In this document: positions 1 to 50,002 of the stretch, one piece after another
How positions within the stretch are numbered: position 1 is the stretch's first letter
Layout: each line of letters starts with the position of its first letter
Assembly (NCBI GenBank): GCA_009784665.1
Contig: WRBH01000001.1
Coordinates: 73,267-123,268, forward strand
Reading direction: 5' to 3'
DNA length: 50,002 nt
Origin: Bacillota bacterium
Lineage (GTDB): Bacteria; Bacillota; Clostridia; Christensenellales; UBA1242
Made by a program: the position numbers and the translations under genes
The notes under the pieces: generated by a model
Seen by the model: the letters and a program-made list of their open reading frames with translations, nothing else
Told to the model about the DNA's origin: nothing
Database searches by the model: none

Positions 1-57
1 TTTTCATAATACAATATAGCACATCGAAAAATCCAAAATCAAGTTTTTGTGTCAGTT

Positions 58-357
58 TTAAAGAGGTAGAGTTTCTTCGCGTAGTTTAGTGACTTGAGTT
101 AGGGCTTCGTTGATAGCGGCGATAACCAAATCTTCCATCATTTCAACATCGTCGGGGTCGACAGCCTCGGGCTTGATTTTAAGGTTTAGTAATTCATATG
201 CCCCGCTCATCTCTACCGAAACCATACCACCGCCAGACGATGCCTCGATTAGAGTTTCTGCCAAGTCTGCCTTGGCTTGCTCTAACTGCTTTTGCATAGC
301 TTGCGCCTGTTTCATCATTTGCTGCATGTTTGCGGTACCTGCACCAGGGAACTTCAT
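58..357 (-). CDS. ybaB: YbaB/EbfC nucleoid-associated protein
   Basis: MQQMMKQAQAMQ...SSGGGMVSVEMSG...DPDDVEMMEDLVIAAINEA signature; GGAGG SD; downstream of dnaX. Confidence 0.95.
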   Translation of the reverse strand: MKFPGAGTANMQQMMKQAQAMQKQLEQAKADLAETLIEASSGGGMVSVEMSGAYELLNLKIKPEAVDPDDVEMMEDLVIAAINEALTQVTKLREETLPL

Positions 358-402
358 AATTAACCTCCTATATCCCTATAAGGGTACCAGAATCGGGCAG
401 TA

Positions 403-431
403 TTGACAAGTCAAAGAATTTGAGGTATAAT
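403..431 (+). promoter_or_regulatory. Consensus sigmaA promoter, leaderless
   Basis: TTGACA(403-408)-17 nt-TATAAT(426-431), ATG 6 nt later at 438. Confidence 0.8.
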
Positions 432-437
432 CCTTTC

Positions 438-740
438 ATGGAAAATATAGAAAATGTTGACGAATACCTCCTTGCCCACGCAGACCAGTTTGCCAGTGTC
501 GGTTTGGACATTAACAGAGCTCTCGAGCTTAATCATCTTATCCAGCACCAGTATATGTTGCACAGAATATCAGGAGAGATGCTTAAGAATAATACGGCTG
601 AGCTCACAACAATGATTGAACAAGCAATGACGCGTGCTGTAACAAAAGACTTCATCCATGAAGACGAAGAATCCGAGAAGCTAAGAGAGTTTGCATTCAA
701 AAACCATCCATTTTTTGAACAAGTCAAATCCTACCTTTAA
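438..740 (+). CDS. Hypothetical acidic helical protein
   Basis: ORF with start reassigned to ATG 438 behind a consensus promoter; no family recognised. Confidence 0.7.
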   Translation: MENIENVDEYLLAHADQFASVGLDINRALELNHLIQHQYMLHRISGEMLKNNTAELTTMIEQAMTRAVTKDFIHEDEESEKLREFAFKNHPFFEQVKSYL

Positions 741-1044
741 CCGATAATTTCTCGCCGAATATTTTGCGTAAATATTCAGTTTTAGGATTTTTTATCGCAT
801 TTTTTTTAGGGGGCTGGATTTCAATTTCAGGGGGGAGTTTTCTTTTGTGTTTTTGTAACATATCATAAGCGGTTTGATCTTTCGCGAACACTAGGATTTG
901 TTCTTTGTCAAAGTATGTATCTACTTGATTAGCAAGCAGGTTGTATAACATATAGTCCTTTTTCTCCCGCAGCCTCTTGGTAAGATTACCATATACCGCG
1001 TGCAGATCAGGAGCCATTGATATTATATCGAACTCTTCTTCCAT
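724..1044 (-). CDS. Probable stand-alone DnaX (tau) C-terminal domain
   Basis: Ends ...EYLRKIFGEKLSVK, like Firmicute DnaX C-termini; lies between the short dnaX and ybaB; AAGGAG SD. Confidence 0.55.
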   Translation of the reverse strand: MEEEFDIISMAPDLHAVYGNLTKRLREKKDYMLYNLLANQVDTYFDKEQILVFAKDQTAYDMLQKHKRKLPPEIEIQPPKKNAIKNPKTEYLRKIFGEKLSVKGRI

Positions 1045-1442
1045 GTCAGCTCCTTTATTTGTTTTCTTAAATTGGCCACAGGCAGAAACAAGTCAGGGGG
1101 AAAATCCCCCCATCTGTGCCACTCCCAACCCTCGCATTTATGGGGCTCTTTGGTTTCAACAACACCACTGTCTAGTTGAGCGGTCAGGGATATCGTAACA
1201 TAATGCCTGCCAATGCTTTCAAAAAGATCATTGGTTACGCCTGCGACCGAAATATTTTTCAGGGTTATGCCTGCCTCCTCCATTGCCTCGCGTTTGGCAC
1301 ATTCCTCAAAATTCTCACCATATTCTAAATGTCCGCCCGGCGGAGCGTATTCACCATCTCCATGAGCATTTTTCCTTTTTCCTAATAAAATCTCGTCCTT
1401 GTCATTAAATATATAAACAGCTATCCCTATTCTTTGTATCAT
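1023..1442 (-). CDS. Nudix hydrolase (NUDT15/MutT-like)
   Basis: Nudix box GGHLEYGENFEECAKREAMEEAG; EPHKCEGWEW; ATG overlaps upstream TAA. Confidence 0.92.
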   Translation of the reverse strand: MIQRIGIAVYIFNDKDEILLGKRKNAHGDGEYAPPGGHLEYGENFEECAKREAMEEAGITLKNISVAGVTNDLFESIGRHYVTISLTAQLDSGVVETKEPHKCEGWEWHRWGDFPPDLFLPVANLRKQIKELTWKKSSI

Positions 1443-1849
1443 TAAACCCTCCACGATACAACGGTGGCTACTGCCCTTGCACTTGTGAAATTTAGGCGGA
1501 CAGAAATTCGGCCTGCCTCGAATTCATCAAGGTCAACCCGCTGTGGCACAAGAAATCCACTTGTTATGTCAAGGGCCTTTCTTGTATCGCCCTGCGTGAT
1601 TACAAGCTCAACTTCACCCTGTGTATTGAAGCTGGATACCATAAACATATCAAGGCCTGCTTGTGTAATATTAAATGTTCGAGTCAGCCTGCCGTTGACA
1701 CTTGCCGCGGTTATTGTCCAAACCCCGTTGCTCTCGTTGTGGTTTAGGTTACTGGAACTGCCGGAAAATGATGTAGTATAACATCCCGTCAATATAAGAA
1801 CGGGAACAGTTAATACCAAAGCAAACGCTGCAAAAAATAATTTTTTCAT
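1442..1849 (-). CDS. Lipoprotein, beta-rich, unknown function
   Basis: MKK + hydrophobic stretch + LTGC lipobox. Confidence 0.8.
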   Translation of the reverse strand: MKKLFFAAFALVLTVPVLILTGCYTTSFSGSSSNLNHNESNGVWTITAASVNGRLTRTFNITQAGLDMFMVSSFNTQGEVELVITQGDTRKALDITSGFLVPQRVDLDEFEAGRISVRLNFTSARAVATVVSWRV

Positions 1850-1852
1850 ATT

Positions 1853-2797
1853 CTATTGTAACGCAAGAATGCATGCTCCGTCAAACATTGATTGCGGGTT
1901 CAGGGCAGTTTTTATTGCCATCTCCAGCTCTGCAAATACTTTATAGGTATCCAATATTTGCTTACTTGGATTCTGGAGAAACCTTGTCTTTATCATCTTC
2001 TGGATATCAACGATCACCGTATTAAGTGTAACAGAGGACGAAGCAATGGTCTTTAATGTCTTGTCCAAAGTTTTTGTATCTCTGGTAAATATAGCGTCAA
2101 GCAGACTCTCAAGCAGCTTGATATCCAACTTGCCTAACACAGCTACCACATCGATCTCGCTTGGATTTTGGGAATATGCAATTACAGCCTCTGCGGTGGA
2201 TAGGGCGTCCCTGACCGAACCGTTTCCCGCCTCAGAGATCAGCCTAATAGCCTCTGGCGTTGCAATAACCCCTTCCTTTTTAAATATGGAAGTCAATTGT
2301 TTGACCAGCAACTCCACCGGCACAGGCCGCACATCAAACCTAAGAACACGAGATAGAATAGTTTTTGGCAACTTGTTCGGTTCAGTTGTAGCCAAAATAA
2401 AGATTACATGAGGCAAAGGCTCCTCTAGGGTTTTTAAGAACGCGTTGAAAGAGCTGTTAGAAAACATGTGAACTTCGTCGATGATATAGACCTTGTATTT
2501 GGAATAAGTTGGTGGATATTTCGTTTTTTCGATTAAATCTCGAACATCTTCGACCCTGTTATTAGACGCAGCATCAATTTCGATTATATCAATACCATCC
2601 GCAAGTGGGTTATCGCCTGTTACCAATCGTGCAAAAATTTTGGCGATACTTGTTTTTCCTGTTCCTCGCGTTCCGCATAATAGATAAGCATGGCTAATCC
2701 CACCAGCTTTGATTTGGTTTTGTAGAGTTCTGACTATATGGTCTTGGCCAATGACTTCTGTAAATTTTTTCGGACGATATTTTCGATAAAGTGACAT
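1853..2797 (-). CDS. dnaX: DNA polymerase III clamp-loader subunit, gamma-length (314 aa)
   Basis: LYRKYRP, GTRGTGKT, IDAASN, IIDEVHM, LKTLEEP motifs; ends after the collar domain. Confidence 0.95.
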   Translation of the reverse strand: MSLYRKYRPKKFTEVIGQDHIVRTLQNQIKAGGISHAYLLCGTRGTGKTSIAKIFARLVTGDNPLADGIDIIEIDAASNNRVEDVRDLIEKTKYPPTYSKYKVYIIDEVHMFSNSSFNAFLKTLEEPLPHVIFILATTEPNKLPKTILSRVLRFDVRPVPVELLVKQLTSIFKKEGVIATPEAIRLISEAGNGSVRDALSTAEAVIAYSQNPSEIDVVAVLGKLDIKLLESLLDAIFTRDTKTLDKTLKTIASSSVTLNTVIVDIQKMIKTRFLQNPSKQILDTYKVFAELEMAIKTALNPQSMFDGACILALQ

Positions 2798-2798
2798 G

Positions 2799-3002
2799 CT
2801 ACCAGTTTACCCTAGTAAACATGATTATGGCAAACAGAACAAAGACAATTGCCGCATCAAACACTGCCCGGCGGGGCAAGGATTTGTAAACCCAGAACGC
2901 AATTACGCAAACTATGAGCACCAGCTTTATTACGAATAGTGCCAATGCCTGCGACAAAATAAAAGCCACGACTAAATATATTCGCGGCTCTTGTTTCGTT
3001 AT
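2799..3002 (-). CDS. Small hydrophobic ORF (67 codons), possible YabQ-like fragment
   Basis: Manual translation ITKQEPRIYLVVAFILSQALALFVIKLVLIVCVIAFWVYKSLPRRAVFDAAIVFVLFAIIMFTRVNW*; fills the gap; first codon ATA, first GTG at codon 12. Confidence 0.4.
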   Translation of the reverse strand: MTKQEPRIYLVVAFILSQALALFVIKLVLIVCVIAFWVYKSLPRRAVFDAAIVFVLFAIIMFTRVNW

Positions 3003-3014
3003 TCAAGTTGTTAT

Positions 3015-3323
3015 TTAAATTGCTGCTTCTTGCTGGGTGAAGAATTCTAATGCACCTGCTTGCTCTTCAGTAGTTAATTCTGTTTCGAATGGGCTTGGTG
3101 TAAAGTTTGCCACAAGCATCGCGTTTTTGTGTGTCGCTGTAGCATTTTTCCTTTTCTCTACTCTTTTAAGGAAAGCGTCTGTCCCTTTTTCCCTATTTTG
3201 TTCGAATTTGCCTACTTTGGTCTCTGGCTTTGTACCAGTTCCCAGTGCCTGCTGTATTCCCTGAACCATCATTTCCTCGCCGACTTGCTCAAAGAAGTCC
3301 GCGTGTTGTACACTTTCCATCAT
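3015..3323 (-). CDS. Hypothetical protein
   Basis: AAGGAGG SD and consensus promoter upstream. Confidence 0.75.
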   Translation of the reverse strand: MMESVQHADFFEQVGEEMMVQGIQQALGTGTKPETKVGKFEQNREKGTDAFLKRVEKRKNATATHKNAMLVANFTPSPFETELTTEEQAGALEFFTQQEAAI

Positions 3324-3356
3324 TATTTCCTCCTTAAAGATTTTTAGAATACCCGT

Positions 3357-3385
3357 ATTATACAGACATAGAACCTTATTGTCAA
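3357..3385 (-). promoter_or_regulatory. Consensus sigmaA promoter
   Basis: TTGACA-17 nt-TATAAT on minus strand. Confidence 0.85.
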
Positions 3386-3419
3386 TACCCCTTTTTATAG
3401 TGAATATTATGAACGGTCG

Positions 3420-3668
3420 TTATTTAAACATGTTCTTAAGCGAGAACTTTCGAGCGTGGGATTTTGTATATCGAATTGAATCAATTTGGCCCGTAATGTC
3501 AAGTAAGCCCTCGGAAATCGACAGATTTTGCACCGACAGGTTTTGGCCTGTTATTATTATCATTGTGCCATCTAGATGGGCGACAACCTGATGAGGTTCG
3601 GTTGTGCGGATTTTTTTTATGCCTGATAACGACAATTCCGCACGATTTGTTAAAGATAGTGTCTGCAT
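3420..3668 (-). CDS. yabP: YabP/YqfC family sporulation protein
   Basis: LSLTNRAELSLSGI...IITGQNLSVQNLSISEGLLDITGQIDSIRY...LKNMFK. Confidence 0.85.
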   Translation of the reverse strand: MQTLSLTNRAELSLSGIKKIRTTEPHQVVAHLDGTMIIITGQNLSVQNLSISEGLLDITGQIDSIRYTKSHARKFSLKNMFK

Positions 3669-3700
3669 GTGATTATATATGTTTATCGCACCTTTGATTG

Positions 3701-4810
3701 TCAATAACCGCCGAAAACGCCCATAAAGTATAATGCGGTGGCAGTTCCAGCAACAACCGCCAAGATGCCCAGAACGACTGCGGCTATTTTTGCACCAGAT
3801 TTTGGGTAACGACCGACAACCTTGCCTGATTCACCATTTATATAAAATTGATATGTTTTGTCCTTGTATCTGTAATTATTTATATAAATCGGCAACATAA
3901 CATAGTTAAATCTCCTGTCAAGATATTGAGTATTAACATGTAACGACCCAACACGATCTGCCCGATATTTGCGAACAATCATGTTGCTAATGTCTCTCCG
4001 TACAAAGTTCGCGAATTCTTGGAAACATTGATCGAGCGTTTTGCTGTAGTGTTCGGCCACAATCCCACTCAGGAATTCTTGGCGATAGACCTTTAGCTGG
4101 GTCATATTAAATGGGCGAATTCTGTTGAAGTTTACCGGTGCGATACGCTCGCCCGCCTGGAAGAGTTGGTCGAGGTATTCTTTATGCATTGTTCCTCTGA
4201 CACGAAACCATCGTGTTTCGGTAACAGTCCGTGTATTTTGCCCCGAACCCACAGTTCTGGTAACAGTCCTCCCTAGAGTACCATTATAGTTGTTTTGTGT
4301 TCTTGAACTGAAGCTCCAAACCGGTGTATAGATTTTTGTAAACTCTTTGGAAACATTTGTCCGCTTTAGAGACCCTGGAGCAAAAAATCGCTTCTTTAAC
4401 CATTGCTTGAAATTCGCCTCTGCCGTTTGTTCAGTAATCCTGAATGGAATCACACTATCGGGCTGTATACCAGGCAGCTCATTAATCTCCCTCACTTGGG
4501 CAGAGCCACAGAAGGCACACTTTCTTGCTATTTCTTTCTTTTCGACGGATTCTTTGGCACCACAGTTTTCACAAGAGAAAACTTTTGCTTCGGTCCACTT
4601 CTTCTGACTTTTCATCATTTCGTCAGTAATTTGACGCCTTTGTACCCGCTCGCCATCTTCTAGATCTCTGGTTGCCCCACAGTGACGACATCGCAATCCT
4701 CCGCTCTCTATATCAAAAAACATTCCCGCACCACAGCCTGGGCACTTGTTTTGGATTGTTGCGACCTCTTGCTCAGTCATTACTTCTTCATGGTGAGTAT
4801 CTTGATTCAT
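3701..4810 (-). CDS. Double zinc-ribbon protein with C-terminal membrane anchor
   Basis: CPGCG/CRHCG and CENCGA/CAFCGS; PDSVIPF, LPIY, INGESGKVVG; C-terminal TM. Confidence 0.8.
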   Translation of the reverse strand: MNQDTHHEEVMTEQEVATIQNKCPGCGAGMFFDIESGGLRCRHCGATRDLEDGERVQRRQITDEMMKSQKKWTEAKVFSCENCGAKESVEKKEIARKCAFCGSAQVREINELPGIQPDSVIPFRITEQTAEANFKQWLKKRFFAPGSLKRTNVSKEFTKIYTPVWSFSSRTQNNYNGTLGRTVTRTVGSGQNTRTVTETRWFRVRGTMHKEYLDQLFQAGERIAPVNFNRIRPFNMTQLKVYRQEFLSGIVAEHYSKTLDQCFQEFANFVRRDISNMIVRKYRADRVGSLHVNTQYLDRRFNYVMLPIYINNYRYKDKTYQFYINGESGKVVGRYPKSGAKIAAVVLGILAVVAGTATALYFMGVFGGY

Positions 4811-4863
4811 ATGTTGATGATAGCACTTGTTGACAATCTTGGCAAACTGTATTACTATCCATT

Positions 4864-5439
4864 ATGGATAATCAGATTAAAATTGTTGTCATAGAGGGCC
4901 CCAGTGGGGCGGGTAAAGATACATTGATACGCCAGCTTATCGAATTGCATCCCGATACTTATGTTAAAATGCCGTCAATAACTGACAGACCAATGAGAAA
5001 AGATGAAACCCAGGGCAACCCTTATTTTCATGTAACTAAAGAGGAGTTTGAGGCAAAAATTAAGTCAGGTGAGGTATTCGAGTACACAGTTTCTTCACGA
5101 GATGGAAGATATCGTGGGATGAACAAAAAGATAATTGATGATATTCTGGCGACAGATAAAATTCAAATTAAGGACTGTGATTGGGTTGGGATAGAAGCAC
5201 TCCGACGGATATATCCAGGAAAGGTATTGGCTATATGCTTGCATGTCCCGAAAGAAGAAATCGCAAAACGATTGTTAGAGCGTGGAGGCGACCCTAAGGA
5301 TATAGAAAACCGCCTGAATGATTACGACGAGTACGCACAAAAGATAGCCAAATACTGTGACATAATCATCGATAATATTAAGCTGTCCGATTGTGCCCGT
5401 TCGATTCACAACATAATTACTTATAACTATATTTCATAA
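4864..5439 (+). CDS. gmk: Guanylate kinase family protein
   Basis: GPSGAGKDT P-loop, TDRPMRKDETQGNPYFHV; TTGACA(4830)-17-TACTAT-5-ATG. Confidence 0.85.
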   Translation: MDNQIKIVVIEGPSGAGKDTLIRQLIELHPDTYVKMPSITDRPMRKDETQGNPYFHVTKEEFEAKIKSGEVFEYTVSSRDGRYRGMNKKIIDDILATDKIQIKDCDWVGIEALRRIYPGKVLAICLHVPKEEIAKRLLERGGDPKDIENRLNDYDEYAQKIAKYCDIIIDNIKLSDCARSIHNIITYNYIS

Positions 5440-6414
5440 TTACCTGTCCAGTTGTCCTTCTATGTCTGCGATGATGGCATCATCCTTTGCTATTATTCTT
5501 GAAGCTTTTTTCTCGGCTCCTGTTTCTTTGAACTGGACAAATGCATTTTTAATTGCCTCAACTTTTGCCGTGAAACTCGCCGAAGCACTTTGACCTAGGC
5601 TCTCCACCATCTCTTTGAGGGTTTTTTTCGAAAGATTAATTGCTTGTTCAACTTTTTCATTTGATTGTTCCAGGTAGGTACTTGCGTTTGTTACTGCTCC
5701 CTCTTTTTCGGCTATTTTCCCGGATATCTCTCCAGTTTTCTCGCTAGCCGTTTCTACTTCTTTCTCTGCCTTAAGTATTTCTTGAGTTGTTACTTGTGTT
5801 GCTTTTGCAATAGCGATTAGGTGTGTTGTTCTCGCGTTGATTGCCTGCAAATCTTCTATCGACGCATCTTCACTTGTCAGAGTTCCTTCTTGGCCTTTCA
5901 AGGCATCCCTTAAATCTCCTGCTGCCATTTTCTGAGAATCTAACCTAGACTTGTGCACGGCCTCCTTTCCTGCGGCTTTGCCAAGTTTTTTTTCACTGAG
6001 CTTCAACTGTGGGTTCAATATCAAACCAGACAAAAGTTCGTCTATCTTCGCATAGAACTTGGCCAGCTTTGCTGACACATTTCCACCTAGGCCTGTGGAA
6101 AGCTCTTTTCCTGCGGCAAACATTTCTGTGGTCGCATCAGCTACATTTTCTTTGCAGGTTACCGAGGTTTGAACACATTCACCGTAATTTAATGCGGAAG
6201 TCTTCTTTGCTTCTTTTGCTGCGTCAAGCTTTCCCGAGGCCTCTCCTCGTTCAACATACACTTCGTCAAGCTTTTCTCTGAGGGCTACCTCTTCGGTGCC
6301 TTGCTCGAGTGCTGCCATTGTTTTCTCCAGCAATTCAAGTAACTGTTTATTTTCTTTGATCTTGTCAGCACATTTCGCCCTATTCAGCACCTCTTTGTTT
6401 TTCATATCGCTCAT
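5440..6414 (-). CDS. Coiled-coil protein, paralog A
   Basis: All-helical Ala/Glu/Lys-rich; colinear with 6473..7453; AAAGGAGG SD. Confidence 0.85.
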   Translation of the reverse strand: MSDMKNKEVLNRAKCADKIKENKQLLELLEKTMAALEQGTEEVALREKLDEVYVERGEASGKLDAAKEAKKTSALNYGECVQTSVTCKENVADATTEMFAAGKELSTGLGGNVSAKLAKFYAKIDELLSGLILNPQLKLSEKKLGKAAGKEAVHKSRLDSQKMAAGDLRDALKGQEGTLTSEDASIEDLQAINARTTHLIAIAKATQVTTQEILKAEKEVETASEKTGEISGKIAEKEGAVTNASTYLEQSNEKVEQAINLSKKTLKEMVESLGQSASASFTAKVEAIKNAFVQFKETGAEKKASRIIAKDDAIIADIEGQLDR

Positions 6415-6433
6415 AACTACCTCCTTTATTCAA

Positions 6434-6462
6434 ATAATAGTATAAAGTCTAGTTATTGTCAA
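6434..6462 (-). promoter_or_regulatory. sigmaA promoter of paralog A
   Basis: TTGACA-17 nt-TATTAT. Confidence 0.7.
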
Positions 6463-6472
6463 TTACATTTAA

Positions 6473-7453
6473 TTACATACTGTCTATTTCGCCTTCAAGT
6501 GCCTCAAGCATCGCGTCGTCTTTGGCTATTGTTTGGGTGGCTTTTTTCATAGTCATCCCTGTTTTAACATTTACAATCGATTTCTTTACACCACCGGCCA
6601 TCTTGTCAAAGGTTGCGGAAACTGCTGGACCGATACTGCCAAACATATCAGTGACTGACCCCTTTGTTTGACCAGCGACCTCGTCAAGATATTGGTTAGA
6701 ATCGGATAGGTAGCTTTCTGCTGCACTAACTTTTTCCTCTTTCCCTGTTTTAATGTCGTATAGTCCTTCGACCCTTGTGTTGGTTTGGTCTTTCTGCATC
6801 TCGGTCTGAGCCATTTCCGCTACTGTTTCTTGAACAAGTGTTTCTAAATAGGTTAGGGCCTTTTTTCTGTTAAGAGCTGCCTCGAACGATTCTTCCGATG
6901 ACCCCACCGAAAGAGAGTTTACTTGGTGGTGCAATAACGCCCCTGTTTCATCCGCGGCCGTTTCATACTTGGCAAGGGTGTCCTCTTGACCTTGCTGCTG
7001 CATCACAATTTTGCCAAGCTTTTTCTCGCCCTGGTTTATTTGTGGTGTTAATACAAGATTCGATATTTTCGCATCAATTGCTGCCAAAAATTTTGCGACC
7101 TTGGCCGATGCGTTACTGCCCAGAGTTTGCAGAAACTCCTTGAACGAAGTAAACATGGAGGTTCTTGCCCCTGCCATAGTCTTGCTGCATTCTTCTGCCT
7201 GGGATGCACATTTTGTGTATTCCCTTGCAACTTTTAGTCTTTCTCTGGCCGCATCTCCGCGAGCTCCTTCCGCTTGCTCCCGCTCGTCATATACCTCAGC
7301 AATTTGCTGTCTTATCCCTATCTCCTTTTGGTTTTTAGCGTCTTGTTGATACAATCCCGCAAGGGTTTCCGCTACCTGCTTGATTGTCTCTTTACAAATC
7401 TGATCTTTGTTAAGTAACTCCTCAAGTTGTTGTTTGTTATGAAATTTACTCAC
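6473..7453 (-). CDS. Coiled-coil protein, paralog B
   Basis: Start reassigned to GTG 7453 after AAAGGAGG; 326 aa; shares EVYxERxxAxG, SAKxAKFxAxID, LxLxPQ...EKKLGK and IAKDDA with paralog A. Confidence 0.85.
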   Translation of the reverse strand: MSKFHNKQQLEELLNKDQICKETIKQVAETLAGLYQQDAKNQKEIGIRQQIAEVYDEREQAEGARGDAARERLKVAREYTKCASQAEECSKTMAGARTSMFTSFKEFLQTLGSNASAKVAKFLAAIDAKISNLVLTPQINQGEKKLGKIVMQQQGQEDTLAKYETAADETGALLHHQVNSLSVGSSEESFEAALNRKKALTYLETLVQETVAEMAQTEMQKDQTNTRVEGLYDIKTGKEEKVSAAESYLSDSNQYLDEVAGQTKGSVTDMFGSIGPAVSATFDKMAGGVKKSIVNVKTGMTMKKATQTIAKDDAMLEALEGEIDSM

Positions 7454-7475
7454 GACAACCTCCTTTAATCCTATT

Positions 7476-7504
7476 AATATACAGCAAAGGACAATTATTG
7501 TCAA
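7476..7504 (-). promoter_or_regulatory. sigmaA promoter of paralog B
   Basis: TTGACA-17 nt-TATATT. Confidence 0.7.
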
Positions 7505-7518
7505 TACCCCTCATATCT

Positions 7519-8904
7519 ATGGGGATGGAGACGGCCGAAAGTGCACCCTTAAGTACAAAAACAAAGGTTCTGTATGGTATGGGAGCGTTTGGATATGGGT
7601 CCGTTGGGCAAACTTTGGGATCGTTCCTTATGTTTTTTGGAACAGGCATTTTGGGAATTCCAGGTGCATTAATGGGATTGGCGATTGCATTATCGACCGT
7701 GTGGGACGCGACAACTGATCCGTTTGTTGGATACTTTTCAGACAGGACTAAAAGCCGACGATTCGGCAAGAGGCATGGGTTCTTGTTGGTTGGATGTTTG
7801 GGGGTTGCTGCGTTTAATCTTGTGCTTTGGACGATTTCTCCGACCCTGCCACTTTGGACGAAGTTCTCGCTGATTCTTGGAGTTCTTCTGATATTGGAAA
7901 CTTTTAACACTACTTATTCTACGCCATATCAGGCATTGGGGTTGGATTTATCCAAGAACTATCAAGATCGAACGGCGGTTCAGGGATACAGAACAACCTT
8001 CTCGTTCATGGCCTTGCTGGTGCCGTCGGTATTAATGAGTATTTTCCTGGCTCCTGGGCGATATGGGGATATCTGGAGCAGCTCGCAGGGCTATGTGCAC
8101 ATCGCCCTCGTCACCTCTACACTGTGTGTGATTTGCGGGCTGATTGCCTTTGTGGGGACTTACAAACATCGTCCGGTAAACATAGCAGTTCAAGAAAAAT
8201 CAAGCTCTCGTTCAATCTTTAGTGATTTCTTCTCCGTCTTTCGTCAGAAGAATGTGTCTCGATTGATTGTGGGGTACGCTATCTCACTGAGTGCCGGTGC
8301 CTTTATTACAACTCTTGGGCTTCATATATTCACATACACTTTCCTGTTCTCGACATTAGAGATTCCTTTTATAATGCTGAGTTTGATTTTGGGGATCATT
8401 CTGGGTCAACCTATTTGGTATTTCTTTTCACGCCGCACGGACAAGGTAAATGCCTTGTTGACCGCTTTGGGTGTTGTTTTGATGGGCATGGTGTTTTTCA
8501 GTATTATTTTGGCAGTGCGTAACGAGATTAACCCTGCATTCTTGCTTCCTATTGTTTGTATTACGATCTTTGTCTGTGGTTTGGGAACAGGGTGCTTATA
8601 CAGTTTGCCGATGAGTATGTTTGCCGATTGTGTCGAAATAGAAAAGCAACGCACTGGTGTTGACAAAACAGCGATAAGTGCCGGGTTTTTGACATTTTGC
8701 ATGAAGATCTCAAATGCTTTTATAATGTTCCTTATAGGGGTTACCCTTGATTTGATTGGCTTCCGGGGTAATTTAGCAACACAAAGTATGTCTGTACAAA
8801 ACTGGCTTGGGTGGGTTCTTATAATTGGGGTTGTAACCTCGTGCACAATTGCAATGTTTGTTTATAAAGGATACAGCTACAATAGAAAAGATTTCGAGGA
8901 CTAA
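7519..8904 (+). CDS. MFS transporter, GPH (MelB-like) sugar:cation symporter
   Basis: WDATTDPFVGYFSDRTKSRRFGKRH, SMFADCVE motifs; about 12 TM; start uncertain (7519 or 7525). Confidence 0.9.
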   Translation: MGMETAESAPLSTKTKVLYGMGAFGYGSVGQTLGSFLMFFGTGILGIPGALMGLAIALSTVWDATTDPFVGYFSDRTKSRRFGKRHGFLLVGCLGVAAFNLVLWTISPTLPLWTKFSLILGVLLILETFNTTYSTPYQALGLDLSKNYQDRTAVQGYRTTFSFMALLVPSVLMSIFLAPGRYGDIWSSSQGYVHIALVTSTLCVICGLIAFVGTYKHRPVNIAVQEKSSSRSIFSDFFSVFRQKNVSRLIVGYAISLSAGAFITTLGLHIFTYTFLFSTLEIPFIMLSLILGIILGQPIWYFFSRRTDKVNALLTALGVVLMGMVFFSIILAVRNEINPAFLLPIVCITIFVCGLGTGCLYSLPMSMFADCVEIEKQRTGVDKTAISAGFLTFCMKISNAFIMFLIGVTLDLIGFRGNLATQSMSVQNWLGWVLIIGVVTSCTIAMFVYKGYSYNRKDFED

Positions 8905-10001
8905 GGTTGCTTCTCCTCTTCCGTTTCCGATAACCCTAATGATTTGATTTTAGAAAAGACCTCTTCTACTGCTTGTTCAATAGCTTGCGGGGTTATTTCA
9001 AGCTTTTCAACTTTTTCCAGGGGAGTTAGTTCTTTTGAGCTCAGTATAGTTATCACTTTTTCCACATCCTCGGCGGTTTTTAGGCGGGGGGCCAGTACAA
9101 AAGCCATCGCCGTTCCATAAAAGTATTTTCCATCCATTACCTCTGTTCCCACATTGGCATCTTCGGCACTTAGTTCTCCCTCTCTGGAGGGGTTTTCTTT
9201 GTCGGCTATTCTTGTTGCTTGAGCTTCTGTGAATTCTCCCTGTTCTTCGAACTTATTAAGCAGTTCGTAGCCGTAGGAGATGTCCTGGGCATATTGCTTA
9301 ATATCTGCGAGTCTTAGTTGCTGCATGAAGCCTACTTCTCCTTGTCCGCTTTTCATTCTCTCGTATAATATCTCTAGGGTTATTGTTAATGTTTCGCGCA
9401 TCTCTTCATAGCTTTTGTTTCTTGCCTGGTCATCGGACATATTTTTTACAGTTTCTGGATCGTCTGCAGTTAACGCGTGACCGAGCTCGTGTACTAGAAT
9501 GGCTGCTGGATCATCAAATAATGTTTTATCTACATTCAAGTCCCCTGTTTCTGTATTATATTCAGAGTCCTCCATAACTGGAAGTTTTAGTTGTTCCAGC
9601 TTTTCCTCCAGTTCTTTTATCTTCTCGTCGTCTGCGAAGGGGCTGTTTTTTTCGAATTGTAAGCTGCTCTCAGCCGTCTGGATGTCCTTTGTCATATCTT
9701 TTTGTTTATCAAAGGTTATTTGACCGTCCTGTAGCATTTTGTTTATTTTTGCGTATAGGCTTGGTGACATTTTTTTTGTAAATTCTTGTACTTGGCTTAT
9801 TATTTCTTCGTCACTTATTTTTGACTTTTCATTGTTGATTTTTGGTGTGGATGTTGAAAAATCTCCAAGGGCGATTCTTTGTGCAAGTGGACCAAATATC
9901 TTTAAGAATTTGTGTTCCTGGGGGTCGTACATATCTGAAAACGCTTCGTTAAACCCTGCGATTCCTTTTGAATATTCTTTGTCCTTGTTAAATTCTTTCA
10001 T
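8901..10001 (-). CDS. Acidic HExxH zinc metallopeptidase-like protein
   Basis: LVHELGHAL, downstream ExxxxxxE (RETLTITLE) and KYFYG, reminiscent of M3 gluzincins. Confidence 0.65.
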   Translation of the reverse strand: MKEFNKDKEYSKGIAGFNEAFSDMYDPQEHKFLKIFGPLAQRIALGDFSTSTPKINNEKSKISDEEIISQVQEFTKKMSPSLYAKINKMLQDGQITFDKQKDMTKDIQTAESSLQFEKNSPFADDEKIKELEEKLEQLKLPVMEDSEYNTETGDLNVDKTLFDDPAAILVHELGHALTADDPETVKNMSDDQARNKSYEEMRETLTITLEILYERMKSGQGEVGFMQQLRLADIKQYAQDISYGYELLNKFEEQGEFTEAQATRIADKENPSREGELSAEDANVGTEVMDGKYFYGTAMAFVLAPRLKTAEDVEKVITILSSKELTPLEKVEKLEITPQAIEQAVEEVFSKIKSLGLSETEEEKQP

Positions 10002-10004
10002 TGC

Positions 10005-10496
10005 TTAATCCCCTTTAAACATTTCCTCTCGAGTTTCTGTGTATGCTCGTTCTGCGGTCATGCATTTACTTTTCTTTTTGTATGTATTTTGCATTTCGTG
10101 CTTTGGGGAGCTTATAGCCAGTTTATTAGCCTCACTGTTAAGACGCAGGCCACCTACAAGATAGCGAAGCCTATTAATACCTTCTCCGGCAGTTGCCCCA
10201 CCGCCGAAAATTCCAAAACCTGCAACAATTGCAGGGGCTAGGAATTGCCGAACTGGATCTGGAGCACTCTCGAATAAATTGTATAATATAGGGAATGGGA
10301 TGCTGTCCATCAGTGTGTTTATTATCGGGAAACGAACTTCCTCGGACATCTTCTCCATAGTTGTCAGCATTTCTAAAAGTGCTGTGCCTATTGACGGTAC
10401 TGCCAAAGTTTTCATTGCACGGATTCTGTCACGCAAAGCAACCGCTTGTTTTTCCTCGTACTTTTCCGCCGCAACTTTTTCTTTATTATATTCCAT
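10005..10496 (-). CDS. Hypothetical protein with Gly-rich hydrophobic segment
   Basis: TATAAT 5 nt before ATG; 3 nt from the next gene. Confidence 0.7.
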   Translation of the reverse strand: MEYNKEKVAAEKYEEKQAVALRDRIRAMKTLAVPSIGTALLEMLTTMEKMSEEVRFPIINTLMDSIPFPILYNLFESAPDPVRQFLAPAIVAGFGIFGGGATAGEGINRLRYLVGGLRLNSEANKLAISSPKHEMQNTYKKKSKCMTAERAYTETREEMFKGD

Positions 10497-10502
10497 GAAG
10501 AA

Positions 10503-11876
10503 TTATACAATATTTCTGTTGATAAAGTCAATAAGGTCCGAAATTCTAATGCGCTCCTGCTTCATAGTGTCACGATCTCTTATCGTGACAGAATTATCTT
10601 CAAGGGTTTCGTAATCGACTGTAAGACAAAGCGGTGTCCCAATTTCGTCTTGCCGGCGATATCGTTTCCCGATAGAACCAGTTTCATCATATGAAACAGA
10701 AAAGTTTTTGGATAAAGTATCAAACAGTTCGTGAGATTTATCTGTAAGGCCTCTCTTTTGCAGAGGGAGCACTGCAACAGTATACGGAGCTATGCTTGGC
10801 TTTAGCTTCATAAGAACACGAGTATCGCCCGGAGCAACCTCCTCTTCATTGTATGCATCAACAAGAGTCGCCAATAGTATCCTGTCAAGACCGTGACTGG
10901 ATTCGATTACAGTTGGTACAAACGGGTCTTGGCCTTCTTCTTTGTACTCCATTGTCTTCTTGCTGTCGCGTTGATGGTTTCCTAGGTCAAATATGCCTCG
11001 ATGATGTGTTCCACCTATTTCTCCCCAGCCGAATGGGAACAAGTACTCGGCATCTACGGCCGCTTTGGCATAGTGAGCTAAGTTGTCGTGATCGGCGAAC
11101 CGGATATTCCTGTCGGTTATTCCTAGCCGTTTGGTATAGAACTCGTGAGCTTTTTTTTTGTAGATGTCGTACCATTTCATGCTTTCTTCTTCTTTGCAGA
11201 ATAGTTGGTATTCCATTTGTTCAAATTCAACGGTCCGAAATATAAAGTTTCCTGGTGTTATTTCATTTCTGAAAGCCTTTCCTATTTGTCCTACACCGAA
11301 CGGGACTTTTAAACGAGAACTTCTTTGCAGGTTTTGGAAATTTACGAATTGAGACTGTGCGGTTTCTGGGCGAAGATAGATTGTGTTTAGATTCGCCTCT
11401 GTTACACCACGATCAGTACTAAACATCAATTTAAAGAATCTTATTCCTGTCCAGTTGACTTTCCCGCATGCTGGGCACTTGATCTTATTGTCAAAGACAA
11501 ATTTTTCCATCTCAGGAAGAGATAGTTCCTCTGGACGCTTTTTTGTGTCCTTCCATGTGCCAGATTCCTCGATAAGCTTATCAACACGAGAACGATGCTT
11601 ACAGTCTTTACAATCCATTAAAGGGTCTTGGAAAGTATCGACATGCCCACTAGCCTTCCAAACCATTGGGTTCATTAAAATTCCTCCATCCATACCGATA
11701 GAGTTTCTATTTTCACGAACAAAAAATTTCCACCACTCGCGTTTGATGTTATTTTTCAGTTCGACACCCAAGGGGCCAAAATCCCAAGTATTTGCAAGCC
11801 CACCATATATTTCTGAACCCGGGTATATAAAGCCTCTGTTTTTACTTAACGCTACTATTTTATCTAGATTCTGCAT
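10503..11876 (-). CDS. glyQS: Glycine--tRNA ligase (alpha2 type)
   Basis: YLRPETAQ, GKAFRNEITPGNFIFRTVEFEQME, SIGKRYRRQDEIGTP. Confidence 0.97.
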   Translation of the reverse strand: MQNLDKIVALSKNRGFIYPGSEIYGGLANTWDFGPLGVELKNNIKREWWKFFVRENRNSIGMDGGILMNPMVWKASGHVDTFQDPLMDCKDCKHRSRVDKLIEESGTWKDTKKRPEELSLPEMEKFVFDNKIKCPACGKVNWTGIRFFKLMFSTDRGVTEANLNTIYLRPETAQSQFVNFQNLQRSSRLKVPFGVGQIGKAFRNEITPGNFIFRTVEFEQMEYQLFCKEEESMKWYDIYKKKAHEFYTKRLGITDRNIRFADHDNLAHYAKAAVDAEYLFPFGWGEIGGTHHRGIFDLGNHQRDSKKTMEYKEEGQDPFVPTVIESSHGLDRILLATLVDAYNEEEVAPGDTRVLMKLKPSIAPYTVAVLPLQKRGLTDKSHELFDTLSKNFSVSYDETGSIGKRYRRQDEIGTPLCLTVDYETLEDNSVTIRDRDTMKQERIRISDLIDFINRNIV

Positions 11877-11881
11877 AATCC

Positions 11882-12712
11882 TCATTCTATCACAATCAAG
11901 TCAAAGAACGCAACAATTCTGTGTCCCTCGAACATCGTTGATATTTCGAACTGGAATTCACGCTCGGTCTCTGCGTCCGGGAAAGTTAATGGAAATAGTT
12001 GTATAAGGGATGGAAAAGTCATTCCCTCTAAAACCTCTTGAACATGGAATAAAGGATTTGGTATTGATTGGCCCAAAACAGTTAATGTAGCATGAAATCT
12101 AAATGTATCACGCCCAGCCAAACGCTCTGCACGATACCGTGTTAGTGGTAAATAGTCTATATTTCTCCAGCCTATTCCGTCTCGTTCCTGTAGGTTCACA
12201 TTCAAAGCTAACATTTCCGGATATGGCATTACGATTATGCGAATTGTGGCTGCCCACCTATCAACTGTTATGACCACAGACACATATCCATCCGGGTCTG
12301 TATCTCTATGGAATCTAGGCAGGTTATTCTCCCCAGTTCGCAAGATTGTCAAAGTTGCTGTATCTCCAGAAGATATCCTTGGTGTTACGGATATAAACTC
12401 AACCGCCGTAGGGCTTGGAACCAGATTTATAGCGTGAGATGTTTGGTTATTTGGAGATGTTGTTATTTGTATAAACTCTCTATGCTCTGGTTGCTGAGGT
12501 GTTTGATTTGGGAACACATGCATTGTTATTACACCGCCGTTTGCTACCCATTGATTGTTTATCCTAAGGCCGTTTGGAGACACGGTTGTATTTGATATAG
12601 CCAAAATTGCCCCTATAACAATAAACAGTAACGCTCCCGCTACAAGCCCTATTACAAGAAATTTGTAATACTTTTTCTGAGAAAAGTTTATTACTTTTTG
12701 ACTGAACCCCAT
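11882..12712 (-). CDS. Membrane-anchored extracytoplasmic protein
   Basis: Basic N-terminus, one TM, beta-rich Lys-free ectodomain. Confidence 0.75.
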   Translation of the reverse strand: MGFSQKVINFSQKKYYKFLVIGLVAGALLFIVIGAILAISNTTVSPNGLRINNQWVANGGVITMHVFPNQTPQQPEHREFIQITTSPNNQTSHAINLVPSPTAVEFISVTPRISSGDTATLTILRTGENNLPRFHRDTDPDGYVSVVITVDRWAATIRIIVMPYPEMLALNVNLQERDGIGWRNIDYLPLTRYRAERLAGRDTFRFHATLTVLGQSIPNPLFHVQEVLEGMTFPSLIQLFPLTFPDAETEREFQFEISTMFEGHRIVAFFDLIVIE

Positions 12713-12760
12713 AACTAAAACTATTATATCTAATTCGCAAAAACTTTACAAATCTTTTTT

Positions 12761-13612
12761 TCACTCTCTTATAAAAACCATACCAATGGTGTTCCTGCCG
12801 CAATGTATTGTAACAGCAACGCCAACAGTTAGGTTTAGTGTTTTAAATCCATAGGTCTCAAGATCTGACATGATTATTGAAGGAAGCTCGTTGTCATCCA
12901 TTTTACTATTCCCTACTAATGCAAGAGCTTTATCAGAATTGATATGTTGGTCCAATTTGTCTTTGACAAATTCCTGAACACATTTCTTGAATAATCCTTT
13001 ATATTTTTTACCTGGTACAAGGCGTCCTTCAGAATCCATTTGAAGAGATGGTCTTATCTTTAATAAGTTCGCACCTAATAATTTTAAACCACTTACCCTG
13101 CCACCACGGTGAAGATATTTAAGGTCATTTATTATAAATGATACATCTACTTTATCTCGGTATTCTAAAAGAATCTCATATGCTTCTGAAACTGACATTC
13201 CTTGATCTCTTAGCTCTGCTGCTTTCATAACTTGCACGCCTATACCCATTGTTAGAGTTTTACTGTCTACTATGTACACGCCTTCAAGGCCCTCGGCTGC
13301 TCTTTTTGCATTGCCGTGAGATGCTGAAAGTTTATCACTTATATTAAAGTGAATTATTGTTCCTCCGTCTTTTGTTGCCGCCTCGAATAATTCGCGATAG
13401 TCGCTCTCTAGACCTGCACTTGTTTTTGGTGCTAGGTTTTTTTCCTCGATTGCTGTGTAAATCATTTCTGGTGTGACCTCAGTATCTGGGAAAGAATCAC
13501 CCTTTTCTTTAACACTTGTTACACCCATTGCAATAACTTTGACATTTAGTTTCTCATACATTTCCTTTGTCAAATCTGCTGGGGAGTCTGTACTTATAAT
13601 AAATTTAGCCAT
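12761..13612 (-). CDS. DegV/FakB fatty-acid-binding protein
   Basis: STDSPADL, PKTSA, ISDKLSAS, VDSKT, YLHRGGRVS, IHCG. Confidence 0.93.
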   Translation of the reverse strand: MAKFIISTDSPADLTKEMYEKLNVKVIAMGVTSVKEKGDSFPDTEVTPEMIYTAIEEKNLAPKTSAGLESDYRELFEAATKDGGTIIHFNISDKLSASHGNAKRAAEGLEGVYIVDSKTLTMGIGVQVMKAAELRDQGMSVSEAYEILLEYRDKVDVSFIINDLKYLHRGGRVSGLKLLGANLLKIRPSLQMDSEGRLVPGKKYKGLFKKCVQEFVKDKLDQHINSDKALALVGNSKMDDNELPSIIMSDLETYGFKTLNLTVGVAVTIHCGRNTIGMVFIRE

Positions 13613-13818
13613 GCCTATAGTCTATTCTTTGAAAACTATATCGTCAACTAAAAAGTCATTAAATAATAATCTTTAATAGTAACCAATCTTAATAAGTGGA
13701 TAAATATTATTTAATAGTATTATTTTTTGGAATTTTTAAAATTTACTACAATATATTGTGTAGTTTATTAATGTAAGAGTGGGGATAAAACCTATAAACT
13801 CTACACAGGATATTAGAT

Positions 13819-14025
13819 ATGAAACAAAATTTTCCACGGATAATTGTAGAACTTATGCAAGAGAGAGGGATAAACCAACTTCAACTCTCTGAAAAGCTTG
13901 GTGTTAGGCAGTCTCAGGTTAGTAACTGGGTTAATGGAAAAAGCCTACCAGGTTATTATTCTATTAAGATGATTTGTATAAAGTTAAAAGTTAGTGCTGA
14001 TTACTTACTGGAACTTGAAGATTAA
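13819..14025 (+). CDS. XRE-family HTH regulator
   Basis: NQLQLSEKLGVRQSQVSNWVNG...VSADYLL. Confidence 0.9.
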   Translation: MKQNFPRIIVELMQERGINQLQLSEKLGVRQSQVSNWVNGKSLPGYYSIKMICIKLKVSADYLLELED

Positions 14026-14798
14026 AGGCTTAGATTTTTTCTTTTGAAAACAAAAATAGAGACAATTGATGTAAGAGCTATTATAGTAATATAAGCAAGT
14101 AATACAATCCACCAAAGACTAAAATCTCCAATAGCCATTTCTGATGGAAGGAACCACCCAAATGGTGTTATCCATCGGAAAAACTCTAAGGACGAGTGAA
14201 TATGGGATAAACTGATAAAAAGGAAGAAACAAACAGGAACAGCTATAAGTAGTCCAGCCGCCCACTTACTACCTGCGAACACCGATCCTAATAAATAAGA
14301 AATGAAAACAACTGCGGAAAGAGAAATTGTCGCCATAAGAGTTGTAGAGAAGAAATGTCCAAAATTAAAACTTTCTCCGAGAGCGACAAATGATAACAGG
14401 CCAACACTTAGTAACAATATGAAGAGTGTAGTAAGTTTAATAGCCAAGAAAGTAAGTGCGGTAAGCATATATTTGGTTCTTGATATTCCTGACATTAGAT
14501 GCATAGACAACGATCCACTATCAACTGGTCTAAAAATAAGCCTAAACACCAACATAATAAATAAAACAAGTCCAAACGACCATAGCAACTCCCCTAACAT
14601 AGTAGCGGTATAAACACCAATATCACCAACATCAAACATGTCACCAAATATTCCACCACCTGTTTCTCCAGTCATCATATCAACGATAAGAGGATACATA
14701 AAAATAACAAGTGAAAAATAGACCATTATTACAGCCATAAAACACCAATAAAGAACAGCATTTTTTTTGAGAAGTGACTTAAGTAGTGTTCCACTCAT
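14022..14798 (-). CDS. ABC-2 type exporter permease
   Basis: 6 TM, coupled to the ATPase; RWITPFGW, FKRKNL. Confidence 0.85.
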   Translation of the reverse strand: MSGTLLKSLLKKNAVLYWCFMAVIMVYFSLVIFMYPLIVDMMTGETGGGIFGDMFDVGDIGVYTATMLGELLWSFGLVLFIMLVFRLIFRPVDSGSLSMHLMSGISRTKYMLTALTFLAIKLTTLFILLLSVGLLSFVALGESFNFGHFFSTTLMATISLSAVVFISYLLGSVFAGSKWAAGLLIAVPVCFFLFISLSHIHSSLEFFRWITPFGWFLPSEMAIGDFSLWWIVLLAYITIIALTSIVSIFVFKRKNLSL

Positions 14799-15673
14799 TT
14801 AGATACCTCCTTTCCGACTGAGTAAAAGTGCATAAAAATTTCTTCCAAAGAAATAACTCTTTGCTCTATGTCAATGACTATATGCTTTGATAATGCTTTA
14901 ATAAACTTGTCAACCATTTCGGGCTGGACAAGGAATTCATATTGGTCATTCTCCAACAATTTTGATTCTACATTACTGAGTTTCAGGTCACCTACATGAC
15001 CGCGGACAATAAACTTTTTTCGTTGCTGCGTTTTTAGGTTTTTGACATTATCTTCCTTGACAATACGACCATCTCGGATAATAAGGATTCTATCTGCCGT
15101 TCGTTCAATTTCCTCGAACATATGGCTGCTAATCAACATTGTTTTCCCCGCCTGTTTTTCCTTTTTAAGGAATTCTATAAACTTCGCTTGCATTAATGGA
15201 TCAAGTCCACTGGTAGGTTCGTCCAGGATATAAATTTGCGGATCGTGCATAATTGCCGAGATGATAGCAGTTTTTTGCTTCATCCCTTTGGACATCTTTT
15301 TAATCTTTGTCATTGCGTTTAATTCGAAATATTCTATCAGCTCTTCGACCTTTGCCGCTGGGACATTGCGTAATGTAGCGACATAATCTAAAAATTCTCG
15401 TCCTGACATTCCTGCGGGGAAAGCGGGTTCTCCAGCTATGTATCCAATTTTTGCGGAAACTTCGGTTGCGTCATTAAACGAGTCTAATCCGTCAACTGTA
15501 ACAGATCCGGTGGTTCCACGCACAAAGCCTAAGATACACCTAATAGTGGTTGTCTTCCCTGCCCCATTTGGGCCCAGAAATCCAACAACCTGACCTTTGC
15601 GTACCTCGAAACTTATGTCAAAAACACCCTTGCCATTGGGGTATTTAAAGTTCAAGTCTTTAATTTCGATCAT
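14795..15673 (-). CDS. ABC exporter ATP-binding protein
   Basis: GPNGAGKTT, MSKGMKQK, ILDEPTSGLDP. Confidence 0.95.
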   Translation of the reverse strand: MIEIKDLNFKYPNGKGVFDISFEVRKGQVVGFLGPNGAGKTTTIRCILGFVRGTTGSVTVDGLDSFNDATEVSAKIGYIAGEPAFPAGMSGREFLDYVATLRNVPAAKVEELIEYFELNAMTKIKKMSKGMKQKTAIISAIMHDPQIYILDEPTSGLDPLMQAKFIEFLKKEKQAGKTMLISSHMFEEIERTADRILIIRDGRIVKEDNVKNLKTQQRKKFIVRGHVGDLKLSNVESKLLENDQYEFLVQPEMVDKFIKALSKHIVIDIEQRVISLEEIFMHFYSVGKEVSK

Positions 15674-15689
15674 GCTCATAATATAACAT

Positions 15690-15896
15690 TTATATGTCTA
15701 CTAGTCCAATCAAATAATCCGAGGTACATCCCAATATTTCACACAGTCTTTTTAACATTGCCGTGGACGGATCTTTTGAATTACTCTCCCATTGACTTAA
15801 GGTATTATGAGCAACGCCAAGAATCTCGGCAAGTTGCTTTTGGTTCATCCCTAGTTCCTTTCGCAATTCTGCGACTCGTTCTCCTCTCAAAGCCAC
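15690..15896 (-). CDS. XRE-family HTH regulator
   Basis: LRKELGMNQKQLAEILGVAHNTLSQWE...TSDYLIG. Confidence 0.9.
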   Translation of the reverse strand: MALRGERVAELRKELGMNQKQLAEILGVAHNTLSQWESNSKDPSTAMLKRLCEILGCTSDYLIGLVDI

Positions 15897-15976
15897 TTAA
15901 ATAGTATCCCCCAGGGGGAAGTTTTGTGGTTGTGTTTTCCCTGTGGAGGAAATATAATATCTCTAAGGGGGAAATA

Positions 15977-16123
15977 ATGCCAGGAGAAAGAGAAAACATC
16001 GAAGTATTAGCTCTCGAAGAGTTAATAGATAGAGTTATGTCGCACACAAAAAAAGAGATACGCGAGTACCTCTTTAATTTTAGGGAAAGGGTTATTCTTA
16101 GTATGCTAGAAGACTTGAATTAA
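15977..16123 (+). CDS. Small helical protein (48 aa)
   Basis: AAGGGGG SD before ATG 15977; divergent from the XRE gene. Confidence 0.5.
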
Positions 16124-18201
16124 GCCTGTGGCTTTCCCCTTTCTCCGATGACTTTTTCAGCGACATTCCTTGGGACTTCTTCGTAGTGGCTGAACACCAT
16201 GTCGAAGGTTCCGCGGCCTTGTGTAAGGGAACGAATGTCGGTTGCGTATCCGAATAATTCAGATAATGGAACCATTGCCTTGATAATCTGGGTACCTTGG
16301 CGGCTGTCCATCCCTTGCAGTTGCCCACGACGGGAGGAAATGTTACCCATGACATCCCCAAGATAATCCTCTGGTGTTTCGATTTCCATCGCCATGATAG
16401 GCTCCAGAAGAACGGCGTTGGCTTTACGCATACCTTCTTTAAACGCCATAGAACCAGCAATTTTGAACGCCATCTCGGACGAGTCGACATCATGGTAAGA
16501 ACCATCGACGACAGTGATTTTGAAGTCCACACACTCGTACCCTGCCAGGACTCCGGACATTTTCGCTTCTTGAATACCTTTGTCAACAGCGGGGACATAT
16601 TCTTTTGGAATTGAACCACCGACTGTTTTGTCGATGAATTCGTAACCTGTGCCTGGATCTTTTGGTTCCATCTCGATGACTGCGTGACCATATTGACCAC
16701 GACCACCAGTTTGCTTGATGTATTTTCCTTCGACGCGAACCTTATTACGGATTGTTTCACGGTAGGCAACTTGCGGCTTGCCAACATTAACATCGACCTT
16801 GAATTCACGGCGCATTCGGTCAACGATAATCTCCAGGTGCAGCTCGCCCATACCAGCGATAATTGTTTGGTTTGTTTCGCGGTCGGTGTATGTCTTGAAG
16901 GTTGGGTCTTCCTCTTGCAGCTTGATTAATGCCATGATCATTTTTTCCTGCATTGCTTTTGTAGCGGGCTCGATAGCCAGATTAATAACAGGGTCGGCAA
17001 AGGACATAGCCTCCAAGATGATTGGTTTTTTCTCGTCACATAGAGTGTCGCCTGTGATGGTGTCTTTTAATCCAACAATAGCACCGATGTCTCCAGCACG
17101 CAATTCGGTAATCTCTGTTCTGTTGTTGGCGTGCATTTGCAGGATTCGACCGACACGCTCTTTTTTATCTTTACCAGAGTTTAACACATACGAACCCGCG
17201 TTAAGGACACCACTGTATACACGGAAGAAACAAAGTCTGCCAACAAATGGGTCAGTTGCAATTTTGAATGCAAGGCCACTGAAAGGCTCGTCATCCGAGG
17301 ATTTCCGGGTTGCTGGTTGATCTTTGTGGTCGATTCCGTTGATGTCAGGAACGTCAATAGGTGCAGGCATGTAGTCAACAATAGCGTCAAGAAGTTTTTG
17401 CACACCTTTATTTTTAAAGGACGAACCGCACACAACTGGGGTAAACTTCATCGCGATTGTTCCCATGCGGATACCGCGTTTTAGTTCCTCGACTGTGAAT
17501 TCCTCTCCCGCAAAAAACTTCTCCATTAGGGCATCATCCATTTCCGCTGCTGCCTCGACCAAATTCTGCCTGTGCAACTTTGCATCATCCAGCATATCCG
17601 CTGGAATATCAATTTCGGACATGTCTTTTCCAAGATCATCGTTGTATATAGTAGCTCTCATAGTTACAAGGTCAACGATACCTTTAAAGTCTTTTTCCTT
17701 ACCAATTGGCAACTGGATGGGAATAGGATTGGCACGCAACCTGTCACGCATTGTTTGGATTGCACGCAGGAAGTTCGCATCATCACGGTCCATCTTGTTG
17801 ATGTAGGCGATTCTTGGGACTACATATTTGTTTGCCTGAGACCAGACCTTTTCTGATTGAGGCTGAACCCCTGCCCTGGCACAAAATACCGCAACTGCAC
17901 CGTCCAATACTTTCAGAGACCTCTCGACCTCTACTGTAAAGTCAACGTGACCTGGGGTGTCAATGATATTGATTTGGTGGCCGTTCCAGTATGTTGTTGT
18001 TGCGGCAGAGGTGATTGTTATTCCGCGCTCTTGCTCTTGAACCATCCAGTCCATTGTTGCTCCCCCATCGTGGACCTCGCCCAGCTTGTGGTTTTTACCC
18101 GAATAGAACAAAATTCGCTCTGTAGTTGTTGTTTTCCCTGCGTCGATGTGCGCCATGATACCGATGTTGCGGTACATATTAAGTGGGACTTTCCTTGCCA
18201 T
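16120..18201 (-). CDS. fusA: Elongation factor G
   Basis: [26 protein letters not shown]; AAAGGAGG SD. Confidence 0.99.
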
Positions 18202-18247
18202 TGTGGCCTCCTTTTACAAGCATTATATTATCACAAAAAGTCAAGGG

Positions 18248-18276
18248 TTGACAAGGACTTATTGGGGTGCTAAAAT
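18248..18276 (+). promoter_or_regulatory. sigmaA promoter
   Basis: TTGACA-17 nt-TAAAAT with extended TG. Confidence 0.75.
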
Positions 18277-18293
18277 TTTTAAGGGGGTAAAAT

Positions 18294-18515
18294 ATGGCAG
18301 ACATGTGGTTAGAGTTTACACAAGGCCTTAATATCTATCCAGTAGATAAAGAAAGCTGTGCGGCTGATGCAGCATTGTTGGCACAGTCATGGGAAAATTT
18401 AGGCAAATCTGCAGAAGAGATAATAGAAGAGATTACACAGATGTGCGAAGTTGACTGTGCAGACACATATTGTGGAGTCTGGCAAAAGTTGGATGAATTA
18501 GGTATTAGTCGTTAA
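18294..18515 (+). CDS. Small acidic Cys-containing protein
   Basis: Own promoter, AAGGGG SD and terminator. Confidence 0.7.
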   Translation: MADMWLEFTQGLNIYPVDKESCAADAALLAQSWENLGKSAEEIIEEITQMCEVDCADTYCGVWQKLDELGISR

Positions 18516-18532
18516 AGAGCCTCAGTAGTCCC

Positions 18533-18560
18533 AACCCCCTGCGGGAAGCGGGGGTTTTTA
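18533..18560. terminator. Intrinsic terminator
   Basis: AACCCCCTGC-GGGAA-GCGGGGGTT followed by T-run, between convergent genes. Confidence 0.8.
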
Positions 18561-19238
18561 GTTGTCGTCGAGGTTCTTTTTCAGGGCACGTTGGACGAGG
18601 AGGATTGCTACGCCCAGAATCCAAAATGCAATGGTGAATGCAAGAAGGGTCACGATATAAAGAGCAACATGAGAATATGACGACGGGTCAACGAAATCAT
18701 ACGCAAAATCCCCCGTCGGCAACCCAATAGCCAGGTTTAATAACAGAAATGAAAGTGGATATACAAGAAGCAACAAGGCCATAACAAGCGCCCGTTTGAA
18801 TGTTTGAACCGCCCCCGTACGAACAAAGAAAAAGAAAGCGAACATCACAACTGCACTGATCAGATGTGTAAACATCAAAACCCCTGTCAAATGGTCGGCG
18901 TACATCGCACGGTAAAATGGTGTCAGTACCAGGGCAACGACAAGGAAAACAATGGAAATATAGAGGGTTATTCCCGCAACAACTGTTGGATGTGTGGCAA
19001 ATCGTTTAATCCTTGAATCTTTGACCGTGAACATCGTGATTCCAAAAAGAAACAGCCACATCATCATTATCATGTTAGACTGATTTGTAAACATATAAAA
19101 GAATCCCCACCAAGCCTGATACGAGCGTATGTACCAAAAAAGATTATCCAGCAACAAAAAGAACAGCACAAACGCATACAGCAGTGCGAAGTATCCAAGA
19201 GTTATATCTCTTTTTCTGTCAGGCGTTTTGTTTTTCAT
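18558..19238 (-). CDS. Pr6Pr-like integral membrane protein
   Basis: FTNQSN motif, conserved His, YP and YDFVD; multiple TM. Confidence 0.7.
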   Translation of the reverse strand: MKNKTPDRKRDITLGYFALLYAFVLFFLLLDNLFWYIRSYQAWWGFFYMFTNQSNMIMMMWLFLFGITMFTVKDSRIKRFATHPTVVAGITLYISIVFLVVALVLTPFYRAMYADHLTGVLMFTHLISAVVMFAFFFFVRTGAVQTFKRALVMALLLLVYPLSFLLLNLAIGLPTGDFAYDFVDPSSYSHVALYIVTLLAFTIAFWILGVAILLVQRALKKNLDDN

Positions 19239-19257
19239 TGACATAGTGTACCCCATT

Positions 19258-20100
19258 TTAGTGCATTAAATCATGGAAAAAGTAATTAAGTGCGATAACC
19301 ATTAGTGTTCCAGTCATGATAACAACGATCATCCATTTACTTCGGTTTGAGTACTTGTACGCCATAGGCAACATCTCTGTGAATACAACACCAAGAAGGC
19401 ATCCTGCTGCAATCGCGTATGCCATTCCCGCAACAAAAGTATTTATTCCGCCGACGGCATAACCAAGCAATGCTCCAAGAACAGTAGCAAATCCGGCAAT
19501 AGAACAAACTGCAAGAATCTTCCACCATTTTGATCCACCTGCTTTCATAGGAATAGCGATCGACATCCCTTCGGGAACGCAAGACAACCCAATAACAATA
19601 GCGGCAACAATTGATCCAGAAGCTCCAATTGCTAATCCCTTTGGAATATCGTGCAAGATTATTGCAAAGGCAACTGTGAATGCGATTGCGAACATTTTTC
19701 TTCTTTCGGATTTTGAAATTTCGTGCGAGCAGTCCTCGCTGTGTGGTGTTATTCCGTGGACATGTTCATGACCATGTTTGTCAAAAAAGCTAAGTGCAAA
19801 GGCAAGCCCACCACCAATTGCAAGTCCTAGCAGCGTAAACCATATTCCTGCCCCGCCATGCTGGTACCAAACTGGTTCAGGGTACAAGTTCCCATCTGCG
19901 TCGAAACTGTGGTAATGTCCGCGGCCGATAGCATGTGGTACAAAGTCAACAAGTACAAGGGTAGTCAGGACTGCGGCTGCAAATGCAAATGCAAGTCCGA
20001 TTAGCTTTTTACTTGGCTTTTTTATAAACAGGACGATAACTCCTCCGAGGATAGAACTTAGCATTCCTGCAACAAAAGCCATTAGTAATACATTAAGCAT
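19258..20100 (-). CDS. ZIP (GufA-like) metal transporter with atypical transport site
   Basis: 8-TM layout, His-rich loop KHGHEHVH, HDIPKGLAIG and VPEGMSIAIP. Confidence 0.85.
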   Translation of the reverse strand: MLNVLLMAFVAGMLSSILGGVIVLFIKKPSKKLIGLAFAFAAAVLTTLVLVDFVPHAIGRGHYHSFDADGNLYPEPVWYQHGGAGIWFTLLGLAIGGGLAFALSFFDKHGHEHVHGITPHSEDCSHEISKSERRKMFAIAFTVAFAIILHDIPKGLAIGASGSIVAAIVIGLSCVPEGMSIAIPMKAGGSKWWKILAVCSIAGFATVLGALLGYAVGGINTFVAGMAYAIAAGCLLGVVFTEMLPMAYKYSNRSKWMIVVIMTGTLMVIALNYFFHDLMH

Positions 20101-20620
20101 CTACATCCTCCGCGGTGAAAAATAAGTTATAAGTTACTCCGCCAATAGTTATTTGCAGCCTGTATTGTTGTGCATTTGGCTCTTGTTGCATCAGGAATAG
20201 ATTAGCCCGCTGATATGCCGAAGAGGTGTTGTCGGAAACCTCTGGGTTTGCAATGTCTAGAGAAGGAAATGCAGTTACGAAATTAACTCTTTGCCCTGCG
20301 GTTGTTGGGGCGGTATGATAAAGATGGTGATGCCAACCGCCAGTGCTGTTATACGAGGCGTGATTTTCTGATGGGTTAATGTTCGCGACAAGGTTCACAC
20401 CATTAAGTCTTATGGAAACTTGATTGCCAGCAAAAGTCAAACGAGCCTCGGTTATTGGAGAGGTTGTGACCGCTGTTCCTGTCGGATTCTCAACCGAGTT
20501 CCAATTGATTGTAACTCTGTCAAGACTGTAAATTCGTGCTTGGTGCGTCGGTGGCGAGCATGCCACAAGGACGATTGACGCCAAAGCTATCACTGCAACT
20601 AATGAAAATAATTTTTTCAT
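20093..20620 (-). CDS. Lipoprotein of unknown function
   Basis: MKK signal, LVAC lipobox, HHHLYH cluster; coupled to the ZIP gene. Confidence 0.8.
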   Translation of the reverse strand: MKKLFSLVAVIALASIVLVACSPPTHQARIYSLDRVTINWNSVENPTGTAVTTSPITEARLTFAGNQVSIRLNGVNLVANINPSENHASYNSTGGWHHHLYHTAPTTAGQRVNFVTAFPSLDIANPEVSDNTSSAYQRANLFLMQQEPNAQQYRLQITIGGVTYNLFFTAEDVDA

Positions 20621-20687
20621 ATTTAATTATATAAAACAAAATATAAAAACACAATACTATTTCGTTGCGTTTGTAATGACGGCGATA

Positions 20688-21035
20688 TCAGTCGGCGGCA
20701 TACGCTTTGTTTATGATAGAGGCAAGAGCGATTCGGTGCTCACCGCATCCACATTCAAGGGTGTCAATCGTCTTTAGGTGTTCTATGATCTGTGGAAGGG
20801 GTGTCTTGCTATTCTTTATGCGACGATGGATTGTGGTATGGTCAAAGCAAAGCCTTTTTCCAATTTCGCGGGTGGATAGTCCTTGATGATGAAGGGCAAG
20901 GGCCAACATTGTTTCCAGCTCGGTATTACCCTCCCCTGTGAACTGATGTCCGCAGCTTTTGCACAGGAAGCATTGCTTTCCACGACGCAAGCCGTTTTTA
21001 ACGATTTCTTCATTGCTACAATGTTTGCATTTCAT
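20688..21035 (-). CDS. IS1 InsA-like zinc-ribbon/HTH protein without catalytic domain
   Basis: CKHC...IVKNG...GKQCFLCKSCGHQF and GLSTREIGKRLCFDHTTIHRRI. Confidence 0.75.
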   Translation of the reverse strand: MKCKHCSNEEIVKNGLRRGKQCFLCKSCGHQFTGEGNTELETMLALALHHQGLSTREIGKRLCFDHTTIHRRIKNSKTPLPQIIEHLKTIDTLECGCGEHRIALASIINKAYAAD

Positions 21036-21058
21036 TTAATTAAAGATTATCATATTAC

Positions 21059-21814
21059 ATGGCAAAAGTAAAAGATGAAAAGACAGATGCAGAGTTACTG
21101 CATGGTCGGCGGGAAAAGTTGCGACAAAACTTTGACAAATTAGGGCTTCAATCATTTCATGATTCACATGTATTAGAGTATGCACTAGGATTTTGCGTGC
21201 CCCGAGTCGACACGCATCCAACCGCACATAGGTTGCTTGAAACATTTGGCAGCTTGGCTAATGTGGTTGACGCACATCCGAGCAAACTGGAAAAAGTTCC
21301 TGGAATGGGCAAGAATTCGGCATATTTGATTGCCTTTTTGCGACAATTTGTAACTTATTATATGGGGTCAAAAACAAAGCAGGATAGAATCTCCACCAGT
21401 GCGGATGCCATAGAGCACCTGCGAGAATTCATGAAAACCCTGGGTGTGGAGGAGTTCGTTCTAATGGCCTTGAATAAAAATGGAAAAGTATTACTGGAAA
21501 AAAAGGTGGAAGGAACTTTGAATCGTGTAAATATTGACCTGCGTGATGTAATGGATATGGTTTTACGGGTTAAAGCAAGTGCGGTGGTTTTAGCACATAA
21601 TCACCCCGAAGACACACCTGACCCTTCGGATAGTGATGTGTTGTTTACAAGGGCGATGGTGAACCTGTTGACCCCATTGGGGATTCAGTTGGTTGATCAT
21701 CTAATCTTTTCAAGAACAGACGATGTATACAGTTTCAGAGAATCGAAATTTTTAGAGTTATTTATCAATGAGCATAAAGAATTTGCGAGGAATCGAAATT
21801 TTGCGTATACTTGA
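21059..21814 (+). CDS. radC: RadC/JAB domain protein
   Basis: HGRREKLRQNF, HhH VPGMG, AHNHP...PSDSD, LVDHLI. Confidence 0.92.
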   Translation: MAKVKDEKTDAELLHGRREKLRQNFDKLGLQSFHDSHVLEYALGFCVPRVDTHPTAHRLLETFGSLANVVDAHPSKLEKVPGMGKNSAYLIAFLRQFVTYYMGSKTKQDRISTSADAIEHLREFMKTLGVEEFVLMALNKNGKVLLEKKVEGTLNRVNIDLRDVMDMVLRVKASAVVLAHNHPEDTPDPSDSDVLFTRAMVNLLTPLGIQLVDHLIFSRTDDVYSFRESKFLELFINEHKEFARNRNFAYT

Positions 21815-21817
21815 TTT

Positions 21818-22588
21818 ATGATAAAAAAATTAGCTATTACAATATGTGTGCTAGTTACAATGATAATTCCTGGAACTGTATTAACAGGGTGCGAAGGAAT
21901 TGGCATTGCCGTTACACCATGGGATGTGCGGATAGACGGAGAATATCTCAGATGGGAAACAACAGGGGGTGGAATAACCCCAGGTGGTGGACACATGACC
22001 CGAATCCATCATGTTCGTGCCCAAATGCCGGGGCTGACCCTTTATACCCAGGTGACAATGGGAACATCTATCAACCTAAGAGATCCTTTTTGGGGTTGGC
22101 ACAGAGAGCGTTCGGAGATAACTTGGGGTGCTGGAGGATGGGAAAATTTGCCCATCGACCAAGATGTTATATTTTCGGTATGGGCACACGAGACAATATA
22201 TAGACCCAGGCAACATACGCTTTATCGCGAAAGTTCCTGGTCAGAAGCTGTTATATGGACAGAAGAACAAAGACAACTTCCTGTGCCAGAGATTACATCA
22301 ATGTCGGGCGATACTCTCTGGTGGATATCAACAGGCAGCGGATCCTGGCGTACATATGCAATTAGGGCAAAAATAAATGGAAACTCTTTTTATTCCATCC
22401 AGTTCGGGTGGGGGTTAAGTGGAACAAACTTGTGGGCAACATCATGGTGGGATTCACCAACTTGGGGAAGTAATTGGATTCTGCTACCCCCTGGAAACGC
22501 TGAAGTATCAATACGCTCACAAGACGAATTACACCAAGAGATTATCAGAACCAGCAACTGGTCAGAGCCCGTCATCTGGGAGAGGTAG
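21818..22588 (+). CDS. Trp-rich lipoprotein with two related beta domains
   Basis: LTGC lipobox; SSWSEAVIW / SNWSEPVIW repeats. Confidence 0.75.
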   Translation: MIKKLAITICVLVTMIIPGTVLTGCEGIGIAVTPWDVRIDGEYLRWETTGGGITPGGGHMTRIHHVRAQMPGLTLYTQVTMGTSINLRDPFWGWHRERSEITWGAGGWENLPIDQDVIFSVWAHETIYRPRQHTLYRESSWSEAVIWTEEQRQLPVPEITSMSGDTLWWISTGSGSWRTYAIRAKINGNSFYSIQFGWGLSGTNLWATSWWDSPTWGSNWILLPPGNAEVSIRSQDELHQEIIRTSNWSEPVIWER

Positions 22589-23797
22589 CAGTTCGGGTTG
22601 TTCGTATTTGACAATTCTAGGCTTGCCTTTGTAGTGAGATTTTCGGATAAACCTTGAATCGACAAGCTCTCCATTTTTGTAAATATCAATATAAGTCCGT
22701 GCCGAGCGTGGCGGATAACCATAGTCAAGTACTATTTCTTCCCCATCTTGGATTATTCCTCCCTGTACTTCAACGGATTGAGTATGGATGGTTCGTTCCA
22801 CCCTGGGCTTGTATTCATGGGTACGAGGTGCTCCATAAATTCTTACGACAGCTTGATTTCGCCTTCCGTGGTCAATAACGCGGGCTTCTATATATATGGC
22901 CTCACCTGTAGTATTCTTGAACTCTAAGTCTGCTTGCGACGACACCATTGCGTCAAGGCCAAGGGGAACATAGTTGATCGGTAGGCTGTGGTTATGGCTC
23001 TCGATAATTCGCAAGCCCGATAATAGCACAGCGTTGAAGAGGGTGGTGCTTGCTTGACAAACGCCACCGCCTACCCCGTCGACGAATTCGCCATCAAGAA
23101 TTATTTTTGCGGTGGCATAGCCTCTGTCACGAGTCCTTTTTCCCACAATGTCATTAAAGGAAATTGTTTCGTTTGCATTTACGACCAGGCCATCAAAGAC
23201 TTCTAGTGCTAAAGTTATATTGTTTTCGCGGGGGGCATTGTCGATGAAGGTGGTCGAGTATTGGCTGCGAACTGTTATTCGCTCTAGAATCACATTGGGA
23301 TCTATAGGCTGCGTGTCGCGAACGATTGCCACGATTTGTCTTGGTTCGCGTCGCCCCAGTGTCCCTATGATCTCGGCACATAATCTTTCAATATCTAACT
23401 CTCTTCCATGGCTTTGTTCTGTGACCCAGAATTTTTCCTCGCTGTCAGGATTAAAATTTACTTTTCCGTTGTTGATAGGTTTATTGACGGATGCTCCAAC
23501 CTTCTTCACAATTGGCCACAGCTCTGGGAACGATGTTTGGAATGTCTCGTGAATTGCCTCGTTGGTTCTACCCTCCCACATTGCTTGCAGTTCGTTTGCC
23601 CGTTGATACAGGCTTCTACCTTTTACAAAGCTTTCTCTACTGGCAGTATCCCACCAATTTGATTTTATTGTTTTATTTGTGACAATTATAACATTTTCTT
23701 CATAGTAAATGGAGAACAAAACCTGCTGGGGTTCGGAAAAACCAAACAATGGAATGATAATGAATAAGGCAAGGGTCGCAACAAAAATTCGTTTCAT
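22562..23797 (-). CDS. VanW family protein
   Basis: SFNDIVGKRT, GVGGGVCQASTTLFNAVL, HSLPINYVPLGLDAMV. Confidence 0.92.
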   Translation of the reverse strand: MKRIFVATLALFIIIPLFGFSEPQQVLFSIYYEENVIIVTNKTIKSNWWDTASRESFVKGRSLYQRANELQAMWEGRTNEAIHETFQTSFPELWPIVKKVGASVNKPINNGKVNFNPDSEEKFWVTEQSHGRELDIERLCAEIIGTLGRREPRQIVAIVRDTQPIDPNVILERITVRSQYSTTFIDNAPRENNITLALEVFDGLVVNANETISFNDIVGKRTRDRGYATAKIILDGEFVDGVGGGVCQASTTLFNAVLLSGLRIIESHNHSLPINYVPLGLDAMVSSQADLEFKNTTGEAIYIEARVIDHGRRNQAVVRIYGAPRTHEYKPRVERTIHTQSVEVQGGIIQDGEEIVLDYGYPPRSARTYIDIYKNGELVDSRFIRKSHYKGKPRIVKYEQPELLPLPDDGL

Positions 23798-23828
23798 AGC
23801 AGTAGTTTGTGTCAATAATGGTTTTAGT

Positions 23829-24290
23829 ATGTTCAAGTTATGTGTATTTGTTTCGGTGTGTGCGTCATTAGTATTTTATCATTTTGTAACGCTTGATAAC
23901 CCACAGCTAGAAGTTTTAGGCAGTGGCACAATCCAAATATTTTCCAGAGAACGGATCGAGAGCCCCCTAATTTTGAACAGACAGGATTTAGGCTTCGCAT
24001 TGGCCTACACAGTAAGCAGTAATAACGCCCCCTTTCTCCGTCAAAAATTCAGCGTAATTGATGGAGAGTCTATAACCCTAGATTGGTTTCAATCGCCCCA
24101 GAAAATTCTGCAAGCATTGGGACATGAATATATGTTCAGCCAAAGAATGGGTGATTTACAAACAATATACGCCTATTCAGGTCGTGGGCGAGATTTTGTG
24201 GCTAGAGGTCGCGAGCGGGTTAACCTGCAAATCGCAGTAAGGGGTGGTCGGGTTACAGTAGGATGGCCAGTAATACTTGGCAGTTTCTAG
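23829..24290 (+). CDS. YwmB-like protein
   Basis: N-terminal TM; IYAYS...VNLQIAVR...VTVGWPVILGSF C-terminus. Confidence 0.7.
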   Translation: MFKLCVFVSVCASLVFYHFVTLDNPQLEVLGSGTIQIFSRERIESPLILNRQDLGFALAYTVSSNNAPFLRQKFSVIDGESITLDWFQSPQKILQALGHEYMFSQRMGDLQTIYAYSGRGRDFVARGRERVNLQIAVRGGRVTVGWPVILGSF

Positions 24291-24330
24291 ACTAATCCAG
24301 CCTTCGTCATGATTTAGGGTGAAGGGATAC

Positions 24331-24906
24331 TTACAAATTTCCAACTGTTTTATTGTAGCCCGACTTGTCTGCGTTGAAAATTTCAATGCCAGTTTTTTCG
24401 ATATGATCTAGGCGATAAGCATCATCCAATTCATTAGCGGTCAAGAACTTTACATGAATTTGGTCGCCCATCAGGAAATCTCGTGCCAAGTCAGGCACAT
24501 CAAAATGTTTACGGATTCGGGCATTGATTTGCTTGGCTTGGCCCACATAATATTTGCTCTTGGTTTGATTAAATATAATATAAATCCCAACTCCGCCTTT
24601 GTCGGCACTAGACAAAATTGCATTTAGGGACTTCCACTCTTTTTGATCAATTTGGGATTTAAGTTTTTCCTTCAACTGTTCTTTTGTTTGTTTGAAGGTT
24701 TCTAGTTTAGATTTTTGTTCTTCTTTTTTTAATAACTTTACTCGGGCGACTTCATCAGCTTCTTGTTTTTGTGCTTTAACATAATCAACAAGAACATCAA
24801 TATCTTTTGGTTGGATTTCTGTGGAGCTTTTTTGTCGTAGGTACACAAAAAGCAATGCCGCAACGAATAGAACAAAAATTCCAATACTAACATAAATAGC
24901 CCACAT
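24331..24906 (-). CDS. Membrane-anchored GIY-YIG nuclease
   Basis: TM, coiled coil, GIYIIFN..KYYVGQA..RIRKH..E..GYN. Confidence 0.85.
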   Translation of the reverse strand: MWAIYVSIGIFVLFVAALLFVYLRQKSSTEIQPKDIDVLVDYVKAQKQEADEVARVKLLKKEEQKSKLETFKQTKEQLKEKLKSQIDQKEWKSLNAILSSADKGGVGIYIIFNQTKSKYYVGQAKQINARIRKHFDVPDLARDFLMGDQIHVKFLTANELDDAYRLDHIEKTGIEIFNADKSGYNKTVGNL

Positions 24907-24980
24907 GCGTATATCGTATCATGGAAAATGTAATTTGACAAATATAGGCGAGTAAGAAATTCAGAAGAAAGGAGGTAACT

Positions 24981-25307
24981 ATGGAAGCAGCGGAAATAAT
25001 TATGGTGGTGATTGCAGGATTATTTTTAGCCTTAGGTCTATTTATGCTAACGGGAAAAGGTGAAATGCTTGTGGCGGGATATAATGCATCAAAGCGGATG
25101 CAAGAAAAATACGATGGCAAAAAGTTGAGCAGGCTTTGTGGTGTAATGTTGATTGTAGTTGCGTTGGCAATAGGGTTGCTGGCACTTGAGTTTGCGGTGT
25201 TTGAAACGGATTGTCTTGTGTGGGCTGTGGTGGCTGCAGTCATAATTGGAGTGATTGTCACATCTGTGATTGGCATGACCGCAAAAACATTTCGAAGGCA
25301 AAATTAA
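24981..25307 (+). CDS. DUF3784-like small membrane protein
   Basis: GKGEMLVAGYN...KYDGKKLSR; 3 TM; AAGGAGG SD. Confidence 0.8.
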   Translation: MEAAEIIMVVIAGLFLALGLFMLTGKGEMLVAGYNASKRMQEKYDGKKLSRLCGVMLIVVALAIGLLALEFAVFETDCLVWAVVAAVIIGVIVTSVIGMTAKTFRRQN

Positions 25308-25330
25308 AAAAGGGCACCCGCCCTTTTTTG
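25306..25330. terminator. Bidirectional intrinsic terminator
   Basis: AAAAAAGGGC-ACCC-GCCCTTTTTT between convergent genes. Confidence 0.9.
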
Positions 25331-25336
25331 TTTGGT

Positions 25337-26128
25337 TTAGATTCCTTGTGAAACTTTGACGCCAGGGCCCATAGATGATGCCAGGGTTACGGATTTCAGG
25401 AATGTTCCTTTTGCTGCACTTGGCTTTGATTTAATAATTGCAGCAATGATTGCGGCATAGTTCTCTGCCAGTTTTTGTGTGCCGAAAGATGCTTTTCCAA
25501 TCAGGACATGGACATTGTTTCCCTTGTCCAGACGATATTCAACTTTACCGCCCTTCGCGTCGGTAACTGCTTTTTTGATATCGGTTGTAACCGTCCCGCT
25601 CTTTGGATTAGGCATTAAACCTTTTGGACCAAGAATCTTTGCAACACGACCAACGATACCCATCATGTCAGGTGTAGTGATACAAACATCAAAGTCTAGC
25701 CAGTTTTGGGATGTGATTTTTGTGATGATATCCTCTGCTCCGACATGGTCGGCACCGGCCTTTTTAGCCTCATCTTGTTTTTCAGGTTTACAGATTACAA
25801 GAACTTTCAAGGTCTTCCCTGTCCCGTGTGGCAGGACAACGGTACCACGAACCTGTTGATCCGCTTGACGACCGTCAACACCTAGGCGTACATGCAGTTC
25901 GACGGATTCATCAAACTTTGCGGTTGCACCCTTGATGACCAGGTCAAGTGCCTCGTCCACTGGGTGAAGCTTGGTTTTATCGAATTCCAGCTTTGCACGA
26001 CGCTCTTTTCGCTCGAAAGGCTTTGGGGCTTTCTTAGGAGCTGGTGCCTTTGCCGCAGGAGTTGCTTCTTTTTTTGCGACAGGTTTCTTTTCAGCTTTCA
26101 CTTCTTCTTTTTTAACTTTTTCACTCAT
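25337..26128 (-). CDS. rplA: 50S ribosomal protein L1 with N-terminal extension
   Basis: [37 protein letters not shown]. Confidence 0.98.
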
Positions 26129-26140
26129 AAATCACCCTCC

Positions 26141-26569
26141 TTACGCGTCTACGACAACGACGCCCATGCTTCGTGCCGCACCTTCAACCATACGCATAGC
26201 AGCCTCAAGACTTGCTGCGTTCATATCAACCATCTTCATCTTGGCAATTGCCTCGATTTGGGCACGCGTGATCTTGCCCACTTTGTCTGTGTTTGGCTTT
26301 TTTGAACCAGACGCCAGGCCCAGTTCCTTTTTGATCAGAACCGCCGTTGGAGGGGTCTTGATCTCGAAATCAAACGAACGGTCACCGTAAATGGTAACAA
26401 CGACAGGGATGATCAGCCCTGCATCTTTCGCCGTTGCGTCGTTAAATCCTTTAACGAACATTGGTATGTTAATACCGTGCGGACCAAGGGTCGAACCAAC
26501 CGGTGGTGCTGGTGTCGCCTTGCCCGCTTCTATCTGCAGTTTAACCTGAGCCTTGATAGGTTTACTCAT
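26141..26569 (-). CDS. rplK: 50S ribosomal protein L11
   Basis: [22 protein letters not shown]. Confidence 0.98.
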
Positions 26570-26588
26570 GGCAATATTCTCCTCTTAA

Positions 26589-26618
26589 GCGGTTCAAACG
26601 GAACGGCGTTCCTCCCGC
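26589..26618 (-). promoter_or_regulatory. L1-binding leader hairpin of rplK-rplA
   Basis: GCGG-GAG-GAAC..GTTC..-CCGC stem with asymmetric GAG loop just upstream of the rplK SD. Confidence 0.65.
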
Positions 26619-26656
26619 GAGTTATGGGTAGTATAGCACAAACAAAAAGGACTTGT

Positions 26657-27202
26657 CTAGTCCCTTTTTTCTTTACCTTTGAATATTGTTGAAAGAATGC
26701 TTTTCTTTTTAGGTGGTTGCTTTTTCCGCGCCCTCATCTTTTCCATATATTCTTTCTTTAGGTGATCTTTGGCTTCTTGAAAGGCGTGTTGTCTCACTTC
26801 GTCCATGTCAAGTTCAACTATTTCTTCGTCTTCCAGTCCTAGATCTTCTAGACCAAGTTCATCTAGAATTCGGGTTGGCAGCTTCACCGTGTCGCTGATA
26901 TTGAAAGAACCCTCGACTTGTGTAAAGTTGTAATCGACTACACGGTCGACGCCCAGCTGCTCGGCAGTTAAATATTCTAGATCATGGTCGATGTCGCTGA
27001 CCTCTCGGCAGAAAAATTCGAGATTGTACACGCGCTCGTGTCCAAGTACATTATTTATCTTGTCTAGCCTGACTTTTTGCCTATCCACCTCTAGCTCGGT
27101 AACAGGCCGGGAGATATACCTACTGGTTTCATTCAATGGGCAGTGCACCTCGTAGTTTACATATGCGTAAGTTGTTTGTTCGATTCCTTCAAAGTAGCTC
27201 AT
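26657..27202 (-). CDS. Hypothetical acidic protein with basic C-terminal tail
   Basis: TTGACA-17-TATGAT-5-ATG; 181-aa ORF. Confidence 0.75.
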   Translation of the reverse strand: MSYFEGIEQTTYAYVNYEVHCPLNETSRYISRPVTELEVDRQKVRLDKINNVLGHERVYNLEFFCREVSDIDHDLEYLTAEQLGVDRVVDYNFTQVEGSFNISDTVKLPTRILDELGLEDLGLEDEEIVELDMDEVRQHAFQEAKDHLKKEYMEKMRARKKQPPKKKSILSTIFKGKEKRD

Positions 27203-27248
27203 GGTAAATCATACCACGAAGCAGCCACTTTGTCAATACAGCATAGAC

Positions 27249-27707
27249 TTATCTTGAGAGCAATCGCTCACGCTTCTTTTTTCGCTCTTGGTATTCTGCT
27301 TCCAGCTTTGCAAGTTGTAATTCGTTAAGTGTCGAGGACTTAACATACTTTTTCATGTCCATCATATCTTGCAGGGTTATTTTGTCTTTTTGTAGCTTTT
27401 CGCGAATAGCTTCGTAGCTGTGCATATATTCCTCGATTATTTCGTGGAATGAGAGGCCTGTTGTGGTTGCCAGAACATGCCAATAAAATAACATCTCGCC
27501 CAGAATTTCACTCATACGGACTTGTCGCTCGGGACTATATTGTTGCTCGCCAAAGCCAACACCTGCGATTATCTCATTAGCATGACCTGTGGTTTTACTT
27601 AGCCCTAGTCCTCCGTAGTTAAGTGCGTTCTGCAGGGTAAAATCCGTTTCTTTCAAGAATCGTCCAACTAAATCTTCCAAAGACTCCATGGTGTTCATTG
27701 ATGCCAT
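27249..27707 (-). CDS. MazG-like fold protein, degenerate active site
   Basis: YGGLGL...G.ANEII and EILGEMLFYWHVLATTTGLSFHEII match the layout of MazG-like NTP pyrophosphatases. Confidence 0.55.
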   Translation of the reverse strand: MASMNTMESLEDLVGRFLKETDFTLQNALNYGGLGLSKTTGHANEIIAGVGFGEQQYSPERQVRMSEILGEMLFYWHVLATTTGLSFHEIIEEYMHSYEAIREKLQKDKITLQDMMDMKKYVKSSTLNELQLAKLEAEYQERKKKRERLLSR

Positions 27708-27713
27708 GCTTCA

Positions 27714-28469
27714 CTATACTACGAACAGTGCAATTATGGCAATCACTATTAGGTAGAGGCTGAACCAATATAGTTTTATCCTTTTTATTATATCCATCAT
27801 GAATTTAATCGCGAAGATTCCTGATACAAGGGCGGTAATGAATGCGATGGACAGAGGAAGCCATCCAATTGAATTAATTGATATGGGATGACGGATTAAC
27901 TCCCATACTAATGCGGCAACGATGATGGGAATAGACATCAGGAACGCGAACTCGGCGGCCTTTTCCTTTTGTACTCCACTGGCCATTGCTGCACTGATGG
28001 TAAAGCCACTTCGTGAAAACCCGGGAATAACCGCCAAGCCTTGTGCCAGGCCTGTGGCTGCCGCCGATTGGTAATTAATTTCTCCTCCTTGTTTTTTTAT
28101 AAACGAGATACTAAACAAAACTATTGCTGTTATTATGAATGTTATGGGCAGAACACGCGCCGCAAATGTGGATTCTATCCAGTCATTGAATATTAATACA
28201 AATCCAACCGTAATAGCGGTGGCAATGATAAGGGATACATTTGTTTTGAAGTTCTCAATCGGGTGGCGGACAAGTTGAAATATTTTCTTGTGAAAAACAA
28301 ATAAAACTGCAATAAGGGTAGCAACATGCAGCATTATGTTGAAGAACATCATGTCGTCGGGCATGTTAAAAACATGTTGGACAAGGATAAGGTGACCGCT
28401 GCTGGACACTGGCAGAAATTCGGCCAGACCCTGGACAAGGCCAAGGAAAATCGCAAGTATGATTGGCAT
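27714..28469 (-). CDS. uppP: Undecaprenyl-diphosphatase
   Basis: QGLAEFLPVSSSGHL, PGFSRSGFTI, FAFLMSIP. Confidence 0.96.
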   Translation of the reverse strand: MPIILAIFLGLVQGLAEFLPVSSSGHLILVQHVFNMPDDMMFFNIMLHVATLIAVLFVFHKKIFQLVRHPIENFKTNVSLIIATAITVGFVLIFNDWIESTFAARVLPITFIITAIVLFSISFIKKQGGEINYQSAAATGLAQGLAVIPGFSRSGFTISAAMASGVQKEKAAEFAFLMSIPIIVAALVWELIRHPISINSIGWLPLSIAFITALVSGIFAIKFMMDIIKRIKLYWFSLYLIVIAIIALFVV

Positions 28470-28524
28470 GTTATATCATATGTAAAAAGATTTGTGTTTA
28501 TGGATTTTTGGGCTACAATAGATC

Positions 28525-30189
28525 ATGGCATCTGCAAGACGCGTTATTAACATATTCGCCTTGACCTTAATTGGATTGGTCGTTGCCATTGCAGGTGTTG
28601 TTGCTGTGATTATATTTTGGCCGTCCGATTGGACATTCCTAGGTATTGGCGGTGTAAATGAACGAGGTGTTTGGACACGGTTTGATTCTGACGAAGTTGC
28701 GGATGCTCTGGCACATAGAAACCTTATAATCCACAGCCGTCATACCCCTGTCGAGGTTCGTGTGCGAAAATTTGAACAGCTGGATGTCCAGGATAATCGT
28801 GGCACAATCTTGGCCTTTGAGAATGCAAGAGGGTTAACTTTTAACCAAATCCATCGAACACACATCTATCTGACTGAAACATTGGTGGATGGGGAGCTAT
28901 TCTTTAAAATTTATATCACTGCTCCAACTGGCATTGTTACACGAGATTCTCGTGTTGTCATTAATCTTGTTTCTGATGAGGACGAGTTCACGGGGCAACC
29001 ATATAATTTTATTCTGGATACTGGCATTCATCCTGTATCGTTCCGTGCCGATCAAGAAGTTGAACATATTGCAATTGACGAGTTAACACTTTTAAGTGGC
29101 ACTATAGGGCATGTCAGCTTTCCTACCCCGCCTACGCAAGCTTTTCCATTCCACATCAGTCTTAATCGATTACTTGTTCATTCGACTCGTGCCAGTGTTA
29201 ATATTCCAACAAATGTCCGTGAAGAGGTCTTGATTACCAGTCCTATTGGTCATGTAACTATTGGCTCGGTAGGGATTGACGGAGGGGCACAAGGTGTTGT
29301 GAATGTTCCTGGATCGAGGGAAATGAACTTATCTCTCGGAACAGTTTTTGGCGATATTAATTTTGATGCTGCTACTGGTTCACTTCGGGTTACGGGTCAA
29401 AGTTACGGTGTGACAGGCAATGTAGATATGAGGACAAATCTAGCTAGTCTTAACGCCACCCGAATCCAAGAGCGTCTTGATTTTTTCAGTAACACAGCAT
29501 CCGGTGTTACTATTGGCAGAACTGATGGCGAGGTGAATGCCGAGTTTGCGTCTGCGGGCTCGATGGTAATTACAAACAGCTATAACAATGTGACGGTTCT
29601 GTCACGCTCGGCGAATTTAACGATTGGTGGAACGGGGGCTCAACAAGGTGCCAGAGGTCCTGTTGACATTAACAACCGATATGGTTGGACAGCGGTTAAC
29701 TTTGCAAGAGATGTTCTGAATTATGGCGAGCCGACGCTGGATTTCGCAGGGTTTGATGGAAATATCACTGCAACGCGGATTGTTGGCGTGACGACTGTGA
29801 CCGTTGGCGAATTACAGCGAAATGGTCGTGCGGTGATTAATTTATCATTTATCCAAGTTAGGGGTGTTAATAATGTGATTTTTCATGGTTCAACTCCACC
29901 AGGGTCAGAATTTGGTAGGGTCACCGTAACCTTGCTCACCCGTTTAGCAAATGATCCAGCGGGCCCATTTGATGCATTTGACTTTCATGCAATTCACACC
30001 GCAGGAGCAAGGGACTTTACGGGGTGGCCTGTTCTTGGCAATACTGGCAACACAACAATCGGAGTCGAAATCCCGAACTGGAATGCTCAGCCAGGAGGTA
30101 TGGCGTGGCCAGTTCGTGAAGGAAACTCTACTCGGGTTCTGCGTATCGAGACATCAAACACTGTTGTTCTCCGTGCCGCGAGATTGTAG
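28525..30189 (+). CDS. Membrane-anchored beta-solenoid/adhesin-like surface protein
   Basis: Single N-terminal TM; repetitive G/T/N/V beta strands (DUF4097-like pattern). Confidence 0.7.
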   Translation: MASARRVINIFALTLIGLVVAIAGVVAVIIFWPSDWTFLGIGGVNERGVWTRFDSDEVADALAHRNLIIHSRHTPVEVRVRKFEQLDVQDNRGTILAFENARGLTFNQIHRTHIYLTETLVDGELFFKIYITAPTGIVTRDSRVVINLVSDEDEFTGQPYNFILDTGIHPVSFRADQEVEHIAIDELTLLSGTIGHVSFPTPPTQAFPFHISLNRLLVHSTRASVNIPTNVREEVLITSPIGHVTIGSVGIDGGAQGVVNVPGSREMNLSLGTVFGDINFDAATGSLRVTGQSYGVTGNVDMRTNLASLNATRIQERLDFFSNTASGVTIGRTDGEVNAEFASAGSMVITNSYNNVTVLSRSANLTIGGTGAQQGARGPVDINNRYGWTAVNFARDVLNYGEPTLDFAGFDGNITATRIVGVTTVTVGELQRNGRAVINLSFIQVRGVNNVIFHGSTPPGSEFGRVTVTLLTRLANDPAGPFDAFDFHAIHTAGARDFTGWPVLGNTGNTTIGVEIPNWNAQPGGMAWPVREGNSTRVLRIETSNTVVLRAARL

Positions 30190-30196
30190 AGCAGGC

Positions 30197-30997
30197 TTAA
30201 ATACTTACGAAAATCCCTAGGAAGACACCGCCAATAGCGATGGCGATGGAGCTCATGTAGACGACCATGAATAAACGCTCCTTGTCGGAAACATCTGTCC
30301 GATTACCGAAGATTCGGTTATGGAGGAAGAATATGAACAGCTGAATCGCCATGATTCCCATTCCAATTAATATAAAGGCGACGAACCATAATGATAAAAA
30401 TAAAAATGAAATCATCATCCCGATATTAACAGCAGAAAAGATACTATAAAACCCGTATAGTGTGATTATGGCTGGCGAACCTGTTGCTGTTTTAGTGTAC
30501 GAAGCTTTCATGTGTCGTAGCATTTCTATGTATCTATCCTTCCTTTTACTGAGGACTTTGTTAGTGATATACTCCTCGAACAGTGCAGAGTGCTCCATAT
30601 TACGAACGGTTAGAGTATTGCTTAAAAATTCCTCGGCCCACGGTAAATATTTTTTTGTCTTGATTTTTGCGAAACGGTTAAGGTGGTTTCTAACATGCGT
30701 TGGTGTGAAATCTTGGTACTTCAGGTTTAGATATGCAATTTGTTCGTTTAGGGGGAATGCCGCTTCGGCGATGACCAATATCGCGGTCGACACAGACGGT
30801 CCAAACTTGTCCTCTAAATCAATGCACATCGCAATGACCTCTGTTACATTTTTTGGATCACCTACCCAATCTTTAAGCTTCGTCTTGCCTTCCTCGCCAC
30901 TGATATTCTCCTCGCATTTCGGACAGACCACAAAAATATCTCGTTGCGATACCAGAATCAACTCTTCGCATTTTGGGCATAGGGCTGGATTGAACAT
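30197..30997 (-). CDS. Zinc-ribbon membrane protein
   Basis: CPKC x2 at N-terminus; 3 C-terminal TM; abuts the yidC stop. Confidence 0.75.
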   Translation of the reverse strand: MFNPALCPKCEELILVSQRDIFVVCPKCEENISGEEGKTKLKDWVGDPKNVTEVIAMCIDLEDKFGPSVSTAILVIAEAAFPLNEQIAYLNLKYQDFTPTHVRNHLNRFAKIKTKKYLPWAEEFLSNTLTVRNMEHSALFEEYITNKVLSKRKDRYIEMLRHMKASYTKTATGSPAIITLYGFYSIFSAVNIGMMISFLFLSLWFVAFILIGMGIMAIQLFIFFLHNRIFGNRTDVSDKERLFMVVYMSSIAIAIGGVFLGIFVSI

Positions 30998-32263
30998 CTA
31001 CTTCTCCTTCTTCTTCGCTCGGCTCTTGAAATATTTAGAGTGGGGATTGATAGTTATTACATCTCCGTCAACGGTTACAGATTCTTTTTCTTTTTTTCGT
31101 TTATCTTGCCACTTGATTAATTTTTCTACAAGAAAGTTCATCGCAAATGATATCCCCGTCATAAACAATGCCCCCGCACTGATGTAAATCGCAAGTGCGG
31201 CGGTGGTGGTCATAGTGAAAACAACCATGATGACAGGCAAGATAAACTTCATCATTTTTGTCGCAGATGCGGGGTCGATAGAAGGTAGTTTCTCCGCCTC
31301 TCCACTCGACGAGGTATTTTTAACTTTCCGGATTGAATATCCAACCTCGGCTTCCTTTTTCGCAGGTTGGTTAACCTTGGTGGATTGCATGACCTTGGCA
31401 TTTATCAACATGCTTAGGTATGTTGCCCCTGCTGCGAATAGGATTAGGAATAACATACCGTTCCATCCTCTACCTGTTTGGTCGATTCCATTTTCTCGGT
31501 TGAATATATCGTTATAGATTCCCTCCATCCGCTCTAGTTGTGGTTGGTTTTGGCTTCCCCATCCATCAATACTGTTTGTTGCACTTCTGAATTGGCTCCA
31601 CGAAAGAGTTCGGTTAGCCCATGTATCAGGTCTCCACATGCTGTGAACCCACAGAAACCCTGTGCGAGTAGCGTTATACTCGGCATTAATTGCCTCTTGG
31701 AAAGTAATTGAAACGGGATTTCCATTTTCATCAAGCCATTGATTTCCGTGAACATCTACCATCATATCGCCTAAAACATACTCGCCATTAACTAGGGTAC
31801 GATGGTGTTCATGAACAGCATATAGTCTGTGGAACTGATAGCTGACATTATGATTCGATATTCCGTTCAGCGCTTGGAAAACCGAAAAGAAAATAATCAT
31901 CATTATGGCCATATTCAGAATCTGGAATAAACAAAATCCAGCCATTCCACCACCATGTTTTTTAAAGAGTGCTTGTTGAGCTCGCTGCTTTCCCAGGGGG
32001 TCACCTGCATAGGCTTCGGCAATTGCGTCTTGTTCAGGTTTCATTGCTGCCATTCGGATAGAGTTCTTTTTTGTAAAATACTTGACCCCAAAATCAAGCG
32101 GGATCATCACCAGTCGCAGTAACAATGTGAAGATAATAATTGCAACGGCATAGCTGCCTATTCCGTTGTACAGCCATTCGACGACACTAAAGACCGCTCC
32201 TCGGATTCCAAGGAACCCACTTGGTCCATCTGGGAATTGCACAGTGCTAAGCAAATCGAACAT
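30998..32263 (-). CDS. yidC: Membrane protein insertase YidC
   Basis: AIIIFTLLLRLVMIPL, FLWVHSMWRPD, AALAIY; position after rnpA-yidD. Confidence 0.9.
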   Translation of the reverse strand: MFDLLSTVQFPDGPSGFLGIRGAVFSVVEWLYNGIGSYAVAIIIFTLLLRLVMIPLDFGVKYFTKKNSIRMAAMKPEQDAIAEAYAGDPLGKQRAQQALFKKHGGGMAGFCLFQILNMAIMMIIFFSVFQALNGISNHNVSYQFHRLYAVHEHHRTLVNGEYVLGDMMVDVHGNQWLDENGNPVSITFQEAINAEYNATRTGFLWVHSMWRPDTWANRTLSWSQFRSATNSIDGWGSQNQPQLERMEGIYNDIFNRENGIDQTGRGWNGMLFLILFAAGATYLSMLINAKVMQSTKVNQPAKKEAEVGYSIRKVKNTSSSGEAEKLPSIDPASATKMMKFILPVIMVVFTMTTTAALAIYISAGALFMTGISFAMNFLVEKLIKWQDKRKKEKESVTVDGDVITINPHSKYFKSRAKKKEK

Positions 32264-32538
32264 TTACACTCCTTTTTATGTGGAACGGGATCGACCCCGT
32301 AAGCATTTTTGTTGAATGGGTTGCAACGGAGAATTCTCCTTGTCGCCAGCCACCATCCGACGAATACTCCTCTTTCGCGAATCGCTATTAATGCATATTC
32401 TGAACAGGTTGGTACAAACGCACAGGATTTTGGTAACCAGGGCTTTATTAAAAACCGATACAAGTATACAGGAATACTCGCTAAAAATCTAGCGATAATT
32501 TTAAAGGGATTTTTTGAGATTCCGTTATTTTTTTCTAT
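32158..32538 (-). CDS. yidD: Membrane protein insertion efficiency factor YidD
   Basis: CAFVPTCSEYA...RILRCNPF...DPVP; both ends uncertain (possible ATA start at 32538, TTG at 32463). Confidence 0.85.
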   Translation of the reverse strand: MEKNNGISKNPFKIIARFLASIPVYLYRFLIKPWLPKSCAFVPTCSEYALIAIRERGVFVGWWLATRRILRCNPFNKNAYGVDPVPHKKECKCSICLALCNSQMDQVGSLESEERSLVSSNGCTTE

Positions 32539-32879
32539 AGCAACAACCCTCCCCTCTGCAAAACATTTTCCATGGCCTTAATAATTTCTGTGAGGCGCTT
32601 CTTGTCGATTCCTTCTTTTGCGACGAAGATAATCGAGTGGTCAGGCTTGACTCGAGTGGTCAGGTTCTTTGCTGCGTGTCGCATTTTTCTTATCGCCCTA
32701 TTTCGGATGACACTATTGCCGACCTTTTTACTTACGGAGAATCCAATTTTCAGGGGACTGTCTTTCATGCGTGCATATACAAAAGACATCGACAGGGTGT
32801 CGTTGCCAATGTGTTTTCCCCGCCGATGAATATAGTTAAACGATTTACGCTTTTTAAGTCGATATTGCTTTTTCAGCAT
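32535..32879 (-). CDS. rnpA: Ribonuclease P protein component
   Basis: YRLKKRKSF, GFSVSKKVGNSVIRNRAIR. Confidence 0.95.
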   Translation of the reverse strand: MLKKQYRLKKRKSFNYIHRRGKHIGNDTLSMSFVYARMKDSPLKIGFSVSKKVGNSVIRNRAIRKMRHAAKNLTTRVKPDHSIIFVAKEGIDKKRLTEIIKAMENVLQRGGLLL

Positions 32880-32925
32880 TAATCTTTCTCCGCCTCTCTT
32901 TTTTCTCTAGCCGGCCTAATAGGTT

Positions 32926-33027
32926 TTAAAATTCTGTCCCACCACTTAATTTTGGGGACATTTCAACAAAGGCAGTTCCTTTGAAATGCCTTCTAAGATT
33001 CGCGTTGATTTTATCAAGTGCCACCAT
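32926..33027 (-). CDS. Candidate 33-aa small protein
   Basis: GGGAGGTG SD then ATG; MVALDKINANLRRHFKGTAFVEMSPKLSGGTEF*. Confidence 0.45.
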   Translation of the reverse strand: MVALDKINANLRRHFKGTAFVEMSPKLSGGTEF

Positions 33028-33045
33028 ACGCACCTCCCTCTAGGA

Positions 33046-33180
33046 TCACGCTGCTAAAACTTTACGCCCCTTTGCACGGCGACGCTTTAGGACATTGCGT
33101 CCGCCTTGGGTACGCATTCTTTGACGAAAGCCGTGGACTTTTTGCCGCTGGCGCTTTTTCGGTTGATATGTTCTTTTCAT
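33046..33180 (-). CDS. rpmH: 50S ribosomal protein L34
   Basis: Manual translation [44 protein letters not shown]; below the ORF-track cutoff. Confidence 0.98.
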
Positions 33181-33221
33181 TCTGAACTCCCTTTAATTAA
33201 CCAAATATTATATAGTAGGCA

Positions 33222-33482
33222 TTAATCTGTGTCAAGGGTTTGTTGACTGTCGATATTTTCGATTGGGTTGCAATATGGCTCTAACTTGTGCCTCATAGCA
33301 ATATGGCTTAACCCCATGCCAGCAGCACTGGCAACCATACCCAGCATCCCCCAACTGCCGACGGCGGCTGCACCTTCGACTCCCTCTAAGGCAAGGGCTC
33401 CACCGAATCCAAAAGCAAGCGTGCTAGGAATGGTGAGCAGTGCACTTCCAGCGAATATTCTATTCAAGCTTCTATATTTCAT
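33222..33482 (-). CDS. Small Gly/Ala-rich two-helix membrane protein
   Basis: GGAGG SD directly after the dnaN stop; two hydrophobic segments. Confidence 0.65.
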   Translation of the reverse strand: MKYRSLNRIFAGSALLTIPSTLAFGFGGALALEGVEGAAAVGSWGMLGMVASAAGMGLSHIAMRHKLEPYCNPIENIDSQQTLDTD

Positions 33483-33491
33483 GTAATCCTC

Positions 33492-34586
33492 CTAGCTCAT
33501 ACGAACGGGCAGGATAAGGAACAGGTAATCCCCATCTTTTGACGCTGTGATGGTTGCTGGTGAATGTTCGCCAGTGAGAGATAATTTAATGAAAGAATCG
33601 TCAATGTTCCGAAGGGCGTCGAACAGATATTTTGCGTTAAAGCTAATGGTCAGGTCCTTGCCAGTCAAGGACGCGGCAACAAGTTCGTTAATTTTACCGA
33701 TTTCGTTGGTGGAGTTAATTTGAATTTTTTTGTCCACAATTTTCAGGGTGATTAGGTTGATTCGGTCGGAACGGACCAACAGGCCTGCCCTCTCGACCGC
33801 GTGGGCAAACGCAGAGGTTTCAACAACAATATCACTGCTGAACGATTTTGGTATAATTTGGCCATAGTTTATAAACTCGCCTTCAATTAGGCGGCTTGCG
33901 AAGACTGTGTTACCGATGCTGACCTGTAAGAACTTGTTTTCAACAACGAGGTTGACTTCACCGTTCTCGTCCGCCAATAATTTGCTGATTTCAACCAGGG
34001 ATTTGGCGGGGACGATGATAGAAGTTTTATCCTTGTGGTTACTGATTACTTTTGTAACTCTGGCCAGCCTGAAGCCATCCAGGGCAACCGCGGTTAACTC
34101 TGCTCCGTCGATCTCGAACAGGATGCCACGCAATACAGGGCGGGAATCATCTGTGGATGCACAGATAGTTGTTTTCGATATAATATCTTTTAACGCGTCT
34201 GCTTTAATCGAAAAGTGTGGGTCTGCCTTTAAGCTGACGATGTCTGGGTATTCTTCCTTTGCAAATCCTTGAAAGTTGAATACATTGTCGCCATGTTTAA
34301 CAACGATAGTGTCGCCTTCGGCGGTGATACTGACTTGGGACTTTTCCAACTTTCTAACATAATCCACGAATACTCTTGGGACGATAACCTCTCCGGATTG
34401 TTTGATATCTGCTTTCACTGTCTTTTTCAGATAGATATCCAGGTCGGTTGCCGATGCCACAACTTTGCCTTCTTTGGCTGTCAGCTTTATCCCCTCAAGA
34501 ACGGGGTTAATTTGCTTTGCTCCGCTGGCACGAGATACAACACCAACTGCTTCTGCTAAATCCGACCCGTCGATTACGATTTTCAT
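33492..34586 (-). CDS. dnaN: DNA polymerase III beta clamp
   Basis: NPVLEGI, ATDLD, SRPVLRGI, VALDGFRLA, LILPVR. Confidence 0.97.
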   Translation of the reverse strand: MKIVIDGSDLAEAVGVVSRASGAKQINPVLEGIKLTAKEGKVVASATDLDIYLKKTVKADIKQSGEVIVPRVFVDYVRKLEKSQVSITAEGDTIVVKHGDNVFNFQGFAKEEYPDIVSLKADPHFSIKADALKDIISKTTICASTDDSRPVLRGILFEIDGAELTAVALDGFRLARVTKVISNHKDKTSIIVPAKSLVEISKLLADENGEVNLVVENKFLQVSIGNTVFASRLIEGEFINYGQIIPKSFSSDIVVETSAFAHAVERAGLLVRSDRINLITLKIVDKKIQINSTNEIGKINELVAASLTGKDLTISFNAKYLFDALRNIDDSFIKLSLTGEHSPATITASKDGDYLFLILPVRMS

Positions 34587-34647
34587 ACGCACACTCCTTA
34601 TATCTCTAGTCTAACAAAATTACTGGGGATTGACAAGGAAAAAAAAA

Positions 34648-34656
34648 TGTGGATAA
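34648..34656. promoter_or_regulatory. DnaA box overlapping the dnaA promoter
   Basis: Perfect TGTGGATAA between TTGACA (34630) and ATG (34665). Confidence 0.8.
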
Positions 34657-34664
34657 CTATTGGT

Positions 34665-36029
34665 ATGGATATTAACGAGGTCTGGAAAAACGCCCAAAGA
34701 AAGATAGCGGACAAGGTTAGTTCGATTTCTTTTGATTTATGGATTAAAACCCTTGAGGTAGACAGCTTTGCAGACGGAGAGTTTATTCTGGTTGCACACA
34801 GCAGTGCCGCAAAACAAATGGCGTTGAATGACAGGCATTATCCACATATAGATTTGCAACTGAGAGAATTTGCACCAATTATTGAAAAAGTTACAATAAT
34901 TGATGCACTAGAGCGGGAGCAAAAACAAGCCGAGGCAATAAGAGAGGCCAGCGGGTTCAAGCAAGAGGTTGAAATTCCAAAGAAAAACGCTCCCCTGTCG
35001 TTTACAACCGTAAATCCTACAAAAACATTTAAGAGTTTCGTTGTAGGAAAGTCGAACGAGTTCGTCGCCGCTGCGGCCGAGGCAGTTGCAAAGAACCCAG
35101 GTAAAAAAATTAATCCTTTGTTCATATATGGTGGCAGCGGGCTTGGGAAAACGCATCTACTTAACGCTATCGCAAACGAAATCCAATGGGGGCATCCACA
35201 ACTAAGGGTTGCACTTGCAACATGTGAAAAGTTCACAAACGATTATGTAGAGGCCTTGCGTAATAAAACAGTCAGTTCCTTCAGAGCGGCGTACAGAGAT
35301 ATCGATGTCCTGCTGATCGATGACATCCAATTTATCGAAAACAAAGTCAGCACTCAAGAAGAATTCTTCCATACATTTAACGATTTGACACAAAACGGTC
35401 GACAAGTTGTTTTGGCATCCGACAGGCATGCAGATAAATTGACAACTCTGGAAGGTCGGATGCGAAGTAGGTTCAAGTCAGGGTTAATACAAGATATTAC
35501 CAGTCCCGATGTAGAAATGCGAATTGCAATCCTAGAGAAAAAGGCCCAAGAGGAAAACAATAAGCTGCCCAGTGATGTTGTTGGGTATCTTGCCCAAAAG
35601 GCGTGTGATGCCGACATGAATGTGCGGGAAATGGAAGCGATATTGTTGAAAGTTCTTTTCTTTGCGGAATTGAAGCGCCGAGATATTCCAACCCTCGATG
35701 ATTGTGTAGAGGCGTTAAAAGACATGCAAGAAGATATCGAGAGTCAAACAACTGCCGCCACAATACTAGATAAAGTTTGCAGATACTTTAATATTGATTT
35801 GGAAGAGATAATGGGCAAGCGGCGAAATCGCGAGTTCGTAGAACCTCGCATGGTCGCCATTTATCTCATTTGCGAGGTTTTAAACATTCCTCTTGTTAAT
35901 ATCGGACAATTATTAGGGGGTCGTGATCATACCACAATCATGCACAGCCGTAATAAAATTGCGTCTCAACTGAAAACCGACGCTCGTATGAAGAGAATTA
36001 TCGAAGACTTAACTAAAATGATCAGTTAA
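34665..36029 (+). CDS. dnaA: Chromosomal replication initiator DnaA
   Basis: NPLFIYGGSGLGKTHL, LLIDDIQF, TQEEFFHTFN, GGRDHTT. Confidence 0.98.
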   Translation: MDINEVWKNAQRKIADKVSSISFDLWIKTLEVDSFADGEFILVAHSSAAKQMALNDRHYPHIDLQLREFAPIIEKVTIIDALEREQKQAEAIREASGFKQEVEIPKKNAPLSFTTVNPTKTFKSFVVGKSNEFVAAAAEAVAKNPGKKINPLFIYGGSGLGKTHLLNAIANEIQWGHPQLRVALATCEKFTNDYVEALRNKTVSSFRAAYRDIDVLLIDDIQFIENKVSTQEEFFHTFNDLTQNGRQVVLASDRHADKLTTLEGRMRSRFKSGLIQDITSPDVEMRIAILEKKAQEENNKLPSDVVGYLAQKACDADMNVREMEAILLKVLFFAELKRRDIPTLDDCVEALKDMQEDIESQTTAATILDKVCRYFNIDLEEIMGKRRNREFVEPRMVAIYLICEVLNIPLVNIGQLLGGRDHTTIMHSRNKIASQLKTDARMKRIIEDLTKMIS

Positions 36030-37726
36030 GGTGTAGTTACACCAAGTAAGATATCTCTTAATACCTTGACGGTGACGGCAACACCTGGAGCGTCGGGCAG
36101 ATAAACACCAGGAATTGTTCCAAGTGCGTAAGTAAGTTCAAGTTCATCCAAGAGGTCTTCTATTTGCTCCAGGACAAGCGGGCCTATGACTTCACTCTCT
36201 AGAAGTGCGGAAATAAGCTCTCCCCCTGTGTCAAAGATGATATAAATTATGTCCTCTAACCCTTCTGCATTTTGGAAATATGCAACAATCCGGATGGACG
36301 CACGAATTGCACGCAGGTCTGCCGTCCAATCAAATGTGTTATGCTCGGGGTCTTTCAAGTTATTAACCAAGTTCTCGACGACTTGTGGCGTGCTTGGCCC
36401 CATAACATCTGCCTCCAGGACAGCTTCTTCCAGCAACTCTGCGATAAATGTACGGATACTCATACGGAATCCAAGGGTATTCGTAACGGTATTAAGGATT
36501 CCACCCAAAGTATCTATTGTTGTGTCATTCAAGTCAGCAATAGCATCTAGGGCATTTTCGGCATCGACAATGCCAGTTATATCTTGCCATGTGCCATTAG
36601 TGAAGATGTCTTGGGCAATTCCAATGATATTAAGGATATCGTTAAGTACGGTTTGTGCGGTCAAGTTACGAAGGTCCTGCAAGATTGCCTCAGTACTGAC
36701 AGGAAGGGCATACTCCTCCAACAGGTCGGAATCTGCGATGAATGTCGCGAAGTCGTCCATAGCAGACATCAGAAGTTGAACAAGAGAAATCTCAAACACT
36801 CGCTCCACTATACCAGGCAAGGCTTCCCAGTAGGGTTCAAACTCTGGGCTGGCCAAGACATCTGCAAAGTCTTCATCTTCGAATTGTTGGCTTATCACCG
36901 CGAAATCTTTGTATAGGTGCATGCCGCGGATTACATCTTGTCGAAGGTTAATATTCGGCATACCCCTTGGTGTGCGGACGCGTGTGATATAGTCAAACAT
37001 TGGCCCAGACGCCCACTGCATGCCAGTGAATCTTGTCATTATTCCGTATGGGCTGCGTTGAAGTTGGTTATCGAAATCATGGACGAACTCCAGGACGGCG
37101 TGATCTTCTATTTGGGCTGTCGCCTCGGTAAAGCTTGGCTCGTATCTTGTTACTGAACCAGCCATGGTCAATATACCATTGACAGGAATCATTACAAGGA
37201 AGAATATCAACAGCCCCTGTCCTAGGCCGACCAATGCTCCCAGCCACCTGTGCCTTTTTGTCGGACGCATTTCGAACTTTGCCATACCGTTTGCTGTACG
37301 GTCACCTGTGTTAGACTTTACATTTTTTGGTGCGACTTTTCCTGCGAATATCGCGTAAACAATCCAGGTAATGAAACGGAATATATATAGAAGGGCGACG
37401 AAAACCAAAAGGCTGATAATTGCAATCGGCAGTGCACTGATAAATGCATCTAATTGCGTAAAATTCGCGGCCGCGTCTGCCGCTTCACCGCCCATGGCAT
37501 TCAACAAATGTTCACTCATGGTATAGCCCCCGAACCGAATTCCGCCGAAAGGGTTTGCGATAACTGGGGCCAGTAAAACCGCCAGCGGAATCGCGAATAA
37601 AAATGTTACAAGGCGGAATGCGGATCGCTTGAACCCACGGATTGCACCCCACAGTACCCCAAAGAAAATACCCAGCATTAACAAGCCAAACAACGACCAA
37701 GTTACAATTGTCATTACTGTATCCAT
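36026..37726 (-). CDS. CvpA-like membrane protein with large acidic helical ectodomain
   Basis: WGAIRGFKR and RWLGALVGLGQG CvpA-type motifs, then about 380 aa acidic domain. Confidence 0.7.
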   Translation of the reverse strand: MDTVMTIVTWSLFGLLMLGIFFGVLWGAIRGFKRSAFRLVTFLFAIPLAVLLAPVIANPFGGIRFGGYTMSEHLLNAMGGEAADAAANFTQLDAFISALPIAIISLLVFVALLYIFRFITWIVYAIFAGKVAPKNVKSNTGDRTANGMAKFEMRPTKRHRWLGALVGLGQGLLIFFLVMIPVNGILTMAGSVTRYEPSFTEATAQIEDHAVLEFVHDFDNQLQRSPYGIMTRFTGMQWASGPMFDYITRVRTPRGMPNINLRQDVIRGMHLYKDFAVISQQFEDEDFADVLASPEFEPYWEALPGIVERVFEISLVQLLMSAMDDFATFIADSDLLEEYALPVSTEAILQDLRNLTAQTVLNDILNIIGIAQDIFTNGTWQDITGIVDAENALDAIADLNDTTIDTLGGILNTVTNTLGFRMSIRTFIAELLEEAVLEADVMGPSTPQVVENLVNNLKDPEHNTFDWTADLRAIRASIRIVAYFQNAEGLEDIIYIIFDTGGELISALLESEVIGPLVLEQIEDLLDELELTYALGTIPGVYLPDAPGVAVTVKVLRDILLGVTTP

Positions 37727-37747
37727 AAGACTAGTATACCACGGTCG

Positions 37748-38470
37748 TTAGCATTCTTGCAACATTTCAGAGCTAGTATTCTTGTATAGTCTGAACTTAA
37801 GTCTTAGATTATTTTCAAGATTATCAAGTGCTTTAACTGTTTCTGAATCGTAACTATTACATTTCTTTAGATTCTCTAACGACTTGAAAATTAATTCGTG
37901 TATATCTTGCGGGATTGGGTTTTCAAGTTCGATGATAAGTGCACCTTTCTCGCTTTTTGTGACGCATTTAATATCGTAGGTTGCGGGCGGAAGTAAAACC
38001 TCTTCCTCGCTGGCAAGAGTTGACCATTTATATACTTTGTTCATCATAGAACCTGCGGGAAGATAAATAATGAATTTTGCACTATCTCCGAACCACTCGC
38101 TCCTAGTGGCATCCTTCGAGGTCGAAGTGAGGCCATCCAATGCAACACTTGTTTCTTGTCCGGATTCAAGGTCTGGAAAGAACCTATTAGATGTTCCTCG
38201 ATATACCGTCATGCTTTCGCTTGAAGGTTTCATAGACTTGTTTATTTTCAAAATAGTGCTAATATCTTTTTCAAGGTCTTCTAGTGTGTAGGATATATTT
38301 ATGTTAATATCTTGTGCCCACAGGATTTTGTTGATTTGCGTATGGCGTAGTGAATTTTCTACATACTTTTTTGTGCTGCCTTGTCTCAATCTCTCTGCCT
38401 GGGATGAGAGTTTATCTGGGAGTTCCTTGAAGAACTCGCGAATGGACAAGGAAATGTCTTGGGTTTTCAT
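37748..38470 (-). CDS. ADP-ribosyltransferase (R-S-E, VIP2/C3-like)
   Basis: TVYRG, LTSTSKD, SEEEVLLP catalytic motifs in the correct order. Confidence 0.85.
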   Translation of the reverse strand: MKTQDISLSIREFFKELPDKLSSQAERLRQGSTKKYVENSLRHTQINKILWAQDININISYTLEDLEKDISTILKINKSMKPSSESMTVYRGTSNRFFPDLESGQETSVALDGLTSTSKDATRSEWFGDSAKFIIYLPAGSMMNKVYKWSTLASEEEVLLPPATYDIKCVTKSEKGALIIELENPIPQDIHELIFKSLENLKKCNSYDSETVKALDNLENNLRLKFRLYKNTSSEMLQEC

Positions 38471-38535
38471 GATTTATTCTAGCACAGGTTTTTATCACTA
38501 TTGCAAGTTTTTTTGTCATATGCTATCATGGGTGT

Positions 38536-39999
38536 ATGTCGCAAAATTTAAAACAAGCCCAACAACCCGTTAATCGTACTATGCCTCACAGCTTGGAGGC
38601 CGAGCAAGGAATCTTAGGTTGTGTTATTGTGGATAATGAAGGGACGCTGGATGCGTTTTCCAAACTGTCGGTCGAGGATTTTTATTCGCCGTCGCACAAG
38701 ACAATATATACCGCCATGCGGGAAATCTATGATAATGGCAGTCCAATAGATTTTGTGACACTTGTTGCAAAATTAGATGGGGCGGGAAAATTAGATGGAG
38801 TCGGTGGGATTTCGTATATAACAAATATAGTCGATATTGTTCCATCCAGTGCAAATTTTAGATATTATTTAGCAATTTTAGAAGAAAAACGAACAAGACG
38901 GAAATTAATTAATGCGGCAGGCCAAATTATTGAGACCAGCCATGTCGAACCTTCGGCACAAGCCGCCTTACAAATCGCGGAAAAGGAAATCTTTAATATT
39001 TCAAAAGACGACGATCGTAAAGAGCTGAGTCATATTAAATCTGTATTGCCCGAGGTTATCAACAAGTTAGATATCATACACCGCGACCCGATGGCGATTC
39101 GTGGATTGAAGACAGGTTTTTTTGGACTTGACAATATTACTAATGGATTACAAAGGAGTGATCTTATTATTCTTGCCGCTCGTCCATCCGTTGGAAAAAC
39201 GGCATTAGGTCTGAACATGTGCATGAATGCCGCATTAAAATACGGGGCGAAGGTAGCGGTGTTCAGTCTTGAAATGAGTAAAGAGCAAATGACAACCAGA
39301 GTGGTCTGCTCTGTTGCCAAGGTGTCCTTGTCCAGAGCGATGAAAGGAAATTTGGAAGCCGAGGAATGGAAGCGAATCTGGGAGGCCAATGCCCTACTGG
39401 CACAGGCCAACATTCATTTTGATGATAACTCGATGATTACTCCTGCGGAAATATTGCGAAAATGTATGAAGATTAAACGAGAATCGGGTTTGGATTTGGT
39501 TATGATTGACTATCTTGGACTAATGTCAAGTGCGAATAGTCGTCGCGAAAGTCGCCAGGTAGAGGTTGCGGATAACAGCCGTATGATGAAGATTATGGCA
39601 AAGGAGTTAGATATCCCTGTATTGCTCTTATCCCAATTGAACCGTGGGATCGAGGCAAGGCAAGGGGTCGAGGGCAAACCTCGCCTTAGTGACCTGAGAG
39701 AGTCGGGGGCAATAGAGCAGGACGCCGATATTGTAATGTTCATCCATAAAGAAAAAAATGACGAAACCGGTCGTGCGAATGATAATCATGAAGCCGAACT
39801 TTTAATCGAAAAGCACAGGAATGGTCCGTTAGGCAGCGTAAAACTTTCCTGGGTTGGCGATTGGACATCCTTTGTTAACCAGACTGGCGAACAAAAGGCC
39901 CAAGAGGTTCGTGACAAGCCAATTGCGGAACCTAAGCCGAAGCCTGCACCGAAAAAGAAATCGGATAAACCAAAAGAAGAGGGCGAAGAAGTCTTCTAG
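38536..39999 (+). CDS. dnaB: Replicative DNA helicase
   Basis: PHSLEAEQ, AARPSVGKT, LSQLNR, SDLRESGAIEQDAD, KHRNGP. Confidence 0.98.
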   Translation: MSQNLKQAQQPVNRTMPHSLEAEQGILGCVIVDNEGTLDAFSKLSVEDFYSPSHKTIYTAMREIYDNGSPIDFVTLVAKLDGAGKLDGVGGISYITNIVDIVPSSANFRYYLAILEEKRTRRKLINAAGQIIETSHVEPSAQAALQIAEKEIFNISKDDDRKELSHIKSVLPEVINKLDIIHRDPMAIRGLKTGFFGLDNITNGLQRSDLIILAARPSVGKTALGLNMCMNAALKYGAKVAVFSLEMSKEQMTTRVVCSVAKVSLSRAMKGNLEAEEWKRIWEANALLAQANIHFDDNSMITPAEILRKCMKIKRESGLDLVMIDYLGLMSSANSRRESRQVEVADNSRMMKIMAKELDIPVLLLSQLNRGIEARQGVEGKPRLSDLRESGAIEQDADIVMFIHKEKNDETGRANDNHEAELLIEKHRNGPLGSVKLSWVGDWTSFVNQTGEQKAQEVRDKPIAEPKPKPAPKKKSDKPKEEGEEVF

Positions 40000-40388
40000 T
40001 CAATGCCTTTTTCGGTGGGTTCTTTAATATATCGATTTAGGCTGCTTGGGTCGTGGACAAATCCGAGGCGCTCGTGGAAGTCTTGGGCAACATTATTGCT
40101 GTCCCAAACTTCGGCACTTATTGTTCGACCAGGGATACATTGCCCCAGAAACTCGTACATTCTTGTCCCTAGCCCTTGTTTTCTATATTTTGGATTAATC
40201 CAGATTGAAATAACTCGCATAACATCGGGATTTTCAAGTTCATCGCATAATTTCATCAAGCCAGCTAGTTCATCATTTTTAAATGCGGTGATTATATATT
40301 GGGTTTCATCGGTGATTTCATATAATAACTTATGCCCAGGATAATGTGCTTCCCAATCTTCTCTTCTTTCAAACCATGTCAGGTTCAT
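39996..40388 (-). CDS. GNAT acetyltransferase
   Basis: INPKYRKQGLGT and N..AQDFHERLGF. Confidence 0.88.
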   Translation of the reverse strand: MNLTWFERREDWEAHYPGHKLLYEITDETQYIITAFKNDELAGLMKLCDELENPDVMRVISIWINPKYRKQGLGTRMYEFLGQCIPGRTISAEVWDSNNVAQDFHERLGFVHDPSSLNRYIKEPTEKGID

Positions 40389-42005
40389 TTATTTCACCGC
40401 CTCCAGCAAGCCGATGAACAGAGGATGTGCCTTGTATGGTTTGGACAGGAGTTCTGGGTGAAACTGTGACGCTATGAAGAATGGGTGGTCGGAAAGTTCG
40501 ATAATTTCAACAAGATTTGATTCGGGGTTGATACCACTAAAGACCATGCCGTGATTCTCCAATTGCTGCTTATAGTCACAGTTGAATTCATAACGATGCC
40601 TGTGCCGTTCCGAGATTTGATTTTTACCGTACAGGTTACGGGCAAGGGTTCCCTCTTTCAAATCGCATTTGTACAGACCCAATCGCATGGTACCGCCTAG
40701 CTCGCAGATGTTTTCTTGGGACGCCATCAGGTCAATAATTGGATGAGGGGTGTCGGGGTTCATCTCGGTAGAGTTTGCCCCCGCCAAACCCACAACATTT
40801 CGAGCAAATTCAATAACCGCCATTTGCATACCCAAACATATGCCCAGTAATGGGATTTCGTTTTCCCTTGCATGTCTTAAGGTTGTGATCTTACCCTCTA
40901 TGCCTCGACCGCCGAATCCTCCTGGAATTACGATACCATCGACTCCGTCCAGCAGCTCTACTCCGACACTCTCGATATCTTCAGCACTCACTAGTTTAAT
41001 TTCAACGCGGGTATCAGTTGCCAGCGATGCCGCCCGTATGGCTTCCATAACACTTAGGTCTGCATCAGGCACGGCAACATACTTGCCAACAATGGCAATA
41101 GTTTTTGCCTGTCTTCCGTTTTTGTATTGCATTTTTTTGACCATTGCTTTCCATTCGGCCAAGTTATCTTTTGCGGCTTTTAATCCCAGCTTCTTTAGTA
41201 TAATGTCGTCAACCTTTTGGTTTTTCAGTAATACGGGGACTTCATAAATAGTGCTACAGTTTGGATTGTGGATGACTTCGTTGGTGCTGTCAAGATTACA
41301 GAACATTGCCAGCTTCTCTTTTGTTTCCTCGTCCAATTCAATCCCTGCGGAAGTTCTGCAGACAATCAAATCGGGATAAACACCAAGTCTGTTCAGATCC
41401 TTGACACTGTTTTGGGTAGGTTTTGTTTTAATCTCGCCATTAGTTGCCAGTACGGGTACAAGCGTGACATGAATTGAGACACTTCCCTTAGGGCCCAGTT
41501 CACGCTTGAATTGACGGACTGCTTCCATTGGGGTCATGCCTTCAATTTCGCCTACCGTTCCGCCTATTTCAACTATCACAATGTCGGAATCCTTAGCGGC
41601 CTTTCGGAACATAGACTTGATTTCGTCTGTTACATGCGGAACGACTTGGACATCGCGGCCCAGGAAGTCACCTTTTCTTTCCTTGGCTATGACATGGGAA
41701 TAAATCTTGCCCATGGTGAAGCTGTTGTCACTGCCCAGGTGTCGGCCTATGAACCTTTCATAGTGTCCGATATCCAGATCGGTTTCCGTTCCATCGTCGG
41801 TGACAAAAACCTCACCATGCCTGAATGGGTTCATTGTTCCTGGATCAACATTTAGGTATGGGTCCAGTTTTTGGACGCTGACGCGTAATCCTCTGTTAAT
41901 CAAAAGACGCCCAATGGACGCCGCAGTTATTCCCTTGCCCAAACCACTTACCACCCCGCCCGTTACAAAAATGTATTTGGGGAGGGGACTTGCATTTTTC
42001 GACAT
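40389..42005 (-). CDS. pyrG: CTP synthase
   Basis: TGGVVSGLGKG, KTKPTQ, GICLGMQ, RHRHRYE, QFHPE. Confidence 0.98.
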   Translation of the reverse strand: MSKNASPLPKYIFVTGGVVSGLGKGITAASIGRLLINRGLRVSVQKLDPYLNVDPGTMNPFRHGEVFVTDDGTETDLDIGHYERFIGRHLGSDNSFTMGKIYSHVIAKERKGDFLGRDVQVVPHVTDEIKSMFRKAAKDSDIVIVEIGGTVGEIEGMTPMEAVRQFKRELGPKGSVSIHVTLVPVLATNGEIKTKPTQNSVKDLNRLGVYPDLIVCRTSAGIELDEETKEKLAMFCNLDSTNEVIHNPNCSTIYEVPVLLKNQKVDDIILKKLGLKAAKDNLAEWKAMVKKMQYKNGRQAKTIAIVGKYVAVPDADLSVMEAIRAASLATDTRVEIKLVSAEDIESVGVELLDGVDGIVIPGGFGGRGIEGKITTLRHARENEIPLLGICLGMQMAVIEFARNVVGLAGANSTEMNPDTPHPIIDLMASQENICELGGTMRLGLYKCDLKEGTLARNLYGKNQISERHRHRYEFNCDYKQQLENHGMVFSGINPESNLVEIIELSDHPFFIASQFHPELLSKPYKAHPLFIGLLEAVK

Positions 42006-42026
42006 GACTATGTTATACTATATATT

Positions 42027-42704
42027 ATGGGAATAGTCAACGCAATAAATTGGTTCGCGGGTCATGCTTGGCCTTGGGTTTTGTGCCTTGTAATACTCTG
42101 GTTTTTTCTGTGGCTGATAATTCAGATTTGCAGATGCTGTAAAAAAGGCAAATGTTGTAAATGTTGCAAGTGCGACAAAGTAAAATCTGCTCCGAAGCAG
42201 AAGGAGAAACCAAAGCCAGTCGCAAAGAATGAGGTAATGCCCTTGCGTGCCGAGGCATCAAAGCCAGAGCAAATGAATAAACCTGAGTATATGAAAGAAA
42301 CTTATTCTAAAAAACTGGCTCCGCGTAAACCAAGGTTGTCGCCTACGCCAAAGGCAAAGCCAATCGTGGCGACAAAGACACCAGAGGTTTTAAGTACCAT
42401 TCCTGTCGAGGCAACAAAAACCACAACAATGACCGTCAGCAGGACAGACAGCTCTGGGACGGTAAGTGAAACCCAAACAAAGCGAGAGGTTATAACGGGC
42501 GAGATGAAGACCTCGTCAGGTGTTGGATACTATTCCGACCCAACGAAATATGAAAGAACGGGTGCAAAAGTTGTAACAACCCGCACCACAACAACAAAAG
42601 GCCAGTTCGACGAGAACGAGGTTCAAAATGCCCTGCTTGGATTGAAATCAGCAATGGACGAACAAAAGCAAATGGACCATAAATTTAGTAGTGGAAACGA
42701 TTAA
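42027..42704 (+). CDS. Single-pass membrane protein with Cys string and low-complexity tail
   Basis: TM followed by CRCCKKGKCCKCCKC, then K/P/T-rich region. Confidence 0.75.
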   Translation: MGIVNAINWFAGHAWPWVLCLVILWFFLWLIIQICRCCKKGKCCKCCKCDKVKSAPKQKEKPKPVAKNEVMPLRAEASKPEQMNKPEYMKETYSKKLAPRKPRLSPTPKAKPIVATKTPEVLSTIPVEATKTTTMTVSRTDSSGTVSETQTKREVITGEMKTSSGVGYYSDPTKYERTGAKVVTTRTTTTKGQFDENEVQNALLGLKSAMDEQKQMDHKFSSGND

Positions 42705-42722
42705 ATCCAAGTATCATATTAT

Positions 42723-44048
42723 ATGAAGCTTTTTAACACCCTGACGCGGAAGAAAGAGTATTTCAGGCCAATGGATGGCGAAATCGTCAAGATTTACAGT
42801 TGCGGGCCAACGGTCTACAGCTCCCCCACCATAGGCAACCTGCGTGCGTATATTTTCACTGATATTTTGAAAAAGAGCCTGCGTCATATCGGAGGATTTG
42901 AAATTTACGATGTTATTAATATAACGGATGTTGGGCATCTGCAATCCGACGCCGACGAGGGCGAAGATAAAATCGACGAGGCGGCACGCAAGAAAAAGAT
43001 AACCCCTGCCGATATAGCAAAACAATACACGGACGAGTTTATCAGGGACACTATCTTACTTAATATTGATGTACCCCAGATATGGGCTCCTGCCACTGAC
43101 TATGTGAAGGAAATGGTGCAGCATGTGCGACAGTTGGAGGAGAGAGGCTTTACCTATATAACAAGTGATGGGGTCTATTATGATTCATCCAAATTCGCGG
43201 ACTATTATAAATTAAGGGGTGGTAAGAGCGACGATCGTGTCGGTTCACGGGTTGATTTTGGCGAGAAACGCAACAAGAATGATTTTTGTCTATGGCGATT
43301 TGCAAAGCCAACAGCTTTGCAAAAATTTGACAGCCCCTGGGGGGCCGGAACACCGGGCTGGCATATCGAATGTTCCGCGATAGCCAGGAAATATCTTGGC
43401 GATCAGTTTGATATCCACACAGGGGGTGTTGACCATATCCCAATTCATCATACAAACGAGCGTGCACAAACCCAAGCCCTCACAAAAAAAGAGATGGCGA
43501 GATTCTGGATGCATAATGAATTTATTAAAATCAATGGTACCAAAATGTCCAAGTCTTTGGGCAACGCTTATACCCTGACAAATTTGACAGACAGGGGCTA
43601 TTCTCCCCTGCACTTTCGATATCTATGTTTGATGACACATTATAGGACAATAATGAATTTCACTTGGGAGTCTTTGGATTCGGCGAAAAAATCTTACGAG
43701 AATCTCGTCAGGCAGATAAAGAAAAATAAGGTCCCCGTTGATGCAGATGAATTCAGCTCTGCCCTTGTTGATGACTTGAACACGGCCAAGGCTATGGCGG
43801 CGTTATGGAAGGCTACGCCCGAACAGGCTCTTGAATTTGATAAGGTTTTATCCCTTGGCTTGAAAGAGGCACTAGAGGAAAAATTTATGGAAATCCCCGA
43901 AAATGTTGCTGAACTTGTGCAAATTCGTGCGGAATGCAAGAAAAATCGTGAGTTTCAAAAATCTGACCAAATCCGTGACGAGATAAAAGCTCTGGGTTAT
44001 GAGGTTCTTGATACATCCAACGGACCAATCATCCAACCCATAAGATAA
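42723..44048 (+). CDS. cysS: Cysteine--tRNA ligase
   Basis: YSCGPTVY, NITDVGH, PGWHIECS, HHTNE, KMSKSLGN. Confidence 0.97.
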   Translation: MKLFNTLTRKKEYFRPMDGEIVKIYSCGPTVYSSPTIGNLRAYIFTDILKKSLRHIGGFEIYDVINITDVGHLQSDADEGEDKIDEAARKKKITPADIAKQYTDEFIRDTILLNIDVPQIWAPATDYVKEMVQHVRQLEERGFTYITSDGVYYDSSKFADYYKLRGGKSDDRVGSRVDFGEKRNKNDFCLWRFAKPTALQKFDSPWGAGTPGWHIECSAIARKYLGDQFDIHTGGVDHIPIHHTNERAQTQALTKKEMARFWMHNEFIKINGTKMSKSLGNAYTLTNLTDRGYSPLHFRYLCLMTHYRTIMNFTWESLDSAKKSYENLVRQIKKNKVPVDADEFSSALVDDLNTAKAMAALWKATPEQALEFDKVLSLGLKEALEEKFMEIPENVAELVQIRAECKKNREFQKSDQIRDEIKALGYEVLDTSNGPIIQPIR

Positions 44049-44121
44049 AAAGATATTCACTTATATGTTGAATTTCGTCACAATGTGGTTCGTTTTAAAA
44101 AATCATAGTGTATACTGTCTC

Positions 44122-44191
44122 TGTCTTGACCCATTTCTTTGCCCGGAACACTCCAAGGCCAGGACTCCTCAAGAAATGGACACTCAGGATA
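44122..44191 (+). ncRNA. Candidate 70-nt structured RNA
   Basis: Nested stems TGTCTTGA/TCAGGATA and CCATTTCTT/AAGAAATGG; TATACT 5 nt upstream. Confidence 0.35.
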
Positions 44192-44211
44192 AAGTATGCT
44201 AGAATCAACTG

Positions 44212-45138
44212 ATGATACAAAAAAGCATTCTAGATTTGATAGGAAATACCCCAGTGGTAGAGTTGACCCGTCTTGCAAAAAAGCACAGCCTTAATGGTCG
44301 AGTTTTCGCAAAGTTGGAGTTCATGTCGCCAGGCTTCTCTAAAAAGGATAGGATAGCAAAATTTATAATTGAACAGGCCGAGGCTAGCGGCAATCTCAAG
44401 CCAGGTATGACAGTTATTGAGGCAACCAGTGGAAACACAGGGATATCTCTTGCCTTAACCTGTGCGATAAAAGGTTATCCATTTATCGCAGTGATGAGTG
44501 AAGGTAATACCCCCGAGCGCAGGTTTATGATCGAACAATTCGGCGGACGCGTCGAGTTGGTTTCTCAACATCCTGACTCCCCTCCTGGTAAAGTAACTGG
44601 CAAGGATCTGGGTCTTGTCAAGGAAAGGTTCGAGGAGTTGGCATCCGAACTCAATGCATTCAAGGTCGGTCAATTTACATCCGAACTTAACCCTCTTGCT
44701 CACTATACACATACCGCTAAGGAAATTGTCCAGGCCGTTCCCCAATTGGATGCGTTTTGTGATTTTATCGGAACAGGTGGAAGTTTCGAGGGTATAGCCA
44801 AATATTTAAAGGAGCAAAATTCCGATATAAAATGCTTCATCGTAGAGCCCACCAAGGAAACTCATATTATACAAGGGGGTGGATATTTCAAGAAGGTTCC
44901 ATTCGAGCGAGTAGAAAATTGCGACGGAAGAATAGGTATAACTTGCGAGCAAACCTTGCTCTGGCAAAAAGAAATTTTGACCGTCGAAGGAATCGCCGCA
45001 GGGATTTCCAGTGGTTCAAACATGGCTGCTGCCGTTCATTATCTAAAGGAGAATCCAGGCAAATCTGTCCTAGTCCTAATAAATGATACTGTTTTGAATT
45101 ATGTGTCATTTTATGCAAGGGGTGGCCATGCACATTAA
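44212..45138 (+). CDS. cysK: Cysteine synthase family PLP enzyme
   Basis: IGNTPVV, KLEFMSPGFSKKDR, EATSGNTG, GTGGS, GISSG; exact substrate uncertain. Confidence 0.85.
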   Translation: MIQKSILDLIGNTPVVELTRLAKKHSLNGRVFAKLEFMSPGFSKKDRIAKFIIEQAEASGNLKPGMTVIEATSGNTGISLALTCAIKGYPFIAVMSEGNTPERRFMIEQFGGRVELVSQHPDSPPGKVTGKDLGLVKERFEELASELNAFKVGQFTSELNPLAHYTHTAKEIVQAVPQLDAFCDFIGTGGSFEGIAKYLKEQNSDIKCFIVEPTKETHIIQGGGYFKKVPFERVENCDGRIGITCEQTLLWQKEILTVEGIAAGISSGSNMAAAVHYLKENPGKSVLVLINDTVLNYVSFYARGGHAH

Positions 45139-46192
45139 ATCTTTGTCTGTGCAAAATTTCAGAAATCATAATGATACGACTGTTGAACTCTCCCCTGGCG
45201 TCAATGTTTTCGTGGGGCAGAACGCGCAAGGGAAAACAAATTTACTTGAGGCAATTTTTTTGTCCTGCGTTGGCAGGGGGTGGCGTTCGCCCCGTGATCG
45301 TGATATGATAAACTTCGACGCAAATGATGCAAGGGTCAAGGCGGTTGCGGTCAAGAGTTATGGCGAAGTCGAGGTAGAGATGATTCTGTCTCGCTTGGCA
45401 AAAAAAAGCATCAATATCAATGGTATCCCTGTCCAAAAAATGGGAGAACTGATGGGGCAAATAAATTGCATATTCTTCTCTCCTGACGAACTTCGTCTTG
45501 TCAAGGAGGCTCCTGCAGACCGTAGGAGGTTCCTTGATATCGATATATCTCAAATTGACAAATCATATTTCTATTCATTGCTTCGATATAATAAAATTCT
45601 GGCACAGCGAAACTCTCTACTCAAGTCCAGTTCAGAAGACATAGGTCGGGGTCTTGATATATGGGATTCCGAGCTTGTAAGAGAAGGCGAGAAAATTGTC
45701 GCACGACGAAGAGAATTCTTGAAGGCTCTGTCTCCTGCAGTGATCGAAGTTCATAATGTCCTGACAGGAGGAATGGAGGAAGTCCGTCTTGAATACGAGA
45801 CAGCGAAATCTCCTCTTCAGGAATCTTTGCAGGCCGCCCGAGAAAAAGATATGAGGCTTAAGACAACTACCGTGGGCCCACATCGCGATGATATAAAGAT
45901 TGTACTGGACGGAAAGGACGCCAGGCTGTTTGCATCGCAAGGACAGCAACGGACGATCGCCCTTTCACTGAAGTTGGCTGAATTAAAGGTGTTCGAGCGG
46001 TTGACAGGCGAACGACCAATTTTACTTCTAGATGATGTTTTGTCGGAATTGGATGAGTCTCGCCAGGCTCGACTACTTGAAATTATTCAAGAGACTCAAG
46101 CAATCGTAACAACCACGGCAACTAAGAACCTGCCTTTAGTATTTTCTATATTTAATATAGAGGGCGGCAGTGTCAAAACGGCAGCAGTCTAA
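45128..46192 (+). CDS. recF: DNA replication/repair protein RecF
   Basis: GQNAQGKTNLLEAI, RRRFLD, GPHRDD, SQGQQR, LLLDDVLSELD. Confidence 0.97.
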   Translation: MHIKSLSVQNFRNHNDTTVELSPGVNVFVGQNAQGKTNLLEAIFLSCVGRGWRSPRDRDMINFDANDARVKAVAVKSYGEVEVEMILSRLAKKSININGIPVQKMGELMGQINCIFFSPDELRLVKEAPADRRRFLDIDISQIDKSYFYSLLRYNKILAQRNSLLKSSSEDIGRGLDIWDSELVREGEKIVARRREFLKALSPAVIEVHNVLTGGMEEVRLEYETAKSPLQESLQAAREKDMRLKTTTVGPHRDDIKIVLDGKDARLFASQGQQRTIALSLKLAELKVFERLTGERPILLLDDVLSELDESRQARLLEIIQETQAIVTTTATKNLPLVFSIFNIEGGSVKTAAV

Positions 46193-46661
46193 GGACCAGC
46201 TGATAAAACCAGCTGGCGATTACGCTTTCATCAAATAACCATTCAGGGATTCTTGCCAATGGGGGGATGTTCGCCGCCAAGCTAATTATCGCCGCCAGGG
46301 ATGCAAAGTACAGGGTGAATCGGAATAATCCAAGGAGGAGGCCAAGAATCATGTCCAGCCAGTTCAACACTCGACTCCTCTCTTTAAGTTTCGCGACAAA
46401 TCGCATCAGCAAGAATATGGCCAATCTAATTATGATGAAGATGACAATGGCGGTTATAATAATGACGACAGCCAGGCCATGATTCTCGACCCAGTCGAAC
46501 CAAGAATCAAACAAAAGGGCAAGCGGCCACGCCAATAAAACCGAGATGATTATTGATAAGAAAACTGTCACAAGCGAAAGGACGCCCCTCAGGAAGCCCT
46601 TAAACAGGCCATGAAGCACGAAAGCTATTAAAAGCAGAATGAATATTACATCTGTGAGCAC
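46173..46661 (-). CDS. CvpA family membrane protein
   Basis: GLFKGFLR, LDMILGLLLG; TTGACA-17-TATACT-6-GTG. Confidence 0.8.
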   Translation of the reverse strand: MLTDVIFILLLIAFVLHGLFKGFLRGVLSLVTVFLSIIISVLLAWPLALLFDSWFDWVENHGLAVVIIITAIVIFIIIRLAIFLLMRFVAKLKERSRVLNWLDMILGLLLGLFRFTLYFASLAAIISLAANIPPLARIPEWLFDESVIASWFYQLVLRLLPF

Positions 46662-46717
46662 TCTAAGAGTATACCCATTAAGGACACTGATGTCAAACTA
46701 TTCTGTCTAAGAAAAAA

Positions 46718-46733
46718 TGTTCCATGTGGAACA
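46718..46733. promoter_or_regulatory. parS site 1
   Basis: TGTTCCATGTGGAACA, matches the TGTTNCACGTGNAACA-type parS. Confidence 0.9.
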
Positions 46734-46755
46734 TTTCCAAGGCTTCGGGTGGTTT

Positions 46756-46771
46756 TGTTCTACATGGAACA
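46756..46771. promoter_or_regulatory. parS site 2
   Basis: TGTTCTACATGGAACA. Confidence 0.8.
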
Positions 46772-46773
46772 TT

Positions 46774-47724
46774 TTATTTCTTGAGGCGAGTGGCGATTCG
46801 TGCTAGGTCGTCATCGCTGAAATACTCTACAAGAATTCGTCCCCGTTGCGTATCGCCTTGAATGGTTATCTTGGTTCCTAGGCTTTGCGTCAGGTCTCTC
46901 TCCAGCTGTTTAAGTTCAAGGCTGCGTGCTTGGGGCGATGACCTGCCGAAGCTGAGACTTCCCTTTTGGGTGTCTCCGGTCTTCAATAGGTCTTCGAGCT
47001 GTCTTACGCTTAGGCCTTCGTCGACACATCTTCTCGCTAGGCTTAGGCATTTGTCGGAGCTAGTAATTACAGCCAAGACTTTTGCATGTCCGGCGGAGAG
47101 AGTGCCAGAGCGGATCATCTGCTGGACTGCTTGAGGCAAGTTCAAAAGACGCAGGAGGTTTGCTATAGAACTCCTGTTCTTCCCAAGGGCGACCGCAACT
47201 TTTTCTTGAGTTAAGAAGAACTCATCCATTAAGCGTTTGATTCCTTGCGCCAGGTCAATAGCGTTCAGGTCTTCTCGTTGCAGGTTCTCGATGATGGCTA
47301 TCTCCGAGATTTGGCGGGCGTTGTAGTTTTTGACAACCGCAGGGACTGTTCCTAGTCCTGCCAGCTTCGCCGCACGCCAGCGGCGCTCTCCGGCGACTAT
47401 CATGAACCTCTTGCCTGCTTGAGTCACAAGGATGGGTTGAAAGATGCCGTTTGCCTTTATACTGTCTGCCAGTTCTTGCAGTTGCTCTGGGTCAAAATCT
47501 TTTCGTGGCTGGTTGATATTGTTATCGATTTGGTCGATTTGCAGCTCCTGAATAACCAGCCCAGCCTCCACGATTTTTTTGACCTCCGCACTTGCAAGGG
47601 GTGTGGTTGCCTTCGGCTCACTTTTTACCCCGACCTTGTGTAACTCTCTGACGGGCGCGGTGTCCTCATCCTCGAAAATCGAAATCAACGCCCCCAGCCC
47701 CTTCCCTAATCCGCGTGCACTCAT
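46774..47724 (-). CDS. parB: Chromosome partitioning protein ParB/Spo0J
   Basis: GLGKGLGALI, QPRKDF, VAGERRWRAA, IENLQREDLN; GAGGAGG SD. Confidence 0.97.
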   Translation of the reverse strand: MSARGLGKGLGALISIFEDEDTAPVRELHKVGVKSEPKATTPLASAEVKKIVEAGLVIQELQIDQIDNNINQPRKDFDPEQLQELADSIKANGIFQPILVTQAGKRFMIVAGERRWRAAKLAGLGTVPAVVKNYNARQISEIAIIENLQREDLNAIDLAQGIKRLMDEFFLTQEKVAVALGKNRSSIANLLRLLNLPQAVQQMIRSGTLSAGHAKVLAVITSSDKCLSLARRCVDEGLSVRQLEDLLKTGDTQKGSLSFGRSSPQARSLELKQLERDLTQSLGTKITIQGDTQRGRILVEYFSDDDLARIATRLKK

Positions 47725-47750
47725 TCTGCCTCCTCTTAGTATGGTGTTAT

Positions 47751-47766
47751 TGTTCCACATGGAACA
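47751..47766. promoter_or_regulatory. parS site 3
   Basis: TGTTCCACATGGAACA. Confidence 0.9.
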
Positions 47767-47786
47767 GGGTGGTGTCAAGCGAAAAG

Positions 47787-47802
47787 TGTTCCATGTGGAA
47801 CA
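47787..47802. promoter_or_regulatory. parS site 4
   Basis: TGTTCCATGTGGAACA. Confidence 0.9.
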
Positions 47803-47887
47803 CGGTACCCTCTATAATTATTATAGAGAGTGCGATGAGTGCGTTCCTCTTGCATTTTAGATGGAGGTGTGATATGATGGTTGAATT

Positions 47888-48661
47888 ATGAGTGCAAAGA
47901 TAGTTGCGTTTACGAACCAGAAAGGCGGCGTAGGTAAGACTACGACCTGCGTTAACCTTAGTGCGTTTCTTGTAGAGATGGGCAAGCGGGTTCTTATTGT
48001 TGATATAGACCCTCAAGGAAATGCTACAAGTGGTATAGGGTTCGAGAAATCTCGTGATACCAAGACCATTTACGATGTAATGTGCGACAATGTGGATGTC
48101 AGCGAGGTTGTCCAATTGAGCCCAATCCGAAACCTGGAGATTATCCCTGCAACGGTGGACTTGGCAGGTGCGGAAGTGGAGCTTGTTCGTATGCCGGGGC
48201 GAGAGAGGCTGCTTAAAGACCATCTAGAGAAGGTGCGGGGAAGTTATGATTACATTATGATCGATTGTCCTCCATCTCTGGGGCTATTGACGCTTAATGC
48301 ACTGACGGCAGCGGATGCATTAGTGATACCGATTCAGTGTGAGTTCTTTGCATTGGAAGGGGTGTCTCAGTTAATAAATACAGTTCGTCTTATAAGGAAG
48401 CAGGGGTTAAACCCGAAGCTAGACATTGATGGAGTCTTGCTGACAATGTATGATAAGAGATCTAGTTTGACAGATCAGGTGTCCAGCGAAATTCTAAAGT
48501 TTTTCGGCAAAAAAGTTTTCAACATAAAGGTCCCAAGAAATGTCCGATTGGCGGAGGCTCCATCGCATGGCAAGCCAATAACCTTATACGATCCAAAATG
48601 TGCAGGTGCCGTAGCCTATGGGCAATTGGCAAAAGAATTCCTGGCTAGGCAACCTAAGTAA
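47888..48661 (+). CDS. parA: ParA/Soj ATPase
   Basis: NQKGGVGKTTT, DIDPQGN, DCPPSLG, PRNVRLAEAPSHG. Confidence 0.98.
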   Translation: MSAKIVAFTNQKGGVGKTTTCVNLSAFLVEMGKRVLIVDIDPQGNATSGIGFEKSRDTKTIYDVMCDNVDVSEVVQLSPIRNLEIIPATVDLAGAEVELVRMPGRERLLKDHLEKVRGSYDYIMIDCPPSLGLLTLNALTAADALVIPIQCEFFALEGVSQLINTVRLIRKQGLNPKLDIDGVLLTMYDKRSSLTDQVSSEILKFFGKKVFNIKVPRNVRLAEAPSHGKPITLYDPKCAGAVAYGQLAKEFLARQPK

Positions 48662-48680
48662 AATCTGTTAAACTGGGTTT

Positions 48681-50002
48681 GTGTCTGTGCAGTTAATTGA
48701 CGAGGTTGTTGATATCACATTTCGTAATGACGAAAATGGGTATTCTGTTTTGCGGTTAAAGCAGAGTGGTACGGCTACTGGGGTTTTTGCCTTCGTATCA
48801 GTAGGGCAAGAGTTGAATATGGCAGGCGAGTGGGTGAATAATCCAAAATTTGGCAAGCAGTTCAAGGTGAGCAGTTATGGGGTAATGGTCCCAAATACTC
48901 CTGCCAAGATCAAGCAGTTTATTGGTAGTGGCTTGATAAAGGGTATCGGTCCTGTGACGGCGGATAGAGTTGTGGCGATGTTCGGGAAAGAGACCTTGCG
49001 GATAATGGATGAGGATCCGATGAAACTGAGCAGGGTTAAAGGTATCAGTCGTGACAAAGCAAAAGATATCGGCGAGCGATATGCCCTAGTCAAGGCAATG
49101 CAAGATAGTATAATTTTTCTGAGTCGTTTCAGTATCTCCATAAATATGGCGGTAAAAATATTCAAGAGGTTTGGTGAGCAAACTATCGAGATAGTTTCAG
49201 CGAACCCTTATATATTAATAGAGAAAATTTCAGGAATTGGATTCCTGACCGCTGACAAGATGGCCATGGATTTGGGTGTTGCGTATAATGGTAATTTCAG
49301 GGTTAGGGCAGGGTTGGTACATATTCTAAAGCAGGAGTCAGAGGTCGATGGGCATACATTTTTACCGAGATTGAACTTGCTGCTTGAGGCGTGTAAGTTA
49401 TTGAAAATCAAGCAGCCTGACCTAGAGCCAGTCTTTGAGGATGTAGTGTCCGAACTGTGTTTAGATAAATTACTGACCTTGGTTCGCAGGGAGGGCGAGG
49501 CTGGATTTATGTTGACCCGATTTTTTAATGACGAGCGGGTAATTGCGGGCAAGTTGGTAACCCTTGCAGGGCATGTCGACCAAAGTGATGATGGCGAGTT
49601 GGGTAGGACGATCAAGCATTACGAAGAGATTAATAAAATTAAATTGCATGATATGCAGCGAGATGCCGTAAAGATGGCGACGAGGCATGGTGTCTGCGTT
49701 ATAACAGGAGGGCCAGGGACGGGGAAAACCACCATAGTTAAGGCTATTTTATATATATCCGAGGCTCAGGGGCGGAAGGCAATGTTGCTTAGTCCCACTG
49801 GTCGTGCGGCGAAAAGGCTGGAGGATACGACTGGTCGACCTGCATCAACGATTCACCGTGCATTAATGGCGGGTAGTGGTGGTGAATGGTCTGAAGAGCA
49901 GGGTGGTAAGCTGGAGGCCGACCTCATTATTGTTGATGAGGTTTCCATGTGTGATGCGTCGTTGACGGCAGCGCTTTTGCGAAGCTTGTCGCCTCGGACT
50001 GC
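48681..50002 (+). CDS. recD2: RecD2 helicase (partial, runs off the window)
   Basis: Manual translation: FRNDENGYSV, KFGKQF, GSGLIKGIGP, ITGGPGTGKTT, PTGRAAKRL, IVDEVSM. Confidence 0.95.
   Translation, partial: MSVQLIDEVVDITFRNDENGYSVLRLKQSGTATGVFAFVSVGQELNMAGEWVNNPKFGKQFKVSSYGVMVPNTPAKIKQFIGSGLIKGIGPVTADRVVAMFGKETLRIMDEDPMKLSRVKGISRDKAKDIGERYALVKAMQDSIIFLSRFSISINMAVKIFKRFGEQTIEIVSANPYILIEKISGIGFLTADKMAMDLGVAYNGNFRVRAGLVHILKQESEVDGHTFLPRLNLLLEACKLLKIKQPDLEPVFEDVVSELCLDKLLTLVRREGEAGFMLTRFFNDERVIAGKLVTLAGHVDQSDDGELGRTIKHYEEINKIKLHDMQRDAVKMATRHGVCVITGGPGTGKTTIVKAILYISEAQGRKAMLLSPTGRAAKRLEDTTGRPASTIHRALMAGSGGEWSEEQGGKLEADLIIVDEVSMCDASLTAALLRSLSPRT

Follow-up and report, generated by a model that had tools for sequence, protein, structure and literature searches.

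The window analysed here, a stretch of 50,002 nucleotides of the small genome G000 of an uncultured Clostridia bacterium, contains 53 called genes. Gene names were checked by NCBIfam, which gave matches for ybaB, dnaX, gmk, glyQS, degV, radC, rplA, rplK, uppP, dnaN, dnaB, cysS, a cysK-like gene, parB and recD2; the ORF at 38470, named 'ART' in the initial annotation, has no NCBIfam match at 1e-15. Over the window (1..48683), a mixture model assigned 29 of the 53 genes (24 at posterior ≥ 0.8) to a class in which a promoter -10 box abuts the start codon (promoter-led genes), 22 to an SD-led class and two to neither. The ORF at 46661 and recD2 are two further promoter-led genes, which the gene caller missed.

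All 21 TAnnnT hexamers named in the initial annotation are present at the spacings given (Table 1), and the reported lack of an SD holds in that none lies between promoter and start in 19 of the 21. At ORF 438 and glyQS a GAGG does occur upstream, but its position, either ahead of the -10 box or directly behind it, would put it outside the transcript. A TTGnnn-like -35 box was found by a pattern expression 16-18 nt above the hexamer in 17 of the 21 cases; the same expression found none at uppP, 38470, cysS and recD2. The remark that several genes also have TTGACA understated the pattern: a -35 box accompanies about 89% of the class, and the layout extends across the whole genome.

Table 1. Promoter and start layouts in the window, with two loci elsewhere in the same genome. 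Layouts give -35 box, spacer (nt), -10 box, distance (nt) and start codon.
Feature	Location	Strand	Layout and remarks
ORF 438 (100 aa)	403..440	+	TTGACA-17-TATAAT-6-ATG; promoter-led
ORF 1849	1847..1884	-	TTGACG-18-TACAAT-5-ATG; both boxes within last dnaX codons, gap 3 nt
dnaX	2795..2833	-	TTGCCA-18-TAAACT-6-ATG
ORF 4810 / gmk	4808..4866	- / +	TATCAT-6 / TACTAT-5; back-to-back overlapping promoters, 53-nt gap, -35 at 17 nt for both
ORF 10496	10494..10531	-	TTGACT-18-TATAAT-5-ATG; boxes overlap glyQS end
glyQS	11874..11913	-	TTGCGT-18-TAGAAT-7-ATG; start 11876, versus longest-ORF start 11885
degV	13610..13647	-	TTGACG-17-TAGACT-6-ATG
fusA	18199..18244	-	Counter-example, upstream sequence read directly: TTGACT-13/17-TATAAT, leader of about 14 nt with little in it except SD (AAGGAGG)
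radC	21025..21061	+	TTGCAT-17-TATCAT-5-ATG
ORF 21818	21783..21820	+	TTGCGA-17-TATACT-6-ATG; boxes within radC end
ORF 24906	24904..24941	-	TTGTCA-17-TACGAT-6-ATG
ORF 27202	27200..27236	-	TTGACA-17-TATGAT-5-ATG
uppP / ORF 28525	28467..28527		TATGAT-5 / TACAAT-5; divergent, 55-nt gap; uppP without clear -35, posterior 0.65
ORF 37726	37724..37762	-	TTGCAA-18-TATACT-6-ATG
ORF 38470 / dnaB	38468..38538		TAGAAT-5 / TTGCAA-17-TATCAT-6; divergent, 65-nt gap
pyrG / ORF 42027	42003..42029	- / +	Divergent promoter-led starts (pyrG at 42005) only 21 nt apart, so that the -35 of each lies within the other gene
cysS	42712..42725	+	TATCAT-5-ATG; no clear -35, posterior 0.79
cysK-like	44177..44214	+	TGGACA-17-TAGAAT-6-ATG
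ORF 46661	46659..46696	-	TTGACA-17-TATACT-6-GTG
recD2	48669..48683	+	TAAACT-6-GTG; no clear -35
infC (IF3)	G000:C41:2023-2574		Outside window
16S 3' fragment	End of G000:C20; h44 3' strand 19615-19638	-	Outside window

Promoters abutting start codons across the genome

The mixture model fits motif and start choice jointly, with start-codon use as a fitted term and a model prior of 50%. Under this model 491 of the 954 genes of G000 are promoter-led, 442 (46%) at posterior > 0.8. The class motif is TTGaca-17/18-TAtAaT ending 5-8 nt before the start, with a spacer of 5-6 nt in 82% and of 7-8 nt in about 15%; the IF1 gene and parA have spacers of 8-9 nt. The two boxes are 17-18 nt apart in 95%, and an extended TG accompanies the motif. 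The SD is not rare, being confident in 379 of the 954 genes with the motif AGGAGG.

Since the model picks starts and motif together, the class might be an artefact of A+T-rich intergenic DNA or of wrong start codons. This explanation is refuted, and has practically no probability left, by a series of controls. Shuffled upstream sequences gave no confident promoter-led call in any set. With motif-blind starts (first ATG, n = 910 genes), TAnnnT at 5-7 nt is found in 293 genes versus 72 ± 8 (maximum 101) in 50 dinucleotide shuffles, which upholds the earlier claim for this hexamer, and TAnnnT plus a TTG -35 in 212 versus 4.8 ± 1.9. By spacer, TAnnnT occurs in 13.1% at 5 nt and 16.2% at 6 nt, about 2-4% at most others and 5-6% at 0 and 11; at internal ATGs the figure is 0.9%. 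The strict promoter with ATG has 159 matches at spacers 5-6, and 138 of these begin a reading frame of ≥ 60 codons; each other spacer (2 to 13) has 3-20 matches. Furthermore, more A+T-rich relatives have only 3-7% leaderless genes, and the N-termini of orthologues that are promoter-led in G000 and SD-led in the relative lie ≤ 6 residues apart in 58 of 71 pairs, as compared with 79 of 91 SD/SD pairs; degV, for example, is SD-led in G002 and G003 with N-termini ≤ 1 residue apart. Some results weigh on the other side. Counted strictly and free of the model, the share of genes has a floor of about 23-24% (an excess of 212 or 221 among 910), half of the model figure; gene calling was incomplete (coding density 0.82); and 104 of the 203 strongest promoter-like sites have no called start 5-8 nt downstream.

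The nucleotide at -1, a feature outside the model, is a pyrimidine in 347 of the 442 promoter-led genes (79%) and in 180 of the 379 SD-led genes (47%; p = 2.5e-20). Transcription starts favour a pyrimidine at -1 and a purine at +1. The promoter-led starts comprise 401 ATG, 38 GTG and 3 TTG, versus 26 TTG among the 379 SD-led genes; this deficit is only partly independent because start-codon use was fitted. With the promoter ending 5-6 nt before the start codon, the mRNAs likely begin at AUG and have no ribosome-binding leader. It is improbable that transcription from these promoters instead starts 1-4 nt before AUG, or at no fixed position, so that the leaders would be very short and not absent. 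The 7-8 nt spacers and those of IF1 and parA would suit such leaders, and a calibration of the distance from -10 box to start, made with the promoters upstream of 72 SD-led genes, was weak: the pyrimidine-purine step reaches 36% at offsets 6-7 but 19% at offsets 5-6, similar to the levels at 1-2, which leaves the 5-nt spacer class without independent calibration. Against this, only position -1 shows the pyrimidine excess when the spacer is 5, 6 or 7 nt (82%, 81% and 81%), and only 5-6 nt after the -10 box leave no room for a longer leader.

It is very unlikely that TAnnnT is a translation signal, that is, a non-SD ribosome-binding site of the GeneMarkS-2 group B type on leadered or polycistronic mRNA. 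The class does include 247 co-directional genes, 82 of them ≤ 20 nt from the upstream stop, which could be read from upstream transcripts, and predicted terminators are few (12 of 150). However, a -35 box at 17-18 nt and the extended TG accompany the motif, which is enriched at divergent heads (222 of 322, or 69%, promoter-led) and depleted in tightly coupled, SD-using genes (of 286 genes ≤ 20 nt from a co-directional neighbour, 82 are promoter-led and 191 use SD). Group B genomes (Bacteroidetes type) have one non-SD motif at first and internal genes alike, with no promoter -35; here internal genes use SD and the -35 is present in about 89% of the class.

Judging from the sequence, we estimate at roughly 85% the probability that about half of the genes have a sigma-A-type promoter 5-6 nt before the start and no SD, and so likely yield leaderless mRNAs, while the others keep the SD. 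RNA polymerase would start on the A of AUG, and ribosomes would bind the 5'-terminal start codon, presumably by the 70S-type initiation described in E. coli, mycobacteria and Deinococcus. The same promoter layout is experimentally leaderless in Deinococcus (PMC12340547, PMC4007540), and leaderless mRNA is reported to be initiated by 70S ribosomes at the 5' end (PMC9031893, PMC4611024).

The initial annotation had also linked leaderless genes to short gaps and operon shuffling. The link to short gaps has partial support: the -35 box lies inside the upstream CDS in 107 of 217 confident co-directional promoter-led genes, and the -10 box touches it in 36, but their median gap is 36 nt versus 10 nt for co-directional SD-led genes. 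Operon shuffling does not set leaderless genomes apart: the co-directional fraction is equal inside and outside the clade described below (p = 0.76, 11 versus 6 genomes), and is equally low in G005 and G008 (0.63 and 0.65) despite 6% and 3% leaderless genes. Within the clade, co-directional neighbours become fewer as the leaderless share rises (rho -0.77 over 11 genomes, which as kin are not independent), a correlation that is expected whichever way causation runs. The wider trend is that untranslated RNA is lost at both ends: leaders of SD-led first genes have a median length of about 19 nt, and most convergent genes overlap one another at the stop codons. Scarcity of terminators is not specific to the clade (8-23% inside, 13-55% outside, 5% in one order genome). 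Neither is loss of Rho, which was not found in five of five g1 genomes and G006 but was also not found, or is degenerate, in many outside genera; a Rho match exists in 10 of 24 family genomes.

One clade with altered IF3 and helix 44

The leaderless-rich genomes (19-52%) form one clade (genera g1, g3, g16 and g66) of a Christensenellales-like family, as read from a quick EF-G tree. The family and order names of the compared genomes are inferred; the nearest named EF-G and IF3 records are 'Firmicutes', 'Clostridia' or 'Christensenellaceae bacterium', and the DnaB relatives are Clostridia. Gene starts were sampled in 11 clade and 6 outside family genomes, leaving out G009, G022, G046 and G074. 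All six sampled genomes above 30% belong to the clade, and no leaderless-rich outlier was found among 200 order or 240 class genomes. The lowest shares in the clade (G004 19%, G069 20%, G003 22%) overlap with the highest outside it (G014 19%, G013 14%), and by raw pattern counts g66 (17-37 per genome) cannot be told from genera outside the clade (up to 52). In orthologue pairs, G000 is leaderless and the relative SD-led in 77 versus 10 of the reverse, and in 41 versus 1 for relatives outside the clade. These comparisons indicate that the abutting promoter replaced an ancestral SD gene by gene in one clade of the family. The leaderless set includes the core genes dnaB, dnaX, pyrG, cysS and glyQS and, by eye, rplM, rplU, rpsT, rpmE and smpB.

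The IF3 of the clade keeps the NTD and CTD families (PF05198/PF00707), the RGR and GR motifs and the infC-rpmI-rplT gene order. Compared with bacterial IF3 (T. thermophilus 5LMN, G. stearothermophilus 1TIG, E. coli) the fold is alike (model CTD versus 1TIG, TM 0.89, rmsd 1.6), but only in the clade are both of the loops that contact the start codon lengthened, by one residue immediately ahead of RGR and by five around the GR hairpin tip, the predicted hairpin strands being 151-162 and 166-175. An Asp to Glu change lies in the helix 3 motif. The infC start is TTG or ATG in place of the AUU-type codon in G000, G001, G004 and G006; this does not mark the clade, since AUU is kept in G002, G003, G019 and nine g66 genomes. 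An IF1 insertion is likewise confined to genus g1 (4 of 21 genomes with a match).

In G000 an Rfam search gave no match to 16S, and a pattern search found a 230-nt 16S 3' fragment at a contig end. The h44 pairs in the standard bacterial decoding site, in E. coli numbering U1406.U1495, C1409-G1491 and C1412-G1488, are C1406-G1495, A1409-U1491 and U1412-A1488 in the clade, that is, three compensatory swaps; the clade retains A1408, A1492, A1493 and G1494 as well as the anti-SD tail. The three swaps occur in 9 of 128 family genomes, all nine in the clade. To our knowledge they are otherwise known only as engineered mutants, parts of them in metagenome 16S loci aside. G1495 occurs in 7 of 46 metagenome loci unrelated to the clade, as read from 16S genes alone; among 280 other order genomes (those with a 16S 3' end uncounted) no non-U1495 16S was found, apart from one chance CDS match. 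A1410G is no clade mark, G1410 being present in 23 of 26 outside family loci.

It is conceivable that the clade re-tuned initiation for leaderless mRNA, a proposal which we hold only tentatively and at less than even odds. The longer start-codon-sensing hairpin and RGR loop of IF3, with the rewritten IF3/IF1 docking site on h44, would relieve the normal IF3 block on 5'-terminal AUGs, and afterwards promoters would replace SD leaders gene by gene, reaching half of the genome. We lean slightly to the alternative that the IF3 and h44 changes are unrelated to leaderless mRNA and share only an ancestor with it, having arisen by drift in a reduced genome, IF3-site compensation or aminoglycoside-type selection; this is compatible with leaderless mRNAs and opposes only the re-tuning. 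The single origin on the EF-G tree is one data point, which makes the link between IF3/h44 and leaderless genes a lead only. The overlapping shares and raw counts given above, the standard short IF3 hairpin of Thermus (a leaderless-rich phylum), the further clade-wide changes (uS11 and uS13 tails, IF1 residues) and G1495 in unrelated 16S also favour unrelated changes. On the other hand, the changes coincide with the very elements that contact the start codon and one another (IF3 Arg123-Gly124 and the Arg159 hairpin, h44 1494-1497 and 1407-1408/1485-1487; PMC5037330); the IF3 stem branch (0.49) exceeds those of bL20 (0.16), bL35 (0.09) and EF-G (0.12); h24 and the anti-SD are unchanged, as is 23S H69 (identical in three clade and two outside genomes, of 10 searched); and all six sampled genomes above 30% are in the clade. 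As for drug selection, laboratory mutants in PMC3140962 show paromomycin resistance from G1491U alone, but nearly no effect of U1406C/U1495G on drug MIC. Loss of the anti-SD, bS21 or bS1 is rejected as a cause: the anti-SD is intact, and bS21 and a 371-aa frame with three S1 domains are present.

Leaderless architecture by itself is of a known kind; what is new is its restriction to a clade, together with the clade-only IF3 and h44 changes. If the re-tuning is true, the clade would offer a natural and datable case of SD-led translation giving way to leaderless translation, with the trans-acting cause identified, bearing on the question of how leaderless translation is efficient in some bacteria although E. 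coli IF3 opposes leaderless mRNA. Known leaderless-rich phyla are too old to reveal the origin of this state; here it arose within a single family, in which close relatives have SD-led orthologues and the leaderless shares form a graded series (19-52%). The IF3 and h44 changes are specific and transplantable, so that the question is testable in vitro. In addition, a decoding-site pair that is almost never varied and is a drug target varies naturally in the clade, and gene callers that rely on the SD may set starts wrongly in such genomes.

Comparison with known leaderless systems

The initial annotation regarded the window as leaderless architecture in a normally SD-dominated Firmicute. The promoter geometry, the -1 pyrimidine and the orthologue N-termini argue for this, with the correction that the SD still serves 379 of 954 genes. 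In GeneMarkS-2, 366 of 370 Clostridia fall in group A (PMC6028130 Table S4).

The layout resembles GeneMarkS-2 group C or TA-led genes of Actinobacteria and Deinococcus-Thermus (PMC6028130, PMC3160421, PMC12340547), with a Pribnow box at first genes, SD elsewhere and AUG/GUG starts. Group C has a -10 box about 10 nt before > 25% of first genes, and 69% of the divergent heads have one here (by our own model, not GeneMarkS-2); its other genes have an SD matching the 16S tail, as do 379 genes here with AGGAGG and an intact anti-SD. The share of 46-51%, predicted and not measured, is at or above the Deinococcus-Thermus range of 35.9-46.1% (PMC3160421 Table 2). Unlike group C genomes, the host belongs to the Clostridia, the spacer is 5-6 nt instead of 6-7 or 6-8, and a consensus -35 is the rule.

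Leaderless genes have been viewed as declining ancestral remnants (PMC3160421). In contrast, the state of G000 appears derived from SD-led ancestors, which contradicts the idea that such genes are declining relics only. In Lactococcus, Streptococcus, Leuconostoc and Mycoplasma, too, the start of leaderless genes is immediately preceded by a Firmicute sigma-A promoter that has an extended TG (PMC3160421). The published maximum for Firmicutes is, however, 16.6% (PMC3160421), and the predicted share in G000 is at least three times as high as in those cases and includes core genes.

Promoters directly before start codons

All 21 TAnnnT hexamers that the initial annotation had placed just upstream of start codons in the window are found at the spacing given there, and 17 of them are accompanied by a -35-like box. 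When the starts of 910 genes in the genome under study (G000) are called blind to motifs, TAnnnT has its maxima at 5 nt (13.1%) and 6 nt (16.2%) before the start, and TTGnCn at 28-30 nt. TAnnnT at 5-7 nt occurs in 293 of these genes versus 72 ± 8 in shuffled sequences, and together with a TTG box in 212 versus 4.8.

Genes were called with a purpose-written, self-trained caller, which yielded 954 genes at a coding density of only 0.82 and therefore misses some. A three-class mixture model classes 491 of them as promoter-led (442 at posterior > 0.8) and 417 as SD-led (379), and leaves 46 unassigned (3), the motifs learned being TGnTAtAaT, TTGaca at 17-18 nt, and AGGAGG. The promoter-led share is 50-58% in three separate parts of the genome, and no confident call is made by the model when the upstream 50 nt are shuffled. 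On these figures, the promoter-led share has a strict floor of 23% and a best estimate of about half.

Of the 442 confident promoter-led genes, 347 have a pyrimidine at -1, a position not scored by the model, versus 180 of 379 SD-led genes; TTG starts are found in 3 and 26 of them, respectively. Divergent heads are mostly promoter-led (222/322), and tightly coupled genes mostly SD-led (191/286). The gap is shorter than 35 nt in 107 of 217 confident co-directional promoter-led genes, the promoter often lying inside the neighbouring gene. Start positions are borne out by orthologues with an SD-led partner, the N-termini agreeing within 6 residues in 58 of 71 pairs (cut-offs of 35% for identity and 70% for cover, with a posterior of 0.8 required of either gene); calibration of the start distance after the promoter on 72 leadered genes gave a weak result. 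Judged from sequence, a genome-wide leaderless architecture of the group C type, a known kind, is predicted for G000 with a probability of roughly 0.85.

Distribution among relatives and direction of change

The G000 assembly has 1.095 Mb in 53 contigs, with 44% G+C and 77% completeness, and the window spans positions 73267-123268 of its contig C1. Where relatives of its DnaB, EF-G and IF3 bear names, these read Clostridia, Firmicutes or Christensenellaceae, and the order is probably Christensenellales. Its family, with genomes of about 1 Mb, holds at least 58 genera, and its order at least 42 families. The closest DnaB relative found (locus L001, 54%) is titled 'uncultured Prevotella sp.'; it looks clostridial, and the title is probably a mislabelling.

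A promoter-plus-ATG pattern gives 159 matches in G000, or 145 per Mb (reversed control, 12). Among 250 family genomes the corresponding values elsewhere are 113 in G078, 63 in G002, 59 in G006, 58 in G001 and 7-52 in the others. Outside the family, by maxima read from tables by eye, no genome exceeds about 33 per Mb among 200 of the order or 27 per Mb among 240 of the class. An EF-G tree (quick search) unites the four genera rich in such genes (g1, g3, g16 and g66; hereafter the clade) with an SH-aLRT of 99. With the model held fixed, the promoter-led share in other clade genomes is 49% (G019), 48% (G001), 43% (G006), 42% (G078), 33% (G002), 29% (G164), 25% (G478), 22% (G003), 20% (G069) and 19% (G004), and in family genomes outside the clade 19% (G014), 14% (G013), 7% (G016), 6% (G005), 5% (G011) and 3% (G008), these values carrying errors of several points because each sample covers 100-200 kb and 63-208 genes. 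Beyond the family, four order genomes have 0-4%, and 12 pooled Oscillospiraceae-type loci 0%.

Among orthologue pairs with relatives from beyond the clade, the G000 gene is leaderless and its partner SD-led in 41, the reverse holds in one, and three are leaderless in both. The predicted leaderless state is therefore derived. It is also extreme among Clostridia.

Gene arrangement in the window

Features of the window
Feature	Position	Strand	Remarks
DnaX	1853-2797		314 aa; matches the N-terminal clamp-loader part alone
Convergent stop overlaps or abutments	724-740, 5439-5440, 8901-8904, 16120-16123, 36026-36029, 39996-39999
fusA	16120-18244		stands alone; own promoter, leader of about 14 nt
Rearranged origin region	32535-36029 and 44212-48661
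DnaA box	34648-34656	+	perfect, reverse orientation, over the -10 region of the dnaA promoter
dnaA start	ATG at 34665		DnaA box ends 8 nt before ATG; -10 is TAACTA
'ART' of the initial annotation	37748-38470		no NCBIfam match at 1e-15

The initial annotation had proposed that self-contained leaderless genes allow very short gaps and operon shuffling. The self-contained genes are real; shuffling as their result is not upheld as specific to leaderless genomes, gene-order fragmentation being equally high in relatives with few leaderless genes. It is more likely, therefore, that fragmentation arose before, or apart from, the leaderless state. In the origin region, dnaA and dnaN are divergent, dnaN being followed by a small ORF, rpmH, an rnpA-like gene and yidC; parA and parB are also divergent, and recF follows a cysK-like gene. 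The pair rpsL-rpsG lies apart from fusA, on contig C20. Because of its imperfect -10, dnaA can be placed in the promoter-led class only with reserve; the position of the DnaA box suggests that dnaA may be autorepressed at a leaderless start.

Genome-wide, 56% of 162 convergent pairs overlap or abut at their stops, 30 of them at exactly -4. Convergent gaps of at most 10 nt make up 30-67% of pairs in clade samples versus 0-25% outside (small n). Terminator-like hairpins are seen near only 12 of 150 stops, and Rho was not found in this genome, which is 77% complete. Leaders of SD-led first genes are very short, with a median of 19 nt (a strong promoter is present for 74 of 184). Loss of untranslated RNA is thus a theme common to the short SD leaders and the overlapping convergent genes.

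Initiation factor 3, helix 44 and known leaderless systems

The anti-SD is intact in G000's own 16S fragment, and bS21 and an S1-domain protein are both present. The clade IF3 carries one additional residue before its RGR motif and five around a GR hairpin, in all seven clade sequences of a 29-genome alignment and in nine from g66; the two insertions occur together in none of the other 22 genomes. Partial likenesses outside the clade are a single residue inserted close to the first site (G008) and a different insertion near the second (G022). With the G000 IF3 domain as query against 400 family genomes at 1e-22, 21 are returned, all from the four clade genera; among database clusters, the best 85 have the same form wherever the region is visible, and the next 35 do not. 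In the predicted structure (pLDDT 74) the fold is kept and the hairpin strands are longer, the C-terminal domain (CTD) matching 1TIG with a TM of 0.89. The clade stem branch is 0.49 for IF3 versus 0.16 for bL20, 0.09 for bL35 and 0.12 for EF-G, a comparison that mixes taxon sets and methods.

As side observations, infC of G000 (C41:2023) has an apparent TTG start behind a strong SD in place of the AUU-type codon that serves IF3 autoregulation; in G001, G004 and G006 the start is ATG. IF1 (G000:C4:45345-45551, L396) has a 5-residue insertion in g1; its motif is LYKNNI in 8 of 9 clade genomes and LRMNYI in most others, G009 and G014 outside the clade resembling the clade. A C-terminal K in uS11 is found in 9/9 clade genomes and 0/11 outside.

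The 16S 3' motif is present in 128 of 401 family genomes. G1495 with A1488 and U1491 occurs in nine, all of the clade (G000, G001, G002, G006, G078, G019, G187, G247 and G263), and U1495 is retained in the other 119. Where both strands of helix 44 are readable, with positions in E. coli numbering, four clade genomes have C1406-G1495, A1409-U1491 and U1412-A1488, and 26 outside loci U.U, C-G and C-G at the corresponding pairs. Of 46 metagenomic G1495 loci, 29 have the full clade set, seven belong to other lineages and carry some of its changes, and ten lack the partner strand. Among the unrelated 16S genes with G1495 (L339, L347, L345, L349, L369, L352 and L360; 65-82% identity, one archaeal), L339 and L347 also have the clade's C1406-G1495 and A1409-U1491 pairs. 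The 23S H69 is unchanged, being identical in three clade and two outside genomes of ten searched. At the end of contig C20 (L330), the first 190 nt or so beyond the 16S 3' end hold a hairpin resembling a terminator and a new promoter, and no tRNA or 23S is seen there, which suggests that the rRNA genes are unlinked in G000. Natural variation in ribosomal drug sites has reportedly been surveyed; our search, thin on subscription papers, found no published report of this natural helix 44 variant or of such an IF3.

The IF3 motifs align, by our own residue count, to Arg123-Gly124-Arg125 and Arg159 of T. thermophilus IF3. In the portions available of a cryo-EM study, these residues are in contact with, or adjacent to, the start codon, the +4 base and the anticodon loop of the initiator, and the CTD takes two positions, one in contact with 16S 1494-1497 and the other with 1407-1408/1485-1487 (PMC5037330). 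IF3 is described, in the accessible text of two papers, as opposing leaderless initiation on the 30S subunit, its effect being dual and varying with concentration (PMC9031893, PMC4611024). A causal role of the IF3 and helix 44 changes in the leaderless state is possible, though less likely than not. In its favour, the changes lie on both sides of one start-codon-inspecting interface, and every sampled genome with more than 30% promoter-led genes is of clade ancestry. Against it stand the single origin, the overlap of clade and outside shares at 14-22%, the Thermus IF3, which has no such insertion, and the existence of further clade-wide changes. A further point against it is that excerpts of one study give G1491U as a laboratory drug-resistance change, though U1406C/U1495G was nearly neutral there (PMC3140962). 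Both marks are seen directly in seven genomes only (G000, G001, G002, G006, G019, G187 and G263), because infC of G078 and several 16S genes are unassembled.

No paper combining 'Christensenellales' with 'leaderless', and no report of leaderless-dominated Clostridia, was found in the literature search. The published leaderless share, in the sections available, averages 4.2% in Firmicutes (maximum 16.6%) and is 35.9-46.1% in Deinococcus-Thermus (PMC3160421). As far as the accessible part of the GeneMarkS-2 report goes, 36 of the 1064 Firmicutes classified there fall in group C, and of 370 Clostridia, 366 are assigned to group A (PMC6028130). What is new here beyond the known group C kind is the co-occurring remodelling of IF3 and helix 44.

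Follow-up and report, generated by a model that had tools for sequence, protein, structure and literature searches.

The closest described systems are alkaliphilic Bacillus enzymes such as M-protease. A review (PMC8153356) that summarises the composition work of Shirai et al. 1997 describes the alkaline adaptation of this enzyme as a loss of Asp, Glu and Lys together with a gain of Arg, His, Asn and Gln. Across alkaline enzymes, the consensus change is described as more Arg (PMC3059134). For secretion, it has been proposed that Lys passes SecY in its deprotonated form and regains the proton on the outer side, forming a ratchet (PMC9110029). As reported there, Sec substrates favour Lys over Arg in E. 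coli and B. subtilis, and this preference is apparently reversed in the alkaliphile B. halodurans. Here, we describe a similar but far more extensive loss of Lys in the exported proteins of an uncultured Clostridium.

The window, i.e. the whole stretch of 50,002 nucleotides that was analysed, encodes several proteins with almost no Lys outside the membrane, see Table 1. All seven Lys counts given in the initial annotation are reproduced. Pooled, these seven items contain 7 K in 1787 aa (0.39%), with a binomial P = 3e-44 at 6.8% Lys, the rate found in exported proteins of relatives outside the genus. All four K of the protein at 11882 are located in its N-terminal cytoplasmic tail, all 28 K of YidC lie outside the outer loop, in cytoplasmic loops and the tail, and the protein at 36026 has six K within its first 190 aa. 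The 11882 ectodomain is Lys-free over its entire 221 aa and an amidase (C18:11268-12326) over 352 aa, and both can be classified as lysine deserts (at least 150 aa or at least 50% of the protein). The VanW-domain protein, which had been pointed out as the exception, has indeed kept its Lys. The contrast case at 24331, which a later classifier filed merely as one internal TM segment, probably has a cytoplasmic C-terminus.

Table 1. Lys (K) and Arg (R) content of exported proteins and contrast cases in the window.
Coordinates	Strand	Feature	Lys and Arg content
1442..1849	-	Lipoprotein	K-rich n-region (starts MKK); mature 112 aa: 1 K, 8 R
11882..12712	-	N-terminally anchored protein	221-aa ectodomain: 0 K, 16 R
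20093..20620	-	Lipoprotein	Mature 154 aa: 0 K, 7 R
21818..22588	+	Lipoprotein	Mature 231 aa: 1 K, 16 R
22562..23836	-	VanW-domain protein with signal or anchor	375 aa: 17 K, 29 R
24331..24906	-	Contrast case, N-terminal TM	167 aa past the TM: 25 K, 5 R
28525..30189	+	N-anchored surface protein, 554 aa	Entire protein: 2 K, 39 R
30998..32263	-	YidC	Outer loop, aa 129-267 (139 aa): 0 K, 9 R
36026..37726	-	4-TM protein	C-terminal 376-aa domain: 3 K, 16 R
42027..42704	+	Contrast case, single-TM, N-out/C-in	C-terminal 178 aa: 26 K, 7 R

For the genome as a whole (G000, an assembly that is 77% complete, with 1037 genes called by our own gene caller), proteins were sorted by a crude, home-made classifier based on hydrophobicity, which uses the hydrophobic N-terminal run, the lipobox and the charge of the n-region. 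Exported Lys was counted only from 15 aa beyond the hydrophobic region. The exported domains (n=98) have a median of 1.06% K (pooled 640/35,852 = 1.79%), while the cytoplasmic proteins (n=609) have a median of 7.53% (pooled 12,382/163,555 = 7.57%). With this home-made classifier, the inside/outside difference suggested from the window is clearly significant genome-wide (98 vs 609, Mann-Whitney p = 3.8e-37). Less than 2% K is found in 62/98 exported and 19/609 cytoplasmic proteins, and in two of the 16 proteins predicted to be N-out/C-in. Arg is higher in the exported domains (6.18%) than in cytoplasmic proteins (5.34%), and the K/R ratio of the exported parts is 0.29, i.e. the Lys/Arg ratio of the Sec substrates lies below the 1.42 of the cytoplasmic proteins. 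The classifier places some cytoplasmic proteins among the exported (in one version EF-G, LepA-like and Rossmann-fold proteins were called exported), which dilutes the contrast and does not create it. The idea that Lys content can indicate topology or exposure is also supported, as the low-K proteins of the cytoplasmic list, here from an earlier, comparable version of the genome-wide list, are mostly truncated exported proteins or lytic enzymes.

GC3 is lower in the exported parts (0.394) than in the cytoplasmic genes (0.443), and therefore the Lys bias is not mutational. The contrast is also seen inside single proteins. In the Lys-poor exported proteins, the n-regions contain 139 K and 64 R in a total of 560 aa (24.8% K), while the mature parts of the same proteins contain 0.6% K. 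Two proposals of the initial annotation, that GC content is not the cause and that selection acts on the exposed proteome, agree with these numbers, as the bias is confined to the exposed parts and comes without a GC effect.

Using the same pipeline, Lys-poor exported parts are found in five of the five genomes of the genus (G000-G004) and in none of the four sampled outgroup genomes, which represent other genera within the family (G006, G016, G019 and G024). The exported parts contain 1.1-3.9% K and 4.6-6.2% R in the genus vs 6.0-7.8% K and 1.9-4.3% R in the outgroups. When pooled, this is 2.10% K and 5.98% R vs 6.79% K and 2.29% R; as the exported gene families vary among the genomes, these pooled values do not compare exactly the same sets of proteins. 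The depletion is absent in 4/4 sampled relatives, so that the refuting condition named in the initial annotation, the same depletion in relatives, was not encountered in this sample, and Lys depletion is a derived trait of the genus. The ortholog pairs compared with the outgroups comprise only three exported ones, against 81 cytoplasmic ones.

The orthologous class B PBP shows the same pattern. Its ectodomain (~600 aa) contains 11-16 K and 39-48 R in all five genus members, while it contains 25-57 K and 12-31 R in 25 other genomes. K/(K+R) is 0.19-0.30 in the genus and 0.48 in Halalkalibacter alkalisediminis, the sole cultured alkaliphile in this comparison. Related PBP clusters show graded values of 0.2, about 0.45 and about 0.6. 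In the alignment, six columns are K in 5/5 genus members, and five of these six are K in 16-25 of the 25 others. A separate alignment of 10 PBP sequences shows no variation at K300 (S-T-F-K) or at K494 (K-T-G). Of the 135 genus cells at columns that are K in both nearest outgroups, 52 are still K and 45 are R.

Several other residues have shifted in the exported parts. The differences between genus and outgroups, in percentage points, are K -4.7, R +3.7, H +1.53 and Q +0.83, as well as D -1.27, E -1.57, Y -2.6 and C -0.7. For cytoplasmic D and E the differences are -0.13 and +0.05. Trp, Met and Phe rise together with His and Gln. The fall of Tyr is large only in comparison with G016 and G024 (5.5-6.0% Tyr in exported parts) and modest when G006 and G019 (3.4-3.8%), the closest outgroups, are taken as reference. 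The initial annotation had drawn an analogy to alkaliphile surface proteins, which it took to be both Lys-poor and acidic. The acidic half of this analogy does not hold, as exported Asp+Glu is 9.3-12.1% in the genus, below the 12.2-13.6% of the relatives outside it. The shifts largely match what has been published for secreted enzymes adapted to alkaline conditions: as in M-protease, there is less Lys and more Arg, less Asp and Glu, and more His and Gln. The rise in Asn is not seen in the exported parts of the genus, where Asn is 6.7% and its raw difference of -0.81 becomes +0.23 after subtraction of the cytoplasmic difference. Asn is prone to deamidation in alkali, and its unreduced level counts against pH as the explanation.

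Some exported proteins of G000 are Lys-rich: a SpoIVB peptidase, a PdaA-like deacetylase, GerxC, an S11 carboxypeptidase, an M23 peptidase and VanW. Several of these families are of sporulation type, in line with the earlier suggestion that VanW is a sporulation-associated exception; the assignments are best matches that score below the NCBIfam curated cut-offs. Spo0A is found in the genome, and comparable K-rich exported proteins occur again in G001 and G002. Conversely, two lytic proteins without signal peptide, both matching PHROGs endolysin families, are Lys-poor. One, with Amidase_3 and PG_binding_1 domains, has 0 K and 30 R in 352 aa, and the other, with three PG_binding_1 domains, has 3 K and 47 R in 644 aa. 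The Lys-rich sporulation-type proteins and the Lys-poor endolysin-like proteins together show that Lys loss tracks exposure to the medium and not Sec export. The single class A PBP, which is Lys-rich in all five genus genomes (45-71 K), counts against this rule and against the pH reading unless it acts only in sporulation. As a side observation, low Lys drew attention to truncated genes of exported proteins and to lytic enzymes lacking a signal peptide, and it split sporulation-type from vegetative surface proteins.

Positions 20001-30000 of the window are contained in two sequencing runs from two studies, both labelled termite gut metagenome; one of these runs may be the source of this DNA. 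In higher termites, the P1 compartment is reported to be strongly alkaline, with Firmicutes dominating (PMC7024585; PMC4660790). A very alkaline habitat, namely the alkaline parts of the hindgut in higher termites, is the most likely cause of the Lys loss. The antiporter search covered three families. NhaC (PF03553) and the CPA-type Na_H_Exchanger (PF00999) were found in 0/5 genus genomes, and the Mrp subunit MnhG (PF03334) was not found in the 77% complete G000. The family as a whole is largely without these antiporters. That none of the three was found in these genomes counts against a classic alkaliphile physiology and against the pH reading. A V-type ATPase operon is present.

We suggest that the exposed proteome has been recoded from Lys to Arg for high external pH, an explanation that we consider reasonably probable. 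The genus consists of ~1-Mb spore-forming Clostridia of termite-gut metagenomes, in which the exposed protein parts have been recoded. Lys has been purged nearly everywhere save at positions that appear catalytically indispensable, with Arg as the commonest single replacement, accompanied by minor shifts (Asp, Glu, Tyr and Cys down; His, Gln, Trp and Phe up). The normal high Lys content is kept in cytoplasmic proteins, loops and tails, in the n-regions of signal peptides, and in exported sporulation-type proteins, which may act in the enclosed forespore/cortex compartment. Near or above pH 10.5, the Lys side chain is uncharged and a reactive nucleophile, Arg is still protonated, and Tyr and Cys are ionised. 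This titration of Lys, Tyr and Cys could select for Arg-based salt bridges and for fewer groups titrating at pH 8-11.

Three causes had been offered initially: high external pH, Lys-directed proteases of the host and amine-reactive chemistry. We infer that pH is the selective agent, as high external pH fits best because it explains the co-shifts of Asp, Glu, Tyr, Cys, His and Gln, even if the acidic surface is not seen. A stronger statement, that the exposed proteome of the genus is essentially lysine-free for life in the termite hindgut at pH ~11-12 without the classical antiporter toolkit, is tentative and falls just short of an even chance.

The two other initial causes can be joined in one alternative, in which attack on the epsilon-amine drives the avoidance of Lys, through amine-reactive electrophiles (candidates are quinones and aldehydes of lignin or humus oxidation), glycation or a lysine-specific protease from the host, neighbours or the bacterium itself, with alkalinity aggravating at most. 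The loss of Lys far exceeds that of any other residue while the positive charge is kept as Arg, and Cys, likewise a nucleophile, is depleted too. The exposure rule, with sporulation-type proteins spared and endolysins hit, suits any external hazard equally. As many secreted peptidases are encoded, self-protection is also conceivable; a scan of the 17 largest Lys-poor proteins gave three subtilases, an M64 peptidase and a weak trypsin-like match (E = 7e-4), and no lysine-specific protease was identified. However, His, Trp and Met, which react with quinones or oxidants, nevertheless rise in the exported parts, and the tripling of Arg relative to the outgroups would increase the sensitivity to ordinary trypsin-type proteases. 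Further, neither amine chemistry nor a Lys-specific protease predicts the parallel fall of Asp, Glu and Tyr, which does lie within the published alkaline signature. We therefore find this alternative unlikely.

A transport effect appears still less probable. If the Lys ratchet through SecY is useless with an alkaline outside, Lys could drift to Arg by secretion energetics. This agrees with the lost, apparently reversed, Lys preference reported for alkaliphilic B. halodurans (PMC9110029), and the transport model likewise lets sporulation proteins keep their Lys, as they enter an intermembrane space that is not alkaline. However, a lost advantage predicts the cytoplasmic K/R ratio and not ~1% Lys with only conserved, apparently catalytic Lys left, and Arg, described as the slow residue in Sec transport (PMC9110029), has risen to 6%. 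The same lack or near-lack of Lys is seen in two endolysin-like proteins that have no signal peptide, the shifts in Tyr, Cys, Asp and Glu are left unaccounted for, and an alkaline outside is still needed.

Finally, an origin without selection, through base composition, foreign surface genes or faults in gene calling and topology, is very improbable and largely refuted, as the misfiling by the home-made predictor (EF-G, LepA-like and Rossmann-fold proteins in one version) and the pooling of exported families that differ between genomes have to be set against the 6.0-7.8% exported Lys that the same pipeline gives in four relatives outside the genus, a GC3 that is lower and not higher in the exported parts, and a contrast that persists both within single proteins and in one orthologous protein across 30 genomes.

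The genus can be regarded as a natural experiment in recoding, in which hundreds of proteins reveal which lysines are replaceable, mostly by Arg, and which are not. It offers a ready rule set for alkali-stable subtilases, phosphatases and cell-wall enzymes. Low Lys is a marker of exposure that needs no prediction software and helps the annotation of orphan genes in this lineage. If the stronger statement on life at pH ~11-12 is true, Lys density would be a sequence-only barcode that separates the cytoplasm and the forespore compartment from the open medium. If the pH link holds, K/(K+R) of the exoproteome could serve as a "pH meter" for uncultured organisms in any metagenome-assembled genome, and the graded values of the PBP clusters would map lineages to gut compartments. 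The Arg-rich Sec substrates bear on the model in which Arg is rate-limiting for Sec transport, as described in PMC9110029, and would, if true, challenge it.

Compared with known systems, lysine deserts in ubiquitin/proteasome components, toxins and pupylating Actinobacteria (PMC13696103; PMC10665810) are likewise long selected Lys-free stretches with Arg substituting. However, known deserts shield cytosolic proteins from lysine-directed tagging, while the deserts of the genus are extracytoplasmic and its cytosol is Lys-rich. In the text of a 2026 lysine-desert review, the words "extracellular" and "secreted" occur 0 times. Lysine-directed tagging (ubiquitin/Pup) acting in the compartment of the deserts is not supported, as the deserts are outside the membrane, the cytoplasmic parts are K-rich and a Pup ligase was not found in G000.

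In Bacillus pseudofirmus, acidic surface polymers and the S-layer protein SlpA are also described as a surface-specific adaptation to high pH (PMC5938343). There the strategy is an excess of negative charge, while exposed Asp+Glu of the genus is lower than in its relatives. The secretome of B. halodurans apparently favours Arg over Lys relative to the cytoplasm, as here, in the study of Sec substrates by Allen et al. 2022 (eLife, PMC9110029). That study ascribes the effect to transport, whereas in the genus the bias extends to lytic enzymes that do not use Sec and is absent from proteins of sporulation type. The alkaliphilic Bacillus enzymes, M-protease and alkaline cellulases (PMC8153356, PMC3059134), are described as shifted in the same direction for most residues, with Lys, Asp and Glu reduced and Arg, His and Gln increased, and share the rationale that the Arg charge is kept at high pH. 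The Asn rise published for them is absent here. They are single enzymes with moderate shifts from soil or soda-lake Bacillus, while here the entire exposed proteome of an uncultured gut Clostridium with a reduced genome has ~1% Lys, as seen from sequence alone. Adaptation of this kind has precedents in alkaliphilic Bacillus; what is new is its extent, the sharp compartment boundary and the lineage.

The medium-exposed parts of proteins in the genome under study (G000; 1.09 Mb in 53 contigs, 44% G+C, estimated 77% complete) are nearly free of lysine and carry arginine instead. The lysine counts that the initial annotation had made for proteins of the window were each reproduced by translating the ORFs, see the table. 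Pooled, the seven Lys-poor window items contain 7 Lys in 1787 residues; given the Lys frequency that exported proteins have in the relatives, the binomial probability of this is 3e-44. VanW, already singled out as the exception, does keep its lysines. The outer loop of YidC, about 139 residues long, is located between the second and third transmembrane segments and is much longer than is usual in Gram-positive YidC.

Coordinates and composition of the proteins discussed (plain positions count within the window; C, contig of G000)
Feature	Position	Description	Lys and Arg
Surface protein	28525	N-anchored, 554 aa, ORF translation	2 Lys, 39 Arg
11882 protein	11882	ectodomain, 221 aa	0 Lys; its four lysines all in the cytoplasmic tail
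Lipoprotein	20093	mature part	0 Lys
Lipoprotein	21818	mature part	1 Lys
Lipoprotein	1442	mature part	1 Lys
YidC	30998-32263 (-)	outer loop, aa 129-267	0 Lys; 28 Lys in the remainder
36026 protein	36026	C-terminal 376 aa	3 Lys
VanW	22562-23836	Lys kept	17 Lys in 375 aa
Class B penicillin-binding protein	C9:16954-18867	Transpeptidase, PBP_dimer, PASTA
Class A penicillin-binding protein	C34:1285-3579	Transgly + Transpeptidase; sole one found in the genome	46 Lys in 664-aa ectodomain
Amidase	C18:11268-12326	Amidase_3 + PG_binding_1, no signal peptide	0 Lys, 30 Arg in 352 aa
PG_binding_1 protein	C48:621-2555	three PG_binding_1 domains, no signal peptide	3 Lys, 47 Arg in 644 aa
Anchored surface protein	C3:19335-30881	3848 aa, Listeria-Bacteroides repeats + BspA-type LRRs	after the anchor 6 Lys, 219 Arg
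V-type ATPase operon	C17:7433-16662	166-aa double-hairpin K subunit	

Genes were called with a program written for this analysis, using a codon-usage score (1037 genes in G000), and topology was classified from three features only: a hydrophobic N-terminal run free of charged residues, the balance of charges on either side of it, and a lipobox. Counting of composition began 15 residues past the run and thereby leaves out the lysines on which the classification draws. Pooled Lys and Arg are 7.6% and 5.3% in the 651 proteins without hydrophobic segments, 1.83% and 6.2% in lipoproteins (n=49), 1.79% and 6.2% in N-in/C-out proteins (n=60), and 7.67% and 5.5% in N-out/C-in proteins (n=23). The difference between inside and outside that had been proposed from the window is significant genome-wide with this home-written classifier: at a minimum length of 80 residues, exported domains (n=98) have a median of 1.06% Lys and cytoplasmic proteins (n=609) one of 7.53% (Mann-Whitney p = 3.8e-37), and Lys is below 2% in 62 of the former and 19 of the latter. 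In an earlier comparable list, such low-Lys "cytoplasmic" proteins were mostly cell-wall lytic enzymes or exported proteins whose start had been lost, due to the start picker or a contig end.

Choosing starts by the ribosome-binding site cut off signal peptides, so that exported proteins were filed as cytoplasmic, and it was replaced by a scan of all in-frame starts. A version using the longest ORF was dropped, as it placed EF-G, LepA-like and Rossmann-fold proteins in the exported class. In many exported genes of G000 the start is the first ATG of the ORF, and the RBS-guided choice often dropped genuine signal peptides. Arg by itself could not be used to orient multi-TM proteins, since in this genus it is common on the outside. 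A crude unsupervised split of each protein into a Lys-low and a Lys-high side gives weak support to the contrast, with less than 1% Lys on the low side in 21 of 57 G000 proteins and in 0 of 11 from two other genera of the family (G019 and G024).

Among the genomes sampled, the trait is restricted to the genus. From 40 relative genomes retrieved, eight were sampled (62-229 kb each plus some loci) using a pipeline identical to that for G000. Exported Lys and Arg are 3.66% and 4.62% in G001 (11 domains), 3.89% and 5.53% in G002 (12), 3.80% and 5.42% in G003 (7), and 1.06% and 6.09% in G004 (9), all genus-mates, where a few obvious false positives and Lys-rich sporulation-type proteins raise the values. 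Single surface proteins of these genomes have 1 Lys and 33 Arg in 687 aa, 0 and 41 in 834 aa, and 6 and 29 in 703 aa. Outside the genus, the values are 5.98% and 4.25% in G006, 7.75% and 2.19% in G019, 6.94% and 1.94% in G016, and 6.69% and 2.04% in G024. Thus, the trait is present in five of five genus members and in none of the four genomes sampled from other genera of the family. The proteome-wide orthologue substitution spectrum, with 81 cytoplasmic but 3 exported pairs, is enough for a trend at most: Lys is retained at 26% of 57 exported positions vs 44.5% of 1825 cytoplasmic ones, and is replaced by Arg at 31.6% vs 12.2%.

The class B penicillin-binding protein (PBP) allows the recoding to be followed in a single protein, recovered from the five genus members and 25 other genomes (30 in all). 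Its ectodomain of about 600 residues contains 11-16 Lys, 39-48 Arg and 25-29 Phe in the genus and 25-57 Lys, 12-31 Arg and 13-26 Phe in the others. Six alignment columns have Lys in all five genus members, and five of these have Lys in 16-25 of the 25 others. In a separate alignment of 10 sequences, K300 (within an invariant S-T-F-K) and K494 (within K-T-G) are invariant; these motifs we take to be the active-site motifs of penicillin-binding proteins. At the 27 columns with Lys in both nearest outgroups, the genus has Lys in 52 and Arg in 45 of 135 cells, and at Tyr columns it has Phe in 23 of 115 cells.

The best 120 homologue clusters of this protein in a collection of 5.8 billion proteins, 69 of them tabulated, extend the comparison. 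The ratio Lys/(Lys+Arg) is 0.19-0.32 in nineteen clusters (P0001-P0017 at 62-100% identity, P0039 and P0042 at 58-59%), intermediate (0.39-0.59) in a sister group at about 60% identity (P0018-P0029), and 0.5-0.76 in the remaining tabulated clusters. Source names of the homologues include Christensenellaceae and Clostridia MAGs. Among the loci listed from named genome records (at least 80, the genus itself not being one of them), 67 gave a usable ORF, with ratios of 0.43-0.86 and none near the genus level; the one cultured alkaliphile among the loci listed, Halalkalibacter alkalisediminis, has 0.48. In G006 Arg is raised and Lys normal, in line with the intermediate clusters. Together, these clusters and G006 suggest a graded series rather than an on/off trait.

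The largest Lys-poor proteins are ones typical of the vegetative cell surface and secretome. Among the 17 scanned, 13 match a Pfam family and 4 none. The matches include three subtilases, a weak trypsin-like match with an F5/8-C domain, an M64 peptidase with BspA-type LRRs, an alkaline phosphatase, two RCC1-repeat proteins, LRR_5 and Listeria-Bacteroides repeat proteins, a weak rotamase match and the class B PBP. The anchored protein of contig C3 is the most extreme single example of Lys loss.

The exported proteins that keep lysine were assigned by best match, Pfam and NCBIfam, the NCBIfam matches being below curated cut-offs. They are a SpoIVB peptidase (S55), a PdaA-like delta-lactam deacetylase, a Peptidase_M23 protein whose gene adjoins that of the deacetylase, a GerxC spore-germination lipoprotein fragment, an S11 D-Ala-D-Ala carboxypeptidase, VanW, a calcineurin-like phosphoesterase, the class A PBP and two proteins without a family. 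G001 and G002 also have exported proteins of this Lys-rich kind. Spo0A is present in G000; SpoIIP was not found there, and the sole SpoIID match is inside the endolysin-like protein of C48. In Bacillus, SpoIVB, PdaA and Ger proteins sit in the forespore intermembrane space, the cortex or the inner spore membrane. They cross a membrane yet are shielded from the medium. Conversely, the Lys-poor C18 amidase and C48 protein lack a signal peptide, and both match PHROGs endolysin families. Lys-rich exported sporulation-type proteins and Lys-poor signal-less endolysin-like proteins together place the boundary: what Lys loss tracks is contact with the outside rather than export by Sec. Unlike the Lys-poor class B PBP, the class A PBP has Lys-rich orthologues in all five genus genomes (45-71 Lys); if it is not specific to sporulation, it is an exception without explanation.

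Contigs C45 and C48 are short and look phage-like, and no virion proteins were identified on them. A viral-contig scan with the Lys-free amidase gave two distant loci (33-34% identity) with ORFs of ordinary Lys content and was uninformative. Flagellin, sought as an exposed protein that does not use Sec, was not found.

Lysine is not the only residue affected. When the exported parts pooled from the genus (five genomes, 47,024 aa) are compared with those of the four outgroups (16,988 aa), pools that mix different protein families, the differences in percentage points are Lys -4.69, Arg +3.69, His +1.53, Asp -1.27, Glu -1.57, Tyr -2.55, Cys -0.67, Gln +0.83, Trp +1.05, Phe +1.00 and Asn -0.81; most of the fall of Tyr comes from the comparison with G016 and G024. 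Cytoplasmic proteins differ far less (Lys -1.39, Arg +0.94, the rest within about 1 point). Cytoplasmic proteins of the genus have 8.06% Lys and 5.33% Arg vs 9.45% and 4.39% in the outgroups; G+C content or a slightly higher pH of the cytoplasm may account for this small shift. Lys, Tyr and Cys are the side chains that titrate between about pH 8 and 11. All three are among the falling residues, while the rising ones either stay charged throughout (Arg) or carry no charge at high pH (His, Gln, Trp, Phe).

In the best-supported reading, Lys has been recoded to Arg throughout the genus in those parts of the proteome that meet the medium, probably driven by high external pH. The initial annotation had proposed selection on the exposed proteome, for example by high pH; the data show the pattern, its limit at the exposed parts and its confinement to the genus, whereas pH as the selective agent is what we infer. 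For habitat, 10 kb of the window is matched almost completely by two runs that carry the label termite gut metagenome and belong to different studies; one run may be the source of the assembly; no RNA runs matching the stretch were among the runs listed. In higher termites, the hindgut compartment P1 is reported to be highly alkaline, with Firmicutes as the dominant bacteria (PMC7024585, PMC4660790).

However, several observations count against high pH. The acidic, alkaliphile-type surface that had been invoked is not seen, as exported parts are not more acidic than in the relatives; Asn is not reduced once the cytoplasmic difference is subtracted (+0.23 points); and the class A PBP is Lys-rich throughout the genus. 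No NhaC, CPA or MnhG antiporter was found in the 77% complete G000. Within its reduced-genome family, NhaC was found in 0 and a CPA-type antiporter in 1 of 24 other genomes, and among the 16 other families of the order NhaC was found in 8 and CPA in 15. The V-type ATPase is the only one found in G000, where an F-type c subunit was not found.

Chemistry or proteases directed at Lys would fit the exposure rule equally; as a cause of their own they are unlikely, since they leave the rise of His, Trp, Met and Arg and the fall of Asp, Glu and Tyr unexplained. Lys is a better nucleophile at high pH, so such chemistry may act jointly with pH. A pure effect of Sec transport is very improbable. It explains neither the near-total purge of Lys, nor the high Arg, nor the signal-less lytic enzymes.

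GC content had been set aside as an explanation from the start, and correctly so. GC3 is lower in exported parts (0.394) than in cytoplasmic genes (0.443) of G000, which would favour AAA/AAG codons, the opposite of Lys loss, and the share of AGA + AGG among Arg codons is 45% in exported parts and 41% in the cytoplasm. In the Lys-poor exported proteins, the n-regions contain 139 Lys and 64 Arg in 560 residues (24.8% Lys) and the mature parts about 0.6% Lys; thus, Lys is freely used on the cytoplasmic side of the same polypeptides. An artefact or base composition is refuted by these GC3 values and by the relatives, since the same pipeline yields no such trait in the four outsiders and so is not its source.

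Alkaline adaptation by Lys-to-Arg exchange is already known from single enzymes, and as a trend in the secretome of one alkaliphile. At the level of whole proteomes, Allen et al. report that the proteins exported by Sec in E. coli and B. subtilis favour Lys over Arg. Among the literature hits listed, from non-subscription journals, there was no report of an exoproteome with about 1% lysine, nor of sporulation-compartment proteins exempt from Lys loss, nor of such a case in gut Clostridia, and a 2026 review of lysine deserts leaves extracellular or secreted proteins unmentioned. In the alkaline adaptation of M-protease, Asp, Glu and Lys decrease and Arg, His, Asn and Gln increase, according to a review (PMC8153356), and another paper gives the increase of Arg as the consensus change over alkaline proteases, cellulases and mannanases (PMC3059134). 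The exported-part shifts of the genus share most of this M-protease signature, and we rate its Lys-poor exoproteome as an extreme, new form of this known adaptation.
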